The notes under the pieces are model-generated. The model saw nothing but the letters and a program-made list of their open reading frames with translations, made no database searches and had not been told where the DNA came from. Positions 1 through 64,000 of a DNA stretch of 64,000 nucleotides are shown piece by piece. The position numbers were made by a program, and so were the translations under genes. Origin of the DNA: an uncultured Alphaproteobacteria bacterium. Lineage in GTDB: Bacteria > Pseudomonadota > Alphaproteobacteria > RF32 > CAG-239. Positions within the stretch are counted from its first letter, which is position 1. Each line of letters begins with the position of its first letter. The stretch is taken from the NCBI GenBank assembly GCA_949297145.1, contig CASFQO010000013.1, forward strand, positions 82,768 through 146,767. The letters are read 5' to 3'.

Positions 1-83
1 TGCGGATTCCAACGACGTGCGTGGTGTCCGAAGTGTACGCCGGCTTCTACAAGCTGACGTAATGTAAATGTAGGAAGTGTCAT
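1..83 (-). CDS. rpsB: 30S ribosomal protein S2, first 27 codons (gene runs off left edge)
   Basis: Reverse complement reads MTLPTFTLRQLVEAGVHFGHHARRWNP, the conserved S2 N-terminus; absent from ORF track because truncated by the edge. Confidence 0.85.
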   Translation of the reverse strand, partial: MTLPTFTLRQLVEAGVHFGHHARRWNP

Positions 84-213
84 ATTTTATTTTTCCTTAT
101 TTTCCGGTTAAACCTCCGCAGAATATCGGCCCAGAATATTCCAGACACCGGAGCGTGTAGCTTTGCTTAATTACTTAAGTTCTGCCGACGCTTTCTCTGC
201 GTGTGAATTATAT

Positions 214-238
214 AAAAAACAGCACCATTGCTGTTTTT
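214..238. terminator. Symmetric hairpin AAAAACAGCA-CCAT-TGCTGTTTTT, possible bidirectional terminator
   Basis: Perfect 5-bp GC-containing stem flanked by an A-run and a T-run. Confidence 0.5.
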
Positions 239-315
239 CGCGTGCTTTATATCTTATTTTTATTTATTTTGCAACTCTTTTTTAACTTTTTATTCAATTT
301 TTTCTTTGTTTTTAC

Positions 316-354
316 ATAAAAAAACCGCATTCTCTTTGTTGAGAAAATGCGGTT
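316..354 (-). terminator. Rho-independent terminator of gene 389..1066
   Basis: AACCGCATT (323..331) pairs with AATGCGGTT (346..354); T-run follows on the minus strand. Confidence 0.7.
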
Positions 355-388
355 CTTGGGCCTTTGACTTACAATATTACTCTCAATT

Positions 389-1066
389 TTACTCTCTTTC
401 GTAACTTGAAATAAAATCGTAAATCTTTTGGTGAGGTTCTCCATGCAGCGTTGCCAGCATCAAAATTTGGCGAAGTTCTCGTTTGCGTGGGTGTTCCAAA
501 TCTCCATCGGCCAAAGCCAAACCTATCAGCGAATCGGCAATTTGTACCGATACGGCAGAAAACTTTTCACCCAGCAAATCCCTTAATGTGTTTGCACTTA
601 CCGAAAACAAAGCGTCTATAGCCTCCGGATCTTGCGACATCCGTAAAATGTTCAAAGCCTCTTTTGCAAAATCTTCACGTAATCCATAATAAGCTGACAA
701 ACCCAGCAAAATCGTTATGACGCGTGGAAGCTTATCTTGCACCAAAACTTTTTCCAAAGCGGGAAGCTTTTCTCCTTTGGATATCCAAAAGACTTTTGAA
801 CCATTCTTAGATTTGTCGTCTTCCATCTTTTGAGAAAACACCAGAACAACGCGTTCTTCATCAGTCTGCTCCATCGACGTAATCTCTTGCTCATCCGCAC
901 GGTAATACGTGATGTAATCGCCGCATTTTAACTTACTTATATCTGCTGAAATCGGAAGAACAACCAAATCCTCCTTCTGCAAAATATAACTCTTTACTTT
1001 GATTGACTGAAAACCTCCAGCGATGTCAATTCTTGTGACACAAGCTGTAATTGGACCTTTTGACAT
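389..1066 (-). CDS. Hypothetical protein, C-terminal half TerB/DjlA-N-like (uncertain)
   Basis: Long ORF; start moved to MSKGPITAC (ATG 1064..1066); C-terminal pattern LALADGDLEHPRKRELRQIL resembles TerB-type helical domains. Confidence 0.55.
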   Translation of the reverse strand: MSKGPITACVTRIDIAGGFQSIKVKSYILQKEDLVVLPISADISKLKCGDYITYYRADEQEITSMEQTDEERVVLVFSQKMEDDKSKNGSKVFWISKGEKLPALEKVLVQDKLPRVITILLGLSAYYGLREDFAKEALNILRMSQDPEAIDALFSVSANTLRDLLGEKFSAVSVQIADSLIGLALADGDLEHPRKRELRQILMLATLHGEPHQKIYDFISSYERE

Positions 1067-1287
1067 AATAAATAAAAAATTAAAGTTATACAAATAATAC
1101 AAAATTCTTTCGTTCTATACACCATCTTTTGACAGAAAGCAAGTTTTTTGTGTATTTCTTTTCTTCATCCCGTCATATTTTGTAAATTTCTGTTTAAGAT
1201 TTCCAGTTTTTGCTTGTATTCGCGCTTTTCTTTTTATATATTTCTGCCAGTTTATATATGTGTTTTTGTCTTAATCTGAGGAAAAAT

Positions 1288-3276
1288 ATGAGTGATTTGT
1301 TTGAAAATTCCGCAACGGCTGTTAAGGAAGAATATTCAGCTCGTGATATTGAAGTTCTGGAAGGGCTTGATCCAGTCAGACATCGTCCGGGTATGTATAT
1401 CGGCGGCACCGATGAACAGGCTTTGCACCATTTGGTCGCGGAAATTTTGGACAACTCAATGGATGAAGCTGTCGCTGGTTATGCTTCGAGAATTGACATT
1501 ACACTCAATGCCGATTATTCCGTAACCATTACCGATAACGGACGTGGTATTCCTGTTGATGACCATCCGAAGTTTCCGGGAAAATCTGCTCTTGAAATTA
1601 TTTTGACAACTTTGCACTCCGGTGGTAAATTTGGCGGTAATGCTTATAAAGTTTCCGGTGGTTTACATGGTGTTGGTTCATCTGTGGTCAACGCGCTTTC
1701 TTCTAAACTTGTGGTTGAAGTTGCTCGTGATAAAAAACTTTATCGTCAAGAATATTCTCGCGGCAAACCTCTCACTCCTCTGGTTTTGGTCGGAAATGCC
1801 CCTAATCGCCGCGGTACAAGCATCACCTTTTTACCTGATGAAGAGATTTTTGGTGCTGATAATAAATTTGTACCGGCGAAGGTTTATCGTATGGCTCGCT
1901 CTAAAGCTTTTCTCTTTAAGGGAATTAAAATCTTTTGGAAGTGCGCTCCGGAGCTTTTGACCGAATCTGACGGAATTCCTCAAGAAACGGAATTTAACTT
2001 TCCAAACGGATTACTTGATTTCTTAAATTATCAAATCGGGACAAGACCAACGATAAATCGCGCTCCTTTCTTTGGGGAAGCAGATCTTGCCGGTGATGAA
2101 GGTAAAGTTGAGTGGGCAATTACGTGGCCTGAAGATGAAAAAGGTTTTTGCTCTTCTTATTGTAATACGGTTATTACGCCGCAAGGCGGTACGCACGAAC
2201 AAGGCTTCCGTACAGCCTTACTCAAAGGGCTTAAAGAATATGCCGATATGGCCAATATTAAAAAAGCGGCCGGTATTACGGCTGAAGACTTTTTAAGCGA
2301 CGCGGCGATTATGCTTTCAGTCTTTATTCGTGATCCGCAATTTCAAGGGCAAACGAAAGACAAATTAACCTCCACAAAAGCTGCTTATTTGGTTGAAAAA
2401 GCCGTTAAAGATTCTTTTGACCACTGGCTTTCTTCTGATAAAGAAAATGCCAGCGCGTTGATTGAATATGTTGTGGACAGAGCGGAATTACGCAAAAAAA
2501 GAAAAGAAGAAAAAGTACAAAACCGTAAGTCTCCAACAAAGAAATTGCGTCTTCCGGGGAAACTTGCCGATTGTTCTAAATCTGCGGCTGAAGATACTGA
2601 AATTTTTATCGTTGAGGGAGATTCCGCGGGCGGTTCTGCTAAGCAAGGACGTGACCGTATGACACAGGCCATTCTGCCGCTACGTGGTAAAATTCTTAAT
2701 GTTGCCAGCGCAAGCCTTGATAAAATTACACAAAACCAAGAAATTAAAGATATGATTGAGGCGCTGGGTTGCGGCACGAAGGATAATTATAAAGAGGAAA
2801 ATTTGCGTTATGAAAAAATCATCATCATGACCGATGCTGATGTTGACGGTGCGCATATTACCTCGCTATTGATGACGTTCTTTTATCAATATATGCCGAA
2901 GTTAATTGAAAATGGGCATTTGTTTATTGCAACACCGCCTCTTTATAAAATCGTTTTTGGAGGCAAAAACTACTATGCTCTGGATGATGAGGAAAAAGAT
3001 AAAATCTTAAGCAAAGCCAAAGCTAATCAAAAACCGGATATCAGCCGCTTTAAAGGTTTGGGTGAAATGAGCGCTTTGCAACTTCGCGAGACAACCATGG
3101 ATAAAAATAATCGTGTTTTGTTGCGTGTTGTTGTGCCGACGGCTAATACGGAAGAGGCTCGCGATGAAGCCTTTGAAACCAGACGTCAGGTTGAGCGTTT
3201 GATGGGGAAAGATCCGGAACAACGTTTCAAATTTATTATTGAACGAGCTAAGTTTGCCGAGGATTTGGATATTTAG
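1288..3276 (+). CDS. parE: DNA topoisomerase IV subunit B
   Basis: GHKL ATPase and TOPRIM motifs (LEGLDPVRHRPGMYIGG, EILDNSMDE, IVEGDSAGGSAKQGRDR, IIIMTDADVDGAHI); 662 aa fits ParE rather than ~800-aa GyrB; GAGG RBS before ATG 1288. Confidence 0.9.
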   Translation: MSDLFENSATAVKEEYSARDIEVLEGLDPVRHRPGMYIGGTDEQALHHLVAEILDNSMDEAVAGYASRIDITLNADYSVTITDNGRGIPVDDHPKFPGKSALEIILTTLHSGGKFGGNAYKVSGGLHGVGSSVVNALSSKLVVEVARDKKLYRQEYSRGKPLTPLVLVGNAPNRRGTSITFLPDEEIFGADNKFVPAKVYRMARSKAFLFKGIKIFWKCAPELLTESDGIPQETEFNFPNGLLDFLNYQIGTRPTINRAPFFGEADLAGDEGKVEWAITWPEDEKGFCSSYCNTVITPQGGTHEQGFRTALLKGLKEYADMANIKKAAGITAEDFLSDAAIMLSVFIRDPQFQGQTKDKLTSTKAAYLVEKAVKDSFDHWLSSDKENASALIEYVVDRAELRKKRKEEKVQNRKSPTKKLRLPGKLADCSKSAAEDTEIFIVEGDSAGGSAKQGRDRMTQAILPLRGKILNVASASLDKITQNQEIKDMIEALGCGTKDNYKEENLRYEKIIIMTDADVDGAHITSLLMTFFYQYMPKLIENGHLFIATPPLYKIVFGGKNYYALDDEEKDKILSKAKANQKPDISRFKGLGEMSALQLRETTMDKNNRVLLRVVVPTANTEEARDEAFETRRQVERLMGKDPEQRFKFIIERAKFAEDLDI

Positions 3277-3463
3277 GGGCTACTTCTTGCCTTGAAATAA
3301 TGAAGTCAGTTTGCCGACAGATAAGAAAGCGGTTATCCTCAAAAGCATATGGAGTTTTTACGATAGATAAGAAAGGCTGTTTTTACTGTCTTTCTTATTT
3401 GCGCATAGTCTTTCATCTTTTGAGAAAGAAGTATTTCTATCCGTTCCCTATTCCTTTTGATAT

Positions 3464-4981
3464 TTAGTCATAAGCACGGTAATATCGCTTTTTATAGTCA
3501 AAATCACATTTTAATTGGCTATATTCCGGTTTTAAAATGTATATGACGTTGGAATTATCAAAGGGCTTGTAATATTTATTTATAAAATTCATATCCGGTG
3601 TATGGACATTTTTATCTATGCCGCGTTCGGCAAAATATTTATCTTTATACGGCGCGACATAGATAATTTTTGGCTTATATGTCTTAATGACTGCATTTAT
3701 ATCCATTAGCGGATGTATGCCTACCTTTGCCCCGATAACGTCTAACTGTCCGAGTAAATTCCAATAGTAATGCGGGTCGCGATTATATAAGTTATACAAA
3801 TTACCATCTCCGTTGATGACGTAATCGCATGGCGTTGTGACACGAACGATTTTTTTATTCAACGGGTCATAAAAGCGTCCAACTTTATCTCCCAAATTTC
3901 CATTATATACAGATGGTTTATACATACAAAATGCAAGGGCTGCTATGAGCAGATAAATTAAGGCAAAATGTTTCTTGAACACTTTTTCCTCTAAAAACAT
4001 TGCACTTAGTATCGCCGCTAAATATATCAGCAAATAAAAATAATAGGCAAAAGCAGAAAAATACAGCAAGCGTTGCGCCAGCTCCGTTAGAAATAATATG
4101 GTCAGTATATTAAAATAAATATTTCTTTGACGTATAAAGCAAATTATCGCTAAGAAACTTCCGACCAATAACAATTTCAACTCCGGCCAAATCATCCCTT
4201 GCCTACGCTCTTCGGCAAATAAATCCGGTATGTAGAGATTAAAAATAAAATTTGAACGGAACCAAATTGCCAAAATATCATTGTACCATAAATACAAGGC
4301 ATAACCGAGGCTCAAGCCTACCGGCAAAAGCATGGCGTAGATGACGGCTTTCCACCTGATGACTTTTTTATATAGTAAATAAAAGGTCACCAAAGCTAAC
4401 ACCGCCAGAGCAAAAATGATTTTTTGCAAAAACATAAACGATACCCAAAATAACAACATCGCTATGCTTAACTGACTTATTTTTTGTTCCTTAATATGGC
4501 AAAGATAAAAGTAAAGGCCGGCAAAGAAAGCCGTCATCATAAAATTATCCGGTCGAAAGTTTACAACCGATACGACAACATATGGCGTCAATGCTATAGC
4601 TGCCGCAATTATTCCACCCAATTTATCGGTTAAAAAACGCGAGGCTATCAAATATAAAAAGTAATAATTCAAAAACGAACTTACTATTGCCGCGCTCACA
4701 ACCGTGGCCGTAATGATATTATCATCCAATCCTTGTGCGTGCAACCCGACAAAGGGGGCAAACAAATACCATAACAGAGGGTTATGATGTTGAAAAAAAT
4801 CTTTGTATGGGATAAAATTTGCATACACTAACCACGAGGAGTGAATATGCTCCAGTGTATCTCCGCCTAAGGTGTTTGTTTTCCAGGCAATATACAAACA
4901 AAAAAGTAACCCATAAGCCAGGTGCCCCAGTAAAAAAAATGCCGGAAACTTTTGATATATTTTCTGTAATATTTGCGGCAT
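3464..4981 (-). CDS. Polytopic membrane protein, GT-C (ArnT/PMT-like) glycosyltransferase suspected
   Basis: Over 10 hydrophobic segments plus a C-terminal soluble domain; start at MPQILQ with AAGGAG RBS just after the pit stop. Confidence 0.5.
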   Translation of the reverse strand: MPQILQKIYQKFPAFFLLGHLAYGLLFCLYIAWKTNTLGGDTLEHIHSSWLVYANFIPYKDFFQHHNPLLWYLFAPFVGLHAQGLDDNIITATVVSAAIVSSFLNYYFLYLIASRFLTDKLGGIIAAAIALTPYVVVSVVNFRPDNFMMTAFFAGLYFYLCHIKEQKISQLSIAMLLFWVSFMFLQKIIFALAVLALVTFYLLYKKVIRWKAVIYAMLLPVGLSLGYALYLWYNDILAIWFRSNFIFNLYIPDLFAEERRQGMIWPELKLLLVGSFLAIICFIRQRNIYFNILTILFLTELAQRLLYFSAFAYYFYLLIYLAAILSAMFLEEKVFKKHFALIYLLIAALAFCMYKPSVYNGNLGDKVGRFYDPLNKKIVRVTTPCDYVINGDGNLYNLYNRDPHYYWNLLGQLDVIGAKVGIHPLMDINAVIKTYKPKIIYVAPYKDKYFAERGIDKNVHTPDMNFINKYYKPFDNSNVIYILKPEYSQLKCDFDYKKRYYRAYD

Positions 4982-4991
4982 TTTTTGCTCC

Positions 4992-6044
4992 TTATGGGAT
5001 AAATATGGTTTGCTTAAATACATTTTCCATGAAAAACAGCGAAATAAAACTTAGGGCAAACGCTATTATCGGGGTGGCTATCCAGCCCGATACCACGCGC
5101 AATATCAGACTCCATTTAATTCCCTTGCCGCCCTTTACCAAGCCTATCCCCACGATCGCTCCAATCACGGCTTGGGTGCTGGAAACAGGAACAGCCGGTA
5201 TCGGCGGCAAATTCATGGAAATGAGAAAACGCTCCAAACTTTCTGATGAAAACAAAATCAACACCAGAGATTGTGATAAAATAACAATCCATGCCACCGT
5301 CGGCGAAAATGACAATACATTTTTACCTACCGTGCGAATAGCTCGTTGCGAATATGTAAATATCCCGACACATGCGGCAATAGCTCCCAATAAAAAAAGA
5401 ACTTGTATACTGCTTAAGGTATAAAATGTCCCTAATTTTATCGGCTCCAAGACATTCGAATCTATAAATACACCCACAACGTTTGCCATATTATTTGCTC
5501 CCAGCGCAAAACCTCCCAGTGCTGTGGTTAAGACCATTCCTACGCGTACGGCCATATCTTGCCACAAGATGTGCACTTTACTATGATGCAGGAGCTTTTT
5601 CACGCAAATATATAAACCGACGGCTATAAAGCCTGAAATTATCGGGCAGAATATCCATGTCGCACAAATGTTGGTTAAGGTTTCCGTATCGGTTGGTTTG
5701 TGATTATAGACGTTCCAGCCGATAATTCCCCCCACAATTGCCTGTGAGATGGATACACTTATGCCGGATTTTAGCATCATCAGTACGGCTAATGCTGATG
5801 ACAATGACACGGTAAATGCGGCTGGCAGAGTATTTACCTCACCTAATGTATTTAATGTTTCCGCCGTATTTTGACCGCTAAACACAGCGCCCAATACTAA
5901 AAATATACTGGCAATCACGGCCGCTGTTGTGAAGCGTAGCATCTTTGTACCAACAGCCGTACCAAAAATATTGGACGCATCGTTAGCGCCTAATGACCAC
6001 CCGAGAAATAATCCACTTGATAAAAAGAACAGATATTCCAGCAT
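4992..6044 (-). CDS. pit: Inorganic phosphate transporter, PiT family
   Basis: Duplicated PHO4 signature (GANDASNIFGTAVG near N-terminus, GANNMANVVG in second half); polytopic. Confidence 0.9.
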   Translation of the reverse strand: MLEYLFFLSSGLFLGWSLGANDASNIFGTAVGTKMLRFTTAAVIASIFLVLGAVFSGQNTAETLNTLGEVNTLPAAFTVSLSSALAVLMMLKSGISVSISQAIVGGIIGWNVYNHKPTDTETLTNICATWIFCPIISGFIAVGLYICVKKLLHHSKVHILWQDMAVRVGMVLTTALGGFALGANNMANVVGVFIDSNVLEPIKLGTFYTLSSIQVLFLLGAIAACVGIFTYSQRAIRTVGKNVLSFSPTVAWIVILSQSLVLILFSSESLERFLISMNLPPIPAVPVSSTQAVIGAIVGIGLVKGGKGIKWSLILRVVSGWIATPIIAFALSFISLFFMENVFKQTIFIP

Positions 6045-6047
6045 CGC

Positions 6048-6707
6048 TTAAATTTCCCGTTTGATGGCAAAGATAAGCAAAGCATCAATGCAGTCTTCAG
6101 CTAAATCCGCAATATCAGCTACTTCTTCAATGAAATTATTTATTTGCATTTTGTGCGCTAAATCTAAGTCTGAATCAAAAACTTCATTACGCAATTTGGC
6201 TGCGGTTTTATCGCTTTGATGTTCCAGTAAATAAACTTTTTTGGAATAATCGCGAAGTGTCACCAAATCTCTGAAAAAGGCTCTGGAAGCTATTGCCATA
6301 TTTTCGGCACAATCTGCAACTTGGCCGACCAGCTCTTGCAGTTGAGCATGATATTCTTCAGGAATATTTGGACGCTCTATATAAAATTTATGAGCAACTT
6401 CATCAAACAGATTGATGACCCTATCCAAATTTTCTACCAACTCCAAAATGTTTCCGCGTAAATCCGGTATTAAATTTTGTTCGTAGAGTTTACTTTCTAT
6501 CTCGCGGCGCAAAATATCCGAATCATGCTCTATTATCTTTATTTTTTTGCTGGTGTGACGATATTTTTCACTGCGCTGCTCTTGTAAATATATACTCACG
6601 GCTTCTTTGAAGACCATGGTCATTTCGATTATTTTATCGTGGAGGCTGTCTATATTATGTTCCAAATCTCTGGTTCGCGCAAATAATGATATCTTCACAT
6701 TAAACAT
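6048..6707 (-). CDS. DUF47 / PhoU-like phosphate-transport regulator
   Basis: About 220-aa all-helical protein immediately upstream of pit (3-nt gap), the usual DUF47-Pit pairing. Confidence 0.75.
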   Translation of the reverse strand: MFNVKISLFARTRDLEHNIDSLHDKIIEMTMVFKEAVSIYLQEQRSEKYRHTSKKIKIIEHDSDILRREIESKLYEQNLIPDLRGNILELVENLDRVINLFDEVAHKFYIERPNIPEEYHAQLQELVGQVADCAENMAIASRAFFRDLVTLRDYSKKVYLLEHQSDKTAAKLRNEVFDSDLDLAHKMQINNFIEEVADIADLAEDCIDALLIFAIKREI

Positions 6708-6881
6708 TTATCTTTTGTTCCCTTCCTTTTATCTTTTCAGAATCGTCTTTTTTTCCCTATTATTGTTTATTTGATTTTAAACCGGTGCACTTTGTCAACA
6801 TATTTTTATTTTTGACTTGCATTTATTTTTTTATTCTCCTACTTTTTAAGGGTTATATAACATTTTTTAAGGATGGGAAAT

Positions 6882-7631
6882 ATGCAAAAAGATAATATTA
6901 TTACCGTTTTGGTATCTGTTATTGCGAGCGTTGTTGTGTCTGTCGCTCTCTGCTCTACTGTTTCAGATTCTAAAATGTCAACTTCTGCTTCTGCCGGTTC
7001 TCAAGATATCAACCAGGCTATTGAAGATTATTTGATGAATAATCCGAGCAAGGTTCGTGAAGCTTTGGAATTGGCTGCTCAACAAGAACAAATTGAAGCT
7101 CAAAAACGTATTGCCGAACTTTATAAGGCTAACTGGAAAGATTTAAGTTCTTATGAAGGTTCTCCTTTTGTTGGACCAAAGGATGCAAAAGTTACTATCG
7201 TTGAATTCTTTGATTTCAACTGCGGCTACTGCAAACGTTTAGCTCCTGAACTTTTGAAAGTTATTAAAGCTAATAAAGATATTAAAGTTGTTTTCAAACC
7301 AGTAACTTTCTTGGGTTCTATGCCTGCTGCTAAAGCTGCTATGGCTGCTAATAAACAAGGTAAATTCTTGGAAGTTTATGAAGCTTTGTTAACTCATAAC
7401 GGTCAAGTTACAACCGCTGTTATTGATGAAATTATCAAAAAAGCCGGCCTTGATGTTGAAAAAACAAAGAAGTTAATGGAAAGTGATGAAATTGCAAAAG
7501 AAATTTCTGACATTTCTGCACTTTCTCAAAAAGTTCAAATTCGTGGCGTACCGACTTTGATTATGAATGGTGAAGCATTGCAAGCTATTGATGCTGCTAC
7601 TATTCAGACCGCTATCGATAATGCAAAATAA
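6882..7631 (+). CDS. DsbA-family thiol:disulfide oxidoreductase, N-terminal membrane anchor
   Basis: FFDFNCGYCKRLAP CxxC motif and C-terminal RGVPTLIMNG cis-Pro loop; AAGGA RBS favours ATG 6882 over 6873. Confidence 0.8.
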   Translation: MQKDNIITVLVSVIASVVVSVALCSTVSDSKMSTSASAGSQDINQAIEDYLMNNPSKVREALELAAQQEQIEAQKRIAELYKANWKDLSSYEGSPFVGPKDAKVTIVEFFDFNCGYCKRLAPELLKVIKANKDIKVVFKPVTFLGSMPAAKAAMAANKQGKFLEVYEALLTHNGQVTTAVIDEIIKKAGLDVEKTKKLMESDEIAKEISDISALSQKVQIRGVPTLIMNGEALQAIDAATIQTAIDNAK

Positions 7632-7651
7632 TTTTATTCGATTGCACTCCG

Positions 7652-7681
7652 GCCCGTTCTCTTTGAGGACGGGCTTTTTTA
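7652..7681 (+). terminator. Rho-independent terminator
   Basis: GCCCGT (7652..7657) pairs with ACGGGC (7669..7674), followed by T6. Confidence 0.75.
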
Positions 7682-7775
7682 TTGCGAAAATTTGATGATT
7701 GTGCTTAAAAAATATTGCATCTATGGTAAATGACGCTAAACTTAGACGTGTTTTTGATATGTTTGTGAGGGTGTT

Positions 7776-8576
7776 ATGAAAATCTTTTTTAAATATTTAA
7801 TGGTTTTGATTGTTGCTGCGCTTGGAGCCACCGCTGTTCTTTATGCCGATGCGCATTGTCCGAAAAAAAATGCGCAACAAGAACAAATGATGAACCAAGC
7901 TATTGAAAATTACATTCAACAGAATAAAGAAAATATTGCCAAACTTGTTTTGGATAGTGATGCTTTTAAGGCGGCTCAACAACACAAGCAAGAAACGCTT
8001 GATGCACAAAATGGTGAACAACAAGAAAGTGCTGCTGTTGAAGAAAACAATCCCAACAAAATCTATTTGGATCATTGGGATGAAATGAAAAACAGTAACA
8101 TTGCGCCTTATGCCGGCCCGAAAAATGCTAAAGTGACGGTTGTTGAGTTTTTTGATTTTGCTTGTGGACACTGCAAAGCTTTGGCTCCGGTTATGGCTCA
8201 ATTGATTAAAAACAATCCCGATGTTAAATTCGTCTTTAATCCGCTCTTTTTCATGAGCGAACATTCACCATACGCCGCAAAAGCTTCTTTGGCCGCTTTT
8301 CAAAAGGGTAAATTTGTGGAAGTTTTTGAAGGCATTATGACACTTCCTGAAATGAACGAAGAGACAATTAACCAAATTCTTGCTGATGAAGAACTTAATG
8401 TTGACGAAATTAAACAAATGATGGAGCAAAAGGAAATCCGTCGTGGGATTCAAGATATTGATGCTTTATCGCAAGTTTTGGGAATTAACGGCGTTCCTAT
8501 GGTGCTTATTAACGGAGAGCCTTTTTATGGACGTAGTTTTGATGAGCTACAAAACAAAATCAATAGCTATAAATAA
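7776..8576 (+). CDS. Second DsbA-family oxidoreductase (paralog of 6882..7631)
   Basis: FFDFACGHCKALAP CxxC and NGVPMVLING; same architecture as the upstream gene. Confidence 0.8.
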   Translation: MKIFFKYLMVLIVAALGATAVLYADAHCPKKNAQQEQMMNQAIENYIQQNKENIAKLVLDSDAFKAAQQHKQETLDAQNGEQQESAAVEENNPNKIYLDHWDEMKNSNIAPYAGPKNAKVTVVEFFDFACGHCKALAPVMAQLIKNNPDVKFVFNPLFFMSEHSPYAAKASLAAFQKGKFVEVFEGIMTLPEMNEETINQILADEELNVDEIKQMMEQKEIRRGIQDIDALSQVLGINGVPMVLINGEPFYGRSFDELQNKINSYK

Positions 8577-8584
8577 ATGGGCTT

Positions 8585-8627
8585 AAAAAAATCATCCCCT
8601 GAAGCTTGCAAGCTCAGGGGATTTTTT
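8585..8627. terminator. Bidirectional terminator between convergent genes
   Basis: CCCCTGAAGCTT pairs with AAGCTCAGGGG, flanked by A7 and T6. Confidence 0.75.
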
Positions 8628-8636
8628 GTTTTCAAA

Positions 8637-9683
8637 TCAAGGTTTGAACACCTGTCCGGATTCACCATATATTTCGCCATCTTCAAATAAAATACCCAAA
8701 ATTGCGCCATCATACAGTTTATCCAACGTTTTTGTTTTGGGATTGAAACGGCGTACTGTTCCATATACTCCGCTAAAACCTTCTTTGTCATACACTTCAC
8801 AAATCAGCGTTGTTGATTTTCTTCCCAGAGACATTCCTCGATATAATTCTGTGTACTCAAAGTGTTTACCAAGAAGTATAACAGTTTCCATACCTTCATG
8901 AAAAATGACAGATGATACAGACAATGCATAGCATGATGGATTATGTTTCTCATCGCTATAAATTCCCCAAACTTGATATCTGTCATCATCTTTTATGATT
9001 AGATACTCATTTGGGACACCCGCTCGTATTACTTCTCCGTTATAAATCACTTCTATCTCATCCTTTTCAGGCACTAAGATATTTTCGCAAGTGTATTTAT
9101 CGGCTGAGATTTCTGTGTATCCATCGTCCTGTAGGATATTTAAAATAATCTTTTCATCAGCTTTATTTTTAGGCGATAAAAAAACATTTTCTCCTACTCT
9201 TTGTCCGAGCTCTTGGATATCTTCGCTATACTTATTTATAAGCATCCATATCTCTTCTCCGTCATTGCTTTTGGAGCTATAGATGAAAGCATTGTTGCTT
9301 CCGGCATAAATTTTCCGATTATACTTGCTTGCAAACACCATATATTCTGATTTTTTTGTCTGAATCAGAATTTCATACGTTGCGGGGCGATATTTATGCT
9401 CTATGCGGTAAACATAAACTTTGCACCGTCTAGTTCCCATCTGCACTGAAAAGTAATCATCTGCGCACAATACCAGCGATAGTCCTTGTAAAATGAAAAA
9501 TATTCCACAAACAAACATTAACCATACAAACATTTGCATATCTGTATCTGGTAATAGAAATATTATACATAAAATGCTGACTATAAGCCCCACTATAGCC
9601 ATGAAGCCATCTGCACTACATACCTTTTTCCATGCGGAGCGTTCGCTTATACGCGACAATCTCCAAGACATCAATCTATCCAT
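8637..9683 (-). CDS. Hypothetical membrane-anchored protein (two N-terminal TM helices)
   Basis: 348-aa ORF; no recognisable family. Confidence 0.55.
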   Translation of the reverse strand: MDRLMSWRLSRISERSAWKKVCSADGFMAIVGLIVSILCIIFLLPDTDMQMFVWLMFVCGIFFILQGLSLVLCADDYFSVQMGTRRCKVYVYRIEHKYRPATYEILIQTKKSEYMVFASKYNRKIYAGSNNAFIYSSKSNDGEEIWMLINKYSEDIQELGQRVGENVFLSPKNKADEKIILNILQDDGYTEISADKYTCENILVPEKDEIEVIYNGEVIRAGVPNEYLIIKDDDRYQVWGIYSDEKHNPSCYALSVSSVIFHEGMETVILLGKHFEYTELYRGMSLGRKSTTLICEVYDKEGFSGVYGTVRRFNPKTKTLDKLYDGAILGILFEDGEIYGESGQVFKP

Positions 9684-9783
9684 AAAACATTATAATTTAA
9701 GTGATACAATAATTGTTAACTGGCGTGAATTGTATCTATTTTTGTTGATTTGTCAAATATTTTGTGAGAGTAAATAACGCTTA

Positions 9784-11643
9784 CTAATTTAAAGTTTCAC
9801 TCAGTTCCATCCACTTCTCTTCTGTGGCGGTTATTTCTTTTTCCAAGTTGTATAGTTCTATTTGTATTTTGGCGACTTCGCTGCCGGAAACTTGAGCAAA
9901 CTTTTGTAATAATTCCGCTTTTTTAGCTTCCAATTTATTTAATTCTTGTTCAATTTGGCGCAGCTCCGCTTTGACTTTGCGGTCTTGCTTATTGTTTATG
10001 GGATTTTTTTCTGTGGGAGGTGTTGAAGGTTTGGGCTGCGTTTTTATTTCTTTTTGTTCCATTTTTTTTTCTGTCTTTCTTTGCTTATTTAATAAAAAAG
10101 AACGATAATCTTCCAAATCCCCATCAAAGGCGGTGCAGGTATGATTATGTACCAACCAAAGATTGTCTACGACCATTTCTAATAAATGGAAATCGTGCGA
10201 AATTAAAATAATAGCTCCATTATATGCGTTTAAGGCTTCCGCTAGGGCGGTTCTTCCCTCCATATCCAGATGGTTGGTCGGTTCATCAAAAATCAATAAT
10301 TCCGGCTTATCTATGGAAATTCGCGCAAACAGCAATCTTGTTTTTTCACCACCGGATAATGCTTTAATTTGTGTCACGGCTTTTTCTTGCTCTAGGCCAA
10401 AGTGCCCAAGATGTGCACGGATATTTTTCTCGGGTGTTTCCGGCTCTAGGGATTTCATATATTCGGTGGGAGTCAAATCCAGCGGCAATTCTTCGGTTTG
10501 GTTTTGATTAAAGTACCCGATTTTGAGTTTACCGCTTTTTCTCATCGTTCCTTCCATCATGGGTAGATGTGATGATAGCATTTTTACTAGTGTTGATTTA
10601 CCATTACCGTTTTTCCCTAGCAAGGCAATTCTATCATCTTGATTGATGTAAAAATTTAATTTCCGTAACACAACCTTATCACCATAACCCACAACTCCAT
10701 TTTCTACAGTTATCAGAGGGGATGGCATGGGTTTTATATCCGGAAACAAAAACTTGCTTTCTTTATCTTGCGCGACTTCTTCTATATCTTCCATTTTTTC
10801 TAGCATTTTCAGGCGGCTTTGTGCCTGGCGCGCTTTGGTCGCTTTATAACGGAATCGGTCTACATATGACTGAAGATGCGCTTTGCGTTCGTTTTGTTTT
10901 TTTATCAGCTTATCCACCAACTCAATCTTTTGTGCATATTGGCGGGCAAAAGTATCATAATTGCCCCCGTACTGGACCAGTTTTTTGCCTTCAAAATGGA
11001 TTATACCTTCACATACATTGTTTAGAAAATCCCGGTCATGGCTAATCAGCAATACTGTTCCTTTATATTTTTGCAGATAACTCTCAAGCCACACAATCGC
11101 CTCTAAATCCAGATGGTTTGTCGGCTCATCCAAAAACAAGATATCGGAACGCTGAAACAATGCTCCGGCCAAGTTCAAACGCATTTGCCATCCACCGGAA
11201 AAGTCTTTTACCGGCTTTTCTAAATCTTCTTGATTGAAACCCAGGCCTATTAAAATTTCTGCGGTTCTGGCTTCTGCCGAATCGGACTCCATTATCCATA
11301 ATTGTTCCATTATTTCGGGCAATTCTTCAGGTTTGGCGGTCTTTTCTCGTTCACGTAAAGCCATCAATCGTTTATCTTTGCTTAAAACATATTCCAATAT
11401 CGGCTTTTGCAAATCGGCTTCTTTTATTTCTTGTTCTACAAAGGCTTTTAACTGGTTTTTGCTACACTGTACTTCGCCACTGTTTACATCCAACTCGCCT
11501 TTTAAGACTCTAAACAAGGTAGTTTTTCCACAGCCGTTATGGCCGACGATACCTATCTTTTGCCCGTCGGATATTTGCGCGGAAGCCTCTTCCAATAAAA
11601 ATTTTGAAGCTATTTGAACCGTTATTTTTTCCAGTTTTATCAT
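9784..11643 (-). CDS. ABC-F family ATPase (Uup/YheS-like translation factor type)
   Basis: Two ABC cassettes (GHNGCGKTT, GKNGNGKST; LSGGWQMR, LSGGEKTR), no TM domain, charged coiled-coil C-terminus. Confidence 0.9.
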   Translation of the reverse strand: MIKLEKITVQIASKFLLEEASAQISDGQKIGIVGHNGCGKTTLFRVLKGELDVNSGEVQCSKNQLKAFVEQEIKEADLQKPILEYVLSKDKRLMALREREKTAKPEELPEIMEQLWIMESDSAEARTAEILIGLGFNQEDLEKPVKDFSGGWQMRLNLAGALFQRSDILFLDEPTNHLDLEAIVWLESYLQKYKGTVLLISHDRDFLNNVCEGIIHFEGKKLVQYGGNYDTFARQYAQKIELVDKLIKKQNERKAHLQSYVDRFRYKATKARQAQSRLKMLEKMEDIEEVAQDKESKFLFPDIKPMPSPLITVENGVVGYGDKVVLRKLNFYINQDDRIALLGKNGNGKSTLVKMLSSHLPMMEGTMRKSGKLKIGYFNQNQTEELPLDLTPTEYMKSLEPETPEKNIRAHLGHFGLEQEKAVTQIKALSGGEKTRLLFARISIDKPELLIFDEPTNHLDMEGRTALAEALNAYNGAIILISHDFHLLEMVVDNLWLVHNHTCTAFDGDLEDYRSFLLNKQRKTEKKMEQKEIKTQPKPSTPPTEKNPINNKQDRKVKAELRQIEQELNKLEAKKAELLQKFAQVSGSEVAKIQIELYNLEKEITATEEKWMELSETLN

Positions 11644-11655
11644 GTGTTTCCTTTT

Positions 11656-12693
11656 TTATTCTTTTTTGTATGACGGATATGTTTTCGCTTTGTAGCCCTG
11701 CTCTACTTCATAAAAACTCATCGGCTCTTCTATGTGCCGATTTAAGATTTGGCTTGCTTCTTCCGGGGTAAAATAAAAATCTGCAAAAGTTTCCGGAAGC
11801 TCGGCTATTTCTGGAATTTCTATATCTGCCAACGGACTTTCTGCCATTTGTTGTTTTAACCGTGGCAAAAAGCGCTGCATGCTCGTATCATTTTTTACAT
11901 CATTTTCATTATGAAAGAAGTAATACCTAAAATCTATTGCTGTTCCCTCAGGATGTCCGCGCTTTTTCTTATTTAAAAACTCTGCAAATGATTTTGTTAC
12001 ATAATGATTTACTCTTGCTTTGTCTCCAGAAATATTAAAACTCAGCATATAGCTGACCGGCTTATGATACTCGTTTACGCTTTTACCTCTGACCGGTATA
12101 TAATGATTGGCTCCGAAAGCCTTAAAATCAATCACCGAATCCGGACGTACTATTGATTTTACCGTGTGATTGAGTTTGGCGCCGTGAGATGTAAAGGCTT
12201 CCGTTACCAAGCCTTCTTGGCGTTTAAACAGGCCATTATCGCCATAATTCATCCATTGCAGGCTGACCTCGGCAACATCTTCAAATTCTCGCAAAAAGTC
12301 TATCATATTATCTGCTTTGAGCGGCACTAAAAATTCATCTAAATCAATAAATGCCATCCACTTGCTTTTAGCACCATATTCTTTGACTACTTTATCATAG
12401 CAGACCAGTTGCTGATTTTTTCCTGTCATCGGAATATAGGTTATCAGGCCTTGTTGTATATAGGGCTGCAGATAGGCGTGACTTCCGTCCGTACTATCAT
12501 TGTCACATAAATAGAAATGCTCTACCCCTTGCAGTTTGTGATATTCAATCCATTCTTTTAAGTATGGCTTTTCATTTTTCATGATGGCCGTAATACTTAA
12601 AGTATATTCTTTCGCATAGATATATCTGTATCCGGTATACAGCAAAGCTCCGACTACGAAAAATAATCCTATCCCAACTGCCAGTTTTTTCAT
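11656..12693 (-). CDS. Membrane-anchored glycosyltransferase (GT2/GT92-like)
   Basis: TAIMKNEKPYLKEWIEYHKLQGVEHFYLCDNDSTDGS is the typical GT-A N-terminal pattern; N-terminal TM helix. Confidence 0.65.
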   Translation of the reverse strand: MKKLAVGIGLFFVVGALLYTGYRYIYAKEYTLSITAIMKNEKPYLKEWIEYHKLQGVEHFYLCDNDSTDGSHAYLQPYIQQGLITYIPMTGKNQQLVCYDKVVKEYGAKSKWMAFIDLDEFLVPLKADNMIDFLREFEDVAEVSLQWMNYGDNGLFKRQEGLVTEAFTSHGAKLNHTVKSIVRPDSVIDFKAFGANHYIPVRGKSVNEYHKPVSYMLSFNISGDKARVNHYVTKSFAEFLNKKKRGHPEGTAIDFRYYFFHNENDVKNDTSMQRFLPRLKQQMAESPLADIEIPEIAELPETFADFYFTPEEASQILNRHIEEPMSFYEVEQGYKAKTYPSYKKE

Positions 12694-12696
12694 GCT

Positions 12697-13143
12697 TTAT
12701 ACAAAATTTTCCATAATGTTATGTTCGTGGCATGCGTCTTTTACCAACAATGTGGTCACAGGCGCTTCTGAATATTTTTGAAACAAAATTCCATGTCCCA
12801 AACATAAACCGAAATTGATATTAAAATCTGTCTTTTCTTTATTCAAATATTCGGCTTGAGACTTTGGATCGCAAGAGGCGCCGGAGAGTTCCGGTGATAA
12901 CTCTGAGGCGTCTAATCCGGACTCTTTACAATTAACAATAACAGATTCAATTCCTTCTTTTTTTAGCATTGCTTTTAATTTTTCCGCAAAATCTTTAACC
13001 GAAAAACAAGAGGCAATGCCAATCTTTTTATATCCGTTCAATTTGATGAAGTTAACGAGCTCTATCATCCGCGACGGATTGCGGGATTGATTTGTTAAGC
13101 ACATAAATTCTTTATCTTCTTGTGTGTAATTACCTTTTTCCAT
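12697..13143 (-). CDS. DUF1847-like Cys-containing protein
   Basis: KKIGIASCFS, SCDPKSQAEYLN, FGLCLGHGILFQKYSEAPVTTLLVKD match my recollection of DUF1847 blocks. Confidence 0.6.
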   Translation of the reverse strand: MEKGNYTQEDKEFMCLTNQSRNPSRMIELVNFIKLNGYKKIGIASCFSVKDFAEKLKAMLKKEGIESVIVNCKESGLDASELSPELSGASCDPKSQAEYLNKEKTDFNINFGLCLGHGILFQKYSEAPVTTLLVKDACHEHNIMENFV

Positions 13144-13290
13144 AGTCCTTACCTTAAAATTATATTAACCTTGTTCGTATACTATAACAACTATTCTATA
13201 ACACAAGACAAATAAGCACACTTATTCCATATTATTTCCGTTTTTAAGGATATGGACTATAAAATGCTTTAAAGAGAAAGAGTTAAGTCT

Positions 13291-14670
13291 ATGAGTAAAT
13301 ATTTATCTTTTGTTCCGCTTAGTATGTACAATATTGCAGCTTTTTTGCGGTCACAACTTTTTTTATTGCCGGTTTTGTTGTTCTTTTATCAAGAAAATGG
13401 ACTGACTGTCGGTGATTTTTATCTTATTCAGGGCTTAATTGTCTTTTTTGCTTTTTTGTTTGAAATTCCAGCCGGATATCTCGGAGATATCTTTCCCAGA
13501 AAATATATTTTGATTACCGCCTATGCACTCTTTCTCGGACGGCTGTTTTTGTGGATTTTCTTCCGCGGGTTTGAAATTATTCTTATCGGTGAATTTCTTT
13601 ATGCCTGCTCTAAGGCTTGTTTTGATTCGGTTTCTTCCTCTTTTATTTATGATATTCTAAAACACAATAAAGAAGAAGCCAAAATGGTTAAGGCTTATTC
13701 TAACTTTAATGCCGCTATGTATATCGGAACGGGAATCGCTGCCCTTCTTGGTGCCGGGCTCTACGAAAAACTCGGCTCTCATGTGTTGTTAATTGCTGAA
13801 TTTGTGATTTATTCCACCGCTATTTTATTGCTTGCACTTCTTCCTAATGCGCATCAGCCTTCTCTAAACGCTGTTATTTCACTTAAAGACAGATTGAAAA
13901 GATTTTGGGTGGCTGTGCGCTATATTCTTAAATCTCGCAAATATTGCTATTTAGTTTTGTTCTCCGGATTTATGGTTGGTGTATCTCACTTTTTCTTTTG
14001 GAGTTTTCAACCGCTTATGAAAAGCTCCGGCATCAACCCTTCGGTTTCTTTAACCGACTTAGCAGATTCAATCGGTTGGGATGCTCGAGTTTTCGGTGAT
14101 GTTGTCTGGAATTATCTCATCAGCTTAAATTGGCTTGATTATATTAAAGTTATGGGCGTGGTTATTTTTATCAATAATCTTATTCGCTCGTCCTTTAGCT
14201 ATTTTGCAGCATCTATGGCTAAAAGAATTTCTTTGTTTAATCTTGGTAACATCTCTTTTACCATGGAGGTTATCGGGTGTGCACTTTCGTTTATATTGAT
14301 GAAAATGGGACATATCTCCCCGCTTAATTGCTTGCTCTTTATTATCTTTTTATGTGTTTGCATCGGTTTGCAACTTATGTTTACCATCACGCACATCAGC
14401 CGGTTACATCGCTTAATCAACCCGAAAATTCGTTCGCTTTCATCTTCGGTTAATATGATGACGGGGCGGCTTATGACTTCGATTATGTTGATGGCTCCGA
14501 AATTTTTGTTGGAGCATGAGGGTGAAGCTACCGGACTTCGCGTGATTGATATTTTTTGGATTTATGCCCTTATCTTTATCCCTATCGGGCTGTACTTCAT
14601 CTATAAAATATTTAAGTATAACGTGCATGCCGAGCACTCGCTTATGCATGTCAGCGATGAAAAGGCCTGA
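13291..14670 (+). CDS. MFS-type transporter
   Basis: About 12 hydrophobic segments; PAGYLGDIFPRKY loop motif after TM2; TGA stop 2 nt before the next ATG. Confidence 0.7.
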   Translation: MSKYLSFVPLSMYNIAAFLRSQLFLLPVLLFFYQENGLTVGDFYLIQGLIVFFAFLFEIPAGYLGDIFPRKYILITAYALFLGRLFLWIFFRGFEIILIGEFLYACSKACFDSVSSSFIYDILKHNKEEAKMVKAYSNFNAAMYIGTGIAALLGAGLYEKLGSHVLLIAEFVIYSTAILLLALLPNAHQPSLNAVISLKDRLKRFWVAVRYILKSRKYCYLVLFSGFMVGVSHFFFWSFQPLMKSSGINPSVSLTDLADSIGWDARVFGDVVWNYLISLNWLDYIKVMGVVIFINNLIRSSFSYFAASMAKRISLFNLGNISFTMEVIGCALSFILMKMGHISPLNCLLFIIFLCVCIGLQLMFTITHISRLHRLINPKIRSLSSSVNMMTGRLMTSIMLMAPKFLLEHEGEATGLRVIDIFWIYALIFIPIGLYFIYKIFKYNVHAEHSLMHVSDEKA

Positions 14671-14672
14671 GT

Positions 14673-16676
14673 ATGTCTGTATCTAGTCGGCTCACGATTT
14701 TTGTGTTCTCTTTATGGTTTGCCGCTACGGCAAATGCCGCCGATATCGGGCTTAAAATTTCTGCCGGTCAGAATTGGTTTTCTTGGGGAGATTATATTTT
14801 AGGCCAAGATTTAAAAAGTGGGTTTGAAGCTATCGGATATTCTGTTGAACCGGCCTATATGGAAAATTTTTATAGTGAAAATACTTCAAATACCCCGATT
14901 GATGTGTATATGCACGGCTTTATCCCTTTTAACCCGCCTGTTTATCCTGATAAAATCAACGTGATGTATCTTTACTATCCGCTTGAAACGGCGCAGATGC
15001 AAAAATATCATAACCTTAAAAATGTTTCTGAACCGGATTGGATGTCTTTGCAGACGGAGCTTTGGGATTTTCAACTTATTGCCGTTGCTTCCCTTACTTA
15101 TCAAAAAGAAATTGAGAAACTTGGGATTAAAACTATCTTTGTGCCGCAATTTACTAATCCGCGCAAATTCTTTTATGAATACGATAAGGAGACTTCCTAT
15201 GATATTTTATTTGTCGGGAGGCCGGGATATGAGCGCATTAGTGCCAAATGGGCGATAGAATCCGGTTTTGATGTTGCGCTGTTTGGTGAAGGCTGGGAAA
15301 ATCAAGCCCCAAAAGAAATGGTTAAAGGGACGTATATTGATAATTCGGAACTCCATAAATATTATGCATCGGCCAAAATCGTCTTAAATGATACACGAGC
15401 CGATATGAAAAAAGCCGGTTTTATCAGCAATCGAGTATTTGATGTGACGGCAAGCGGCGGCTTTCTTATTTCTGATTATATGCCTGAAATTGAGCAATTC
15501 TATGGTGATAGCATCCCGATGTTTAAATCTAAAGAAGAATTAAAGCAACTTATTGATTATTATCTGGCTCACCCTGAAGAGCGCGCTAAAAAAGCAAAAA
15601 AAGCTCAGGAAATTACGCTAAGTCTTTTTACCTCAGATTTGGCAGCGCAAAAGATTATTGACGCCGTCAAAACACTTCGGCCTCAGAAGCAAAACACTAA
15701 TCAGCTTGACTATTCTAAACTTGTTATCAAAAGTCCATGGCCTGCCGAAGCACGCAATATCGGTGAATATTGGTTGGAATTGGATTTGGAGGACGGGTTG
15801 AAAAAAAGCGGGTTTGACACCAGAACGTATTATTTCAATCGGCAATTTTATCCGGATGATTTTTATCACCAGGCCGGAAATCTCCTTTATATGCAATTTA
15901 AGTATAACCGTGCAGAATTTGAGGATGAAAATAAAAACCGAATTATGTACCTTTATTTTCCGACAGAAATCCCCAGCACGGCAAAATTTAAAAACACTCC
16001 TGATACATTTCATTTTAACACCGATGCTTCTCTTAATGATGAATTGCAGTATTTTGATTTAATCGCCACCCCTGCCGCGGCGCTTATTCCTGAGCTCCAA
16101 AAACAAGGGCATCGCGCTGTTTTTGTGCCACAATTTACTAATCCTGATAAATTTAAATATGATTATGATGACAGTGTTAAGTCTGAATTACTTTTTGTCG
16201 GGTCTCCTTGGTATGAGCGAGTTAGTGTTACGTATGCTCTTGAAAACGGCTACGATATCTCGGTTTATGGTCTTAAATGGGAAGGAAAAATCCCTGCCCA
16301 ATACATTAAAGGCGGGTATATTGACAATAATGATCTCAATCGTTATTACTCCTCGGCTAAAATCGTTTTAAGTGATCATCCGGATGATTTGGCAAAAATG
16401 GGGCTGGTTATTAACCGATTATATGATGCTTCTGCCGTTGGCGCTTTTATTATTTCTGAATATAGTCCCTACATTGAGCAAATTTTTGGAGATGCTATTC
16501 CGATGTATAAAAATAAAGAAGAATTTAAACAACTCGTTGACTATTATTTGGCTCATCCGGAAGAACGCTTAAAAAAAGCAAAACAAGCTCAAGACATTAC
16601 ATTACATCGCTTTACAAATGTGGCGGTAGGACAGCAATTAAAACAACTTTTTGAAAATATCGGGAGAAATAAATAA
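14673..16676 (+). CDS. Secreted/anchored protein with two tandem CgeB-like (Glyco_trans_1_2-type) modules
   Basis: Residues ~150-330 and ~480-660 align nearly colinearly (IFVPQFTNPRKF.../VFVPQFTNPDKF..., DYYLAHPEERAKKAKKAQEITL/DYYLAHPEERLKKAKQAQDITL). Confidence 0.7.
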   Translation: MSVSSRLTIFVFSLWFAATANAADIGLKISAGQNWFSWGDYILGQDLKSGFEAIGYSVEPAYMENFYSENTSNTPIDVYMHGFIPFNPPVYPDKINVMYLYYPLETAQMQKYHNLKNVSEPDWMSLQTELWDFQLIAVASLTYQKEIEKLGIKTIFVPQFTNPRKFFYEYDKETSYDILFVGRPGYERISAKWAIESGFDVALFGEGWENQAPKEMVKGTYIDNSELHKYYASAKIVLNDTRADMKKAGFISNRVFDVTASGGFLISDYMPEIEQFYGDSIPMFKSKEELKQLIDYYLAHPEERAKKAKKAQEITLSLFTSDLAAQKIIDAVKTLRPQKQNTNQLDYSKLVIKSPWPAEARNIGEYWLELDLEDGLKKSGFDTRTYYFNRQFYPDDFYHQAGNLLYMQFKYNRAEFEDENKNRIMYLYFPTEIPSTAKFKNTPDTFHFNTDASLNDELQYFDLIATPAAALIPELQKQGHRAVFVPQFTNPDKFKYDYDDSVKSELLFVGSPWYERVSVTYALENGYDISVYGLKWEGKIPAQYIKGGYIDNNDLNRYYSSAKIVLSDHPDDLAKMGLVINRLYDASAVGAFIISEYSPYIEQIFGDAIPMYKNKEEFKQLVDYYLAHPEERLKKAKQAQDITLHRFTNVAVGQQLKQLFENIGRNK

Positions 16677-17668
16677 TGAAAAAATATCTTTTACTTTATT
16701 TGGCCATACTTTTGGGTGGCGCGTTATTGCTCTCGTATTCCAAGGTTTTAGAAAAAGTCACAGCCCCTGCTGCTGACACCCAAATATCAGATAAAACTCC
16801 GCAGTCTGACAAGCAAATTTATATCAATGTGCAAGCCTCCAAAATGGCGCAACTTTATCGTCAAGCAGTCAAATTGCAAAAAGCCTTTCAGGAAATCGGA
16901 AAAGAGGTTACTTTGTCGGATATACAAAAAATGCAAAGCGGCAATTTTAATCTCTATATCGCGGAAAGTTTGGATAACTTGCCTAAGGTTTTAGATACCA
17001 ATGCTATCAATATCTTATGGATTCCGGTGGTGCGCCAGGATGATGATGTGGCTTTATTAAGAGCTTTTGATGTGATTGTGGTTAAAAGTATGGCCTCTTT
17101 TAATCATCTCAAGGCAATTAACGTGCGGACGGCCTTTATCCCCGATGCTTTTAATATTAAATCTTTACCTCAACGTCAGCCCAACGGAAAAGCTATGTTT
17201 TATGGAGATAATGTCGGATTTTCTTTGTCGCTCTATCTGGCCGGACGAAAACAACATAGTTTGGATGTTTATGGAAAGGGATTTGAAGCTCTTTGGCCTA
17301 AAGATGAAATTAAAGGCTCATCTCCTTCTTTAGATGATTTTGCGCAATATTCCGCAGTGCTGACAGATCAGAGTGATGAAAACATTAGAGATGAAATTAT
17401 CAATGCTAAAATTATTGAGATTATTGAAAACGGCGGCGTACCGTTGCTCCGTTTTAACAGTGCTGTTTATAAGATTTTTGAAGAGGGTTTGCCGCTCTAT
17501 CATGATGAGCAGGAATTTATACAACTCTTAACAAGATTAGAGCAAGATCCTACTTTTGTTAAGCAAATCAGGCAAAACCTTATGATGATTGCACAACGGT
17601 GGAACTCTGCTTCGCAAGCGCAAAAATTTGCGGAAATATTTGACATTATGCAGAAAAAAAGAAGGTAA
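16676..17668 (+). CDS. Divergent third CgeB-like module protein
   Basis: ATGA overlap with the upstream gene; C-terminal GLPLYHDEQEFIQLLTRLEQDP... parallels the repeats of 14673..16676. Confidence 0.55.
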   Translation: MKKYLLLYLAILLGGALLLSYSKVLEKVTAPAADTQISDKTPQSDKQIYINVQASKMAQLYRQAVKLQKAFQEIGKEVTLSDIQKMQSGNFNLYIAESLDNLPKVLDTNAINILWIPVVRQDDDVALLRAFDVIVVKSMASFNHLKAINVRTAFIPDAFNIKSLPQRQPNGKAMFYGDNVGFSLSLYLAGRKQHSLDVYGKGFEALWPKDEIKGSSPSLDDFAQYSAVLTDQSDENIRDEIINAKIIEIIENGGVPLLRFNSAVYKIFEEGLPLYHDEQEFIQLLTRLEQDPTFVKQIRQNLMMIAQRWNSASQAQKFAEIFDIMQKKRR

Positions 17669-17691
17669 TTTATAACTCTTCCACAAATTAA

Positions 17692-17725
17692 AAGGCTGAC
17701 ATTTCTGCCAGCTTTTTTTTTATTT
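17692..17725. terminator. Hairpin plus long T-run between convergent genes
   Basis: GCTGACA pairs with TGCCAGC (one mismatch), followed by T9. Confidence 0.5.
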
Positions 17726-17726
17726 T

Positions 17727-18707
17727 TTAATTATGATAAGATAAATGTCCGTTTTCTAACTTTGCATGCCCACCCAAAGGTATGGTCAACAAGGGTGCAG
17801 AGTGTCCAAAGTCTACATTGGCCAAAATCGGCAAATTCTTTAATTCCGCTTTGGTGTTTAAGATAAACTCCAGACCTTCTCTTGTTACTTTTGAACCTTT
17901 TTGGAAACGACCGATTACAATTCCTTTTACATTTACAAAGTCATCTTGATAAATCAGCGCTTGTAAATTACGTTCAAAATCTGCCAAAGAACTTCCTTCC
18001 GTATCTTCTATAAACAATATGGTGTCCTTTTCAAATTTCGGGCGAAAAGAGGTACCGAGAAGGAGATTATATGTACCGAGGTTTCCCCCAATGATTGTTC
18101 CTTCGGCTGAGCCTTCGTGAATATTCCAATAGCCTTCGTTTGCTTCAAACTCGCGTTTGTCTTGGTCTAAAAACCACAAATCATCGCTCCAGATTTGAGA
18201 GGGCTCAACATCATCTTTGCCGTCTTCTACCAACATTTTGATAAAGTGTGCAAAGGTATAATCGCATCCTTTTTTCATCCCTAATGAGCTAAAATGTGGA
18301 CCATAATATGTTATCAAGCCTGTTTTTGCCAAAATAGCATTTTCTAGGGCTGTGATATCTGAGAATCCGCAAAATACTTTTGGATTTTGACGAATTAAAT
18401 CATAATCCAAATACTTTAGCAGTTGGTTTGAATTAGCGCCGCCGATTATCGTCATTATCCCTTTTACGCTTTTATCGGCAAACGCTGTATGGATATCCGA
18501 TACTCTTTTTTCTATTGAGCTTGACCCCATATAATCCCAGTTTTCATCAATCGCATTGGGGGCAAAAACAACTTCCATTCCTAGGCTTTCTAAACGCTGT
18601 TTGGCTATTTCTCTCACATCTTTGCCGATGATTTTGACACCTCTTGCCGGTGCAATCACCATAATCTTATCACCTTTTTGCAATCTGTTTGGTATTATCT
18701 TTTCCAT
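17727..18707 (-). CDS. LD-carboxypeptidase (peptidase S66, LdcA/MccF-like)
   Basis: N-terminal LQKGDKIMVIAPA, GFSDITAL nucleophile motif, C-terminal FGHSAP. Confidence 0.8.
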   Translation of the reverse strand: MEKIIPNRLQKGDKIMVIAPARGVKIIGKDVREIAKQRLESLGMEVVFAPNAIDENWDYMGSSSIEKRVSDIHTAFADKSVKGIMTIIGGANSNQLLKYLDYDLIRQNPKVFCGFSDITALENAILAKTGLITYYGPHFSSLGMKKGCDYTFAHFIKMLVEDGKDDVEPSQIWSDDLWFLDQDKREFEANEGYWNIHEGSAEGTIIGGNLGTYNLLLGTSFRPKFEKDTILFIEDTEGSSLADFERNLQALIYQDDFVNVKGIVIGRFQKGSKVTREGLEFILNTKAELKNLPILANVDFGHSAPLLTIPLGGHAKLENGHLSYHN

Positions 18708-18722
18708 TTTTCTCCCTTTCTT

Positions 18723-20423
18723 TTACTGTTCTTGAATTGAATCTTCGGTTGTATCTTCCTTATCTTCATCTTCTTCCCAATGAACGTGAAGTGTTGTTAC
18801 CGGCTTGATATCCGTTGCATTCAGCACGCGACGACGAATTTGCCCACGGATAAAATCTTCGGCAGCGTTTCGATTGGGCTTTTCGGATAATTTTTGCGCT
18901 ATCAACGGTTTTACCTGTTTCATTATTTCTTCATGCAACACATACCACTCATTTTCTTCCAAAATATCTATAGAGCTGAATTGAAGTGATTTTAATTTGT
19001 AGTCCTTGCTAATCACAGCTGATATAAACAGGGTGCAGTTAAACATTATCCGGCGACGATTTTTGACTAATTCCGAGCCCAGAGATACACTTCTGCCTCT
19101 GTCTACGCCCATTATCTCCGCAACTATCTGCTCTATCATCTCGATTTTATGGTCGTGATAAAGGCAAATATCGCCATTTTGCGCTGAAAAGACATCTTCT
19201 ACACCACAGCTCTTTGCAAATTTTTTATGTTCTCTGATGAATTTTTTATCACCATGTACCGGAAGCACAATCTTTGGATTTAATAACTCATACATGGCCT
19301 GTAAATCTTTTTTGCAGGCATGACCTGATGTGTGAACCAAATAATCTTCTTCGGTAACTAAATTAACCCCTTTGGCTAATATTTTTTCTTGCAGACGTTC
19401 TATCTTATCCTCATTGCCGGGGATAATCTTTGATGAAAAAATCACATTATCTTCTGCCGCCAATTTGATATATTTATTTTCATCATTGGCAATCATGGTC
19501 ATCGCACTACGATAGTTAGCTTGTGAACCGGTACAAATATACAACGCCTTGTCTGACGTGATACCATCCACCTCTTCTAATGTATGCAAATCGCCATATT
19601 CCGTCAAATAACCGCATTGTTTGGCAATTTTGACATTCGTTACTAAACTTCTTCCGGCCAATATCGGCGTTCTTCCGGCAGCTCTTGCCGCTAAAATCAA
19701 ACTCTCCAAGCGCATGATGTTTGATGCAAAGCACGTTGCAACGATGCCGCCTTGCATCTCGGGAATTATCTTAAGCAAATTCTCACGAACATCCTCTTCA
19801 CTGGCTTGTGGTTCATCTACCATCACATTTGTTGAGTCACATACGAAAATATCTACGCCTTCTTTTGCTGCACGTTTTAACGAATCGAAATCCGTTTTTA
19901 CCATAGAGAGCTTGTTATCATCAAAGCGCCAATCTGTTGCGTGCATTATATTCCCGTAGGGGGTTTTGATAAACAATGCAGAGGTTTCCGGTATGGAGTG
20001 AGCTATTGGAATAAACTCTACTTCAAAATCTGCTAGCTTCACGTGTCTTTCTTTATTCACGGAAATAAGCGGAACCATATCTTGCATCTTATATTCACTT
20101 AAGCGCTCTTTAACCAAGCCTAATGAAAAATCCGTGCCATATACCGGACACTGCAACGTTGGCCAAATTTGTGCTATTGCGCCTAAATGGTCTTCATGCC
20201 CATGGGTTATAAACAGGCCTAAAATATCTTCTCGGTAGTTTTCTAAAAATTCCGGTGACGCATAACACATATCCATCCCCGGAAAATCATCATTCAAAAA
20301 TCCATATCCCGCATCTACCACTATCAATTTACCATTGACCGCGTATACAAACATATTCATCCCGATTTCATCGGCGCCGCCTAACGGTATAAAATATATT
20401 CCTTTTTTCTTAAAATCGTTCAT
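18723..20423 (-). CDS. rnj: Ribonuclease J
   Basis: Metallo-beta-lactamase/beta-CASP: THGHEDHLGA, DSTNV, HTSGHA; 566 aa. Confidence 0.9.
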   Translation of the reverse strand: MNDFKKKGIYFIPLGGADEIGMNMFVYAVNGKLIVVDAGYGFLNDDFPGMDMCYASPEFLENYREDILGLFITHGHEDHLGAIAQIWPTLQCPVYGTDFSLGLVKERLSEYKMQDMVPLISVNKERHVKLADFEVEFIPIAHSIPETSALFIKTPYGNIMHATDWRFDDNKLSMVKTDFDSLKRAAKEGVDIFVCDSTNVMVDEPQASEEDVRENLLKIIPEMQGGIVATCFASNIMRLESLILAARAAGRTPILAGRSLVTNVKIAKQCGYLTEYGDLHTLEEVDGITSDKALYICTGSQANYRSAMTMIANDENKYIKLAAEDNVIFSSKIIPGNEDKIERLQEKILAKGVNLVTEEDYLVHTSGHACKKDLQAMYELLNPKIVLPVHGDKKFIREHKKFAKSCGVEDVFSAQNGDICLYHDHKIEMIEQIVAEIMGVDRGRSVSLGSELVKNRRRIMFNCTLFISAVISKDYKLKSLQFSSIDILEENEWYVLHEEIMKQVKPLIAQKLSEKPNRNAAEDFIRGQIRRRVLNATDIKPVTTLHVHWEEDEDKEDTTEDSIQEQ

Positions 20424-20440
20424 TTCTTTTTTATTCCTTT

Positions 20441-21172
20441 TTATATAAACAAATCTCCGGCAATGATTTTTTCGGTTCCTTTATTTGTTTTTAGTATTAA
20501 ATAACCATTGTCGTCAATATCTTCAAAAAAACCTTCTTTTACTTCTCTTTCTGTCTTTATTTTTATTTTTTCTTTATAACCTTTAGCCATATCTAGCCAT
20601 TCTCGTCGTATCTTATCAAATCCATTTTTACGGTATTCTTGCATATCCGATAAAAACTGTTGCAGATAATAATGCAATAATTCTATCCGGTCAAGTATCA
20701 ACCCTGACTCTTTTAGTGAGGTTGCTTGATAGGGCATTCCTTCTAAAACCGGCGCTTTCTCTACATTAACGCCGATACCTATCGCCCATAGCGTGTCTTT
20801 TATATTTTCCAATAATATTCCGGACAATTTTTTCCCGTTTAAAAAAACGTCATTCGGCCACTTTATTTTGATATCACCGGCTTTATATCTTTGTTTGATT
20901 GTTTTGGCTAGGCTTAATCCTACTATGCAAACAATTTTACTTAATTCCTGAACTTCTGCTTCTTGAGTATAAGTAAAATAGAGATTTCCGGTTATTTCTT
21001 GCCACTTGTTCCCGCGGCGGCCGCGGCCACCGGTTTGATGTATGGCACTCACAACTATGTTTTTCCCTAATTTTTCTACATATTCTTTTATCGTATCATT
21101 AGTTGAAATGACACTTTCTTCTTCATACCAGTCCCAAATTCCGATTTTTTCTTTATAAGTTGACGACATCAA
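20441..21172 (-). CDS. birA: Biotin-[acetyl-CoA-carboxylase] ligase (no HTH domain)
   Basis: QTGGRGRRGNKW signature and KWPNDV motif. Confidence 0.85.
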   Translation of the reverse strand: MMSSTYKEKIGIWDWYEEESVISTNDTIKEYVEKLGKNIVVSAIHQTGGRGRRGNKWQEITGNLYFTYTQEAEVQELSKIVCIVGLSLAKTIKQRYKAGDIKIKWPNDVFLNGKKLSGILLENIKDTLWAIGIGVNVEKAPVLEGMPYQATSLKESGLILDRIELLHYYLQQFLSDMQEYRKNGFDKIRREWLDMAKGYKEKIKIKTEREVKEGFFEDIDDNGYLILKTNKGTEKIIAGDLFI

Positions 21173-22577
21173 ACATATCTTTCATTATCGCAAATAAATC
21201 TTGCGGATTAAACGCTATCAGCACAATGCATATCACGCTAAATAGTGTATACATCATGACTGATTTATTTTCACTGTCATATATTTTGATTTTATGTTCA
21301 AAATATGCGGTTTTTATGATATCTAAGTAAGCTTTGGATAATATCAGCAAGAAAAACAAAATTATCCCTAAGCTTATGTAATATTCCCGTTTTAAGAGTT
21401 CTGACACGGCATTTAATTGCCCTAAAAATCCTACCAACGGCGGTAACCCTATAAACGAAAATAGGCTAACCAGCAAAGCTCCCGTTGTGTACGCTCTTGT
21501 TTCGGCAAGACCTGATAACGATGTTACGGATGATAAATATTCGCCATGGCTCTTTAAGCTATAAAAAACAAGGTAACTTCCGTTTAAGCTTATTATATAA
21601 ACGAACAAATATACAAATGCCGCAAAATTTGTCTCCGACTTAAAAAATGATAAAAGGATTAAAACAATCCCAAAGTGATACATGGAACTATATGATAAAA
21701 TACGATGCAGATTGATTCTGGCATTTGCACCCATTGCACCAAAAATAACTGACAGCAATGCGAAACCTTGATATACCGGGGATAACTCTGCAGACAATGG
21801 CTTAAATAATTCTACATTTAACTTAATGAAACAGCCCCAAAAAGCAAGTGGCGCAATTAGAGCAAAGTAATGGCTTACAGGCAGAATTCCTTTTCCGGTT
21901 TTATCTTCTGCTATAATATGAAAAGGGGCTAATCCCAAAGAGTATAAAAAAGGAATAATAATCGCTACTGCCGATAAATAGAGCGGTAGGGATTGCGGGG
22001 CATTTAAGAATAATTCCCTTAAAGCTGTAAATTCGACATTTCCATCTTCATAACTGTTCAGATATCCGAATCCGGCTGCAAAAATGATTACAACCATTGC
22101 AGATACCCCCATATAACGGCTGGCGGCCTCTGATGGTAATTTTTCGTAACTTATTCCTAGTAAGCGATAATGTGTATAAGTCAGCAAAATATAGCAGAAC
22201 AATAATGCTACCAAATTGCTTGATGACAACAGTAGATTTATCCCTATCAACGAACTTAAAATCAAAATATAATATTTGCATCCTGTTTTATTCTCGGTGC
22301 TAAACCATGTTGAAGCCAATCCTATCATAATATACGCCAAGAAACCAATGCATAAATTAAACAACAGCGTGTATGCATCATTTGTAAAATATAGCGGACT
22401 AAAGCTCTTTTCTTGCCAAGCTACAGCCCAGAAAAGAGATACCAACAGCCAAAATCTTGCTATCCTTGCATATATTTTTGCAGAATCATACGACAACAGA
22501 TACATAAAAAACAAATGCAATATTCCGATAATTAACGAAGCTTCCGGAAGCGCATATCTTATATGTTCCCAAATCAT
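21153..22577 (-). CDS. NuoN-like antiporter-type membrane protein, divergent
   Basis: About 14 TM helices; GLAPFHIIAEDKTG aligns to the canonical KxxxxPFHxWxPDVYxG block but lacks its charged residues; nuoN-birA-rnj synteny. Confidence 0.65.
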   Translation of the reverse strand: MIWEHIRYALPEASLIIGILHLFFMYLLSYDSAKIYARIARFWLLVSLFWAVAWQEKSFSPLYFTNDAYTLLFNLCIGFLAYIMIGLASTWFSTENKTGCKYYILILSSLIGINLLLSSSNLVALLFCYILLTYTHYRLLGISYEKLPSEAASRYMGVSAMVVIIFAAGFGYLNSYEDGNVEFTALRELFLNAPQSLPLYLSAVAIIIPFLYSLGLAPFHIIAEDKTGKGILPVSHYFALIAPLAFWGCFIKLNVELFKPLSAELSPVYQGFALLSVIFGAMGANARINLHRILSYSSMYHFGIVLILLSFFKSETNFAAFVYLFVYIISLNGSYLVFYSLKSHGEYLSSVTSLSGLAETRAYTTGALLVSLFSFIGLPPLVGFLGQLNAVSELLKREYYISLGIILFFLLILSKAYLDIIKTAYFEHKIKIYDSENKSVMMYTLFSVICIVLIAFNPQDLFAIMKDMFDVVNL

Positions 22578-22592
22578 CTCTTCCTTGCCTCC

Positions 22593-24020
22593 TTAAAATA
22601 CAAACCATAATGGTTTGAAAAATGATAAAAACAAGATGACCAAACAACTCAAATATACAAAAAAGTGTAAATTCGGCAAGTCCCCACCTAAGACACAGGC
22701 TGCCGAGGCACTGCTTTTATCCTTTAGTTTATATAATTCTTCCAACAACGCCAGGGCAACCACAAATATAGACAACATCACCATTATTCCCAGTACTAAG
22801 TTATAATTAAAAATCTCTGAGATGATGATAAAATTATTCCAGAACAGCGATGTGACCGGCAAACCTACTCCGGCCAAGATAAATAAAGATAAACATTTTG
22901 AGGTTCTTGGCATATAACACAAAATTCCTCCTGTTCCATATATGCCCAATTTTTTCTTCTGATATTCTATATGACTGATTAAAAAAGATAAAACCGTCAC
23001 AATAATGATATACGAAAATAGTGAGTAGCCTATATTGAGTTTCAGCACATCCGTCGGTAAAAAGACACTGGTCAGATATAACAAATAATAAACGGTCGTG
23101 TAGGCAAATAATTTATAGCGTATGTCTTTGTGGCTTAGGCTTACTAAGGCAATAAACAACATTGTGATAATGCAGATAATTTCAAATATCGGTGCATGAA
23201 CGGCGATTGATTGCGGTACGGTATTCGGCCAAAATCTGATAAACCCATATAGCCCGATCAAAGGTATCAAATTGCCTACCAAAAATACCAACGGATTTTT
23301 TAGGCTCGAGTTTATGGATGAAATCCAATAGTGAAACGGCCAAATCGGTAAACGTGAAATAAAAGCAAAAAAGATGCTGAGCCAGACAAAATATTCCGTT
23401 CCGCCTTTGAAATTTAACTTGCCGGCTTCATTGAGCAATATATTGTTTTCTTCAGAATCGCACATCATCACAATAGCAACAAGCAATAATAGCGCACCTA
23501 TTAGGTTATATATGCTAAAACGTATCAGTACCGTTTTTTTTCTTTGGCTGCCATATGTACTTATCAAAATCATCAAAGGCATTCCCGATGCTACAAAAAA
23601 TATATAAAAAGATAAAACATCGGCCGCAATAAAGTATCCGTTGACCAAGCCTATAAACAGTAATTCCGATGTTATAAGCGTTTTGGAGCGTTCTGTGTGG
23701 CGACTTAAGCATAACTCACCTATCAAAAATGATAAATTCACACTCAAAATAATCAGCAGAGAAAATACGTCTACGCCCAAACTTATGTCTACTTCAGGAT
23801 AATCTATCCATTTAAAATGTTCCACAAGTTGCAAATTGTTGTCGTGTAGGTTGCATTGCGAAAAAATATACAATATCAACCCCACATTTGCCAATAAAGT
23901 CAATATAGAGACGTTGTAGACATTTGAAGTTGCGTAATTTTTATCATCACGAGCCGTCAAGGCGAAGATTGATCCGATTAGTGGAATTAAAACCAGTCCT
24001 AATAGTTGATACATACTCAC
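22593..24020 (-). CDS. NuoM-like antiporter-type membrane protein, divergent
   Basis: FAFISRLPIWPFHYWISSINS aligns to FAVKxPxxPxHxWLPxAH with Lys/His/Asp positions replaced. Confidence 0.65.
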   Translation of the reverse strand: MSMYQLLGLVLIPLIGSIFALTARDDKNYATSNVYNVSILTLLANVGLILYIFSQCNLHDNNLQLVEHFKWIDYPEVDISLGVDVFSLLIILSVNLSFLIGELCLSRHTERSKTLITSELLFIGLVNGYFIAADVLSFYIFFVASGMPLMILISTYGSQRKKTVLIRFSIYNLIGALLLLVAIVMMCDSEENNILLNEAGKLNFKGGTEYFVWLSIFFAFISRLPIWPFHYWISSINSSLKNPLVFLVGNLIPLIGLYGFIRFWPNTVPQSIAVHAPIFEIICIITMLFIALVSLSHKDIRYKLFAYTTVYYLLYLTSVFLPTDVLKLNIGYSLFSYIIIVTVLSFLISHIEYQKKKLGIYGTGGILCYMPRTSKCLSLFILAGVGLPVTSLFWNNFIIISEIFNYNLVLGIMVMLSIFVVALALLEELYKLKDKSSASAACVLGGDLPNLHFFVYLSCLVILFLSFFKPLWFVF

Positions 24021-25690
24021 GGTAACTCTCTCCTATAAAATGACAGCAGAAAACATACAATACCGATTATGATAAATGTAAAACAAGCCATATAGCTCTT
24101 CCGGTTAATCTTGAAAAATAAAGATATACCCGTTTTATGCAGCCCGGTCAGACTTGCCGTTATTACCTTTTCCGAAAAGATAAAGTCGACCATCAGCCAC
24201 AGTGTCCTACTCAAATACATAAATGGTGTTACCAAGGTGTAGAAAAAGAAACTCTTACTTAAATCTTCTTTTTGCAGCCACTCTATTTCGTATAATGTCC
24301 GCATTTTGGTCAGTAGCGGGCACCAGCATAAAAAGATAAACAGCAAAACGAAAATAATATTATAAATTGTGTATGCTTGCATTTCTACATTAGTATAAAT
24401 AAACAAGCTTATCATTACTAAAAGCGATATCGGGCGCAAGGGATTTGGCGTTAAATTATCTAGTTTTCTGGAATATGGCGATTGATAGATATGATTTAAG
24501 ACTGTCGCAATCGTTGCCAAAATGGCTATACCCGCTATCAAAATCCATGGCTGCGTTTGCTTTTCGGCAATTTTCCAGATAAGTGTGAGGAAGATATTTG
24601 TGATTAAGATGAACTGTAATAAAGTCGCCTGAAGCATAAAGGCGTTGGTTCCTCGGCCATTTAACATTTCACTTACTTTGGCTTCATGATTTTGGTATAA
24701 GTACATTTTTAAGAACAGTAGATTTATGAAATATCCAACACTGTAATAAAACGAATACTGCCAATTCCACCGTAAATTATGGTTTGTCAACATCAGCAAA
24801 AGCAGCCCTAGCAACCCCATATTCAAGTAAACAACTTTTTTCTTGATATTATCAATTATAATGCAGTTCAAAAGTCCAAAGACAAAGGTTAGGATACTCA
24901 TGATTTTCAGCAAAGGAATCGTCAAATCTGAAACATAGACTAAATCATGCAATTTCAATAGTACAAATATGGCTGATAATGGGGCAAACAAAAGATTAAC
25001 CGTACTCATACGCTGAAATTTTGCCGCACTTAAATCCAGCAAATAGCTTTGAAACATAAACAGTCCCATTTTAATAAACACGGATATCAGCAGCATCAAT
25101 CCTACAAAATCTTTATGACGGCCAATTTTTTCGTATTGAGGTAAATCTGCCAAAGATAAACTTTGCAGCTTTCCACATACCAACGCCAACACCATAAACA
25201 AGCAAGTGTCTGCAAAAAAATTATACACCACATAGCGATGAGATGAATCGACATCTTTTAAGATTAAATACCCTAAGATATCCGTTACAAAAACCGCCGT
25301 TATCAGCTGCACATAGTTTTCTGAACAAATCAGCAATCCGAGAGAAGTCAAATTAAGCAACACAAAGGCATTAAAAGCGCTCTTCTTTTCTTCATAGCGA
25401 AAGATATTATTATGAAGAATAGTCACGAGCGATAAAAAGAACAAAGGTAAGAGAAGCCTATGTTCCCCTTGTTTGGGGCTAAAATCTATAGTGATCTCGC
25501 CGATTTTTGAAGTGTTCCATAGAAAAGAAAACGTTTCTTTATTTAAATTAACCGCACTGGCAGCAAAATCCATAAACAGAATCGTTGCGACGAAAAACAT
25601 CAGCCACGACATCAACCGGTCATATTTCATCCGTTGCTTAACTAAGCCGACAAAGCTTAAAATAATTAAAGCGGCTATTATATGTATCAT
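24017..25690 (-). CDS. NuoL-like antiporter-type membrane protein, divergent
   Basis: 557-aa polytopic protein in the nuoL position (ATGA-type overlap with the M-like gene); GWEGVG-type block not recognisable. Confidence 0.55.
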   Translation of the reverse strand: MIHIIAALIILSFVGLVKQRMKYDRLMSWLMFFVATILFMDFAASAVNLNKETFSFLWNTSKIGEITIDFSPKQGEHRLLLPLFFLSLVTILHNNIFRYEEKKSAFNAFVLLNLTSLGLLICSENYVQLITAVFVTDILGYLILKDVDSSHRYVVYNFFADTCLFMVLALVCGKLQSLSLADLPQYEKIGRHKDFVGLMLLISVFIKMGLFMFQSYLLDLSAAKFQRMSTVNLLFAPLSAIFVLLKLHDLVYVSDLTIPLLKIMSILTFVFGLLNCIIIDNIKKKVVYLNMGLLGLLLLMLTNHNLRWNWQYSFYYSVGYFINLLFLKMYLYQNHEAKVSEMLNGRGTNAFMLQATLLQFILITNIFLTLIWKIAEKQTQPWILIAGIAILATIATVLNHIYQSPYSRKLDNLTPNPLRPISLLVMISLFIYTNVEMQAYTIYNIIFVLLFIFLCWCPLLTKMRTLYEIEWLQKEDLSKSFFFYTLVTPFMYLSRTLWLMVDFIFSEKVITASLTGLHKTGISLFFKINRKSYMACFTFIIIGIVCFLLSFYRRELP

Positions 25691-25751
25691 AATATACTAT
25701 CCTTTCTTTTGCCACAGAATCTGCAGACACCACCAGACTAAAGGATAGATA

Positions 25752-26069
25752 TTATTTTATCAAGGATTTTACATCTTTTACAATACGAACAGGAACTTCA
25801 TATTCTCTTGCAACATCTTCATTTTCCACCTCTACGATCAACATAGAGCTGACTGATTTTAGCGGCATTCTTGCTTCTTTTGCTATACTTTCAAAAACAA
25901 CAGCGCTATCTTTTGTTCTATATAACAGCGCAGTTGCACCTCCGTCATATACAAAGCGCGGATTTTCCGGCCCTCCGGCGCGAGAATTAATGATGATTAA
26001 GATATCCCCTGCTTCATTTTGCAAAATATCATATCTGCTTTCTTGATCTATTTCTTTAATTGTGGACAT
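25752..26069 (-). CDS. Small soluble hypothetical protein in the position where nuoK would be expected
   Basis: 105-aa ORF with no TM helices; not NuoK-like. Confidence 0.5.
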   Translation of the reverse strand: MSTIKEIDQESRYDILQNEAGDILIIINSRAGGPENPRFVYDGGATALLYRTKDSAVVFESIAKEARMPLKSVSSMLIVEVENEDVAREYEVPVRIVKDVKSLIK

Positions 26070-26171
26070 TCTTCCCTCTTCTAAAAGCTTGTTATTTTGT
26101 TGTTTAGTTTATTTTTAGCACATAATAGTTAACAAATAAATAGCTAAATGCAAAAAAATTTAATTTTTTTA

Positions 26172-26200
26172 TTGACTATCTAAAAATTATCCTTTATATA
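26172..26200 (+). promoter_or_regulatory. Sigma70-type promoter for tRNA-Lys
   Basis: TTGACT (26172..26177), 17 nt, TATATA (26195..26200), about 20 nt before the tRNA 5' end. Confidence 0.55.
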
Positions 26201-26219
26201 CCCTTTTCAGTTACATTGT

Positions 26220-26295
26220 GGGCCCGTAGCTCAGTCGGTAGAGCATTTGACTTTTAATCAAAGGGTCATGGGTTCGAATCCCGTCGGGCTCACCA
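26220..26295 (+). tRNA. tRNA-Lys (anticodon UUU), CCA encoded
   Basis: Cloverleaf folded by hand: 7-bp acceptor GGGCCCG/CGGGCTC, D arm GCTC..GAGC, anticodon loop CTTTTAA, T arm ATGGG-TTCGAAT-CCCGT, 3' ACCA. Confidence 0.95.
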
Positions 26296-26302
26296 TTTAA
26301 GG

Positions 26303-26333
26303 AAATCTCCGTAGAAATACGGAGATTTTTTTT
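26303..26333 (+). terminator. Rho-independent terminator after the tRNA
   Basis: AAATCTCCGTA pairs with TACGGAGATTT, followed by T-run. Confidence 0.8.
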
Positions 26334-26665
26334 GTGCGCTAAGACTTAGGAAATCAGGGGATTTGAGAGATTGAAAGACGGGATTTTAGTCTACGTGTTC
26401 CATTCTTAAAACCCAAAATTTCGGTCTAAACGGATCTAAAGTCTCAAATAAGAAGGGAACAATGTGTCGTCGTTCCTACATCGGTTTTATTGACTTTGAG
26501 GGCAAAATGGTTAAAATCGGTTTGATAGTAAAAGCCGCTTATCGGTCGCCTAAAAAGCCGGTAATTCTCGAACTTTTGCATCAAGAGTTCCATCATTAAA
26601 CAAGTTTTAAAAAATTGCCTATATTTTATAAAGTGTAAGTATTTTAATTTTTAAGGAACAGATAA

Positions 26666-26872
26666 ATGAAAAACTTCACTGAAAATGATGTGTGCGTTGC
26701 GGCTTATTATAACTGGCTGAATTCTGGCTGCCAGGATGGAAACGATTTACAGAACTGAAATAATGCTCTGACACAGTTGTCAACCAAGATATCCGACAGC
26801 AAATCAACCTGCAAATCATGCTTCAACAAAACGCAGGTTAAGAAATCTTCTGCTAAGAAATCTAAAAAATAA
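26666..26872 (+). pseudogene. DUF2934-like small ORF with in-frame TGA (26756..26758) at the expected Trp position
   Basis: MKNFTENDVCVAAYYNWLNSGCQDGNDLQN-TGA-NNALTQL...KKSKK; the AY-W-G-G-D-W-A pattern of DUF2934 puts W where the TGA lies. Confidence 0.35.
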
Positions 26873-26900
26873 TTTTTCCGTTTGATTTACCGACTTTCTT

Positions 26901-26929
26901 AAAGAACTCCGAATAATCCGGAGTTCTTT
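26901..26929. terminator. Strong hairpin between convergent genes
   Basis: AAAGAACTCCG pairs with CGGAGTTCTTT; weak T-runs on both sides. Confidence 0.45.
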
Positions 26930-26978
26930 ATATTTGATAATCCCAAGATACCTTTGTCGTAAAATTTTCTTCTCTAAT

Positions 26979-27788
26979 TTAAAAATATCCCAGACAAGTA
27001 TTGATTTGCAGATTGGGTGTATCAAAGGTATCCCAAGCCTCATTGGTAAGGGAATTACCGTGAGTGATGCGGGCAGACAAGCCCAAAATACCGAGCTGCA
27101 GATAAGCCATATTGACGCAAAGGCTGTCAATATCGGTGGCGAGAATCACCAGTTTGCCTCCAAGATTAGCCATACCCTGCTTTTGCAGATGACGAATCAG
27201 ACCGATGATCATTGCCTCTGAACCGCAAGCCGGTTCGGCAACAGTTATATAAGGCTTTCCTTGCGGCAAGCCATCGCCAAAAGCCACGGCAGCCATAAAT
27301 TCACAGACAAGAATCGGCGTGAAAAACTGTCCGTGAAAATGCTTATCCAGCCGCATTTGTCCGAAATAACGCCCCAGATAATCATCCGGCTGCCACGCCA
27401 GAAGTTCGGACAATGTCTTAAGCATACTTAAAATAAGGACTATCTGCGGCTGTTTGTAATATTTTGCCCGCTCATGATATTCGGTATGGCATTGCTCGTA
27501 TTTGGGCATATAACGAGCCAGCAGCGGTTCCTGCATGCCGAAATTATGAATGATGCACCGCCCCATCAGGCAGAAATCATCAAAAACTGTATGTAAAGCC
27601 CGGTTACTTTCCGCCGCCAGCTGGTCAAACATTTTGAAAAATTCGGCTTCTTTGGCGGAACAGCCGCCATACATGAATTTGTCTTCTTTCGGAGCGGCAG
27701 ATTCCGACATGGGAAGTGATGACTGCTGAACGGCAGGTGTTTGCTGAAGTGCCGGAAGCGTAAAATTAAAAGCAAGCTGATCAGACAT
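26979..27788 (-). CDS. N6-adenine-MTase-like protein lacking the catalytic (D/N)PP(Y/F) motif
   Basis: GQFFTP, EPACGSEAM (motif I-like) and ATDIDSLCVNMAYLQLGILG...ITHGNSL are present; the ORF ends about 20 aa later, before any NPPY/F. Confidence 0.6.
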   Translation of the reverse strand: MSDQLAFNFTLPALQQTPAVQQSSLPMSESAAPKEDKFMYGGCSAKEAEFFKMFDQLAAESNRALHTVFDDFCLMGRCIIHNFGMQEPLLARYMPKYEQCHTEYHERAKYYKQPQIVLILSMLKTLSELLAWQPDDYLGRYFGQMRLDKHFHGQFFTPILVCEFMAAVAFGDGLPQGKPYITVAEPACGSEAMIIGLIRHLQKQGMANLGGKLVILATDIDSLCVNMAYLQLGILGLSARITHGNSLTNEAWDTFDTPNLQINTCLGYF

Positions 27789-27862
27789 TTTGTCCCCTCT
27801 CTATATATAATAAGTATGAGGGTTGCTTAAGTATTGGCTTTAGTCCAGTTATTTAACATATT
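27789..27862 (-). promoter_or_regulatory. Early promoter/5'UTR cassette H (class TTAAGCAA)
   Basis: Minus-strand CTGGAC-N12-TTAAGCAA, core 27823..27848. Confidence 0.5.
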
Positions 27863-27936
27863 TTATCTCCTACGATTGATTTTTGGAGCGTTCTGCACCT
27901 CTTCTGACAAGCGAAAAAACGGAAAAATATCGTTAT

Positions 27937-27954
27937 AGCGTATTATTGTACGCT
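27937..27954. promoter_or_regulatory. Operator-like palindrome AGCGTA-TTATTG-TACGCT
   Basis: Perfect 6-bp inverted arms; a near-identical copy lies at 31267..31282. Confidence 0.35.
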
Positions 27955-28030
27955 TTTTGAAAATGTTTCGCCGTGTGGGCGGATTTTGGCCAATGCGGCG
28001 GGCGTTTGCTGTTTTCTGACTTTGCGACAC

Positions 28031-28064
28031 AATAAAAGCCTCGGTCAAAACCGAGGCTTTTATT
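28031..28064 (-). terminator. Rho-independent terminator of 28071..28280
   Basis: AAAAGCCTCGG pairs with CCGAGGCTTTT. Confidence 0.7.
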
Positions 28065-28070
28065 CTGAGC

Positions 28071-28280
28071 TTAGGCATTTAATACTCTAGTGTCATAGCC
28101 CATTTTTTCCAGAATCCGGAGCTTTTCGGCATCCGAGGCTTCACCTACCCAGTCCATGGCACGGGAATGATTGAAGATGGGACCGTTTTCAATCAGATTT
28201 TCGGCTAACAGAATATCTGTCAGCGTGTCAATATCATTGTACAAGATTTTGATGAGCATGTCCTTTTTTTTCTTAGTCAT
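28071..28280 (-). CDS. Small hypothetical protein (paralog of 30803..31060)
   Basis: C-termini align: AMDWVGEASDAEKLRILEKMGYDTRVLN vs AMCWLEKEPPLKEKLLVLKEMGYDLSILN. Confidence 0.6.
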   Translation of the reverse strand: MTKKKKDMLIKILYNDIDTLTDILLAENLIENGPIFNHSRAMDWVGEASDAEKLRILEKMGYDTRVLNA

Positions 28281-28375
28281 TTGATTTTCCTTTCCAAATC
28301 CGAAACGACACCGCGTCGTTCCTTATGTTTGGAGTTTTGCTTAATGTTTCGGAAATGTCCAGTTATTTATTAGCT
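28281..28375 (-). promoter_or_regulatory. Early promoter/5'UTR cassette A (class TTAAGCAA)
   Basis: Core 28337..28362; leader hairpin ACGAC-GCGGT-GTCGT; GAAAGGAAA Shine-Dalgarno. Confidence 0.5.
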
Positions 28376-28394
28376 AATTTATTGATTTTATTTC

Positions 28395-28484
28395 ACTTTT
28401 TGGCTGGACTTGTGAAATTGTTTCCGGCTTTGTTTGTTTAGCGGCGGCGATGGCGTCGCCTACAACAAACGAAAGGAAAAGACA
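28395..28484 (+). promoter_or_regulatory. Early promoter/5'UTR cassette D (class TTCCGGCT), divergent from cassette A
   Basis: CTGGAC-N12-TTCCGGCT, core 28404..28429; leader hairpin GGCGA-TGGCG-TCGCC. Confidence 0.5.
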
Positions 28485-28910
28485 ATGTTAAAATGTGAAA
28501 GCATAAGTGAAACAATCAGAGCTTACCGCAACGGAGAATATGACAAAGACAGAACAGGCAGCGACACAAAAGTCAAAGAGCTGTGGTGGGACTGGTTCTG
28601 CAAAGACAGCAGCCTTGTCAATAAAGGGCGCAACCTACTGCAAAAGCTCAACCAAATTGCAGACAGCAAGAAGATTGATGCAGGCAAAACCTACGTCTGG
28701 TTCAAAAACCACTGCCCCGGTAACGGTACGCTCTATGACAGCATGTCAATCAGCGACATTGAGACCAAAGACGTTATCTATTGCATTATCCCAAAATCTG
28801 GTCACTTTTGCGATGAGGGCAAAGCCTTCCTCTACGGCAGAGCGGACAAATTTAAAAAGCCGATTGTCGAGGGAACATGGAAAGACATTAAGAACTGGTT
28901 CCGCAGCTAA
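28485..28910 (+). CDS. Hypothetical protein
   Basis: 141-aa ORF from MLKCESIS with SD GAAAGGAAAAG; terminator follows. Confidence 0.6.
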   Translation: MLKCESISETIRAYRNGEYDKDRTGSDTKVKELWWDWFCKDSSLVNKGRNLLQKLNQIADSKKIDAGKTYVWFKNHCPGNGTLYDSMSISDIETKDVIYCIIPKSGHFCDEGKAFLYGRADKFKKPIVEGTWKDIKNWFRS

Positions 28911-28919
28911 GCAAAACAA

Positions 28920-28949
28920 CCGTCTGCCCAAAATGGCAGGCGGCTTTTT
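28920..28949 (+). terminator. Rho-independent terminator
   Basis: CCGTCTGCC pairs with GGCAGGCGG, followed by T5. Confidence 0.8.
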
Positions 28950-29021
28950 GTAACAAAAGAGACCCGTCGGCGTAGCCGGCGGTTCTTCATTAACGGGTAT
29001 AACGCGTTTTTTTCCCCTTAC

Positions 29022-29047
29022 AAAAAAGCCCCGGACTCAGCCGGGGC
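29022..29047 (-). terminator. Rho-independent terminator of the 29996->29055 operon
   Basis: GCCCCGG pairs with CCGGGGC, with T6 on the minus strand. Confidence 0.75.
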
Positions 29048-29054
29048 AAGAAAA

Positions 29055-29357
29055 TCAGAAACAGACCTTAACTTCTACCACCTCTAGCGCGGCATTGCGC
29101 GCCGTGAAACTTTGCAGCGGTATGGAAGCGGACACCGTCCCCTCCTCGTCAAGCAGCTCTGCTGTATAACGCGGAGAGCCAAGCGGTGCTGATGGATAGT
29201 GATAGAGATTGGCAAAACGATAGGTCGTGCGCAAAGACTGCCAGACCATTTGAAAAACAACAGGTTCGGTATCGGTTTGCGGTTCGGCGACACGGTGAAG
29301 CCGGAGTTTGTCGCCAGATGTGAGATGGATAACCATTTCGTTGTTGGATTTAAGCAT
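29055..29357 (-). CDS. Hypothetical protein (distant paralog of 29406..29705)
   Basis: YTAELLDEEGTVSASIPLQSF..AALEV vs FFAELSDEDGNLGSASALEAA..AAIAL. Confidence 0.55.
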   Translation of the reverse strand: MLKSNNEMVIHLTSGDKLRLHRVAEPQTDTEPVVFQMVWQSLRTTYRFANLYHYPSAPLGSPRYTAELLDEEGTVSASIPLQSFTARNAALEVVEVKVCF

Positions 29358-29369
29358 TGTATTTCTCCT

Positions 29370-29399
29370 AAAAAATGGGCTCCGGATTGTACCGGAGCC
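29370..29399 (-). terminator. Intra-operon hairpin/terminator
   Basis: GGCTCCGG pairs with CCGGAGCC, followed by a T-run on the minus strand. Confidence 0.65.
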
Positions 29400-29405
29400 A
29401 AATGG

Positions 29406-29705
29406 TTAGTTAAAAAGCTTGAAAGACAGCAAGGCGATGGCAGCTTCCGTGAGATTGGCAGCTTCGAGTGCTGATGCGCTGCCGAGATTGCCATCTTCAT
29501 CGCTGAGTTCGGCGAAAAAGCAGCTGGTGCCGCCGCCGAATACCGGCTTGGGCGCGACGGTCAGGCAGCCGATGCGTTTTTTGGACGTATTAACGGTAAC
29601 CGCAACGTCATAGCGGGCGGTGGTGCAGCCAAATTCTTCGGCAGTGCCTGCCGGAACCAGCCGGATGGCAACGGGGATTTGGATTTCAATATCGTTTGGG
29701 GGCAT
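29406..29705 (-). CDS. Hypothetical protein
   Basis: 99-aa ORF with AAGGAAA RBS. Confidence 0.55.
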   Translation of the reverse strand: MPPNDIEIQIPVAIRLVPAGTAEEFGCTTARYDVAVTVNTSKKRIGCLTVAPKPVFGGGTSCFFAELSDEDGNLGSASALEAANLTEAAIALLSFKLFN

Positions 29706-29729
29706 TTTATTTTCCTTTACAAAAGCGGG

Positions 29730-29945
29730 TTAGATTTTAGCGGAGTTAACCAAGTCGGACAGAACCTGCAACGGCTCTTCAATTTCCATCAGGCATCCGC
29801 CGATATAGTTAGCCTGGCGTTCGGCGTCTTCCGGAAAAGCATTTTGAACGGCTGATTCGACACGGCGATTAATTTTCTTGAGTAAAACTCGGGCTGTTGC
29901 CAGCTTTGCCTGAATGACGGCTAAACGTTGTTCTGAAGTAAGCAT
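29730..29945 (-). CDS. Small helical hypothetical protein (paralog of 29996..30229)
   Basis: MLTSEQRLAVIQAKLATARVLLKKI vs MLTEKDKLTVMQSNLAAIEMLAQKV; both have a central PED acidic patch. Confidence 0.55.
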   Translation of the reverse strand: MLTSEQRLAVIQAKLATARVLLKKINRRVESAVQNAFPEDAERQANYIGGCLMEIEEPLQVLSDLVNSAKI

Positions 29946-29995
29946 TTTATTCTCCCGGCAGGTTCCGGGGCCAAAGCCCCGGAAAAGATTGACAA

Positions 29996-30229
29996 TTATT
30001 TGAGTTTGTAGATGGCGTCGGTTGCCTGAGCCAGACTGTTGAGGTTGGCAGCCAAATCGGACAGATTGCCAAGCCCGCCAACAAGGTGGGTATAACGACG
30101 GCTGTCATCATAGTCTTCCGGAGCAGGTTCTGCCGCATGGCGAACCTGTTCAATGACCTTTTGAGCAAGCATCTCAATGGCAGCGAGGTTGGATTGCATA
30201 ACGGTTAATTTATCTTTTTCAGTTAACAT
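29996..30229 (-). CDS. Small helical hypothetical protein
   Basis: First gene behind cassette B. Confidence 0.55.
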   Translation of the reverse strand: MLTEKDKLTVMQSNLAAIEMLAQKVIEQVRHAAEPAPEDYDDSRRYTHLVGGLGNLSDLAANLNSLAQATDAIYKLK

Positions 30230-30330
30230 TTTGATTTTCCTTTCTTAAATTCCGGTGCGACACCGCGTCGCCCCCTGTGCTTGTTGTTTTTGCTTAATGT
30301 TTCGGTATTGTCCAGTCTTTATTTGTAATT
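30230..30330 (-). promoter_or_regulatory. Early promoter/5'UTR cassette B (class TTAAGCAA)
   Basis: Core 30290..30315; leader hairpin GCGAC-GCGGT-GTCGC. Confidence 0.5.
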
Positions 30331-30349
30331 AACGCATTGTTTTTGCTTT

Positions 30350-30381
30350 ATTTTTAAAATACAGGGCGACAGAATCGCCCT
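30350..30381 (-). terminator. Terminator of 30388..30738
   Basis: AGGGCGA pairs with TCGCCCT, followed by a T-rich tract on the minus strand. Confidence 0.55.
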
Positions 30382-30387
30382 TAAAGA

Positions 30388-30738
30388 TTAAATTTTATCC
30401 AGCAAACCGATATAACGCGCATAATCGTAACCTTCCGGATCAATCAGCAGGGTCGGCTTGCCATGGCAACAAAAAGCAATGACAGATAGCACAGGCTTCC
30501 CCTGATATTGGGTACAACCACCCTTACCGCAAAATTCTGGACGGCTTTTCAGACAAGAATTGCCGAAGTCACTGTATTCAGCAGCGGTCAGTTCCCAGAC
30601 TTCAGTTATGAGAACGGCTGTGCGATTTAGGATGTGGCAACTAAATTCTTCAACTTCCCGCAGAGAGCTTGGCTTGCGGACAAGACGGGTGTGGATCAGC
30701 GTATTAATCAGCGGACGCCGAGAGGTTTTGATTTCCAT
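30388..30738 (-). CDS. Cys-rich hypothetical protein
   Basis: 116-aa ORF; CGKGGCTQYQGKP...AFCCHGKP. Confidence 0.55.
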   Translation of the reverse strand: MEIKTSRRPLINTLIHTRLVRKPSSLREVEEFSCHILNRTAVLITEVWELTAAEYSDFGNSCLKSRPEFCGKGGCTQYQGKPVLSVIAFCCHGKPTLLIDPEGYDYARYIGLLDKI

Positions 30739-30802
30739 AATTTTATTCCTTTACAAAAAGCGATGGAGCAGCTCCGGCGGCAAAACACTGGAGCCGCAGC
30801 GA

Positions 30803-31060
30803 TTATTTTTCCAGATTCAGAATGCTGAGGTCATAGCCCATTTCTTTAAGGACAAGAAGTTTTTCCTTAAGCGGTGGTTCTTTTTCCAGCCAACACATAG
30901 CGTCACTTTCGGAAGTATAGCCTTTCCAAAGAGGTTCAATCAGCTTCAATTTGACCAGAACATCGGCAAGATAAGGCTCATCATCGCAAATAGAGGTAGC
31001 CTCATGCCACAGTACTTCGTCAATCAGAGATTTGAGAGTAACTTTTGAATTTTCAGTCAT
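30803..31060 (-). CDS. Small hypothetical protein (paralog of 28071..28280)
   Basis: See 28071..28280. Confidence 0.6.
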   Translation of the reverse strand: MTENSKVTLKSLIDEVLWHEATSICDDEPYLADVLVKLKLIEPLWKGYTSESDAMCWLEKEPPLKEKLLVLKEMGYDLSILNLEK

Positions 31061-31165
31061 TTTAGTTTTCCTTTCTTAAACTCGGGAGCGACACCGCGTC
31101 GCCCGCCGGATGTGTTTGTTTTTGCTTAATGTTTCAGATTAGTCCAGTCTTTATTTACAGTTAAC
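31061..31165 (-). promoter_or_regulatory. Early promoter/5'UTR cassette C (class TTAAGCAA)
   Basis: Core 31122..31147; about 90% identical to cassette B over ~110 nt. Confidence 0.5.
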
Positions 31166-31266
31166 GCATTGTTTTTGCTTGTTTTATTTTACAAAACATT
31201 TATGAAAACGAATTTTGCAGACAACAGACGGCTTTTCGGGGCGGCTGAAAAGAAAATTTTGTTTCG

Positions 31267-31282
31267 GCGTATTATTGTACGC
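31267..31282. promoter_or_regulatory. Operator-like palindrome GCGTA-TTATTG-TACGC (second copy)
   Basis: Same core as 27937..27954; lies just downstream of the XRE gene stop. Confidence 0.35.
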
Positions 31283-31319
31283 TTGTTTGTCCGTACGCCC
31301 CGTTTACGCAGCAAAGCGG

Positions 31320-31727
31320 CTATCTGGTTTCGGCCAAGGCGGCAGTGGTTTGCTTGAGCAAAGCCGGAGAACGGTAGGTTTCAAGCAGTTTGAAAACAAT
31401 CTGCCGCCCTTCAACGCTGCAGGAACGCAGCAGGCGCAGAAAATCAAGCTCTTCATCGGTCAACGGTGTGGCGCTGGAATTATCGTAATTGCCAAAGAAC
31501 CACGTTACTGGGCAGGAATATTCAACGGCAAGCTGATGGAGCCGGCCGGCAGATATTCGGTTTTGTGCTTTCTCATACTTTTGAAGTTGCTGAAACGTGA
31601 GTCCGAGGGCAGCGGCAACATCCATTTGCGAGCGTCCATGCAGATTACGCATTTTGCGGAGACGATTGCCGACGATGACATCAACTTCAAGACGGCGACG
31701 GGAAGTTTTAGTCTGAGTATTGGTCAT
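31320..31727 (-). CDS. XRE-family HTH transcriptional regulator
   Basis: VGNRLRKMRNLHGRSQMDVAAALGLTFQQLQKYEKAQNRISAGRL; ATGA overlap with the recombinase stop. Confidence 0.75.
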   Translation of the reverse strand: MTNTQTKTSRRRLEVDVIVGNRLRKMRNLHGRSQMDVAAALGLTFQQLQKYEKAQNRISAGRLHQLAVEYSCPVTWFFGNYDNSSATPLTDEELDFLRLLRSCSVEGRQIVFKLLETYRSPALLKQTTAALAETR

Positions 31728-33463
31728 GATATTTTCCTTTCCTTAAACCCATAGAGTTTGCGCTGGTCGTTCCAGAGCAGCGGTATGGGATGTTGTTTCA
31801 TAAAACGGTAGGTTAAAAATTCCGGAGCTTGTCCGGCCAAAACAGCCTCAATGATCTCTGGATCTATCAGGCTGATACGGAGTGCGAAGCGAATATCGCG
31901 TTCGTTGATTTTTTCGGAAGAATAGATTTCCTGCAGTGTCCAGCCCGATGCCAGTTTCTTTTGCCATTCATAAGCTTTGGCAAAATGGCGTGCCAAAGTC
32001 AGCGAGCCGTTAAAACGATTTTCCTGCGGCGCGGTGGATGGAACGATGATCTTGGCTCCGTTAGGCAGCCGCTTTCCTACATAACTGACACTGATTTGGA
32101 ATGTGTCGCCTTCATGATATTGAATACCGGCGATTTTGTTGTTTTCCATCAATTCAGCAAAGACGTTGCTTAATCCAGATTTTTTCACATCAATGGTAAT
32201 ACGGTCTTTATAAACCGTTATACGGGAAACAAGTTCCTGCAAAATGCGATTTTTTTCAGTCTCAAATAAACGGTCCCAAACGTTGTCCAGATTACAAAAC
32301 AGAGAATGAACCGTAGAAACTTCAATTTCCCGCTGGGTTGAAATATATTTGATAAAGAATTCGCGGGTTTTGAGGATTGACAGAACCTGCTCCATGACAA
32401 CACGTTCAATTTCGGATGCGCGAATCTGGTTAATCGGGCATTTGTCATCAAGTTTCCGCGCCCGACGGTAACAGCGATAATAGCGGTAACGGATATCGCC
32501 TTTATTGCAAAAACTCGGCGTCATGGCGGAACCGCAGCACCCGCAATAAATAAGTCCGGTTAAGAACGCCTGTTCGCTGACGCGATTTTCGGTCTTAACC
32601 CTTCTGGCCGGACGCTGAACAGCATGAGATTGAAAGATTGCCTGAACGACATCAAATGTCTGCGCCTCAATAATCGCTTCATGCTGCCCCGGATACAGTT
32701 TGTCTTTATGAGAAACCAGCCCTTTATATAACGGGTTTTGCAAAATGCGCTGAATGGAAGCCGTGGAAAACTTCCTCCCGCCGGAAACCCGCCCTTGTCT
32801 GGACGTGTGGCATTTGGTGCGATAACCGGCATTGTTAGCCGCATCCGTTGTATCGGCAAGAGAATGGGTAATAGTAAACGTTTGAAAAATGGAGCGAATG
32901 ATGGCAGCTTCTGTCTCGTTGATGACCAGACAACGGTTGCCAATGTTATACCCCAAGGGCGGAACGCCCCCCATCCACATTCCTTTGGCTTTTGAATTGG
33001 CAACTTTGTCACGGATGCGATCTCCGGCATTTTCCCGTTCAAACTGGGCAAAGACCAAAAACATATTGACCATTAAGCGCCCAATTGCGGTGGTCGTATT
33101 GTAATATTGATTTTCCCGCACCGACATGAATTCTACATGATATTTCTCAAATATATCAAGCAGCTTGAAAAAATCCCTGATTTCACGTGTCAGGCGGTCT
33201 ATCCGATAAATAATAACCCGGTTAACCAAACCATTGCGAATATCTTCCAACAGGCGCTGGATGGCAGGCCGGTTCAAAGTGCCGCCGGAATAGCCGCCAT
33301 CATCATAGCGGGTCGGAACTATATGCAGACACGGATCATTTTGGGAAACAAGGTAATTGTGACAAAACTCGTATTGGTTATCAAGCGAGTTAAAATCCTG
33401 ATCCAGACCTTCTTCGGTGGACTTTCGGGTATAGATGGCGCAATTTATTATTGAATCGGACAT
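31724..33463 (-). CDS. Large serine recombinase (integrase)
   Basis: Resolvase N-domain CAIYTRKSTEEG...IYRIDRLTRE, recombinase domain, Cys-rich zinc ribbon (CGCCGSAM...YYRCY...DDKC), coiled-coil tail; 579 aa. Confidence 0.9.
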   Translation of the reverse strand: MSDSIINCAIYTRKSTEEGLDQDFNSLDNQYEFCHNYLVSQNDPCLHIVPTRYDDGGYSGGTLNRPAIQRLLEDIRNGLVNRVIIYRIDRLTREIRDFFKLLDIFEKYHVEFMSVRENQYYNTTTAIGRLMVNMFLVFAQFERENAGDRIRDKVANSKAKGMWMGGVPPLGYNIGNRCLVINETEAAIIRSIFQTFTITHSLADTTDAANNAGYRTKCHTSRQGRVSGGRKFSTASIQRILQNPLYKGLVSHKDKLYPGQHEAIIEAQTFDVVQAIFQSHAVQRPARRVKTENRVSEQAFLTGLIYCGCCGSAMTPSFCNKGDIRYRYYRCYRRARKLDDKCPINQIRASEIERVVMEQVLSILKTREFFIKYISTQREIEVSTVHSLFCNLDNVWDRLFETEKNRILQELVSRITVYKDRITIDVKKSGLSNVFAELMENNKIAGIQYHEGDTFQISVSYVGKRLPNGAKIIVPSTAPQENRFNGSLTLARHFAKAYEWQKKLASGWTLQEIYSSEKINERDIRFALRISLIDPEIIEAVLAGQAPEFLTYRFMKQHPIPLLWNDQRKLYGFKERKIS

Positions 33464-33789
33464 GGAATTGTCTCCTTTACAACCAAAATGCGGGTTTGGT
33501 GGGCTGCAAAAAAATCAATTATTTTGACAAGCTGCCATGAACGGCGGCTTAATAAAGAAATATCTTCGACAATTACGCCGTGAATATGGCCTGAACGAAT
33601 ATCGTCAAAAAGATTTTCCATACCGTTGACGGCTCCACCGTCCGAAACTTTCAACGTATCGGAATACTGCGGCAAAAACGAACCGAGATGGAAGCGTCCG
33701 GCAAAGTCCCGACAATGGCTGTATTGTATCTGGTCGGCTTTGCAGTCTATATCACCCGGATGACTGCGGGTATAAATGGCATAACGCAT
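33448..33789 (-). CDS. Stand-alone resolvase-N-domain-like protein, atypical active-site context
   Basis: MRYAIYTRSHPGD... and VEDISLLSRRSW mimic the YxRxS and SRLSR blocks; 113 aa with no DNA-binding domain; TAATG junction upstream, 16-nt overlap downstream. Confidence 0.55.
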   Translation of the reverse strand: MRYAIYTRSHPGDIDCKADQIQYSHCRDFAGRFHLGSFLPQYSDTLKVSDGGAVNGMENLFDDIRSGHIHGVIVEDISLLSRRSWQLVKIIDFFAAHQTRILVVKETIPCPIQ

Positions 33790-34220
33790 TATTCTGTCTC
33801 CGAAAGTTTGAAAAAACGTTTGGCATTCCAATTGGTTCCTCCGGTAATTGTCCGGGCAATTTGGGCAAGTGACGGGTAATGAATTTCATTCATGACAAAA
33901 TCACTGTCTGTGACCCGTATTTTATAAGTCTGGCCGTGATATTCCTTGATAATGATGGTTCCGGCCGGCAGGGTCAGTTTGGTTTTTGGACGCGCATAAT
34001 CCGGCACTTTTCCTTTATTGATATCTTCCATCATACGGATGGCTTTGGAACTCAGCCCACCGAAAGCTAAAGCCTGAATCTGATAGGCAATCTTCGGAAT
34101 CAAATGCCGACGGCTGGCTGTGGCAGGCGGTTTTTCGTTGAACAGTTCCTGGTATTTTTTACGAAGTTCGGGCATTTTCATTTTATTAACGGAAATCACC
34201 TCTTGTAATACGCTATTCAT
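33789..34220 (-). CDS. DUF2924 domain protein
   Basis: ELRKKYQELFNEKPPATASRRHLIPKIAYQIQALAFGGLS ... YHGQTYKIRV ... YPSLAQIARTITGGTNWNAKRFF; AAGGAG RBS before ATG 34220. Confidence 0.7.
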   Translation of the reverse strand: MNSVLQEVISVNKMKMPELRKKYQELFNEKPPATASRRHLIPKIAYQIQALAFGGLSSKAIRMMEDINKGKVPDYARPKTKLTLPAGTIIIKEYHGQTYKIRVTDSDFVMNEIHYPSLAQIARTITGGTNWNAKRFFKLSETE

Positions 34221-34398
34221 TATTTGCTCCTTTAAGGTTGTTAAAATCAAAGGTAGTTGTGCTTACATTTGAAATTAGTTCCAGTCCTTTCTGCGGGCTT
34301 TTCCCTTGTTTTCTGACTAAATAGCGATGGAAAGCCAATGTGAGCAAATTAGTGACAACTTTGAGGTTATCCGGCAGTTCTTCCGTGTTTGAATTCAT
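34213..34398 (-). CDS. Possible small leader ORF of the recombinase operon
   Basis: 61-aa ORF overlapping the DUF2924 start by 8 nt; weak GGAG RBS. Confidence 0.3.
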   Translation of the reverse strand: MNSNTEELPDNLKVVTNLLTLAFHRYLVRKQGKSPQKGLELISNVSTTTFDFNNLKGANNE

Positions 34399-34519
34399 GA
34401 CAGCAATCTCCGTTGGTTAAACTTTATTTTGATGGCTCAACGGTTGCACAAACAAAAAAATTTGTCGCGTGGGGAACTGCGGGGAGTGGGGAATATTATT
34501 TAACTCTTTGATTTTATTT

Positions 34520-34613
34520 GTCTTTTATGCTGGACTTATAGGTTTGTTTCCGGCTTTGTATGTTTACAGGCAGCGATGGTTCCGCCTGAAACAAACAAAG
34601 AAAGGAAATAAAA
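34520..34613 (+). promoter_or_regulatory. Early promoter/5'UTR cassette E (class TTCCGGCT)
   Basis: Core 34530..34555; leader hairpin CAGGC...GCCTG. Confidence 0.5.
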
Positions 34614-34823
34614 ATGAGTAATGAAGTAAAATACCCGGAAATTACGGTAGAATTGATTGGACAGAACGGAAACATCTTTAATCTGATTGGAATCTGCACA
34701 AAAGCCATGCGACGGGCGAAAGTTAGTATGGAAGAATGTAATCGTTTTGTTGATGAAGTTACGAGCGCAAAAAATTATAACGAAGCTCTGGCGGTTATCA
34801 TGCGCTGGGTAGACGTAGAATAA
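34614..34823 (+). CDS. Small hypothetical protein
   Basis: 69-aa ORF behind cassette E. Confidence 0.6.
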   Translation: MSNEVKYPEITVELIGQNGNIFNLIGICTKAMRRAKVSMEECNRFVDEVTSAKNYNEALAVIMRWVDVE

Positions 34824-34894
34824 AGAAATGAAGCACGGAAACAAAAACTTCCGGTGCTTTTTTGGGAAAATGGCAACAGTTCTTCGGCAATTTA

Positions 34895-34978
34895 TCTTTT
34901 ATGCTTGACTTATAAAAATGTTTCCGGCTTTGTGTGTTTGCAACCCCAATAAAGCATAATATACAAAGGAGAAAAAAC
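34895..34978 (+). promoter_or_regulatory. Early promoter/5'UTR cassette F (class TTCCGGCT; CTTGAC variant)
   Basis: Core 34904..34929. Confidence 0.5.
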
Positions 34979-35575
34979 ATGAATATTAAACTGACACCCG
35001 CACAGGAAAAACTCATTAATGCATTAAAAGCCAATCAGGACAGTGATGTCTATGAACACTTAGCTCATATACGTAACCGGCAGATAAGCGACAACTTGGT
35101 TAATACAATGCTTCATCTTAACTTGTTGCAAAAAGACTCTGAAACCGGCAAGATCAACCTGAATTATGAAAATCCCGTCATAAAAGGCAACATGACGATG
35201 GAAAGCAGTATTGCCGCAACTTCCGACAGGATGACTGACAACCAAACCGGCGATGGCAGCGAAATAATTGCAGAATCTGGTAAAGCTGAGGAAAACTCCG
35301 CCGAAGAAACCGAAATTGCCGTCCCAGACAGCAAAACGGAAATGGTGCCTCCAACCCGGAATAAAAAAGCAGTTATCATGGAAATGCTGGCCCGCAGAGC
35401 ATCGCTGAGCGAAATGATGGAAGCGACCGGCTGGCTGGAAAAATCTGTCCGCGGCGTTATCAGCCAACTGAAAAAAGAGAAAAAACTGGTAATTATCAGA
35501 GAAAAAGACGAGCTCAAACAAAATTACTACTCCATTAAAAATCTGAATGCCGAGGCTCTGCGAGCGGCGGAATAA
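34979..35575 (+). CDS. DUF3489 domain protein
   Basis: C-terminus KKAVIMEMLARRASLSEMMEATGWLEKSVRGVISQLKKEKKLVI matches the DUF3489 winged-helix pattern; AAGGAG RBS before ATG 34979. Confidence 0.65.
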   Translation: MNIKLTPAQEKLINALKANQDSDVYEHLAHIRNRQISDNLVNTMLHLNLLQKDSETGKINLNYENPVIKGNMTMESSIAATSDRMTDNQTGDGSEIIAESGKAEENSAEETEIAVPDSKTEMVPPTRNKKAVIMEMLARRASLSEMMEATGWLEKSVRGVISQLKKEKKLVIIREKDELKQNYYSIKNLNAEALRAAE

Positions 35576-35733
35576 AGAAAACCAAGCAGGCCTTTTATAT
35601 AAAACATAAGAAGCCTGTTTGTTTTTTGGAAAAAAAATTCAAATTTTACTTGAAAAATTTACACAACACACTTAAAATGGACATCAAGAATTTAATATCT
35701 ACTCAAAGTTGTGCAACAAGTTAAAGGTTTAAA

Positions 35734-36456
35734 ATGCAATTACCACTAAAAGAATACTTTAGCTTACAGGAAATCTGCAGTTTTTGGTCTGTCACAAATG
35801 ATGATTTACTATATTATGCTGAAAATAACTTGCTGGAAATTTGTGTCAGAACCACCGCAATTATAGCGGAATTAGAGCAAATAAACTCTGAAAATATAAG
35901 TTGGGGAGATTTTGAGGGGAAAAGCTTGTGCTTTTCCCCTCAATCTTTAATGTTAACAGACATATACCGAATTATAAAAGCCGGAGGAAATCCGGTATTG
36001 GTTTTTCAGACTAAAAACAGCGGAATGGATAAACTGTCTGAGCTGATCCGAAATAAAGGGATATCACTCTCAACGTTGGATTTGATTATTACCCGCAAGG
36101 AAAAAATCCGTTTTGAACAATTTAACGGAATAGACGACAAGCAATTGCAGTATCAAAGTTTTTCTTATTCCCCGGACTTTCGTGAAGTTTGGCACTACGG
36201 AAAACGGCATTTATTCGGACCGGTACAGGCTAAAATTATTTCGCAGCTTTATAGTGCCAGCAAAACAGACAAACCTTGGGTGCATGCTAAAACGCTGCTT
36301 TCTCGCTCAGGATCCGTCAGTACACGAGTTTCTGCGGTTTTCCATGGAAACCGGTCATGGAATGAGATTACTTATTCTGATCATAAAGGGTATTATCGTT
36401 TAAAAATTCCGATAAACGAACATCTATATCCAACCCAAATGTTGTTGAAATTTTAG
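35734..36456 (+). CDS. Hypothetical protein with N-terminal MerR/excisionase-like HTH (paralog 1)
   Basis: YFSLQEICSFWSVTNDDLLYYAENNLLE; C-terminus aligns with 36721..37425; low G+C. Confidence 0.55.
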   Translation: MQLPLKEYFSLQEICSFWSVTNDDLLYYAENNLLEICVRTTAIIAELEQINSENISWGDFEGKSLCFSPQSLMLTDIYRIIKAGGNPVLVFQTKNSGMDKLSELIRNKGISLSTLDLIITRKEKIRFEQFNGIDDKQLQYQSFSYSPDFREVWHYGKRHLFGPVQAKIISQLYSASKTDKPWVHAKTLLSRSGSVSTRVSAVFHGNRSWNEITYSDHKGYYRLKIPINEHLYPTQMLLKF

Positions 36457-36471
36457 CCAAATAACTGATAG

Positions 36472-36495
36472 CCCGGATTTTCCGGGTTATTTTAT
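36472..36495 (+). terminator. Rho-independent terminator
   Basis: CCCGGA-TTT-TCCGGG, followed by a T-rich tail. Confidence 0.55.
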
Positions 36496-36720
36496 ATTTA
36501 AAATCAAATGATATTAAAAGAGATGCTATATAAGATGTTTCCTAACCGATTCCTTACTTTCGCCATGAAAAAAATAGATTTTGAGTCAAAATATTTAATA
36601 TTTTATATAAAAAATTAAAATTCTCCATACCTGTCCCTGAAGTAAAGATTTGTTTGCACATACCGACAAACACAATTTTTTATGTTAAAGATTTCTACGT
36701 TAACGGAGGTATAGACAGAT

Positions 36721-37425
36721 ATGCTTAATAAAAAATATTTTTCGGTAACCGAATTGCTAGAACGCTGGGATACAAACTTATATGATATTCTCTATTTAGC
36801 AGAAAACAAGGTTCTTGACTTAAGAATAAGAGCATTCGGGATTTGCGGAACTTTTTGCCAATTGCAAAAGAACGGCGAACTTTCCTATGAGCTTCCTTTA
36901 AAACGCTGCGAAATGAACGGAATATTTCCAATATCGCTGAAATCTGCCCGACAAATTATTCTTAACCGTGCAGTCGAACTGAATACATTGTTGCCGACGC
37001 AAAAAGATTGCGATTACATTAAACTCGGAGAATGCTTAAAAATCGGACTTGAAGATTTGGTTGTATTAGAAAAAGATAAGGAGCGGATTGAAAAGGATTT
37101 TGGCTTTTTAGACAGTATTTGCAAAGTTAAAAATATCTCGCCAGCAGATAATATTGATGATTTCTTTATTGAAGAATTGCCGAACGGCCATACAAGGTTC
37201 AGCTATCATGGTAAAACCTACACGTATGGCAGGGTTCAGTCATCTATCATCAGGCAGCTCTATGATGCGGCTAAAGACGGACGAGTTTGGGTGTATGGTA
37301 AAACGTTACTGAAAAATGCAGGTTCGTCAAGCTTTCGGCTTGGCGATATTTTTAAGCCGCACCGAGAGTGGATGGAGATAGTAAAAGGCAATAATCAGGG
37401 GTTATACCGGCTTTATTTGGAATAA
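36721..37425 (+). CDS. Hypothetical protein with N-terminal MerR/excisionase-like HTH (paralog 2)
   Basis: YFSVTELLERWDTNLYDILYLAENKVLD; YGRVQSSIIRQLYDAAKDGRVWVYGKTLL vs FGPVQAKIISQLYSASKTDKPWVHAKTLL. Confidence 0.55.
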   Translation: MLNKKYFSVTELLERWDTNLYDILYLAENKVLDLRIRAFGICGTFCQLQKNGELSYELPLKRCEMNGIFPISLKSARQIILNRAVELNTLLPTQKDCDYIKLGECLKIGLEDLVVLEKDKERIEKDFGFLDSICKVKNISPADNIDDFFIEELPNGHTRFSYHGKTYTYGRVQSSIIRQLYDAAKDGRVWVYGKTLLKNAGSSSFRLGDIFKPHREWMEIVKGNNQGLYRLYLE

Positions 37426-37552
37426 GAGAAAAATCATTGTGTGTTCTGTTTGGGAACAGCTCCCCTTTGCTTCCCGCTGCTCCCTGCATCGTGTTTTCAG
37501 CCGGGACTGCCACAATAACCTCCGTAATCTTAAACTACCTGTGGAGGTTATT

Positions 37553-38035
37553 ATGCAACCGACTAACATTATTTATGAAATATCATCAAAACCTATCGAC
37601 GAGCTGGCTGAACTACCCGCAGCCGAACTGGCAGAGATGCAAAAGGAAGTAGAGACCCTGATTGTGCTGGCAGACAATGTGCGCAAATGGCTGAACGGAG
37701 CTTTGCAGCTGAAATATCGTGACCGGCTCGATGCCAGACGGCGGGAACTTGGTCGCACGTTCGGCGAAATCCGTTTGCAGGAAGACGGGATGGAAATTAC
37801 GGAAGACCGACCGCTGGTGCTGGAATGGCAAAAGGACAGGCTTAAGGAATACGCCAAACGCATTGCAGCCAATGGCGGTAATCCGGAAGACTACATGGAT
37901 ATTGACTATACAATTTCAGAGAAAAAGTACTGTTCGCTCAGCGATGAAGCCCGTAAAAGCCTGAACGCTGCCGGAAACATCCACCCTGGATGTGCGGTCA
38001 TAACTCTGACCAAAAGGGAAACTGCCGATGACTAA
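37553..38035 (+). CDS. Hypothetical phage protein (coiled-coil N-terminus)
   Basis: GGAGG RBS before ATG 37553; the upstream ORF extension lacks coding character. Confidence 0.6.
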   Translation: MQPTNIIYEISSKPIDELAELPAAELAEMQKEVETLIVLADNVRKWLNGALQLKYRDRLDARRRELGRTFGEIRLQEDGMEITEDRPLVLEWQKDRLKEYAKRIAANGGNPEDYMDIDYTISEKKYCSLSDEARKSLNAAGNIHPGCAVITLTKRETADD

Positions 38036-38249
38036 TACCGAAAACCTGCATGAATGGCCGTTGTCCTCTTTTGCCGAATTAGGCAAAGTTGCTGTTAATC
38101 GGTTGGCGGAAAACAAAATCATAACAATTGCGGATTTGCTTAAGCTCACCAAAAGGGATTTGCAGTATATTCCCAATTTTGGCCCGAAAAGTATTGATCA
38201 GGTGCTGAGACTGTTAAAGAAATATAACCTGAAAATCCGCGAACGCTAA
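38028..38249 (+). CDS. RNA polymerase alpha-CTD-like helix-hairpin-helix protein
   Basis: VAVNRLAENKIITIADLLKLTKRDLQYIPNFGPKSIDQVLRLLKKYNL matches the alpha-CTD pattern (NCL..agI.tv.dL....dLl.ipNfGkKSl.ei). Confidence 0.55.
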   Translation: MTNTENLHEWPLSSFAELGKVAVNRLAENKIITIADLLKLTKRDLQYIPNFGPKSIDQVLRLLKKYNLKIRER

Positions 38250-38272
38250 AGTTTATCGAGGGGGATAAGCCG

Positions 38273-40282
38273 ATGCAATTTTATTATGATAGCGGGCTCT
38301 TGAAAAAAAGAGTTCTGCAGGATTTGGAAATCTGGCTGCCGCAATGGTATCCGAAAGGACGCGGCCGCAAAGGATATTTTGAAATCGGAGATATTGGCGG
38401 TACACCCGGCGACAGCCTGAAAATCTGTCTTACCAGTGCCAAGCGCGGCCTGTGGTACGATTTTGCCACGGCCGAGGGCGGCGACGTTTTCTCCCTGTGG
38501 GGAAGCAACCGCGGCATCTCCGGTTTTGGCAATATTCTCAAGGACATTGCCGGATATTACGGCATCAGTGGTTGTGAAGTCCCCGGAACCAAGGAAAAAC
38601 GCGGCAGTCCGGATCGACGGCATGTTTATCTTAACGCCGACGGCGATATAATATGTTATATCTATCGCTATGAATATACAGATGGCAGCAAAGAGTTTCT
38701 ACCTTGGAATGCGGCAAACGGTAAGACCGAATTTCCGTCCCCGCGGCCGCTTTACCGCCTACCGCAGCTTCTGAAAAACAATGTAATCATCTTAGTTGAG
38801 GGCGAAAAATGCGCCGATGCGCTGGCCGCTACCGGATTTGCAGCGACAACACTGATGGGGGGTGCCAATACCCGGATTGAAAAAACGGATCTCTCGCCGC
38901 TCAAAGGCAAAGACATCATTTTGTGGCCGGACAATGACGAACCGGGGCGGAAATATGCCGACAATGTGGCTGAAGCTCTATTGAAGCTGCCGGTGGCTTC
39001 TCTCAAAATTACCCCGCCGATGCCAGATAAGCCTGCCAAATGGGATGTGGCAGATGCGGTGGCTGAGAAATTTGACATTGCCGGACATCTGGCCAAAGCG
39101 GAAATTTATGAGCCAATGGAAAAGTTCAAACCAAGCGGACGTTTGAAAATCGCTGATTTTACCGGAGAAATGTTCGCTACCGAGCCGCCGGAACTGCAAT
39201 TCGTGGTCAAAAACACAATTCCGCGCGGCGTGGTCGGGCTGCTCTCTGCAATGGGAGACACCGGCAAAGGTATGCTGTTATTGGATTTGGCGCTCAAAAT
39301 CTGTCAGGATAAGACAGGAATGGGTCTTAAAGCCTTCGGTAACCCGGTAACGGCTACCGGCAGCGTGGTTATTTTTGCCGGAGAAGACACCTCCGATGAA
39401 ATTCACCGCCGGATTTACAAGTTGATGCCGGGCGGACTGAACGGACGGATTGATTCGGCCAAACTCCATATCATCCCGCTGCCGAATACCGGCGGACCGT
39501 TTGCAATTGCCCGAAAATGCCGTGGCAGCGACGAATTCTGCCTGACCGAAGAATTTGAAAACATCAAAACGCAGCTTGAAGCCATTCCGGACTTGGCGTT
39601 GGTGGTGTTTGACCCGCTGGCCTCGTTTGCCGGATTGGATCTGAATTCTGATCCGCGGGCGGCAAGTTATATTACCGGACAGCTGGCCGCGCTGGCGACC
39701 GCAACCAATGCTGCGGTTATTGTTGCCCACCATATTCGCAAAAATGACGGTATTACCTCGCCGCAGGAAGCCCGCGACGCCATTCGCGGCACAACCGCAA
39801 TTGTAGATGGGGTGCGGTTTGCGATTGCCTTTTGGGCTAACACAGCGGAAGAAAAAAAGATTTTTGCCGAACTGGACCAGGAATACCGTCCGAATGCCTG
39901 TTTCAAAGGCGCGGTGGTTAAAGCAAACTTTGGAGCCGACCGGACGGTGCGCAACTATATCCGCAGCGAAACCCGGGCGGTGTTAGAAGAAGTGCCGGTC
40001 AAGATTGTGCCGAAAACCCTGTCGGCAGAAGAATTTGACAAGTTGCTAGTTGAAGCTATCGGCGAAGCGGAGAATACCGGAACGCCGTTTACAATTTCGG
40101 GAATCTCCGGACTTTACGAAAACCGCGAGAAACTGCCGTTTGAACTGCAGGAAGCTTCCCGCGACTTTATCCGCAATACGGCCAAACGGCTATTGGCTTC
40201 CGGACAAATTTGCCGTATCGGCCAGACCGGCAGCAGCGATAAAAAATGGCTTGGTATCCCCGATGCCGGGAGGTGCGCATGA
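38273..40282 (+). CDS. Bifunctional primase/helicase-type replication protein (TOPRIM + RepA-like AAA)
   Basis: TOPRIM: ILVEGEKCADAL ... ILWPDNDEPGRKYA; P-loop region LLSAMGDTGKGML; Walker B-like ALVVFDPL; 669 aa. Confidence 0.8.
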   Translation: MQFYYDSGLLKKRVLQDLEIWLPQWYPKGRGRKGYFEIGDIGGTPGDSLKICLTSAKRGLWYDFATAEGGDVFSLWGSNRGISGFGNILKDIAGYYGISGCEVPGTKEKRGSPDRRHVYLNADGDIICYIYRYEYTDGSKEFLPWNAANGKTEFPSPRPLYRLPQLLKNNVIILVEGEKCADALAATGFAATTLMGGANTRIEKTDLSPLKGKDIILWPDNDEPGRKYADNVAEALLKLPVASLKITPPMPDKPAKWDVADAVAEKFDIAGHLAKAEIYEPMEKFKPSGRLKIADFTGEMFATEPPELQFVVKNTIPRGVVGLLSAMGDTGKGMLLLDLALKICQDKTGMGLKAFGNPVTATGSVVIFAGEDTSDEIHRRIYKLMPGGLNGRIDSAKLHIIPLPNTGGPFAIARKCRGSDEFCLTEEFENIKTQLEAIPDLALVVFDPLASFAGLDLNSDPRAASYITGQLAALATATNAAVIVAHHIRKNDGITSPQEARDAIRGTTAIVDGVRFAIAFWANTAEEKKIFAELDQEYRPNACFKGAVVKANFGADRTVRNYIRSETRAVLEEVPVKIVPKTLSAEEFDKLLVEAIGEAENTGTPFTISGISGLYENREKLPFELQEASRDFIRNTAKRLLASGQICRIGQTGSSDKKWLGIPDAGRCA

Positions 40283-40504
40283 CGGCGCCGTTACCATACT
40301 TTTCTGAATGTAAAAAGCAGGAATACGCCGTCAGGAATCCGCAATGCAGGAAAACTGCGGCTTACAGCGAAATGACCGCTAAGGTAAAAACGGGTTTTCG
40401 TCATGAGCGTGACGGATCCCGGTATTTAGATTTTGGTTCAGAAATCGCTTTTAACTCATTGAAAAATAATTATTACTATTTGGAGAAATTCACAACAGCG
40501 CGGT

Positions 40505-40536
40505 CGGTATATATATTTTTTAAAATATATATACCG
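40505..40536. repeat. Perfect AT-rich palindrome CGGTATATATATTTT-TT-AAAATATATATACCG
   Basis: 15-bp arms read directly; lies between the primase/helicase gene and the next gene. Confidence 0.9.
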
Positions 40537-40589
40537 GCTGCCGTGACCGTCGTCAGGAACGGAAAACAGGAACAGCAAAGGAAATTGTC

Positions 40590-41027
40590 ATGGCAGAATT
40601 AATTTGGACACGAGAGATGGTCAAAGACTGGTTTGAGAGCGCCGTCTACACACTCAAGAAAATGCCGAGGGAACAGGTTCAGGGTTACAAAACCTATTGG
40701 CCGGGCATCAGATATACCGAAATGGAACTTTTGCAGATGGACAGAAAACCCATCCGTCTGGTGGCCAACAGTCTGGATATTGCCCGTTTAGATGCGGTGC
40801 TGGAATGGATCTATCTGGTGGATAATGTAGACCAGCGGTGGATTATCTGGCAGCGGGCCAAACGTTATCCCTGGCGGCTGATCTGCAAAAGATACGGCAA
40901 AACCAGCCGAACGTTGATTGACTGGCACAATGCTGGGATTGATACCATCGTCAAAGTGTTGAATAATCCGAAAAGTGATCTTTTTGCCAGGAACCGTGTT
41001 CTTTTAAGCAAATATTTGTCTTATTAG
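40590..41027 (+). CDS. Hypothetical phage protein, possible C-terminal HTH
   Basis: 145-aa ORF; WRLICKRYGKTSRTLIDWHNAGIDTIV resembles sigma-region-4/HTH. Confidence 0.55.
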   Translation: MAELIWTREMVKDWFESAVYTLKKMPREQVQGYKTYWPGIRYTEMELLQMDRKPIRLVANSLDIARLDAVLEWIYLVDNVDQRWIIWQRAKRYPWRLICKRYGKTSRTLIDWHNAGIDTIVKVLNNPKSDLFARNRVLLSKYLSY

Positions 41028-41097
41028 CTGGACTTAGCAAAATGTTTCCGGCTTTGTGTTTGCTGTAACGAAAAACAGTAACAGAAAGAAAAATACA
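41020..41097 (+). promoter_or_regulatory. Early promoter/5'UTR cassette G (class TTCCGGCT)
   Basis: Core 41028..41053. Confidence 0.5.
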
Positions 41098-41280
41098 ATG
41101 AGGGATGAAAACATCAAACTGACGATTGACCCGACAGCTGGCCTTTTGAAAATCAAAATGCCGGACGGAACTGTCCGCAGAGTGGAACCTGAGAAAAGCC
41201 TGCCGATTTCGGCAGATTTGGCCGGATTTAGAATCAACGGGGAGCATTACAGCAACGGTCTGGGCGACGGGTTCGGCTAA
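41098..41280 (+). CDS. Small hypothetical protein
   Basis: 60-aa ORF from MRDENIKL behind cassette G. Confidence 0.45.
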   Translation: MRDENIKLTIDPTAGLLKIKMPDGTVRRVEPEKSLPISADLAGFRINGEHYSNGLGDGFG

Positions 41281-41355
41281 ATCATTATCTTCCGCCTGCC
41301 CAAAGACCTGCAGCCGACGGAAGAAGAAAGCCGCAGGCTGACTGCCCTGAAACCA

Positions 41356-41565
41356 ATGATTGATGATGAAGAAGACGAAATCAGCCACTTCTTAAGTTCG
41401 GACAGCACGGCAGGACAGTTTGAAATCTGCGAGTACGACTTGGACGATCTGCCTTCTTACAGGATCAGCGGCTGTGCATCGCTGACAACATACATCTTTG
41501 ATATCTTCGCCATTCTCGGCAAGGGTGCCAATGTGCGGGAAATTAACAAAAACAGAAAAAAATAA
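41356..41565 (+). CDS. Small acidic hypothetical protein
   Basis: 69-aa ORF followed by a terminator. Confidence 0.35.
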   Translation: MIDDEEDEISHFLSSDSTAGQFEICEYDLDDLPSYRISGCASLTTYIFDIFAILGKGANVREINKNRKK

Positions 41566-41576
41566 GCAATTGGAGC

Positions 41577-41607
41577 GGTGCCGGAGATTTCCGGCACTGG
41601 GTTTCTT
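41577..41607 (+). terminator. Rho-independent terminator
   Basis: GTGCCGGA pairs with TCCGGCAC. Confidence 0.6.
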
Positions 41608-41765
41608 GATAGATTGAACAGCGTACTATACATTATAAGCAACAATGGATAGTGTACTATACAAAATGTGACTGTTGCTAAAAAAAGGAACAATACGCAG
41701 ATGAAACGGGGGTATTTACGGCAAATGTAAACATTTGGCGTTTTTAACGCTTAAAAAACGAAAAA

Positions 41766-41854
41766 GTGCAGACATTTGTCGAATATAACATAAAAAATGC
41801 AGACATTTACCAAATATAGATTTATACAGGAAGCCTTAAGCGGGCGGTTTCGTC
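41766..41854. repeat. Left copy of ~90-bp direct repeat (two TGCAGACATTTnnnnAATAT units plus fic 3' end)
   Basis: Aligns at about 80% identity with 43338..43428. Confidence 0.8.
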
Positions 41855-43285
41855 TTCACTGTTCTCGATAAAGGCGTTTGTGGCACAAAGCATATCCGTT
41901 GCCCGCGAGAGATCTGTCCAATCAATCATAGCAGTGTATTTTTGGGCGAAATCAAGCGTTTTGATAAAGGCATCGGTTATCTGATTATGCGATAATGCTT
42001 TGAGCGACTGCGTGTAGTTTAGCCGGTAAACCGTCGGAATAATAATGCGTTGTTCGGCTGCGGCAACCAGCTCGGCATTCATCATAATGCGGGCTAAGCG
42101 TCCGTTTCCGTCGTTGAACGGATGGACTTCGGAAACCATAAACATCATAAAAACGGCACGGTTGAACGCATTATCCAGACGTTTATATAATTCAAACCCC
42201 TTGCGCAAAGTTCCCTCTATCAGATCAGGACTGACGAACAACGTTGTTCCGGCCTGATTGCATTTGGTTTTGAAGCGGCCGGGAGCTACTCCGGGACGAC
42301 CATCCATAATAATTTTATGGCGACGGCGCAGCAGAGCAAGAAAATCTTCAAATGTGGATGGCGTTTTTTTCATCTCGGTTAAATCGGCCAGCACGTTATA
42401 TGTTCCGGCAATATCATGAGCATCATCGGGACGGTGTTCGGGAATTTTGTTGTTAAAGACGATATCGTGCGCTTCTTCAACCGTGAATTTGGTTCCTTCT
42501 ATATAGTTGGAAAAATAAGCTTCGTAAAAGCACAGAACCGAACTGGCGTTGTTGTCCGTCTTGCGGAATAACGGCGCCTGAGAAGATAAAGCCTCATACA
42601 ATCGGGTAAACAGGATTTCACGCTGCGGGTCAAAAGCATCGCCACTGCTGCGGGCAATGGCTACATCGGACTGAAGCGGCGCTTCCCGTGTGCCTTGCAT
42701 GGCCCCCATAATATCATTTATAGTTTCAAATTCCTTTTCTAAATTAAGAACGGGGGCTATGGCTCGCATTTCATCTCGCAGGCGGTTAAATGCGGTTTCT
42801 CCATATGTGCGGAGATAGGCGTCAAGCCTTTCTTCCAGTTCGTGTTTGGTCAGGTAGCGCGGCATACGGCTGGTTCGGCGGCGCACAGTTTTGACGTTTT
42901 CCAAAAACTTACGGGCAACCGAGGGCTGATACAGATTATTGAGAAAAGGCAAGTCGCTTTCTAACGGCGCGTTGCCTTTGCGCGGATATACCGTATATTT
43001 TCCGAAAGTTGACACTTTAGCCTTTTCGGAAATAATAAAAAGCTCATTCGTTGCGGTGGGCTGCAGGTCAAAAGCCGAACGATCAGCAATCATGGCACCG
43101 GGATAGACCAGACTGACAAGCTCTAAAATGCGCCGTTCAATAAACTTGTCCAGGTCGTCATCAATATTGGATGTATAAATATTGGCCGTAATCTTGCGTA
43201 TCTTTCCGCTTTTTTGCCAACGGGAAATATTGTGAGAATTTTCTTTGGTAGAAAGAATAAATGTCGGTAAATTGTCTATATTCAT
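41822..43285 (-). CDS. Fic/DOC family protein, class II (internal inhibitory helix), long N-terminal extension
   Basis: Fic motif HPFNDGNGRLARIM; SNYIEG matches (S/T)xxxE(G/N) upstream of the core; AGGAGG RBS before MNIDNLPT (ATG 43285). Confidence 0.85.
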   Translation of the reverse strand: MNIDNLPTFILSTKENSHNISRWQKSGKIRKITANIYTSNIDDDLDKFIERRILELVSLVYPGAMIADRSAFDLQPTATNELFIISEKAKVSTFGKYTVYPRKGNAPLESDLPFLNNLYQPSVARKFLENVKTVRRRTSRMPRYLTKHELEERLDAYLRTYGETAFNRLRDEMRAIAPVLNLEKEFETINDIMGAMQGTREAPLQSDVAIARSSGDAFDPQREILFTRLYEALSSQAPLFRKTDNNASSVLCFYEAYFSNYIEGTKFTVEEAHDIVFNNKIPEHRPDDAHDIAGTYNVLADLTEMKKTPSTFEDFLALLRRRHKIIMDGRPGVAPGRFKTKCNQAGTTLFVSPDLIEGTLRKGFELYKRLDNAFNRAVFMMFMVSEVHPFNDGNGRLARIMMNAELVAAAEQRIIIPTVYRLNYTQSLKALSHNQITDAFIKTLDFAQKYTAMIDWTDLSRATDMLCATNAFIENSEDETARLRLPV

Positions 43286-43337
43286 AGCACCCTCCTTGGT
43301 ATCAGGATATGCAAACTTTTTTAATTTTAGGTTAAAA

Positions 43338-43428
43338 CATGCAGACATTTGCAGAATATAGCATAAGAAATGCAGACATTTATCGAATATGGATTTTACG
43401 CAGGGAGCCTTAAACGGGTGATTTCGTC
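43338..43428. repeat. Right copy of the ~90-bp direct repeat
   Basis: See 41766..41854. Confidence 0.8.
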
Positions 43429-43627
43429 CATGTCGTGTCCGTCATTGTAAGCGGTATAAAAGCAAGGAGCTGATATTGTGGAGCAAAAGCCGATTTTCTT
43501 GACAGTGCGGAGAGAAGTTTATATAAAATAGGCATGGGTAAAATCCGCGACTTTGGTTTTGGATTTTGGCAGAACCTGATTGATGTTTTTCCCAAGTTTC
43601 AGAAATATTACAAACAACAAAAGCCAA
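43396..43627 (-). pseudogene. Decayed second fic-like gene (N- and C-terminal fragments only)
   Basis: Minus-strand fragments NISETWEKHQSGSAKIQ (cf. NISRWQKSGKIRKI of fic) and MDEITRLRLPA-stop (cf. DETARLRLPV-stop) lie in different frames. Confidence 0.45.
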
Positions 43628-43728
43628 TGCCTTGCTGTAAAGGTATCATAAACAAAGTATGAACAGTCAGAGATCGACCGTCATTCAAGTCTATGTGGTA
43701 TTGCCAAAAAGATTTTGGAGACAGAGAG

Positions 43729-44001
43729 ATGAAAAAAATAAGTTTTGCCGTCGCAGTCTTGCTTTTAGCCGGATACGCCAAAGGCAACGGATATTATAAT
43801 GGAAACAACTACAATACTTATCATAATCAGGTTTCCCAGTCCTTGGACGATATCCACAATACGGCTCAGAAAATCAAGGAAGCCAAAGATGAATACAGAC
43901 GCTACGAAAACGAAGGCGATGATTATCTGGAAAACAAGATTAAAGAACGTTGGGAGCAGCGGAGTTATGATGTCAGATATAAAGGCGAACGCCTGAAATA
44001 G
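43729..44001 (+). CDS. Small secreted protein
   Basis: MKKISFAVAVLLLAGYA signal-like N-terminus, then N/Y-rich and charged helical region. Confidence 0.5.
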   Translation: MKKISFAVAVLLLAGYAKGNGYYNGNNYNTYHNQVSQSLDDIHNTAQKIKEAKDEYRRYENEGDDYLENKIKERWEQRSYDVRYKGERLK

Positions 44002-44152
44002 GACTGGAAAGACATTTTTGGTTAAGAGACTAAAGACCCCCCTGCTTCGTATGAACTGTCCCCCAGAAAGTGGAGGAAAAAAGAAAATCCCCTTTGAAAA
44101 AAATTTTTTCAAAGGGGATTTTCTTGTTAAACTTACATTAAAGGAGAAAAGA

Positions 44153-44554
44153 ATGAGCAAAATAAGATTTAGTAAAGAAGAACAAGCCAGATTAAGGACA
44201 CTAATAGCGGTAGAAAAAGTAAGCGACAAGACATTAGTTTTTACGCAAGCATTCAAAAGGAGAGCTGTATTATTGAGCCGACAAGGAAAAACCGCTAATC
44301 AGATATTCAGGGAAGCCGGTATTGATATTGACTTATTTCCGGCAAAATATTTTCATCATGTTATCAAGCGATGGAAAAAGAGTAATTTGCAAGACGGAAT
44401 AAAGAAAGGTCGTCCCCCTAAAGTGTCAAAAAAATTAGATGAAATGAGTATAGAAGAACTCAAAGCCAGAGTAGCCTACTTAGAAGCGGAGAACGACTTC
44501 CTAAAAAAACTGAAGGCCTTGGGAATGGGAATAAATCCGGAAGATTTGGATTAA
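44153..44554 (+). CDS. IS3 transposase OrfA (HTH + leucine zipper)
   Basis: AAGGAG RBS; LKARVAYLEAENDFLKKLKAL zipper. Confidence 0.85.
   Translation: MSKIRFSKEEQARLRTLIAVEKVSDKTLVFTQAFKRRAVLLSRQGKTANQIFREAGIDIDLFPAKYFHHVIKRWKKSNLQDGIKKGRPPKVSKKLDEMSIEELKARVAYLEAENDFLKKLKALGMGINPEDLD
44503..44509 (+). other. A7 programmed -1 frameshift site joining orfA to orfB
   Basis: cuA AAA AAA c in the orfA frame; the -1 frame reads through ...LISKAKNNKIQLSLLCKMAKVSISGYYRW into orfB. Confidence 0.7.
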
Positions 44555-44601
44555 TTTCCAAGGCCAAAAATAATAAAATTCAATTATCTTTATTATGCAA
44601 A

Positions 44602-45411
44602 ATGGCAAAAGTCAGTATAAGCGGCTATTATCGGTGGAAGCTACATGGAAAAGATAAGCAAAAGCGAGATAAAGAAGCAAAAGAGCTTATTACAAAGATA
44701 TTTCAAGCTAAGCAAGAAAAAGCAGGGATTCGAACGATTGCAATGATTTTGGAACATAAATACGGGATAAAAATGAACTTAAAAAAGATAGCGAGAATAA
44801 AAAGAGAATATGGTTTAATCACAAAGATTCGCAAGAAAAATCCTTTTAATATTGCTTTCAAGAAAGGCTTGGAACACCGAACAGCCCCCAACTTGTTGAA
44901 ACAAAACTTTAAGGTAAATCAACCAAATAAAGTTTATTCAACCGATATCAGTTATTTGTTTTACAACAAAGGGAAACGGGCTTATTTGAGTGCAACCAAG
45001 GATTTGGCTACCAAAGAAATTGTTGCTTTCAACATCAGCAAAGAGCTTGATTTGAACTCAACTTACGGCAATTTTGCCAAATTTCTAAAAAGCAAAAATT
45101 GCTCCGGTTTGATAATCCATTCCGACCAAGGCTGGCATTATACTCATCCTTATTACGTCAATAAACTCAAAGAGTTAGGTGTAACACAAAGTATGTCCAG
45201 AAAAGGAAATTGTTTGGATAACGCCCCGATTGAAAGTTTTTTCGGACATCTCAAAGATGAGGTGGATCTCAAATCCTGCCAAACCTTTGAAGAGCTCAAA
45301 ATTAAAGTTGAAAATTATATCTATTATTATAATAATGAACGTTGTCAGTGGAGCTTAAACAAAATGACACCGGCTCAGCGCCGATGCCTTTTGCTTAACT
45401 CTCCTGCTTGA
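44602..45411 (+). CDS. IS3 transposase OrfB (DDE/rve), expressed as OrfAB fusion
   Basis: YSTDISY, HSDQGWHYT, NAPIESFFGHLKDE catalytic-region blocks. Confidence 0.85.
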   Translation: MAKVSISGYYRWKLHGKDKQKRDKEAKELITKIFQAKQEKAGIRTIAMILEHKYGIKMNLKKIARIKREYGLITKIRKKNPFNIAFKKGLEHRTAPNLLKQNFKVNQPNKVYSTDISYLFYNKGKRAYLSATKDLATKEIVAFNISKELDLNSTYGNFAKFLKSKNCSGLIIHSDQGWHYTHPYYVNKLKELGVTQSMSRKGNCLDNAPIESFFGHLKDEVDLKSCQTFEELKIKVENYIYYYNNERCQWSLNKMTPAQRRCLLLNSPA

Positions 45412-45641
45412 CTGCCCCTCAGGGGATCTCTTTTTTATTTCCACTTTTTGGGGTACAGTTCACCATATGAACGCGGGGCTTTGCACATTATCAATTATAT
45501 TCTGGTTTTAAGCAAAGGATTTATTCCGCCGGAATATATAACGTTGTAAACGATAAATAAAAACAAATGCTCTTGTGTTGAAAAATATCCGAACCTATAT
45601 ATCTGCTGACAAGCAAACCAGAACAGCAAAAGGACGGAAAA

Positions 45642-46691
45642 ATGTATTCACTTCAAATCAGATTCAAACTATTAAACAAATCCTGTAACCGACAGGAATT
45701 GAGCGATAACCTGAAAATAGGCCACATCAGCATTATGTCGGACGAACAAAGTCCTTTTTCGGTTATCATCCAAGGTTATCGTTCAGAAGAAGAAGCTCAA
45801 AAAACCGTTGACGAAATCAGAGCCGGAAATGTTATTGTTCCGCCGAAAGGCTCCAAGGAAAGTCCATTTGTTCTAGGAAATATGCCCGATGATTTTATCA
45901 TTGTTGAAAAACATAATCCGCAAAACACTTACACATTAAGAATTGATGAATTTAACTCGCCAGACGAAGCTCAGTGTGCTCTCGGCAAGATTCAGGCCGG
46001 CTTCTGCAAGTTTATGCTTGAGCGAAAATATGCTTATCAGGCGATTTTTGATAATCCACAAATTGTTAATAGCGAACAGCCGATGATTGCAGACAACGGC
46101 AATCCGATAATATTTGAGACCGGCCAAAAATTCCCAAACATCAGCGGCGGAGAGGTTCGTGTACAGTCGTTCACCTCTTCTCAAGTGCTGATACGGGATA
46201 TTGATAAATTTTTGAAAACAGGCAGTCCGATAAATGATGAGAAACTGAAGCTGGCTTTTGACATTTACCGCCTGTCATTTTATGACGACGTGCCGTCATC
46301 GCGTTTTTTGAACCTGATAAACATTTTGGAAGTTCTGGCTCTGAAAAAGAAAAAGGACAGCAAGACCTTAGAATTAATTGACAGCTGGGAAGCAGAACGA
46401 AAAGAAAGGCTGCAAAATAGTGAAAAAGGCAGTGCTGAAGAGCAATCGCTTAAGGATCTTAAGAGTACCTTACTTTATGGCCGAGACCAATCCATTCGCA
46501 GCAGCATATATGATTTTGTCTTAAGCGAACTCAATGATACGGATAAAGCGACCGCCGCAAAAAAATGGTATGATGTTCGTTCTCACCTCGTTCATGATGG
46601 TACTTTTGAAAAGCCTAAGGGAACTATAATCCCGATTGAAACCATTATTGAAGAAATTTTGAAGAAGAAGCTGACAGAGTTGTTTCATTAA
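45642..46691 (+). CDS. Hypothetical protein; duplicated N-terminal module, C-terminal HEPN-like Rx4H
   Basis: SVIIQGYRSEEEAQKTVDEIRAG / YTLRIDEFNSPDEAQCALGKIQAG repeat; WYDVRSHLVHDG contains R-x4-H. Confidence 0.55.
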   Translation: MYSLQIRFKLLNKSCNRQELSDNLKIGHISIMSDEQSPFSVIIQGYRSEEEAQKTVDEIRAGNVIVPPKGSKESPFVLGNMPDDFIIVEKHNPQNTYTLRIDEFNSPDEAQCALGKIQAGFCKFMLERKYAYQAIFDNPQIVNSEQPMIADNGNPIIFETGQKFPNISGGEVRVQSFTSSQVLIRDIDKFLKTGSPINDEKLKLAFDIYRLSFYDDVPSSRFLNLINILEVLALKKKKDSKTLELIDSWEAERKERLQNSEKGSAEEQSLKDLKSTLLYGRDQSIRSSIYDFVLSELNDTDKATAAKKWYDVRSHLVHDGTFEKPKGTIIPIETIIEEILKKKLTELFH

Positions 46692-46744
46692 AATATGATA
46701 CAATTTGTTACTTTATAATTTTAATAGACTTAAACCATAAAAAA

Positions 46745-46777
46745 ATAACCCGGAGAAGTTTCTCCGGATTATTTTTT
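46745..46777 (+). terminator. Rho-independent terminator
   Basis: ATAACCCGGAGAA pairs with TTCTCCGGATTAT, followed by T6. Confidence 0.8.
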
Positions 46778-47022
46778 GCAGAAAGACTTAAAAATCTGCC
46801 TTTTCAAGTGAAATGTACTTCAAAGCCTTATTGGACAAGGGATTGCAGCGGAACAGACAAAGGAAAATTTTATAGACAATCGGCTGCAAAGTCCCGGATT
46901 TCCTTGAATTGTACTTCACATATTCTTTTACTTCACATATTCGCAAAAATGGTTTATCAAATCAGGTATAATCGGGGCGTTGTATAGATACCGCTCTGGC
47001 GAAAAAGAAAAATCCCCCTCAT

Positions 47023-47580
47023 ATGACCATCACCGAACTTCAAATAAATGACGCTGCGGAACGGCAGCTGCATCTGATTGCTACACGGCAAATTCCCTTT
47101 GCCGTGGCGGCTTCTCTGACGGCAGTGGCAAAGATTGCCCAAGCTGAAGTGCGTGATCATATCAACGAAACCTTTACCATTCGCCGTAAAAGCGGTGGTT
47201 TTGCCAGCAGCATTGCCGTTAAATCGGCAACCAAGCAAAGCCAGACAGCAGAAGTTTATACAATGGCCCGATTTGCAGCTTTACAGCAAGTCGGTGGGTT
47301 GCGGCAACCACAGGGAAGCAACTTGGCAATCCCCTCCTATCAGAATCTGAGCGAGGTTAAGTTGCGGCGGTCAGTACGCAGTATTGCCGATGCCTTTGAA
47401 ATAAAACTCCAAGATGGTCAGACAGCTTTGGTTCGGCGCAAGGGAAAAGGCTTGCAATTTCTGTATTTCCTCAGAAAACAGGCTGATGTTCCGAAACGCT
47501 TCAAAATGATTGAAATTGTTACGGAAACAGTCCGGCGGGAATTTGAGAGAAATTTAATACAACAGATAGATAAGTTATGA
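47023..47580 (+). CDS. Phage morphogenesis-like protein, family uncertain
   Basis: 185-aa ORF with phage-like composition; resembles head-tail/neck proteins only loosely. Confidence 0.4.
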   Translation: MTITELQINDAAERQLHLIATRQIPFAVAASLTAVAKIAQAEVRDHINETFTIRRKSGGFASSIAVKSATKQSQTAEVYTMARFAALQQVGGLRQPQGSNLAIPSYQNLSEVKLRRSVRSIADAFEIKLQDGQTALVRRKGKGLQFLYFLRKQADVPKRFKMIEIVTETVRREFERNLIQQIDKL

Positions 47581-48204
47581 ATCATGAAGATATGATTGGA
47601 GATATTGATCAAATAATTCCCCGTAATCTTTATTCTTCCTAATTTTTTCTTGAATTAGTCTTAAATTTCGTTTTCTAACCTTTCGAATCACTCTGCTCCG
47701 GTCATGGCAGATATAAACATTACCGGTGAATGGATCAAGAACTTCACAATGGCAATGTGCATGAATCGGAAATGGCCATATATCATCTGCATCGCTTTTA
47801 TGAATACGCCATTGATGGTTACCGATTGTTGCAGTACCTTCTTGGACACATTCAAGTTCATTAACCTTCTCAACAACAATATCAAAACAGCATTCATAAG
47901 AATGACATAATTTTATAAAAAAATCTTCGACTTTCGGTATATTTTCAAATTCCGCCTCGAAAATAATATGATAGTTAGAGGTTTCGATTTTTATATTTTC
48001 TAAAGGAAGGTTCTGCAATAAAGTATTATGATATTTATCTTCAAGCTCAAAAAAAAGCCGAAATTTAATATGATTATTGAGTGGGTTTTGAAAAATGGAC
48101 CCTGCAAAATAACCATTGACGAATAACGTCTCGTTTACAATTCGAATTAGCGAGTTGTCACCAAAAACTTTATAGTTTTTATCTGAAGAAGAATTATTTG
48201 GCAT
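47575..48204 (-). CDS. Hypothetical protein with His/Cys-rich C-terminal motif
   Basis: GNHQWRIHKSDADDIWPFPIHAHCHCEVLDPFTGNVYICHDRS; low G+C. Confidence 0.5.
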   Translation of the reverse strand: MPNNSSSDKNYKVFGDNSLIRIVNETLFVNGYFAGSIFQNPLNNHIKFRLFFELEDKYHNTLLQNLPLENIKIETSNYHIIFEAEFENIPKVEDFFIKLCHSYECCFDIVVEKVNELECVQEGTATIGNHQWRIHKSDADDIWPFPIHAHCHCEVLDPFTGNVYICHDRSRVIRKVRKRNLRLIQEKIRKNKDYGELFDQYLQSYLHDS

Positions 48205-48427
48205 TGCTGTCCAGGCTGAAAAACAGGGTATCTTCCTGCGATATTTTGATATTTTGTGTCAGAGTGTTGACAATGATCGGCTGCGACGGATCTATGTCCA
48301 AGGTCGTATCATTTGGCCTGTTAGGCTGTACCGATTTGAAATCTATAGAAAGAATCGGTGTGCTGCGGCCATCCGCATCAGAAATATAGGCGTTGCGCCC
48401 GATAAACTTAATAGAATACTGTTTCAT
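48194..48427 (-). CDS. Small hypothetical protein, overlaps downstream gene by 11 nt
   Basis: 77-aa ORF; operon partner of 47575..48204. Confidence 0.45.
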   Translation of the reverse strand: MKQYSIKFIGRNAYISDADGRSTPILSIDFKSVQPNRPNDTTLDIDPSQPIIVNTLTQNIKISQEDTLFFSLDSNAK

Positions 48428-48659
48428 TCATGCCTCCGCCGCGTATTAAAAAATAAAAATCGGGAATGGGCAAGAAAAACCGGACGGTTACTAACTTTAA
48501 TATAACTTAATAAAGTATGTTTCAGGCGTCATTAGAAAGTAAGACTGCCTCAAAGTGCTGTTGGGTTTTCCATTTAGATTTAAGTGGAGAGCCGAAAAAC
48601 ACACATTTTTTATTTATTTCGTTGAAAAAAGGTACTGTCGGAAGATTTTTCGACGCGGG

Positions 48660-48875
48660 TAACGCGAACCCCGCCGCGTCGCTACCGATAGACTAAAAAA
48701 AGGGTTCGCACCAAGTTCGCACCGAATTTACGTCAAAGCCTTATAATATAAGTCTTCGCGCGAATATTATTATAAAAAAGACAGGTTCGCACCTAATTCC
48801 GCTCAATCCCTTGTCTTGCAAGCAATATAGCGGAATTTAACCTATAACAACACAGGTTCGCAGTTGCGAACCTCT
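48660..48875. repeat. Iterated GTTCGCA motif ending in palindrome AGGTTCGCA-GT-TGCGAACCT
   Basis: Direct copies at 48704, 48715, 48785 and 48856; inverted copies at 48865..48871 and (CGCGAAC) 48663..48669; palindrome 48854..48873. Confidence 0.7.
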
Positions 48876-48897
48876 TTTTTATATAAGGAAGCAAGAA

Positions 48898-50052
48898 TTG
48901 TGGATATACCTACCTGCCGAGTGTTATCACTCTGTTCCGGGGTCGGAGGTCTTGACCTTGGACTTAAACTCGCAATGCCAACTAGCCGAACAGTCGCTTA
49001 TATGGAGATCGAGGCCTATGCGTGCGAAATTCTGGTTAAACGCATACAAGAAAAAGTCTTGGATTCAGCACCTCTTTGGTCAAATGTCAAATCCTTCGAT
49101 GGCAAACCGTGGCGTGGAAAAGTGGATCTTATCACTGGCGGATATCCGTGCCAACCGTTTTCAGTTGCAGGAAAGAAACTCGGAGAAAAAGACCCCAGAC
49201 ATCTCTGGCCCCATGTGCGGAGAATTGTTTCCGAGGTTGAGCCAACGCTCTGTTTCTTTGAAAACGTCGGCGGACATCTACAGTTGGGCTTCGAACAAGT
49301 CCACGATGACCTACAAGGACTGGGTTACAAAGTTAAGGCAGGCTTGTTCACTGCGGAAGAAGTCGGTGCTCCGCATCGCCGTGAACGGCTCTTTATCTTG
49401 GCCTACCGTGATGACAGCAGATGCAACGGTTGCGGAAACAATCACGCCCAACGACAGGTATGTCCAAACCAAGAACGGCACCCTGCGCCGATACATCAAG
49501 AGCGGACACAACTGCAGTCTGGGATTAGCGAGAACAGCACGTCTCTGGCCGACAGTGCTAGTATCGGAAGCCAACGGCGCTTCACTCAAAAAAGTTCAGG
49601 CCGGATATTCGCGAAGCCGTCTGAAAGAGGAAGTTTTGTTGTGGAAACAGCCGAAGAGATGGCCGACACCCAGAGCTCAGGAACCCGGCAGTGTTTCTCC
49701 GAACTATACTCCGGGATTGAAACAAGTAGCAATGAACTGGCGAACACCGAATGCCTCGGATGCCGAGGGCGGTGTTATGGAGATCAGAACGGGAACTTCT
49801 GCCCGGATAAAACTTCGCGATCATTCCGTACATGTTGCCAATTGCCTCTGTGGCCACCCAGACCAAACGACTTTGATGACTGGCGAAATATCCCAGAGAA
49901 CCTTAAACCCGCGGTTTACCGAATGGCTGATGGGCTGGCCGACCGGGTGGACAGAGTTAGAGCCTGCGGCAACGGCGTGGTGCCTCTGGTGGCGGCGTAT
50001 GCGTTTACAGTTCTTACGTCTAACCTTGAATTTACAACAACAGGTATCTTAA
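48898..50052 (+). CDS. Fully overlapping +1-frame ORF (frame B): W(P/R)T(P/V)-repeat / LNPRFTEWLMGWPTGWT protein; true start unknown
   Basis: 384 stop-free codons inside the MTase gene; four spaced WPT motifs; stop TAA abuts the next ATG (TAAATG). Confidence 0.45.
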   Translation: MWIYLPAECYHSVPGSEVLTLDLNSQCQLAEQSLIWRSRPMRAKFWLNAYKKKSWIQHLFGQMSNPSMANRGVEKWILSLADIRANRFQLQERNSEKKTPDISGPMCGELFPRLSQRSVSLKTSADIYSWASNKSTMTYKDWVTKLRQACSLRKKSVLRIAVNGSLSWPTVMTADATVAETITPNDRYVQTKNGTLRRYIKSGHNCSLGLARTARLWPTVLVSEANGASLKKVQAGYSRSRLKEEVLLWKQPKRWPTPRAQEPGSVSPNYTPGLKQVAMNWRTPNASDAEGGVMEIRTGTSARIKLRDHSVHVANCLCGHPDQTTLMTGEISQRTLNPRFTEWLMGWPTGWTELEPAATAWCLWWRRMRLQFLRLTLNLQQQVS

Positions 50053-50069
50053 ATGAACGAGAAAGTTAA
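48900..50069 (+). CDS. DNA (cytosine-5)-methyltransferase (frame A)
   Basis: Motifs I LCSGVGG, IV GGYPCQPFS, VI ENV, VIII HRRERLFI, X GNGVVP; GTG 48900 behind AAGGAAG (frame open from 48864). Confidence 0.8.
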   Translation: MDIPTCRVLSLCSGVGGLDLGLKLAMPTSRTVAYMEIEAYACEILVKRIQEKVLDSAPLWSNVKSFDGKPWRGKVDLITGGYPCQPFSVAGKKLGEKDPRHLWPHVRRIVSEVEPTLCFFENVGGHLQLGFEQVHDDLQGLGYKVKAGLFTAEEVGAPHRRERLFILAYRDDSRCNGCGNNHAQRQVCPNQERHPAPIHQERTQLQSGISENSTSLADSASIGSQRRFTQKSSGRIFAKPSERGSFVVETAEEMADTQSSGTRQCFSELYSGIETSSNELANTECLGCRGRCYGDQNGNFCPDKTSRSFRTCCQLPLWPPRPNDFDDWRNIPENLKPAVYRMADGLADRVDRVRACGNGVVPLVAAYAFTVLTSNLEFTTTGILNERES

Positions 50070-51375
50070 ATTAAAAGTTGAATATGTCAAACTGGAAGAA
50101 CTCATCCCCTTTGAGTTAAATGCCAGAACGCATTCCAAAGAACAAGTCGGACAGATTGTCAATTCCATCGGAGAGTTCGACTTTGTAAATCCTATTCTGG
50201 TCGGTGTCGACAATATGATTATTGCTGGTCATGGGCGTTTGATGGCAGCAAAAAAGGCCGGATTGGAAACGGTTCCGATTATCCGCCTTCCACATCTTGA
50301 CTATAATCAATGCATGGCTCTGTCTCTGGCAGATAATAAAATTGCTGACAATGCCGGTTGGGATGAAGAAAAAATCGTTGAAATCCTCGGAAAGCTAGAA
50401 GATGCGCATTTCAACATTGATATTTTGGGCTTTTCCAACAAAGAGCTTGAAAATTATCGGGATGAATTTGAGACCAATGATGAAGAACTTGAATTTGAAA
50501 ACGAAGTCCCTGATTTCGTGGAAAAACCGGTTGCCCGGCGGGGGGATGTTTGGATTTTAGGCGATCACCGTTTATTGTGCGGCGACGCAACAAGCCAGAC
50601 AGACGTTGAAAAAGTTATGGACGGCGAAAAAGCGCAAATGGTTTTCACCGATCCGCCATATAACGTGAATTACGGAAATGCCTTGCGAGATAAACTGGCT
50701 GGAAAAGAAGGCGAACGCTCAATTCTGAATGATAATCTTGGCGAGGGTTTCCCTGCTTTTCTGTATGACTTCTGCTGCAATATCCTTGATGTCAATGTTG
50801 GCTCTTTTTATATTTGTATGGGCGGGTCGGAGTTGCACACTCTGTACCAAGCCTTTACGACGGCCGGTGGCAAATGGGAGGCCTACATTGTCTGGGTTAA
50901 AGACAAATTTACGCTTTCGCGTTCCAAACACCAACACCAGCATGAATGGATTTTATTCGGCAATCCTTATGAAGAACAGCATGAGGAAATCCTGTTAGGT
51001 GCGAAACCCGGTACGGCTCCGGCCTGGTATGGCGGACGAAATCAAACAGACGTGTGGGAATTTCCCCGGCCACAAAAAAGCGCTCTGCATCCGACAATGA
51101 AGCCTATCGCACTGGTTGAAAGAGCTATCCGCAACTCCAGTCGGGTAACAGACATCGTCTTGGATACCTTCGGCGGCAGCGGTTCAACGCTGATTGCCTG
51201 TGAAAAAAGCGGTCGGCGCTGCCGAATGATTGAACTCGACGAGAAATACGTCGATGTCATCATTAAGCGCTGGGAAGAATATTCCCGAAAAAAAGCCGTT
51301 CATGAACAAACCGGCAAAAGTTATGAGGACCTCAAAATTGAAAGAGAAAAAGAAGAAAATCAAAATAAACTGTGA
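50053..51375 (+). CDS. ParB-like nuclease domain fused to N6-adenine/N4-cytosine (beta-class) DNA methyltransferase
   Basis: ParB N-domain (IIAGHGRLMAAKKAGLETVPIIRL), DPPY (MVFTDPPYNV), FGGSGST. Confidence 0.85.
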   Translation: MNEKVKLKVEYVKLEELIPFELNARTHSKEQVGQIVNSIGEFDFVNPILVGVDNMIIAGHGRLMAAKKAGLETVPIIRLPHLDYNQCMALSLADNKIADNAGWDEEKIVEILGKLEDAHFNIDILGFSNKELENYRDEFETNDEELEFENEVPDFVEKPVARRGDVWILGDHRLLCGDATSQTDVEKVMDGEKAQMVFTDPPYNVNYGNALRDKLAGKEGERSILNDNLGEGFPAFLYDFCCNILDVNVGSFYICMGGSELHTLYQAFTTAGGKWEAYIVWVKDKFTLSRSKHQHQHEWILFGNPYEEQHEEILLGAKPGTAPAWYGGRNQTDVWEFPRPQKSALHPTMKPIALVERAIRNSSRVTDIVLDTFGGSGSTLIACEKSGRRCRMIELDEKYVDVIIKRWEEYSRKKAVHEQTGKSYEDLKIEREKEENQNKL

Positions 51376-51393
51376 TAAACAAATGATGAAAAC

Positions 51394-51918
51394 ATGGAAA
51401 TCTCGATCAGAGCTTATGCCGCCCGCAAAGGTATCTCCGATACCGCTGTTCGCAAGGCAATCAAATCCGGGCGGATAACGCTCACCAAAAACGGGAAAAT
51501 CAATCCGGCCTTGGCTGACCGGCAATGGGAAGCTAACACTGACCCCGCTCAGATTTATGCTATTAAAGAGGATTCATCGGCACGAACTGCTTTCTCTGAA
51601 ACGGCATCGTCGGCAAATTCTGGCAGTATCGGCGTTTCCTATCAACAAAGTCGGGCTATCAGGGAAGCCTACGAAGCCCGCCTTAAAAAATTAGAATTTG
51701 ACGAACGCACCGGAAAATTGATTTCCACGGAAACCGTCCAACGGGAAGCCTTTAATGCCGCGCGGAAAACCAGAGATATGATCCTGAATGTCCCGGACAA
51801 GGTCATTCCGCTGCTGATTGGCAAGACTGACATCCATGAAATGAAAGAGATTTTACGGAAAGAATTGCTGCGAACCTTAGAGAATCTGGCGAATTTGTTT
51901 GATGGAAATCGAGACTGA
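51394..51918 (+). CDS. Terminase small subunit
   Basis: N-terminal HTH (YAARKGISDTAVRKAIKSGRI); sits immediately upstream of and overlapping the large subunit. Confidence 0.7.
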   Translation: MEISIRAYAARKGISDTAVRKAIKSGRITLTKNGKINPALADRQWEANTDPAQIYAIKEDSSARTAFSETASSANSGSIGVSYQQSRAIREAYEARLKKLEFDERTGKLISTETVQREAFNAARKTRDMILNVPDKVIPLLIGKTDIHEMKEILRKELLRTLENLANLFDGNRD

Positions 51919-53788
51919 CAGCTTTTTCAACTATGGATTTGCAAAAGGAATACGCCCAGATCCGGACTATACCGTCGACGAATGGGCCGATGCGCATCGT
52001 ATTTTGTCTTCTGTATCTTCAAGTGAACCCGGGCCGTGGCAAACCTCCCGCGTTCCGTATCTTCGGGAAATTATGAGGTGTCTGTCGCCCTCGCATCCAT
52101 GTGAGCGTGTCATTTTAATGAAAGGCGCTCAAATCGGCGGTACCGAATGCGGCAATAATTGGATGGGATTTGTCATCCACCATACTCCCGGCCCGATGTT
52201 GATTGTCAATCCGACGGTTGAAATGGCCAAACGTACCTCAAAAATGAGGATTGATCCGGCAATTGACAACTGCCCGTCACTCAGGGAATTGGTTAAAAGC
52301 CCGCGAACCAGAGACAGCGGCAATACGGTCTTAATGAAAGAATTTCCCGGCGGCGTTTTGGTTTTGACCGGAGCCAACTCAGCGGTCGGCCTGCGTTCCA
52401 TGCCTGTCCGCTATTTGTTTTTGGATGAGGTCGACGGATATCCGAATGATGCCGGGGACGAAGGCGATCCGGTAGATTTGGCCATCCAACGTACGGCAAC
52501 ATTTTCAAACCGCAAGATTTTTCTGGCTTCTACCCCGACGCTCAAGAACTACAGCCGGATTGAAAAGGCTTTTCTTGAGGGAGATCAGCGTTACTTTTTC
52601 GTTCCCTGTCCGGTTTGCGGTGCAATGCAAACCTTAAAATGGGCAAATATCAAATTTGAAAGCAGACACCCGGAAACGGCATGTTATGAATGCGAAAAGT
52701 GCAAATCGCTATGGCAAGACTATCAAAAAGCCGAGATTTTGCAAAAAGGCGAATGGATAGCAACGGCTCCTGACCGCTCAAACGGCAAAATTGTCTCATT
52801 CCACCTGTCCTCGCTCTACAGCCCGCACGGCTGGACATCTTGGGGAGACATAGCCAGCGAGTTTGTGAAAGTCCATAAAGACCCGGCTCGTTTGCAGGTT
52901 TGGACGAATACCAAACTGGCCGAAACTTGGGAAGATCAGTCCGGAGAATCCATAGATCCGACCGGATTGATGTCACGGCGAGAAAATTATGGCCCGAAAA
53001 TCCCGATGAATGTGGTTCTTCTGACCTGTGGCGTTGACGTGCAGGATGACCGCTTGGAATTGGAGATTGTCGGTTGGGGCAAAGACGAGGAATCGTGGTC
53101 GATTGATTACCACGTCTTACATGGAGACCCGTCAACCCCTCAGCTCTGGGACGATTTGGACAGCATTTTGCAAAGGACATATGAGCATGAACGTAATATT
53201 GCACCTCTTTCTATTGCTGCAACTTGTATTGACAGTGGTGGTCATTATACAGATCACGTTATTACATTCTGCGGTGAAAGACTGCATCAGCGCGTGTTCG
53301 CAATCAAGGGAAGCAGTTCGGGCTTTGGTGTACCGATTTTTCCAGCGAGAGCCTCCCAAAACAAAAGATTGAAGAAACCAGTGTATGTTATTGGCGTGAA
53401 TGACGCCAAACAAACGCTCATGCAACGGTTGCGAATTAAAGAACCCGGACCAGGATGCTGGCACTTTCCGATTGACCGGGATGCCGAATGGTTCACACAG
53501 GTTACGGCAGAGGTTATCAAAACCCGGATGGTTAAAGGACGGCCGGTTCGGGAATGGGTACCCAGAACAGAAGGACATCCCTGCGAAGCCTTGGACTGCC
53601 GCGTTTATGCTTTTGCAGCGTTGCGCGGGTTAATGCGAAATTGGAAGTTTGACCTGAATGCTGCATTTGAACGTCTCCAAAGCTATCCGCTTAAAAACGG
53701 TCAAATTCCGGCAGGTAAAGCCGTTAGTCAAACAGCAGCTGCTCCGACAATTCGGTCGAGAGTTAGAAGTAAAGGAATCAGTTTATGA
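51899..53788 (+). CDS. Terminase large subunit, lambda GpA family
   Basis: RPDPDYTVDEWADAHRIL, Walker A-like KGAQIGGTE, LFLDEVD, C-terminal nuclease region. Confidence 0.9.
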   Translation: MMEIETDSFFNYGFAKGIRPDPDYTVDEWADAHRILSSVSSSEPGPWQTSRVPYLREIMRCLSPSHPCERVILMKGAQIGGTECGNNWMGFVIHHTPGPMLIVNPTVEMAKRTSKMRIDPAIDNCPSLRELVKSPRTRDSGNTVLMKEFPGGVLVLTGANSAVGLRSMPVRYLFLDEVDGYPNDAGDEGDPVDLAIQRTATFSNRKIFLASTPTLKNYSRIEKAFLEGDQRYFFVPCPVCGAMQTLKWANIKFESRHPETACYECEKCKSLWQDYQKAEILQKGEWIATAPDRSNGKIVSFHLSSLYSPHGWTSWGDIASEFVKVHKDPARLQVWTNTKLAETWEDQSGESIDPTGLMSRRENYGPKIPMNVVLLTCGVDVQDDRLELEIVGWGKDEESWSIDYHVLHGDPSTPQLWDDLDSILQRTYEHERNIAPLSIAATCIDSGGHYTDHVITFCGERLHQRVFAIKGSSSGFGVPIFPARASQNKRLKKPVYVIGVNDAKQTLMQRLRIKEPGPGCWHFPIDRDAEWFTQVTAEVIKTRMVKGRPVREWVPRTEGHPCEALDCRVYAFAALRGLMRNWKFDLNAAFERLQSYPLKNGQIPAGKAVSQTAAAPTIRSRVRSKGISL

Positions 53789-54033
53789 AATCTTATAAAG
53801 AACAGCTTGAAGAAATCCAAAAAGCGATTTCGGATATTCTTTCCGGTGCGCAGGAAGCTTCTTACAACGGGCAAAAAGTCAAAAAAGCGGACTTAAATGT
53901 CCTGTTTACGCAAGAAAAGTATTTGCGGGGCAAAGTTTCCCGCGATCCAAGCGGCGGTGGAGACGGAGAGTCCAGCGGCGGCACCAGCAGCGGCCGCAGC
54001 GGCATCCGTGTTCGCGGTATTACTCCGGTATAA
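53785..54033 (+). CDS. Head-tail joining protein, lambda gpW-like
   Basis: Small ORF between GpA and portal, as in lambda; ATGA overlap. Confidence 0.55.
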   Translation: MKSYKEQLEEIQKAISDILSGAQEASYNGQKVKKADLNVLFTQEKYLRGKVSRDPSGGGDGESSGGTSSGRSGIRVRGITPV

Positions 54034-54045
54034 TGGTCAGGCAAT

Positions 54046-55551
54046 ATGAAAAAACTTGAAATAAAACCAAATTTTATTGACAAAGCGTTCTCGTATTTTG
54101 CACCGGTTCATGGATTGCGACGCTTGGAAGCCCGTACCCGGATGGCTATGGTAGGCGGATATACCGGAGCAAGGCTCGACCGGCGGCAAACAAAAGCTTG
54201 GCGGACAGCTGACGGCTCTGCGGACAATGTAACTTTGCCGGATCTGCCGATGTTGCGCGAACGATCGCGAGATTTGCTGCGCAATGCCCCGCTGGCAACC
54301 GGTGCGGTCAATACGGTGGTCACCAATGTTGTCGGTACCGGACTTCGGGTACACAGCAATATTGACCGTGAGGTCTTGAAACCGTTTATGAAAACCGAGG
54401 AAGCTTTTGACAAATGGGAACGGGAAGCCGAAAGAATCTTCCGGCACTGGGCGGAAAGCACAAATTGCGATGCTACGCGCTACCAAACTTTTACGGAACT
54501 GCAAAACCTGATTATCCGCTCCTGTTTGGAAAGCGGCGATATTTTTGTTGTCCGCCGCTACATCAAACGGCCCAATGCTTTGCTGGGCTTGAGTCTGCAG
54601 TTGGTTGAAGCTGACCGGGTGGCAAATCCTAATTTTCAAATGGATACGTCAAAACTCAGCGGCGGCGTGGAACTAGACGATAACGGAGCGCCGGTTGCTT
54701 ATTATATATATAAGCGTTTTCCCGGTGATTATACCGAAGGAAGCAACGAATATGTCCGGGTTCCGGCTTTCTCAAAAAACGGAGAACGGCAGGTATACCA
54801 TATTATGAACCGTATCCGGCCGGGATTAACCCGCGGTGTTCCTTACCTGGCACCGGTTATTGAAACGCTCAAACAGCTCGACAAATATTCTGAAGCGGAA
54901 ATCATGTCTGCCGTGGTTTCGGCAATGTTTACCGTCTTTGTCAAGAGCGAATCTGAAGACGGGCTGGCTCCCTTTGGCGGGCAAACCGACAGCACGAATG
55001 ACAATGATTATAAGCTTGGCGTAGGTGCCATTCTGGATTTGCAGCCAAACGAAAGTATTGAAATTGCCGATCCTAAGCGTCCGAATCAGGCGTTTGACCC
55101 ATTTGTTCAAGCTGTTTTGCGCCAGATTGGTGTTGCGTTGGAATTGCCTTTTGAAATCCTGATCAAACACTTTACCGCCAGTTATTCCGCAGCACAGGCG
55201 GCATTGGTGGAAGCCTGGAAGTTCTTTTCGGCACGACGGCGATGGCTGGCAATCCAATTCTGCAAGCCGGTTTATGACATGGTTATCAGTGAAGCAGTAG
55301 CAAGGGGCATTTTAGATGCCCCTTGTTTTTTCTCGCATCCGCTTATTCGGGAAGCTTATCTCGGTGCAGATTGGGTCGGGCCGCCGCGTGGACAGATTGA
55401 CCAGTACAAAGAAATCCGTGCTGCGGAAAAGAGAATCGAAATCGGCATAACTACGCTGGCTGAAGAAACAGCAGCCCTGACCGGCGGCGATTGGGAGCGG
55501 AAACATCCGCAAACAGCCAAAGAACATATGATGCGCAAATCATTAAAATAA
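54046..55551 (+). CDS. Portal protein, lambda family
   Basis: 501 aa; position and blocks (RSRDLLRNAPLATGAV, GVPYLAPV). Confidence 0.85.
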   Translation: MKKLEIKPNFIDKAFSYFAPVHGLRRLEARTRMAMVGGYTGARLDRRQTKAWRTADGSADNVTLPDLPMLRERSRDLLRNAPLATGAVNTVVTNVVGTGLRVHSNIDREVLKPFMKTEEAFDKWEREAERIFRHWAESTNCDATRYQTFTELQNLIIRSCLESGDIFVVRRYIKRPNALLGLSLQLVEADRVANPNFQMDTSKLSGGVELDDNGAPVAYYIYKRFPGDYTEGSNEYVRVPAFSKNGERQVYHIMNRIRPGLTRGVPYLAPVIETLKQLDKYSEAEIMSAVVSAMFTVFVKSESEDGLAPFGGQTDSTNDNDYKLGVGAILDLQPNESIEIADPKRPNQAFDPFVQAVLRQIGVALELPFEILIKHFTASYSAAQAALVEAWKFFSARRRWLAIQFCKPVYDMVISEAVARGILDAPCFFSHPLIREAYLGADWVGPPRGQIDQYKEIRAAEKRIEIGITTLAEETAALTGGDWERKHPQTAKEHMMRKSLK

Positions 55552-55560
55552 GGAAAACCA

Positions 55561-56901
55561 ATGAGAAGTTTATTATCACTCGGCAAATATTGGGCAATTG
55601 AGCCTGATACCTTTAATAATCTGGAAGCGTTAGTTTCAAAGGATGCTCCGGTTTTGGAGAATACGCGAACCGTCCGAATCCAGAATGGCGTGGCAGTTAT
55701 CCCGGTCAGCGGAGTTATTACCGGCAGGATGGACTTTTTGACCTATGTTCTCGGTGGGACGGCGCTTGATATTCTGGCGAAAGATTTCCGAACCGCTTTG
55801 GAAAACAGCAATATTCGGGCAATTATACTTGATTTTGACAGTCCCGGCGGAATTGCTGTCGGACCGGCAGAGATGGCAGATATGATTTTCAATGCGCGTG
55901 GAAGCAAGCCAATCATCTCATATGTCGGCCGAAACTGCTGCTCGGCAGCTTATTGGTTGGCCTCGGCAGCAGATAAGATCGTCGTGCATCCGGCGGCTTT
56001 GCTCGGCAGCATTGGTGTGGTAACCGCTGTACCAATACAGGAACAACCGGACGAAAGTGGCACTAAATGTTATGAAATCGTTTCTTCTAATGCCAAAGCA
56101 AAACGTCCTGATCCGCGCACGGAAGACGGAATTAAAACAATTAAGGCAGAGCTTGACGCTCTGGAAGCACAATTCATCGGCAGTGTTGCCAAATTTCGCA
56201 ACATCTCGGAAGAAAAAATCCGAAATGATTTTGGCAAAGGTGCCGCCATGATAGGTCATGAAGCTCTTCAATGCAGCATGGCCGACGAGCTCGGCTCGTT
56301 TGAGAGCGTTCTTGCTTCTCTAACTGTAACCTCTAAAAATGAAAGAAACATAACTATGGATAAAACGAAAACAGACACTCCCGCTGCTCCGGAGATTACG
56401 GCTTCTTATATCCAAAGCCAATATCCCGAAGTTGCAAAAGCCATTGCAGATGAAGCCTATAATAAAGGCATGGCAGATGGCAACAAAACAGCTGAAGAAT
56501 CCTATAATAAAGGTGTTTTAGCCGAACGTGAACGTATCCTGGCAATTGAAAAAATTGCCATGCCCGGCCATGAAGATTTGATTGAAAAAGCCAAAGCTGA
56601 CGGTTCCGTGACGGCGGAAACCGTCGCAATGCAAATGGTAATGGCCGAGAAAAAACGAGGCATAAGCCATCTTGCCAATTTGCAAACTGCCGAAAAAGAA
56701 CTTCCGCCAATTCCTGAAGCTCCCGCCCCAACTGCTTCGAAACAGATCGATTCCGAAGCCCCTCTGGAAGACCGAGCCAAAGCCGAATGGAATAAATCAG
56801 CTGATCTCCGCCGGGAATTTGCCAATGAGTTTGAAGACTATTTGGCCTACAAGCAGGCGGAAGAAAACGGTTCGGTCAAAATTTACTCAACCCGTAAGTA
56901 A
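55561..56901 (+). CDS. S49 (ClpP-fold) head maturation protease with C-terminal scaffold-like region
   Basis: IILDFDSPGG, CCSAAYWLASAADKI, GSIGV; Ala/Glu/Lys-rich helical tail. Confidence 0.8.
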   Translation: MRSLLSLGKYWAIEPDTFNNLEALVSKDAPVLENTRTVRIQNGVAVIPVSGVITGRMDFLTYVLGGTALDILAKDFRTALENSNIRAIILDFDSPGGIAVGPAEMADMIFNARGSKPIISYVGRNCCSAAYWLASAADKIVVHPAALLGSIGVVTAVPIQEQPDESGTKCYEIVSSNAKAKRPDPRTEDGIKTIKAELDALEAQFIGSVAKFRNISEEKIRNDFGKGAAMIGHEALQCSMADELGSFESVLASLTVTSKNERNITMDKTKTDTPAAPEITASYIQSQYPEVAKAIADEAYNKGMADGNKTAEESYNKGVLAERERILAIEKIAMPGHEDLIEKAKADGSVTAETVAMQMVMAEKKRGISHLANLQTAEKELPPIPEAPAPTASKQIDSEAPLEDRAKAEWNKSADLRREFANEFEDYLAYKQAEENGSVKIYSTRK

Positions 56902-56913
56902 AGGAAAATCAAT

Positions 56914-57333
56914 ATGGCAAAATTAACCAATGATATTGCCCGGACTTATGAATTGGGCGATACGAGCGAATATCCCATGCTCGGCGGAGAAATTATCTAT
57001 GAAGGCGCTGCCGTAGGGATTAATAGCAACGGATATGCCCATGCTTTGCAAACCGGCGATAAATTTGCCGGATTTGCCGAGGAACGGGTAGACAATACTT
57101 CCGGAACGGATGGAGAAAAGACAATTAGAACCAAATTTAAGGGAACAGTTGTCCTTCCAGCTCCCAACGGCGTGTCTTTGACAGATGTCGGCTCAAATTT
57201 ATTTGCCTCAGATGACAACACGTTCACAACAACATCTGCCAGTACACCGTATATCGGCAAAATCCGCCGCATATCCGATAACGAGATCATTGTAGATTTT
57301 CAGGCTTTTGCCGACGCCGTGCCGACAGCCTAA
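56914..57333 (+). CDS. Head decoration / cement protein (DUF2190-like)
   Basis: 139 aa between protease and capsid genes. Confidence 0.55.
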   Translation: MAKLTNDIARTYELGDTSEYPMLGGEIIYEGAAVGINSNGYAHALQTGDKFAGFAEERVDNTSGTDGEKTIRTKFKGTVVLPAPNGVSLTDVGSNLFASDDNTFTTTSASTPYIGKIRRISDNEIIVDFQAFADAVPTA

Positions 57334-57371
57334 AGTCTATTTCCCTCTATATATTGTAAAGGAATTAAAGA

Positions 57372-58313
57372 ATGAGTGCATCTGCATTATCATCAAGAGC
57401 CATTATTGGCTCTTTTTACCGTAGACTGAAACAGGATACGGGAATGAAATGGGTTGCGGCAATCAGCAACTATTTTCAATCAGATCAAGACAGCGAAACC
57501 TATAACTGGCTTGGACAAGTTCCGGTCATGAGAGAATGGGCCGGCGGCCGCCAGGCAAAAGGCTTTACGACTAACGGGTTGACGATTGAAAACAAGCATT
57601 TCGAAGCAACGCTTGAAATTTCAACCAAAGACATCCGCCGTGATAAAACCGGTCAGATTAAAATCCGTATTAACGAATTGGCCGATCGAACGAACTCCCA
57701 TTGGGCGCAGTTGCTGTCAAAACTTATTATAAATGGCGAAAGCACTGTATGTTACGATGGGCAGTATTTCTTTGATACAGACCATGAAGAAGGAAACTCC
57801 GGGCAACAGAGCAACAAAATCACCTATACAGCCGAAGCCGGGGAAACATCTTTGAAAGAAGACCTTTTCCGCCGAGCTATGTTAAAAGGAATCGAAAATA
57901 TCCTGTCATTTAAGGATGATCAGGGCGAACCTTTTAACGAAAATGCCAGCCGTTTTCTAATTATGGTACCAACAACCATGTGGCACGTTGCGAAATCGGC
58001 AATTGCAGTGCCTTTGGCCGTTGGCGGCGGTACCAACCCGATTAAAGTTCTTGATGAACTTGACATTACTCTGGTTCAAAACCCGCGCTTGACCGGTTGG
58101 GAAAACAAGTTTGTGGTTTTCCGCTGCGATTCTTCGGTTCAGGCTTTTATCCGCCAAGAAGAAAAGGATGTGGAATTGCAGGCTATTGCTGAGGGTTCCG
58201 AATTGGAATTCAAAGAAGGCAAGCACTGGTATGGTGTTGATACCTGGCGCAACGTTGGTTATGGATACTGGCAGAATACCTGCCTTGTCTCCATTGAATT
58301 GGCAGGTGACTAA
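57372..58313 (+). CDS. Major capsid protein, Mu gpT-like
   Basis: ETYNWLGQVPVMREWAGGRQAKG ... IENKHFEATLEISTKDIRRDKTGQI match gpT-family blocks. Confidence 0.8.
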   Translation: MSASALSSRAIIGSFYRRLKQDTGMKWVAAISNYFQSDQDSETYNWLGQVPVMREWAGGRQAKGFTTNGLTIENKHFEATLEISTKDIRRDKTGQIKIRINELADRTNSHWAQLLSKLIINGESTVCYDGQYFFDTDHEEGNSGQQSNKITYTAEAGETSLKEDLFRRAMLKGIENILSFKDDQGEPFNENASRFLIMVPTTMWHVAKSAIAVPLAVGGGTNPIKVLDELDITLVQNPRLTGWENKFVVFRCDSSVQAFIRQEEKDVELQAIAEGSELEFKEGKHWYGVDTWRNVGYGYWQNTCLVSIELAGD

Positions 58314-58675
58314 TGGTGAAATATATTGTTACCGGTTCCAAAGTTGTCTTTGGAACCGGGCTTGTTCTGGGACTTTCCGACGAACAAGCCAAAATCAGAT
58401 CCTTACAGCTGAAAAAATCAGGCAAGAACTACCAAGTTCTGAGCAATGTTGAATTTAAAAAAGGCGAAATCATTGATATCGTCACTAAAAATTTAACAAA
58501 AGCCACGCTTGGACAGTTGGAACTGGCAGAGCCTCAGGAAAAAAACACTCCTCCAAAGGAAAAGGCTGCTTCTCTGAAACCTTCGGCTCCAACCAAACCT
58601 GCTGCGGCAAAATCATCGCCGAAAAAGACTGAACCGAAAAACGCAGAACAAACAGAAAAACCTAAAGATGTTTGA
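58313..58675 (+). CDS. Hypothetical protein with Lys/Pro/Ala-rich tail
   Basis: ATGG overlap with the capsid stop. Confidence 0.5.
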   Translation: MVKYIVTGSKVVFGTGLVLGLSDEQAKIRSLQLKKSGKNYQVLSNVEFKKGEIIDIVTKNLTKATLGQLELAEPQEKNTPPKEKAASLKPSAPTKPAAAKSSPKKTEPKNAEQTEKPKDV

Positions 58676-59039
58676 TTTTGATAAATTCATCAATCGTCCC
58701 TGTATCGGAGAAGGCCATATAGAGGGCATTTTCGGCAGAAAAGCCCTCTATATCCCGGATAATAAGGAGTTTCAGCCTTTTGACATTTTGGTTGACTTTC
58801 ACAAAGGCTATCAGGAAGTCAAACTTAAAACAGCCGAAGCTCCGGTTACTTCAATGGAAATCGCGGCTTTTATCAGGCTTTGCGAAATGCCGGAGAATTA
58901 TCCCAAGATCCTGCAGGGAGACCATTTGCAAGTTGAAAATCAGACATTTGACATCATAAACGTGGAATATCACATTCCCGGAACAGAGAAAGTTATCCTC
59001 CATGAGCAATGCGCCTCATCCCCGTTGTATTATCCGTAA
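58668..59039 (+). CDS. Putative head-tail joining protein
   Basis: Position only. Confidence 0.4.
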   Translation: MFDFDKFINRPCIGEGHIEGIFGRKALYIPDNKEFQPFDILVDFHKGYQEVKLKTAEAPVTSMEIAAFIRLCEMPENYPKILQGDHLQVENQTFDIINVEYHIPGTEKVILHEQCASSPLYYP

Positions 59040-59451
59040 AGCCGTTGTCGAGAAATTGAAAGAATCCGATACTCTGGCCAAAGACCATGTTTACGACAGC
59101 CGGGTCAAGCCGTTGTTCGACCAGCATTTACCGGCGCTTCTGGTTTACACCCGAGACGAAAAGGTTTTGGAAAGCCAGTATGACGGCGATGGTTTTTTCC
59201 CCTACAAACGGCAATTGGACATTGCCGTTGAAGGAATTCTGGCAAACAGCCCGGATCTGGATGAGCTGATTGACAAGTTGGCTCTGGATATAGAAAACGC
59301 ATTGCTTGGGTTTGAAATCCCGGGCTTTTTGAATGCCATCATCAAAATGATTTCAACGGAAACGGATGTAGTGATTGACGGAGCGCATTGCTATGGTGCG
59401 GTGCGAATCAACTATACCATCACTTATTACACAGCAACAAATAAGGAATAA
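59002..59451 (+). CDS. Putative head-tail connector / tail completion protein
   Basis: Position; start uncertain (38-nt overlap with the upstream gene). Confidence 0.4.
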   Translation: MSNAPHPRCIIRKAVVEKLKESDTLAKDHVYDSRVKPLFDQHLPALLVYTRDEKVLESQYDGDGFFPYKRQLDIAVEGILANSPDLDELIDKLALDIENALLGFEIPGFLNAIIKMISTETDVVIDGAHCYGAVRINYTITYYTATNKE

Positions 59452-59454
59452 ACA

Positions 59455-59652
59455 ATGAAACTGAGAATCTTGAGAGATGTTCACAATCACAAAAAAGGCG
59501 AAGTCAAAGATATCAAAGAAGCCGAGGCTAAAGCTTTACTCACGCAGGGATATGCCGTGCGCATAGTCAATAAATTTGCCAAAAAACAGACGTCTTCGGC
59601 TCCGATTAAGACCGACAAGAGTAAAATCAAGGGCTTAAATCGTGGACTTTGA
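59455..59652 (+). CDS. Small hypothetical phage protein
   Basis: 65-aa ORF in the operon. Confidence 0.4.
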   Translation: MKLRILRDVHNHKKGEVKDIKEAEAKALLTQGYAVRIVNKFAKKQTSSAPIKTDKSKIKGLNRGL

Positions 59653-60268
59653 AGATAAATACGAAATCGCGGATCTGCGGCGGAGATTGAGCAATTTATT
59701 AAGAATTGGCACAATTTCCGCCGTTAATTATAAGGAAGCCGTGGCACGGGTTAAAATCGGAGATTTGGAAACGACTTGGCTGCCGTGGCTGCTCCGGGAT
59801 GGCGATGACAAGGCTTGGCATGGCGTAGACCTCAATGAACAGGTTTTGGTTTTATCTCCCTGCGGCGACCTTAATCAAGGGTTGATTTTGCCAAGCGTTT
59901 ACAAAGAACCGATTTCCGATGACGGTAATCTTCTGCTCTGGCATTTTAAAGACGGTTCGGTACTTTCCTTTAATCGCAGCAGCGGAGAGCTGAATGCACA
60001 GATTACCGGAAATGCCGTAATTATTTCTCAAAAATCTATAACCGCCGAAGCAAAAGTTTCAGCGGTTATTAAATCTCCGAAAATCACTTTGGACGGCGAC
60101 GTAGAAATCACCAAAAGCCTCACAATCGCTCAAAATCTGACGACTTACGGCACTGTCAGCCTCAGCGGCGGTACGCCGGTTGCCCGTGTCGGCGATGCGG
60201 TTTCCGTCGATGCGAATACCCATCAAGGTACGATTTTGGCCGGTTCGGCAAAAGTAAAGGCGGGATAA
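59642..60268 (+). CDS. Baseplate assembly protein V (spike/hub)
   Basis: LRIGTISAVNYKEAVARVKIGDLETTWLPWL ... LILPSVY, the P2 gpV pattern. Confidence 0.85.
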   Translation: MDFEDKYEIADLRRRLSNLLRIGTISAVNYKEAVARVKIGDLETTWLPWLLRDGDDKAWHGVDLNEQVLVLSPCGDLNQGLILPSVYKEPISDDGNLLLWHFKDGSVLSFNRSSGELNAQITGNAVIISQKSITAEAKVSAVIKSPKITLDGDVEITKSLTIAQNLTTYGTVSLSGGTPVARVGDAVSVDANTHQGTILAGSAKVKAG

Positions 60269-60613
60269 ATGCGCGGTATGAATGACAGAACGGGCAAGCA
60301 CAATGACGGGTTTGAATATCTGAAGCAGAGAATCCGAGACATTCTTTCCACGCCGCTCGGCTCAAGGGTTATGCGCCGCCACTATGGTTCTGAGCTGTTC
60401 AAAAGAATTGATAATCCGACCAACGGCGAACTGATTGCCAACATCTATTCCGACTGTGTCACGGCTCTTTATAATTTTGAACCGGAGTTTGAAATCGTAA
60501 GCGTTACCGTGGTTTCCATTGACCGCGGCAGGATCATTTTGGATTTGGAAGGACAATTTCTCTCCAACGGCGAAGTTGTCAAATTGGATAACATTGAAAT
60601 CAAAGGAATCTAA
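60269..60613 (+). CDS. Baseplate wedge protein W (GPW/gp25 family)
   Basis: LKQRIRDILSTPLGSRVMRRHYGSELFKRID. Confidence 0.85.
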   Translation: MRGMNDRTGKHNDGFEYLKQRIRDILSTPLGSRVMRRHYGSELFKRIDNPTNGELIANIYSDCVTALYNFEPEFEIVSVTVVSIDRGRIILDLEGQFLSNGEVVKLDNIEIKGI

Positions 60614-60619
60614 AGAATA

Positions 60620-61690
60620 ATGTCGAATTCTTCCGTCATTGACCTGTCTAAGCTACCGACCCCGAAGGTCATTGAAGAATTAGACTATGAAGCCCTGTTT
60701 CAGGAATATTTAGACGATTTTACGGCTCGAGATGAGGAATATGACGGTTTGCTTGAAAGCGATCCGGCTATTATTATCCTTGAAGTCATGGCCTACCGTG
60801 AAATGTTGGTTCGTAAAAGAATCAATGAATCTGCTAAAGCGACCTTATTGGCTTTCGCAACAGGATCCGATCTTGATCAGATTGTGGCGGAATATGGCGT
60901 TGAACGCCTGGAAGGCGAAAAAGATGACCGTTTGAGAATGCGCGGACAAATGGCTTTGGACGGCTTTTCGACTGCCGGACCGATTGACGCTTACAAATTC
61001 TTTGCGCTTTCTGCTTCCGTAAAGGTCAAATCAGTTGACGTTCGCAGCGATGAACCGGGAAAGGTTATTGTAACCATCCTCTCAACAGAGGGTGATGGCA
61101 CTGCGATTCGCCGGGAAAGCGTACCAGAAACCAAAATAACGGTAACCGACGGAAAAGCGACACTGCCCGGTAAAAGTATTGACCATCTGGTTGTCAAAGA
61201 CGTTTCCGGCGGACAGACATACAAAGAAAATTTTGACTACACTTTTGATAAAGCGAATTCGCTGCTTGCAGTTACGGTTGACTCCAAAATATCAAACAAC
61301 ACCGAGCTGCTGGTTTCCTATGAACGGGCAGACGTACTGGAACTGGTAGAGCTGGCGCTCAACCATGAGGATGCCAGACCGTTGACCGACCATGTGAGTG
61401 TGGTTTCGGCGGAAATTATCAAATACAGCATTTCGGCACATATTACCGTTTACTCCGGCCCGTCATTCTCGGTGGTCGAGGACGCAGCCAACGACGCTAT
61501 TAAGATATATACCAATGAACGCCACGCCATGGGCGAACTGGTAGCTATTTCCGGCGTTTATCAGGCTTTGCACGTCAACGGCGTCAAAAAAGTCCAGCTT
61601 GATCAGCCATTACAGGATATTGAGACAACCAAATTGCAGGCAGCTTATTGCGAAAAAATCAGCTTAACAATGGAAATCTATAATGGATGA
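60620..61690 (+). CDS. Baseplate protein J
   Basis: Size, order and N-terminal LPTPKVIEELDYEALFQEY pattern. Confidence 0.8.
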   Translation: MSNSSVIDLSKLPTPKVIEELDYEALFQEYLDDFTARDEEYDGLLESDPAIIILEVMAYREMLVRKRINESAKATLLAFATGSDLDQIVAEYGVERLEGEKDDRLRMRGQMALDGFSTAGPIDAYKFFALSASVKVKSVDVRSDEPGKVIVTILSTEGDGTAIRRESVPETKITVTDGKATLPGKSIDHLVVKDVSGGQTYKENFDYTFDKANSLLAVTVDSKISNNTELLVSYERADVLELVELALNHEDARPLTDHVSVVSAEIIKYSISAHITVYSGPSFSVVEDAANDAIKIYTNERHAMGELVAISGVYQALHVNGVKKVQLDQPLQDIETTKLQAAYCEKISLTMEIYNG

Positions 61691-62240
61691 CGAATTCAAA
61701 AGCCTGCTTCCGCCGAATGCTTCAAAATTATTAAGAGATTTAGAGAAAACCGGCAGCAGGCTTTCCTTTCTGGAGATTGTAAACCGTTATCTGAGAAATC
61801 CGGAAAAATGTCCTGAACATCTTCTGCCGTGGCTGGGTTGGGCTTTATCGGTAGACGTTTGGAATGAGACCTGGGCGGAATCTATCCGGCGCAATGTCAT
61901 CAAGGCCAGCATCAGCGTTCATCGGCACAAGGGTACGCTCGGCGCCCTCAAACGGGCATTGGAAGCCTTCGAATTTGACCATGTCACAATTGAGGAATGG
62001 TTTGATTATGGCGGCGATCCTTATACATTCCGCGTTTTTATTGAAGTTGTAACTGAAGGATTTGACATCAACGACCTGACGGAAGTTCAGGCTGTCATTA
62101 ACCAAACCAAGAATGTCCGCTCTCATTTAGAAATGCTGCGGGCTTTTCTGTGTACGACTTCGGAAACGCCCCGGCTGGGAAGCGCTTTTTCTACCGGCGA
62201 AATAACAACAATTTACGGTCTTGAGGTTTTTGAGATATGA
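61683..62240 (+). CDS. Tail protein I
   Basis: LLPPNASKLLRDLE ... LLPWLGWALSVDVW, the P2 gpI pattern. Confidence 0.8.
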   Translation: MDDEFKSLLPPNASKLLRDLEKTGSRLSFLEIVNRYLRNPEKCPEHLLPWLGWALSVDVWNETWAESIRRNVIKASISVHRHKGTLGALKRALEAFEFDHVTIEEWFDYGGDPYTFRVFIEVVTEGFDINDLTEVQAVINQTKNVRSHLEMLRAFLCTTSETPRLGSAFSTGEITTIYGLEVFEI

Positions 62241-63262
62241 CAGATGCCACTGCAGCAAAAGAGTTTTATTCAATCGTTACGCAAAAAGGGCTTGAAAAGC
62301 TGGCTAAGACCAAAGTAACCGGTAAAAATGTCAGCCTGACCCATATGGCGGTCGGCGATGGAAACGGTAATTATTATACCCTGGATAAAAGCCAGACAGA
62401 TCTGGTGCGAGAACTTCATCGATGTGAACTCACTTTAGTTCAAGTAGACAGTCAGTATCCAAATCAGATTATTATTGAAGCTGCTGTTGCTGCCGAAATC
62501 GGCGGCTTTTTTATTCGGGAAATCGGTATTTTTGATGAAGACGGCGATTTGTTTGCTGTCGGCAAATATCCGGTTACATATAAGCCGCAGAGCGAAAGCG
62601 GTTCATCCAAAGACCTGTATATCCGCATGGCGCTTGGGTTTTCGGAAGCTCCGAATATTGACATCTATATCAATCCGCATAATTCAGTGGTCAGCTCGGA
62701 CAAGTTTGAAGCTCTGCAGCTCAAGCTAGACGATTATGCCCTGAAAGATTTCAGTAACGCGGCAGAACACCAGAAACTTCCCGGATTGCAGGGCGGAAAC
62801 GCTACAGAGCGGTATCATCTGACCAAACATGAGCAGTCAACGGTTTCCTCTCTGGATATTCTGATTGCTGGCGACAATAAAGAAAAAACCGTTATTCTTA
62901 ACGAAAAAGGCGATGGTTTTACGGTTACGCCATCCAAAGAAATCTTCCAGAATATCTTTGTCGTAACCGGAAATACTGTCGAAGTATCTGAAAAATACTC
63001 AATTTATAAGAAAACCATCAGTGCTAATACTGCTTTGGACTTCAATGTTACCAAGGCAAGCATCTACCAGAAAGTCATTACTTTTGAGCTTTTTATTGAA
63101 ATGCCAACAAAATTCAATGTCTCTTTTGTTCAAGCAGCAAAGATACATTGGCTAAACGATGATGTGGCAGAGTTTGACGAAGCCGGAAATTATCTGCTGG
63201 CTTTCCGTTCTTTTGATAATGGTGCTTCTTGGGTAGGCAGTTTACAGGGAATGTGGACATGA
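62237..63262 (+). CDS. Tail fibre protein (P2 gpH-like N-terminus, divergent C-terminus)
   Basis: THMAVGDGNGNYY ... IREIGIFDEDGDLFAVGKYP. Confidence 0.75.
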   Translation: MTDATAAKEFYSIVTQKGLEKLAKTKVTGKNVSLTHMAVGDGNGNYYTLDKSQTDLVRELHRCELTLVQVDSQYPNQIIIEAAVAAEIGGFFIREIGIFDEDGDLFAVGKYPVTYKPQSESGSSKDLYIRMALGFSEAPNIDIYINPHNSVVSSDKFEALQLKLDDYALKDFSNAAEHQKLPGLQGGNATERYHLTKHEQSTVSSLDILIAGDNKEKTVILNEKGDGFTVTPSKEIFQNIFVVTGNTVEVSEKYSIYKKTISANTALDFNVTKASIYQKVITFELFIEMPTKFNVSFVQAAKIHWLNDDVAEFDEAGNYLLAFRSFDNGASWVGSLQGMWT

Positions 63263-63864
63263 CGATAAAAACCAAAATCACGCCTTTGGGTGCCGGAAAT
63301 ACTGTATATCCTAAAGATTTTGTCGTCTTTGAAAGTTCTACTCCCGGAACATATACATTCGAAATCAAGAAGGCTCAGTTTGAAGTTACCGGCTCCGGTG
63401 CCGGCGGCGGCGGTGGCGGTTCTGCAGGAAAACATGCCTGGTATGGCCAAGTTGGCGGTTCTGCCGCAGCTTTTAAGGGAATTGTACAGTTAGAAAAAGG
63501 CACTTTGACAATAACTGTAGGTACTCCTGGAGAAGGAGGATACGGTTCAGGGCGAAACGCCGGCCCCGGTACAAATGGTACTGCAACAACGGTTTCAGTA
63601 AACGGTATTACTTTATTAACGCTTGGTGGTGGTAATGGTGGCGGAGGTACAGGAAGCGGTACTGGAGCTAATAATGGAGCTGGTGGAATTCTAACAATCA
63701 GCAAAGAATTGAAAGTTATTTCAACACAACTTCAGGAGAATGGCGTTGCTCACTCAATGGTTTCTATTTTGGGCAATGGTTTTGGAGCCGGAGGTAATAT
63801 ACGTGCCGCCAGTAGCGGTTTGCCCGGAACTGCGGGATATATCAAAGTACAATTTGTTAAATAA
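63259..63864 (+). CDS. Glycine-rich tail-associated protein
   Basis: ATGA overlap with the fibre gene; GSGAGGGGGGSAG, GGGNGGGGTGSGTGANNGAGG tracts. Confidence 0.6.
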   Translation: MTIKTKITPLGAGNTVYPKDFVVFESSTPGTYTFEIKKAQFEVTGSGAGGGGGGSAGKHAWYGQVGGSAAAFKGIVQLEKGTLTITVGTPGEGGYGSGRNAGPGTNGTATTVSVNGITLLTLGGGNGGGGTGSGTGANNGAGGILTISKELKVISTQLQENGVAHSMVSILGNGFGAGGNIRAASSGLPGTAGYIKVQFVK

Positions 63865-63871
63865 GAAACAA

Positions 63872-63904
63872 AAGAGAGCTGAAGTTCAGCTCTCTTATTT
63901 TTTA
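63872..63904 (+). terminator. Rho-independent terminator
   Basis: AAGAGAGCTGAA pairs with TTCAGCTCTCTT, followed by a T-run. Confidence 0.8.
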
Positions 63905-63918
63905 TGAAAGGAAAAAAT

Positions 63919-64000
63919 ATGCCGGATCAGTATTTACACGGTGTTGAAGTCATCGAGATTGACGACGGTGCGAGGTCTATTAAAACGGTCAAATCATCCG
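63919..64000 (+). CDS. Tail sheath protein, N-terminal fragment (runs off window)
   Basis: MPDQYLHGVEVIEIDDGARSIKTVKSS matches contractile-sheath N-termini; follows the fibre genes as in P2. Confidence 0.6.
   Translation, partial: MPDQYLHGVEVIEIDDGARSIKTVKSS

Follow-up and report, generated by a model that had tools for sequence, protein, structure and literature searches.

Two families of putative promoter-plus-leader cassettes, divided by strand, in front of the small early genes of a lambda-like prophage

The window analysed here (64,000 nucleotides) comes from an uncultured low-GC human-gut bacterium that appears to belong to the Pseudomonadota, and contains a lambda-like prophage integrated adjacent to tRNA-Lys. 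A preliminary description of this DNA had listed eight bipartite sites, each consisting of CT(G/T)GAC and an octamer separated by 12 nt. An exact-pattern search recovered all eight (Table 1), four of them with the octamer TTAAGCAA (class M), exclusively on the minus strand, and four with TTCCGGCT (class P), exclusively on the plus strand. The chance expectation for each class pattern was 0.00 in 100 dinucleotide-preserving shuffles, and neither core occurs in the host portion (26 kb) of the window.

The sites are parts of longer units of approximately 100-145 nt, which comprise, in this order, an A/T-rich UP-like tract, CT(G/T)GAC (a -35-like hexamer in both classes), a class-specific block, a leader hairpin in most copies, a strong Shine-Dalgarno sequence (SD) and a start codon. 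The upstream tract, already noticed in the preliminary description, reads AAATAAAGA or AATAAATAA in class M and TTTTATTT...TTTTAtG in class P, and the class-specific block is GAAACA-TTAAGCAA in the former and TGT-TTnnGGCT-TTGT in the latter. Broadly as described, each core is followed within 34-61 nt by an ATG that has an SD ahead of it; counted from the end of the octamer, the ORF-opening ATG is 34, 56, 60 and 61 nt away in class M and 55, 58, 49 and 44 nt away in class P. The GC hairpin is indeed found in most leaders (5/8), at a fixed 13-16 nt past the octamer; its 7-bp stem displays GC-to-AT double changes and many G-T pairs, which are tolerated on the sense strand only. Two further details hold for most copies: TTGTnTGTTT follows three of the four plus-strand cores but is replaced by TTGTGTTTGC at 41028, and the SD GAAAGGAAA is exact in five of the eight units, the other three carrying AAAGGAG, AGAAAGAAAAA or GAGAGGGGA.

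Table 1. Cassette units, separating hairpins and candidate regulatory genes in the prophage.
Feature	Position	Strand	Details
Class M core CTGGAC-N12-TTAAGCAA	27823..27848	-	upstream of N6-methyltransferase gene 26979-27788; SD GAGAGGGGA 27793-27801; no leader hairpin
Bidirectional terminator-like hairpin AAAGCCTCGG...CCGAGGCTTT	28035..28060	.	between the 69-aa gene and the unit of core 27823-27848
Class M unit	28278..28393	-	A/T tract; core 28337-28362; hairpin 28302-28321; SD 28286-28294; ATG 28280; drives 69-aa ORF; back-to-back with the next unit
Class P unit	28368..28487	+	T-rich tract; core 28404-28429 (CTGGAC-N12-TTCCGGCT); TTGTTTGTTT; hairpin 28443-28460; SD 28471-28479; ATG 28485; drives 141-aa ORF
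Class M unit	30227..30354	-	core 30290-30315; hairpin 30255-30273; SD 30236-30244; ATG 30229
Terminator-like hairpin	30363-30381		precedes class M unit 30227..30354
Class M unit	31058..31200	-	core 31122-31147; hairpin 31085-31104; SD 31067-31075; ATG 31060
XRE-family HTH protein	31320..31727	-	last gene of DUF2924/serine-recombinase operon (34398 to 31320)
Class P unit	34494..34616	+	core 34530-34555; hairpin 34567-34588; SD 34600-34608; ATG 34614 opens 69-aa phrog_1933 protein; divergent from recombinase/XRE operon
Terminator-like hairpin	34836-34853		precedes class P unit 34890..34981
Class P unit	34890..34981	+	CTTGAC version; core 34904-34929; SD 34965-34971; ATG 34979 (DUF3489 protein, 34979-35575)
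240-aa protein	35734..36456	+	own sigma-70-like promoter TTGAAA-N17-TAAAAT 35650-35678; terminator 36467-36491
234-aa paralog	36721..37425	+	TTGAGT-N17-TATATA upstream, 36581-36609
73-aa RNA polymerase alpha C-terminal domain-like protein	38028..38249	+	helix-hairpin-helix
Class P unit	41014..41100	+	core 41028-41053; ATG 41098 (60-aa ORF)

The genomic context supports the earlier reading of these units as promoter/5'-leader cassettes. Between the divergent genes with starts at 28280 and 28485 lie 204 nt that hold two back-to-back cassettes and nothing else, so that both promoters must be inside the cassettes. Terminator-like hairpins are located upstream of the cores at 27823, 30290 and 34904, and every cassette opens its own short transcription unit, often directly behind a terminator. 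The hairpin at 28035..28060 and a repeat (27924-27958 and 31253-31287) set neighbouring units apart. At 41028, the upstream tract of the cassette extends into the DUF6362 gene at its 3' end, and the stop codon of this gene lies immediately 5' of CTGGAC. The 141-aa ORF is a plus-strand gene within a left arm that is otherwise minus-strand. From anatomy and context, we infer that the cassettes have promoter activity and consider it likely that the eight sites represent two families of standardised promoter-plus-5'-leader cassettes, that is, portable signals spread by recombination. The small early genes of the prophage would be started by two standard cassettes, one kind per strand.

Both families are conserved among relatives of the prophage. 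We identified 108 class P and 33 class M cassettes in 46 related contigs, and the two classes are in opposite orientations in all 19 contigs that carry both, bearing out the proposed fixation of the octamer by strand in a sample that consists of related, non-independent phages. An unbiased scan with CTKGAC-N12-TT..G... plus an A/T-rich upstream tract yielded only the two octamer families and their single-base variants. In orthologous cassettes, both blocks are identical and the 7-nt middle of the spacer is variable, whereas the flanking genes are just 70-74% identical; in one class M variant (contig L066), compensating 1-nt indels preserve CTGGAC-N13-TAAGC. In a search of 185,579 species genomes, matches to the class P pattern came only from related elements, apart from one chance match.

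The genes behind the cassettes are diverse. Approximately 10 distinct N-termini follow class P and at least 7 follow class M; the small gene families headed by the same cassettes are unrelated to each other and number at least about 17. Furthermore, indels between related phages start and end inside cassettes. As a case in point, contig L002 contains two additional units, each a cassette with its gene, and homology breaks at window positions 31058, the ATG of a class M unit, where homology with relatives ends exactly, and 31200/31282. Contig L005 lacks the equivalent of 30355-31050, and the junction falls within a cassette alignable to both class M cassettes at 30290-30315 and 31122-31147. The sharing of cassettes among many unrelated genes, together with indel ends inside them, indicates that they are portable expression signals that double as homology patches for modular exchange, marking the places where genes are swapped in and out. 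The strand rule is most simply accounted for by spread through recombination between direct repeats: each class would be a direct-repeat family, spread and homogenised by homologous recombination. Exchange between direct repeats would preserve orientation, so that each family stays on one strand, whereas exchange between inverted copies would flip genome segments. Such recombination would explain the octamer-by-strand rule with no need for two separate regulons, although the two ideas are not mutually exclusive. Gene conversion is possible between inverted repeats as well, and recombination alone does not force the families to stay different.

Host RNA polymerase would be recruited via the UP-like tract and the -35-like CTKGAC. 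The hairpin distance fits a start approximately 10 nt past the octamer, which would place CTKGAC at -35. However, a weakly supported pairing of the class P 5' arm TTGTnTGTTT with the stretch directly ahead of the SD (133 Watson-Crick pairs versus 127.9 +/- 2.5 with permuted partners, a score reached in 31 of 1000 permutations) would move the start to the end of the octamer or further upstream, contradicting the hairpin-distance clue. The previously noted misfit with known promoter types holds: a sigma-70 consensus scan matches none of the eight cassettes, taking the octamer as the -10 element leaves a spacer of only 12 nt, and the GG-to-GC/GT distance is unsuitable for sigma-54. Positions 25-28 of class P are C, T, T and T, so that no A is available at -11 with any 16-19 bp spacer. 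Class P accordingly is not a normal sigma-70 promoter and most likely depends on an accessory activator or on a sigma factor other than the housekeeping one; judging from this missing A, one of the two cassette kinds would be unreadable by the ordinary bacterial promoter rule. Class M offers the registers TGGACn-N17-AAAAAC, AAAACT or AACCCT, all of which supply the -11 A, and could be a weak sigma-70-type promoter. For comparison, the host tRNA-Lys promoter is TTGACT-N17-TATATA, and canonical promoters in the same phage family read CTTGAC-N17-TAATCT and TTGACA-N17-TATAGT. The near-invariant G at position 3 of CTGGAC, versus the canonical CTTGAC in ordinary promoters of the same phages, suggests a reader other than sigma-70 region 4.

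These observations bear on several alternatives. The cassettes might be ordinary host sigma-70 early promoters, with CTKGAC as the -35 element and the downstream block serving mainly as an operator for a prophage repressor (XRE or other), which would keep all eight units silent in the lysogen. We regard this as rather unlikely: although CTTGAC is shared by two cassettes and the canonical promoters of the family, the UP-like tract lies immediately upstream, all class M registers provide the -11 A and the element encodes an XRE repressor-like protein, class P has no such A in any register, the consensus scan drew a blank, neither block displays the dyad symmetry to be expected with an XRE dimer (no inverted repeats of 30 nt or longer, and no shorter ones by inspection), and the sole palindrome of the switch region (34447-34465) has no further copies at the cassettes. 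Recognition by an alternative host sigma (sigma-54, sigma-32, ECF or sigma-28-type), coupling the prophage early genes to a host stress response, seems improbable. The motif is reminiscent of alternative-sigma promoters in its conserved GG (within CTGGAC) and its very high conservation, and its hexamer-N12-octamer arrangement recalls the layouts of group-3 sigma motifs, but it is missing from the host DNA in the window. Among specific candidates, sigma-54 requires GG-N10-GC, whereas class P has GG-N12-GT and class M has GG-N18-GC; the sigma-32 element CCCCATnT is unmatched, and the CC of TTCCGGCT is variable (TTCAGGCT, TTATGGCT, TTCTGGCT); the Bacteroidetes promoter pattern fails; and neither the AAC-type -35 nor the CGT-type -10 of ECF promoters, e.g. 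TGATCC-N16-CGTA (PMC5507510), is present. That the cassettes are only RNA processing or translation signals or recombination sites, transcribed from elsewhere, is highly improbable. The hairpin and SD do act at the RNA level, and indel junctions are located in cassettes, but the back-to-back pair leaves no space for another promoter, several cassettes are preceded by terminators, and the conservation of the A/T tract and CTKGAC upstream of the leader has no RNA-level rationale.

A further, less likely possibility is that the class blocks are sites for two element-encoded DNA-binding proteins, activators or repressors, defining the two regulons (or two operator classes) suggested in the preliminary description. 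Pfam agrees with the proposed identities of the XRE (HTH_3), DUF3489 and alpha-CTD-like (RNA_pol_A_CTD, E 4.5e-9) proteins; the gene for the last adjoins the primase-helicase gene, an arrangement kept in relatives, and the XRE-family protein is an alternative candidate regulator. The best candidate readers, on weak evidence, are the 240-aa protein, which belongs to no Pfam family, and its 234-aa paralog (28% identity, E 3e-26), both with predicted DNA-binding domains; each would read one class, recognizing the shared CTGGAC plus the class block at fixed spacing as a bipartite asymmetric site. There are two classes and two paralogs, the latter syntenic behind the DUF3489 gene in all relatives examined. 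Both paralog genes are equipped with a sigma-70-like promoter and a terminator of their own, which would allow host polymerase to express them first. The AlphaFold model of the 240-aa protein (pLDDT 75) contains an N-terminal helix-turn-helix-like unit and a C-terminal domain of ~95 residues, for which the top PDB matches are winged-helix effector domains of OmpR/PhoB (probability up to 0.99, target TM 0.5-0.6, E 0.05-0.7, not statistically significant); it is a speculative candidate reader. The two conserved blocks around a variable spacer of fixed length, with one compensated indel, and the lack of a usable -10 in class P also fit this idea, for which a monomeric two-domain phage repressor reading an asymmetric site provides a precedent (PMC9283540). 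However, the structural matches lack significance and there is no sequence match in Pfam or PDB, elements with a paralog of only 50-58% identity still carry the same class P block, with no co-variation of protein and site seen, and the XRE, DUF3489 or alpha-CTD-like protein could equally well be the reader. Moreover, the perfect class-by-strand rule, including plus-strand genes in the left arm, is not predicted per se by two regulons.

The promoter-plus-leader cassettes resemble several known systems in part. Housekeeping promoter consensuses are CTTGAC-N17-CTATAT in Sinorhizobium and TTGACgS-N10-14-GCTAnAWC in Caulobacter. The -35-like hexamer of the cassettes, CTTGAC/CTGGAC, matches these alphaproteobacterial promoters; at the position of GCTAnAWC, class M reads GCAAAAAC, and at that of CTATAT, class P reads CTTTGT, with both -10 A positions replaced. 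Furthermore, position 3 in the cassettes is nearly always G rather than T, and the spacer-proximal block is conserved far past the needs of sigma contact. The stoperators/operators of Cluster A mycobacteriophages, bound by the L5 gp71-type repressor (PMC9283540), likewise are asymmetric sites repeated across a temperate genome, with orientation linked to transcription direction, and show by precedent that a monomeric regulator can read a bipartite asymmetric site through two DNA-binding domains. However, stoperators are 13-14 bp long, are present in more than 20 copies per genome and are found mostly within transcription units, halting elongation there, whereas the 100-145 nt cassettes occupy 5' ends only and include the UP-like tract, -35-like hexamer, leader and SD; a homolog of the gp71-type repressor was not detected. 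Lambdoid morons are similar in being small accessory genes with their own promoter, several also with a terminator, inserted between conserved modules, but their promoters are individual and unrelated, in contrast to the two standard cassettes shared here. The pattern in the prophage matches that of promoter-early stem-loops (PeSLs), the mobile regulatory cassettes that T4-type phages carry (Arbiol et al., 2010, PMC2839356; Comeau et al., 2014, PMC4122927). PeSLs likewise unite an A/T-rich tract with a promoter, a stem-loop, an SD and the start codon of a small gene whose function is unknown, occur in many copies in plastic genome regions, often pair a terminator with a promoter, and contain the insertion, deletion and replacement junctions between related phages. 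PeSLs belong to lytic T4-type myoviruses, whereas the prophage is lambda-like and temperate, with a gut host that appears to be one of the Pseudomonadota. PeSLs also differ in having sigma-70 consensus promoters, whereas the -10 region of the prophage cassettes is non-canonical and class P is not of the sigma-70 type, and in the position of the hairpin, which lies within or upstream of the PeSL promoter but in the transcribed leader here. Unlike PeSLs, the prophage cassettes form two sequence families strictly divided by strand.

An exact-pattern search reproduced to the base the eight bipartite cores of the preliminary description: all four minus-strand copies (class M: m27848, m28362, m30315 and m31147) read CTKGAC-N12-TTAAGCAA, and all four plus-strand copies (class P: p28404, p34530, p34904 and p41028) read CTKGAC-N12-TTCCGGCT. 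The expected count is 0.00 for each class in dinucleotide-preserving shuffles, and the relaxed pattern CTKGAC-N12-TT returned only three further, unrelated sites in the 64 kb. As described, every core is located shortly upstream of an ATG (34-61 nt) that opens an ORF and is itself preceded by a purine-rich Shine-Dalgarno (SD) sequence. Other elements proved less uniform: TTGTnTGTTT, said to follow the octamer in all class P copies, is present in three and absent from one, whereas the exact GAAAGGAAA SD and the GC leader hairpin, attributed to most cassettes, are each found in five of the eight and missing from the remaining three. Immediately 5' of CTKGAC is an A/T tract, which in class M reads AAATAAAGA, close to the proximal UP-element subsite. 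The repeated unit, 100-145 nt long, begins ~40-55 nt before CTKGAC and runs up to the start codon.

The first 26 kb of the window are host DNA (36-40% GC) encoding RNase J, Nuo subunits and a ParE scoring above the proteobacterial equivalog cutoff. A prophage extends from ~26.3 kb to the window end (40-51% GC; 44-50% beyond 48 kb) and encodes an N6-methyltransferase, an XRE protein, a large serine recombinase, DUF2924, DUF3489 and DUF6362 proteins, an alpha-CTD-like protein, a Toprim/AAA_25 primase-helicase, Fic, an IS3-type transposase, two further DNA methyltransferases, a lambda gpA terminase and a lambda-family portal. The same or related elements are present in human-gut metagenome contigs. 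The species-representative genomes carrying the element are two MAGs labelled Pseudomonadota and Oscillospiraceae, respectively; given this disagreement, the host assignment is provisional.

Features of the window and canonical promoters used for comparison
Feature	Position (strand)	Remarks
rpsB sRNA match (Rfam RF01815)	89-205 (-)	host DNA; exactly at gathering score (40.0 bits)
tRNA-Lys	26220-26295	host; canonical promoter TTGACT-N17-TATATA
35-nt repeat	27924-27958; 31253-31287	83% identical; contains GCGTA...TACGC hairpin; ~80-110 nt upstream of m27848 and m31147
Terminator-like hairpin	28035-28060	directly upstream of m27848
Terminator-like hairpin	30363-30381	directly upstream of m30315
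Terminator-like hairpin	34836-34853	directly upstream of p34904
Palindrome CACAAAC-N-TTTGT	34447-34465	switch region (34447-34493), between recombinase/XRE operon and p34530
GTGGGGAA, two direct repeats	34469; 34486	switch region
240-aa paralog	35734-36456	canonical promoter TTGAAA-N17-TAAAAT
234-aa paralog	36721-37425	adjacent to, and 28% identical with, the 240-aa paralog (E 3e-26)
Alpha-CTD-like protein	38028-38249	73 aa, free-standing; RNA polymerase alpha C-terminal domain homolog
GTACTATACA, two copies	41623-41663	31 nt apart; directly past terminator closing p41028 unit
Fic gene	41822-43348 (-)	
Direct repeats of ~95 nt flanking Fic	41761-41854; 43334-43428	two TGCAGACATTT copies in each, 31 nt apart
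IS3-family transposase pair	44018-45411	HTH_Tnp_2, then rve; low-GC stretch within prophage
GTTCGCA(C), four copies	48704; 48715; 48785; 48856 (+)	region 48704-48862; intergenic, before C5-methylase/ParB-methylase/terminase block
Canonical promoter in relatives		CTTGAC-N17-TAATCT; precedes phrog_2480 gene in many relatives
Canonical promoter in relatives		TTGACA-N17-TATAGT; in some relatives at the p41028 position, overlapped by TGTACA palindromes, no cassette

Several other repeats accompany the cassettes in the prophage. The Fic gene and its flanking repeats look like a separately acquired gene cassette, or else the repeats look like a set of binding sites. The GTTCGCA(C) repeats may have a role in late-gene activation or be related to packaging, and the 35-nt repeat may be an insulator or terminator of class M units. 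The switch-region palindrome and GTGGGGAA repeats are candidate operators; neither recurs at the cassettes.

The original proposal that the cassettes are promoter/5'UTR units is well supported by their anatomy and context. The genes starting at 28280 (minus strand) and 28485 (plus strand) diverge, and the 204-nt gap between them is made up of two cassettes back to back, one of each class; as it holds nothing else, both promoters must lie within it. The terminator-like hairpins directly upstream of three cassettes and the A/T tract likewise favour this reading.

With respect to the sigma factor, all copies resemble the -35 consensus TTGACA at 4-5 of 6 positions (TGGAC(T/A) or TTGACT), and CTTGAC is also the -35 of canonical promoters in relatives. 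Class M has an A at -11 in a stretch reading AAAAAC, AAAACT or AACCCT, which is possibly a weak sigma-70 -10. A sigma-70 -10 has A at -11 and T at -7 and lies 16-19 bp past the -35. With CTKGAC taken as the -35, every class P copy has C, T, T and T at positions 25-28, leaving no A at -11 for spacers of 16-19 bp, and a housekeeping-sigma mechanism is therefore excluded for this class. A sigma-70 consensus scan found no site at any of the eight cassettes, and none of the alternative sigma-70 registers considered (the A/T tract as -35; GAAAAT or AAACAT in the spacer as -10) is consistent across copies. Beside the cassettes, canonical sigma-70 promoters that share the CTTGAC -35 are in use, as the promoters of tRNA-Lys, the 240-aa protein gene and the relatives indicate. 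Positions of the two canonical promoters in relatives include L051 at 12970 and L060 at 14809; L003 at 7530, L005 at 547, L055 at 9744, and others.

Other sigma classes fare no better. Sigma-54 needs GG-N10-GC, whereas class P has GG-N12-GT and class M GG-N18-GC; a relaxed alignment gives TGGACT-N7-(A/T)TGT instead of the required N5 (TGGCAC-N5-TTGC), and the early region has no gene for an enhancer-binding AAA+ activator. For group 4 (ECF) factors, CTGGAC lacks AAC, and 16 nt downstream stands GCAA (class M) or GGCT (class P), not CGT; the published consensus for Rhodobacter RpoE is TGATCC-N16-CGTA (PMC5507510). Comparisons with sigma-32 and sigma-28 likewise showed no CGT or AAC, and the CC of the octamer is not conserved. 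The Bacteroidetes sigma-ABfr promoter (TAnnTTTG at -7, TTTG at -33) is approached by class P with (C/A/T)GGCTTTG, in which the TA is missing, and TTTG does not occur in class M; moreover, a host of the Bacteroidetes type, which does not use SDs, is at odds with the proteobacterial-type ParE, the strong SDs and the tRNA-Lys promoter. Pfam searches up to E 5 found no sigma factor gene among the early ORFs, and no RNA polymerase gene was detectable there. Based on these sequence comparisons, we conclude that class P, at least, would depend either on an accessory activator or on an unrecognised sigma-like factor. Class P represents a compact promoter class devoid of the adenine normally essential for promoter opening and, if active, would speak for a phage-borne transcription factor, or a sigma-like specificity, as yet uncharacterised. 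Among regulatory sites, CtrA boxes and GANTC methylation sites are absent from the cassettes, and the alphaproteobacterial LexA box (GTTC-N7-GTTC) is unmatched. The T4 MotA box (TTGCTTAA, read on the strand opposite to class M) is wrongly oriented and mismatched at the penultimate base, and a TGTTT-rich plus-strand core that both classes might share is not conserved in m27848 or m28362.

The candidate readers of the cassettes are the two paralogous proteins of 240 and 234 aa, which have no Pfam or PDB sequence match. Each gene is preceded by a sigma-70-like promoter, the first one also having its own terminator, and both are syntenic behind the DUF3489 gene in every relative examined. The AlphaFold model of the 240-aa protein (pLDDT 75) contains an N-terminal HTH-like unit, and its C-terminal domain consistently has OmpR/PhoB winged helices as its top PDB matches, albeit with non-significant E-values. 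In all relatives, the gene for the alpha-CTD-like protein is kept next to the one for the primase-helicase. In a comparison with the presumed E. coli sequence, this protein retains most of the UP-element-contact residues, with equivalents of N268, G296, K298 and S299 kept, but not R265, which is replaced by V. Two paralogs matching two cassette classes would be an attractive correspondence, which we treat as a lead rather than a finding; no sequence co-variation between paralogs and cassettes was found. A monomeric two-domain phage repressor acting on an asymmetric site provides a precedent (PMC9283540). One conceivable, though rather unlikely, scheme for class P, and maybe class M, is that host RNA polymerase would be docked by the UP-like tract and CTGGAC, and one paralog per class would read the class-specific block at its fixed spacing, bypassing the A at -11. 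If true, the phage would possess two private, strand-partitioned promoter languages unusable by host genes.

The wider family was represented by 46 related loci, taken from IMG/VR, from GTDB genomes, from look-ups by exact protein and from a single metagenome scan. They contain 108 class P cassettes (57 unique 120-mers) and 33 class M cassettes (26 unique 120-mers). Both classes occur in 19 loci, invariably on opposite strands (19/19), and the class P strand is always that of the replication genes. The rule tracks orientation, not genome arm: plus-strand genes within the minus-strand left arm still have class P (p28404; L005 at 10242 and 11788; L065 at 2018). A scan with the octamer left unspecified returned only TTCCGGCT, TTAAGCAA and single-base variants. 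The class P consensus is CTKGACTT, seven variable bases and TGT-TT-nn-GGCTTTGT-n-T, with the variants TTCAGGCT, TTATGGCT, TTCTGGCT, TCCCGGCT and TTCCGGTT; that of class M is CTGGAC, six semi-variable bases and GAAACA-TTAAGCAA. In orthologous cassettes, the blocks are unchanged even though the middle of the spacer differs and the adjacent genes are just 70-74% identical, and hence the blocks are under selection and are more than recent copies. One class M variant carries two compensating 1-nt indels that keep the CTGGAC-to-TAAGC distance. Remote relatives with high GC, L075 and L079 for the paralogs and L040-L042 for DUF3489, contain neither cassettes nor obvious analogous repeats, and class M matches outside the family in a scan of viral contigs were mostly single chance occurrences.

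The strand rule probably has a recombinational origin. The two families would originally have been a divergent promoter pair, from which units would have spread via homologous exchange with resident copies, keeping their orientation, whereas a crossover between inverted copies would invert genome segments; each family would therefore be confined to one strand and homogenised separately. This model accounts for one class per strand without two regulons and is also compatible with the blocks being read differently. It offers a simple, testable reason for the curious rule of one cassette sequence per strand.

Most cassettes are followed by a conserved hairpin with a 7-bp stem and a GCGGU or AUGG loop. 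The stem begins 13-16 nt past the octamer; this holds for 19 of 20 unique leaders of class M and, in class P, for the leaders of three gene families. Across 23 distinct hairpin sequences, nearly all cells pair, with GC-to-AT double changes and many G-T pairs. These double changes, and the tolerance of G-T pairs on the sense strand only, speak for a structure in the RNA and against a DNA site. The hairpins of both classes have GG-TGTCG and their position in common, suggesting common ancestry or common function. If transcription started ~10 nt past the octamer, the hairpin would lie 3-6 nt from the 5' end, as in known mRNA-stabilising hairpins. Long-range pairing in class P leaders has modest support and, with G-U pairs allowed, is not above controls. 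Rfam contains no family matching the leaders or hairpin. In the lambda N/nut system, a boxA and a boxB hairpin with a 5-bp stem and a GNRA-like pentaloop are located just past the early promoters; neither a boxA-like element nor an N-like arginine-rich protein was identified here.

The cassettes are modular, with ~10 (class P) and at least seven (class M) unrelated N-termini encoded behind one cassette type. Compared to the window, locus L002 contains two extra units of cassette plus gene, and the homology ends exactly at a start codon (window 31058), restarting at the cassette upstream edge (31200/31282). Locus L005 lacks window 30355-31050, and its break falls within one cassette, which can be aligned to m31147 as well as to m30315, as expected if two direct repeats 832 nt apart had recombined. 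Over the comparison as a whole, blocks of 93-95% identity alternate with blocks of 70-74%, and the breaks are at cassettes. Another locus, L015 (ERZ16268244 scaffold_7707), is a 10.3-kb contig 100% identical to window 28398-37472 but with different flanks, encoding OEP-like and ABC-transporter-like ORFs; one break falls 6 nt upstream of the p28404 CTGGAC. It is either a different recombinase-module arrangement or an assembly chimera.

Among known systems, Cluster A stoperators are 13-14 bp asymmetric repressor sites within transcription units, with orientation tied to transcription. The sites described here have this orientation linkage but, unlike stoperators, are parts of 100-145-nt cassettes and are confined to the 5' ends of units. 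The nearest parallel is the promoter-early stem-loop (PeSL) cassette, a mobile regulatory cassette of T4-type phages, for which breaks between related phages and recombination of neighbouring cassettes into encapsidated mini-circles have been described (PMC2839356, PMC4122927). Both are composites of A/T tract, promoter, stem-loop and SD repeated upstream of small ORFans, and both contain indel or replacement junctions between related phages, exemplified here by the L002 insertion and the L005 deletion. The PeSL promoter, however, is a sigma-70 consensus, whereas the -10 here is non-canonical, and the two strand-partitioned families and the leader hairpin are further differences. Furthermore, PeSLs belong to lytic T4-type phages, as opposed to a prophage with a serine recombinase, a lambda gpA terminase and a lambda-family portal. 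In bacteria whose genetic manipulation is difficult at present, such cassettes could find use as portable expression signals, and they extend the PeSL idea of a combined expression and recombination patch beyond lytic T4-type phages to temperate phages of uncultured human-gut bacteria.

Follow-up and report, generated by a model that had tools for sequence, protein, structure and literature searches.

Two co-extensive reading frames at a phage locus point to a probable two-subunit C5-cytosine methyltransferase

What holds two reading frames of one DNA strand open together for ~1.15 kb? The question is raised by a phage C5-methyltransferase locus in a 64,000-nucleotide stretch of contig CASFQO010000013.1, from an uncultured Alphaproteobacteria bacterium (the whole stretch is hereafter called the window). 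There, two ORFs, A and, in the +1 frame, B, both run without an interrupting stop; frame A opens upstream at 48864 and closes at 50069. A first-pass annotation of the window had reported this pair of frames with the coordinates of their motifs, W codons and stops, all of which were confirmed on the sequence, and had offered three readings: (i) a genuine overlapping gene pair; (ii) a single methyltransferase recoded from A into B and back into A; and (iii) a split methyltransferase with its target-recognition domain (TRD) and motif IX encoded in the alternate frame. The two ORFs and the next gene are as follows:

48900..50069, + strand: ORF A, 389 aa, C5-cytosine methyltransferase large (catalytic) subunit (Pfam, NCBIfam, profile, Foldseek).
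48898..50052, + strand: ORF B, 384 aa, putative small (target-recognition) subunit (+1 frame; homologs; hhalign).
50053..51375, + strand: next gene, ParB_N + N6/N4 DNA methyltransferase, beginning at the first base after B's stop and overlapping A's end by 17 nt.

The co-openness exceeds chance, as had been argued. The third frame of the same 1209 nt has 27 stops, and synonymous codon shuffles lead one to expect 8.4 stops in B when protein A is preserved and 15.2 in A when protein B is preserved, with none of 300 shuffles leaving either frame open. By region, 3.9 stops are expected in B over A's catalytic part (P open 0.005) and 5.6 in A over the middle third, where none is present (P open 0/200).

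Because blastn searches of GenBank phages with the locus returned no matches, searches at the protein level were needed. Looking for stops in homologous loci had been advised as a check, and both frames are kept open in ~150 of ~160 homologous phage or prophage loci (~94%), down to 26% identity, with B being A+1 without exception among them. Among loci chosen by B similarity, both frames are open for 850 nt or more in 75 of 82; of those chosen by A-specific motifs alone, 77 of 80 are co-open, and the B profile matches the +1 frame in all 80. For example, Bacteroides phage BS-TP4 and Acinetobacter phage ABMM1 have the identical arrangement. When each locus is shuffled synonymously, P(open) averages 0.008 for B and 0.0002 for A; across loci, the median number of stops in the third frame is 14, and ~5% of loci have a stop in one frame.

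These counts bear directly on whether an ordinary ORF was broken in two by indels of sequencing or assembly. Among close relatives in public assemblies there are indeed chimeric A-to-B ORFs with differing junctions (P0005-P0008, P0065), and one G deletion is what separates the P0008 contig from the window. Yet indels would not keep both frames open end to end, and both frames turn up at full length in ~150 independent loci that belong to many phage clades and were sequenced in many projects, which makes this explanation hardly credible. The openness of the two frames is neither chance nor a sequencing artefact; both ORFs are held open by selection.

What do the two frames encode? ORF A matches PF00145 (1.7e-38) and TIGR00675 (101.2 bits; cut-off 100.65), as well as M.HhaI by sequence profile (5e-20) and M.HaeIII by Foldseek (5.9e-13). 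It carries in one chain the motifs by which we recognize a C5-methyltransferase, i.e. I (LCSGVGG, 48930-48950), IV (PCQ, 49146-49154), VI (ENV, 49260-49268), VIII (HRRERLFI, 49374-49397), and X (GNG, 49968-49976). The PF00145 match spans profile positions 2-227 of 324 only, and just ~172 columns align to M.HaeIII and M.HhaI in Foldseek. Three parts can be told apart in A:

48900..49415, + strand: residues 1-172, catalytic domain with motifs I/IV/VI/VIII (AF2 pLDDT ~90; dN/dS 0.14).
49416..49844, + strand: residues 173-315, low-complexity tether, open and unconstrained in sequence (pLDDT 27-36; dN/dS 0.945).
49845..50069, + strand: C-terminal part WPPRP...W...LKPAVYRMADGLADRVDRVRACGNGVVP, including motif X (invariant columns; AF2; dN/dS).

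The catalytic domain is 52-75% identical between distant loci and the tether 18%. The low complexity of A's middle third had been remarked on before; we find that this part is predicted to be disordered and is evolving neutrally. Beyond it, the helix at residues 361-373, which is the motif X helix, has an AF2 pLDDT of 93, and A's dN/dS is 0.03-0.06 at 49906-50013. By AF2, dN/dS, identity, and the Pfam span alike, the part of A that separates motif VIII from motif X lacks both a structured TRD and a motif IX; what this chain has is the large domain.

ORF B matches PHROG 1008 (7e-21) and none of the Pfam and NCBIfam models, and its profile gave chance matches only against PDB sequences. A total of 199 homologs were found, and with a cut-off of E<=0.001 the B family comprises 35,191 representative clusters. 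In hhalign, B residues 70-355 align with Paenibacillus phage Jacopo gp57 (99.3%, E 1.5e-20), and B also aligns with mycobacteriophage Winget gp5 (97.5%, E 9e-12). On these profile alignments, B is homologous to the second subunit, or TRD-IX module, of split phage C5-methyltransferases. Its parts are:

48970..49149, + strand: residues 25-84, first constrained N-terminal segment (4-fold-site p-distance 0.064-0.104).
49258..49365, + strand: residues 121-156, second constrained N-terminal segment (4-fold-site p-distance 0.070).
49399..49842, + strand: residues 168-315, W-x-T-(P/V) repeat modules, putative target-recognition region (dN/dS 0.19).
49660..49737, + strand: 78-nt repeat module, WPTPRAQEPGSVSPNYTPGLKQVAMN in B, missing from the closest relatives as an indel in frame for both ORFs.
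49903..49953, + strand: motif IX equivalent LNPRFTEWLMGWPTGWT, reading LKPAVYRMADGLADRVD in A (identity; hhalign; Winget gp5).

The first N-terminal segment has near-invariant W55, L59, G61, P66, G72, and W76, and AF2 predicts helices at residues 21-60 (pLDDT 71-84). [quoted passage not shown] The repeat W codons lie at 49399, 49546, 49660, and 49738, and the number of modules differs among relatives. AF2 gives no confident fold in this region, so the TRD label follows from position and conservation, not from fold. The motif IX equivalent is 75% identical between distant loci in B and 61% in A. It aligns to RVNPAFAEWMMGWPDGWV of Winget gp5, which precedes motif X (...IIGNGVCP) in frame. A small chain is expected to contain motif IX, and B has it by way of Winget gp5; the direct hhalign comparison with E. 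coli Dcm gives motif IX of Dcm as its sole match, a weak one (E 0.13). A GN.V motif is absent from B's tail after motif IX (ELEPAATAWCLWWRRMRLQF...). A 725-aa protein (P0358) was considered as a single-chain enzyme with an in-frame B-type TRD and rejected, as it is actually a B-type protein plus an insertion.

Modelled alone, B has a mean pLDDT of 50 despite an alignment of 107 sequences, and AF2 finds no methyltransferase small-domain fold. This, together with the lack of a Pfam/NCBIfam model or PDB sequence match, would suit a B that is real and does not complete a methyltransferase, e.g. a regulator, an anti-defence protein or a DNA-binding factor sharing the DNA. We consider this quite unlikely, given that the module always accompanies a C5-methyltransferase catalytic ORF (80/80 A-selected loci; embedded or overlapping in Jacopo and Winget), that it is covalently joined to motif X in Winget gp5, and that A itself has no structured TRD or motif IX. 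B-type modules accompany C5-methyltransferases in phages of Actinobacteria, Firmicutes, Bacteroidetes, Proteobacteria, and Cyanobacteria. A de novo overprinted pair, with a younger frame restricted to a sub-clade, was therefore rejected, the modules being too widespread.

Constraint on the locus is frame-specific and mosaic. In pairwise dN/dS estimates from 38 independent pairs, A is constrained over 48898-49398 (0.14), B over 49399-49842 (0.19 vs 0.945, 0.81-1.12, for A), and both frames over the core at 49906-49977 (dNN 0.004; 0.06 for A and 0.08 for B). The first-pass annotation had judged both frames protein-like around 49200-49400; this holds in part, the synonymous rate being suppressed at 49258-49365 and not at 49150-49257.

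For the N-terminal third of B, dNN/dNS (0.61) was dropped as a test, since values of 0.59-0.79 already arise in flanking single-coding genes, whose +1 frame is empty, and selection was measured instead by the rate at A's 4-fold degenerate sites. The p-distance at these sites is ~0.28 where neutral vs 0.064 over B residues 25-60 and 0.070 over residues 121-156; i.e. these two parts of B lower A's synonymous rate ~4-fold. Dual-frame constraint, which had been put forward as a check, is seen here in synonymous suppression and not in a dNN/dNS below the control. The N-terminal third of B is supported along two lines only, stop avoidance and local synonymous suppression.

Could A be the only frame translated, the open +1 frame being a by-product of A's amino acids and codon usage or an ancestral residue? 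Shuffles that preserve the A protein and its codon usage almost never keep B open, purifying selection in the middle third acts on B and not on A, and members of the B family are 35-50% identical over their full length. These observations make the idea very improbable, even though gene callers nearly always pick A and dNN/dNS in B's first third is not under the single-coding control.

The two frames begin at one site, with the following elements:

48854..48883, + strand: hairpin AGGTTCGCA-GT-TGCGAACCT then CTTTTTTATA, predicted from sequence, 15 nt upstream of the start codons.
48885..48891, + strand: Shine-Dalgarno-like AAGGAAG, 6-8 nt upstream of both starts, its role read from the sequence.
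48898..48902, + strand: overlapping start codons TTGTG (TTG 48898 for B, GTG 48900 for A).

The hairpin, one of five GGTTCGCA copies within 48694-48878, is a putative terminator-like or operator-like element. GTG 48900, the likely start of A, matches the start that gene callers choose in close relatives, whose proteins begin MDIPTCRVLSL. The paired starts of relatives read ATGTGG, GTGTGG, ATGAATGTGG or ATGGATGACCTGG, and from these variants the A and B starts are at most 7 nt apart in every clade examined. From the one Shine-Dalgarno site, ribosomes would begin at either GTG 48900 (A) or TTG 48898 (B), and the twin starts would presumably set the A:B stoichiometry. At the other end, B's TAA (50050-50052) adjoins an ATG at 50053. 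The coupling that had been suggested from this TAAATG is plausible here; relatives such as L008 do not keep the abutment, and we therefore do not take it as evidence. The ParB_N + N6/N4 methyltransferase neighbour is also present in another locus (L198).

Recoding, the second reading of the first-pass annotation, would make a single canonical chain from the same parts: translation begun in A would move +1 into B past motif VIII and return by -1 to A between motif IX (end 49953) and motif X (49968), or a single shift would fuse A to B or B to A. The canonical motif order is indeed kept in the A(I-VIII)-B(TRD, IX)-A(X) mosaic, and for Corndog gp6/gp7 the authors of a study of Cluster O mycobacteriophages weighed a frameshift or a hop of the ribosome (PMC4351075). 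However, recoding leaves unexplained the avoidance of stops both in A's neutral tether (5.6 expected here) and in B over A's catalytic region (3.9 expected), the conserved B start beside that of A, and the suppressed synonymous rate across B residues 25-84. By eye, 49936-49967 shows no classical slippery heptamer (X XXY YYZ), and the spacing from motif IX to motif X would be only ~12 residues vs 21 in Winget gp5; it is 19 in M.HhaI. Three loci (L046, L145, and L026) have 4 to ~15 stops in the A tether and an intact A motif X segment, so A need not be one chain, and motif X would be reached by another route there; a B-to-A shift would account for this pattern. Because the open tether, the open B frame over the catalytic region and the B start all go unexplained, A-B-A recoding is disfavoured, and we regard a recoded single chain as an unlikely account of the locus, which may still make an A-B-A chain as a minor product. 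A programmed ribosomal frameshift gene, with a conserved slippery site and the zero frame closed beyond it, was rejected, as both frames are open throughout and no heptamer is seen by eye at 49936-49967.

We consider it probable, judging from the sequence, that the locus encodes a two-subunit C5-methyltransferase in two co-extensive frames of one mRNA. A would give the AdoMet-binding/catalytic large domain, with motifs I-VIII, a disordered tether of ~143 residues and motif X; the best reading of the tether is that it is dispensable. B would give what A lacks, i.e. the variable-length W-x-T-P region as target-recognition domain and then motif IX, and its two conserved helical N-terminal segments probably hold B on A. 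The A.B heterodimer would methylate phage DNA. We infer that both frames are translated, that their products associate and that the complex is active. The first reading, a genuine overlapping pair, is supported by the ~94% of ~160 loci that are open in both frames and by frame-specific purifying selection, and the third, a split methyltransferase, by the homology of B to Jacopo gp57 and Winget gp5; the third is the functional version of the first.

Gene callers forbid long same-strand overlaps, and B is for this reason almost never annotated. With ~35,000 clusters in its family and no Pfam/NCBIfam model, many phage 'DNA methyltransferase' entries are therefore probably half an enzyme. Our literature searches found no description of the co-extensive dual-frame layout. 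It is a somewhat less than even prospect that such loci form a large class of phage C5-methyltransferases that has gone unrecognised, in which two chains would be obligate and would both be coded in full by the same 1.1-1.5 kb, from overlapping starts at one ribosome-binding site, and in which the number of W-x-T-P repeats in B would set or diversify target specificity. If true, these would be among the longest and most widely conserved same-strand overlaps in bacterial viruses, and the choice between two products, frameshift or hop for Corndog gp6/gp7 would be resolved. Stop avoidance and the twin starts favour two products on this Cluster O question (PMC4351075). The 1.15-kb overlap, a clean mosaic of A-only, B-only, both and neither across phage clades, is also a rare natural test bed that can show how two frames divide sequence space. 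Methyltransferases that are heterodimeric in nature serve as platforms for targeted methylation (PMC2836561), and a modular, repeat-type recognition subunit could interest such work.

The closest precedent is M.EcoHK31I, followed by M.AquI and Corndog gp6/gp7. M.EcoHK31I (Lee, Kam & Shaw 1995, as described in PMC2836561 and PMC3404938) needs both its alpha and beta chains, with beta entirely in the other frame of the alpha gene (PMC2836561), and the N-terminus of the small chain is required for association (PMC2836561, PMC3404938). The present locus is similar in having two putative polypeptides, the second ORF lying on the same strand, in another frame and within the large-subunit gene, and B's conserved N-terminal segments may correspond to the N-terminus needed for association. 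By contrast, B (384 aa) spans the whole gene and starts 2 nt from A's start; M.EcoHK31I beta has 176 aa. The conserved variable region, or putative TRD, lies here on the small-subunit frame and not on alpha, and in A the variable region has degenerated into a tether that is neutral and disordered.

M.AquI has two subunits, as the first-pass annotation correctly had it, with alpha carrying motifs I-VIII and beta IX-X, and detached fragments of C5-methyltransferases are able to complement each other (PMC3404938). For the split overlapping methylase of Cluster O mycobacteriophages, two products or one recoded chain were left undecided (PMC4351075). Like M.AquI and the Corndog/Winget gp7-gp6 type, the present locus has its catalytic and TRD/IX parts in different (+1) frames of overlapping ORFs. 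Unlike here, their first ORF ends soon after motif VIII, motif X is on the second chain, and the ORFs share only a short stretch (209 nt in Winget vs 1.15 kb), whereas A itself continues through a tether and carries motif X. A split methylase of the M.AquI/Corndog type was rejected as a description of the locus, since A extends to motif X and B's tail has no GN.V.

The gp56/gp57 pairs of Paenibacillus larvae phages (e.g. Jacopo, MH454079) share with the locus an A-type ORF of full length, whose middle is of low complexity, and a B-type ORF embedded in its +1 frame. Both CDS are annotated as 'DNA cytosine methyltransferase', and the genome paper annotates the arrangement without discussion (PMC6070908). 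In contrast to the window, gp57 begins 200 nt into gp56 and stops 150 nt short of its end; the window's B has ~70 more N-terminal residues, a C-terminal tail, and a shared start site. Finally, classical viral overprinted pairs (reviewed in PMC8227390) resemble the locus in their long same-strand overlap, with one frame biased in composition and disordered where the other is constrained. The locus differs from them in that neither protein is wholly de novo, each frame combining ancient methyltransferase modules with a 'passenger' stretch, and in that what it makes appears to be the two halves of a single enzyme and not unrelated proteins.

The forward strand of the window carries two frames that stay open together:

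48864-50069, + strand, stop-free stretch of frame A, with ORF A (48900-50069, 389 aa), the catalytic part of a C5-cytosine methyltransferase
48898-50052, + strand, stop-free frame B (+1 relative to A; ORF B, 384 aa), a putative target-recognition subunit with W-x-T-P repeats

Over the same 1209 nt, the remaining forward frame is broken by 27 stops, and the opposite strand over the locus holds no ORF longer than 94 aa. The motifs that the first-pass annotation placed in both frames, and their coordinates, are all correct on re-reading of the sequence. A matches Pfam PF00145 (1.7e-38) and PHROG methyltransferase families 363 and 116. B has no match among Pfam or NCBIfam models, and its residues 70-354 match PHROG 1008, "DNA methyltransferase" (7e-21). 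Chance openness was assessed with 300 shuffles in which synonymous codons were swapped among identical amino acids, preserving protein and codon usage. With protein A fixed, 8.4 stops are expected in B, and with protein B fixed, 15.2 are expected in A; neither frame is open in any of the 300 shuffles. By region, B over A's catalytic part has 3.9 expected stops (P open 0.005), and A over the middle region has 5.6 (open in 0 of 200 shuffles).

The first-pass annotation also raised the question of whether homologous loci keep both frames stop-free, and we find that they largely do. Both are open for at least 850 nt, with B always A+1, in 75 of 82 loci selected through B (79 IMG/VR loci picked via B-specific peptides, two GenBank phages, and the window). 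Since this set was chosen through B, the test was repeated on 80 loci picked only by two A-specific peptides, GYPCQPF and GNGVVPL; 77 of these keep both frames open along the gene body, and the B profile matches the +1 frame in all 80 (E-values 1e-47 to 1e-135). Averaged over loci, synonymous shuffles give P open of 0.008 for B and 0.0002 for A; the third frame has a median of 14 stops, and about 5% of loci (L024, L034, L074, and L094) have a single stop in one frame. The closest relatives of the window locus are in gut alphaproteobacterial MAGs. Synechococcus phage Yong-M2-251, a one-piece tblastn match to B (28.6% identity), has an annotated methyltransferase (2494-3633) and a +1 ORF (2501-3616) that are again co-extensive. 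The same layout is found in phages with other A sub-families—i.e. Bacteroides phage BS-TP4 (A 735-2057, B 862-1980) and Acinetobacter phage ABMM1 (A 1023-1937, B 1027-1923). Being conserved, the layout is neither chance nor artefact; it is real and biologically meaningful, widespread, and largely unannotated.

Selection was analyzed in 125 complete, back-translated, and aligned loci, using 38 non-overlapping pairs at 75-97% nucleotide identity and an OLGenie-type count that classes every substitution by what it changes in each of the two frames.

dN/dS by region of the locus
48898-49398: A 0.14; B 0.61 (0.51-0.71)
49399-49842: A 0.945 (0.81-1.12); B 0.19
49843-50052: A 0.33; B 0.43

Empty +1 frames of flanking single-coding genes give 0.59-0.79 on the same measure, so the 0.61 of B in the first third is no evidence of selection. 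In a sliding window, 49906-49977 stands out as a core with tight constraint on A and B alike (dNN 0.004; ratios 0.06 and 0.08). The 4-fold degenerate third positions of A codons coincide with second positions of B codons, and the p-distance at these sites serves as a cleaner measure.

p-distance at 4-fold sites of A, by B region
B residues 1-24: 0.22
B residues 25-60: 0.064
B residues 61-84: 0.104
B residues 85-120: 0.29
B residues 121-156: 0.070
B residues 157-170: 0.29
B middle region (171-315): 0.029
B motif IX: 0.019

The first-pass annotation proposed a test for dual-frame constraint; by this measure B is constrained in two N-terminal blocks, in its middle, and at motif IX, and its residues 1-24, 85-120, and 157-170 stay open and are otherwise free. 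AF2 models B poorly (107 sequences; mean pLDDT 50), with local confidence at residues 21-60, 140-150, 181-200, and 361-384, the first two coinciding with synonymous-suppression blocks.

The B profile aligns to Paenibacillus phage Jacopo gp57 (B residues 70-355; 99.3%, E 1.5e-20), which sits inside the +1 frame of the A-type gp56, both annotated as cytosine methyltransferases. B residues 254-354 align to gp5 of mycobacteriophage Winget (97.5%, E 9e-12), where gp6 carries motifs I-VIII and then stops, and gp5 lies in the +1 frame and overlaps it by 209 nt. Along gp5, LPTP-type repeats lead to RVNPAFAEWMMGWPDGWV, and motif X (IIGNGVCP) follows in the same chain after a further 21 residues. The only hhalign alignment to E. 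coli Dcm pairs B SQRTLNPRFTEWLMGWP with Dcm motif IX RPRRLTPRECARLMGFE, a match that is weak alone (E 0.13). Together, these similarities indicate that B is the module of a C5-methyltransferase that comprises the variable region and motif IX.

Run against 1.84 billion representatives, a profile built from 107 B proteins hits 35,191 representative clusters at E<=0.001 (16,817 at the stricter E<=1e-10); the family thus has about 35,000 clusters in public protein sets, yet no Pfam or NCBIfam model. PHROGs divides it over phrog_1008, 26627, 27243, 10223, and 31772, some labelled "unknown function". Module number varies widely (lengths 285-544 aa), suggesting that the putative recognition region gains and loses repeats. 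A 78-nt W-x-T-P module (49660-49737) is missing from the closest relatives (L003, ERR8262808 contig), and this indel keeps frame in both ORFs. One B-type protein (P0358, 725 aa) carries about 330 extra residues inserted behind its N-terminal segment, which could mark an intein or mobile element in the methyltransferase gene.

For A (116 sequences), AF2 is confident at residues 1-172 (pLDDT about 90) and the motif X helix (93), and gives 27-36 at residues 173-315. About 172 Foldseek columns align to M.HaeIII (5.9e-13) and to M.HhaI. A is thus the large catalytic domain, and the place of the small domain is taken by a tether that is predicted to be disordered and evolves neutrally.

The starts overlap in TTGTG (B TTG 48898, A GTG 48900), with AAGGAAG 6-8 nt upstream. 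Other clades have ATGTGG, GTGTGG, ATGAATGTGG, or ATGGATGACCTGG; in ATGAATGTGG-type starts, A's ATG overlaps the TGA closing B upstream. The two starts are at most 7 nt apart in every clade examined, and we infer two initiation events at one ribosome-binding site. The intergenic stretch upstream (48694-48883) holds five copies of GGTTCGCA(C), two of which pair into a hairpin of 9 perfectly matched bp (48854-48873). CTTTTTTATA comes next, just ahead of the ribosome-binding site, and the arrangement resembles a terminator, attenuator, or operator. Going upstream, the first gene (47575-48204) is encoded on the opposite strand. The next gene (50053-51375), a ParB_N and N6/N4 DNA methyltransferase fusion, begins at the very next base after B's stop and 17 nt ahead of A's. 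L008, L029, and L198 have this neighbour behind the dual-frame gene too, making the methyltransferase pair a conserved cassette.

The frames partly echo each other at 49903-49947: cTTAAACCCGCGG gives L-K-P-A in A against L-N-P-R in B, and ATGGCTGATGGGCTGGCC gives M-A-D-G-L-A in A against W-L-M-G-W-P in B. In A's tether, the recurrent M/L-A/G-N/D motifs (MADTQ, MANAA in relatives) are the frame shadow of W-P-T-P in B. Among public assemblies of close relatives there are chimeric A-to-B ORFs (P0005-P0008, P0055, and P0065) with at least five different junctions, P0006 having the order A-B-A. In the P0008 contig (L198, Logan ERR8262808), the sole difference from the window is one G deleted in a GG, at the site equivalent to window 49387-49388. 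With both frames open, a 1-nt indel anywhere gives a long chimeric ORF. The chimeras may be sequencing errors or circulating frameshift variants.

The best-supported reading is a heterodimeric enzyme, to which A would give motifs I-VIII, the tether, and motif X, and B the anchor segments, W-x-T-P recognition modules, and motif IX; both chains would be expressed, associate, and be active together. Two first-pass proposals, a genuine overlapping pair and a split methyltransferase with its TRD/motif IX in the alternate frame, are both supported, by the conserved co-open frames, frame-specific constraint, and TRD-like/motif IX character of B, and turn out to describe the same thing. Its other proposal, one chain assembled across both frames by A-B-A recoding, would yield the canonical motif order but is unlikely, as it does not account for A staying open through a stretch of free sequence, for B staying open over the catalytic part of A, or for the conserved start codon of B. 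Loci from two or three lineages leave room for recoding or for a third piece: L046 (1431-3030), L145 (1444-3100), and L026 (519-2030) have 4 to about 15 stops in the A tether and retain A motifs I-VIII, A's motif X segment (RVDRLRLCGNGVVPL...), and a long, intact B. There, motif X must reach the enzyme by another route, possibly an internal start, a B-to-A shift, or a three-piece enzyme. The near-invariant A residues D344-G345 are altered in L046 and L145.

Known split enzymes include M.EcoHK31I, which requires both alpha (motifs I-VIII, X, and TRD) and beta (motif IX), the latter lying in another frame of the alpha gene (PMC2836561), and M.AquI (alpha I-VIII, beta IX-X; PMC3404938). The Cluster O mycobacteriophage authors considered a frameshift or ribosome hop for Corndog gp6/gp7 and noted similar arrangements in other phages (PMC4351075), and a pair of cytosine methyltransferase genes is annotated, with no remark, in P. 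larvae phage genomes (PMC6070908). The layout in the window departs from what is known in three respects: its overlap is co-extensive and the starts are adjacent, the second frame holds the TRD-like region, and the variable region of A has shrunk to a neutral tether. We found no description of this co-extensive layout in the limited collection of literature searched. Two-chain C5-methyltransferases are a known but obscure kind, and the layout in the window is a new form of it.
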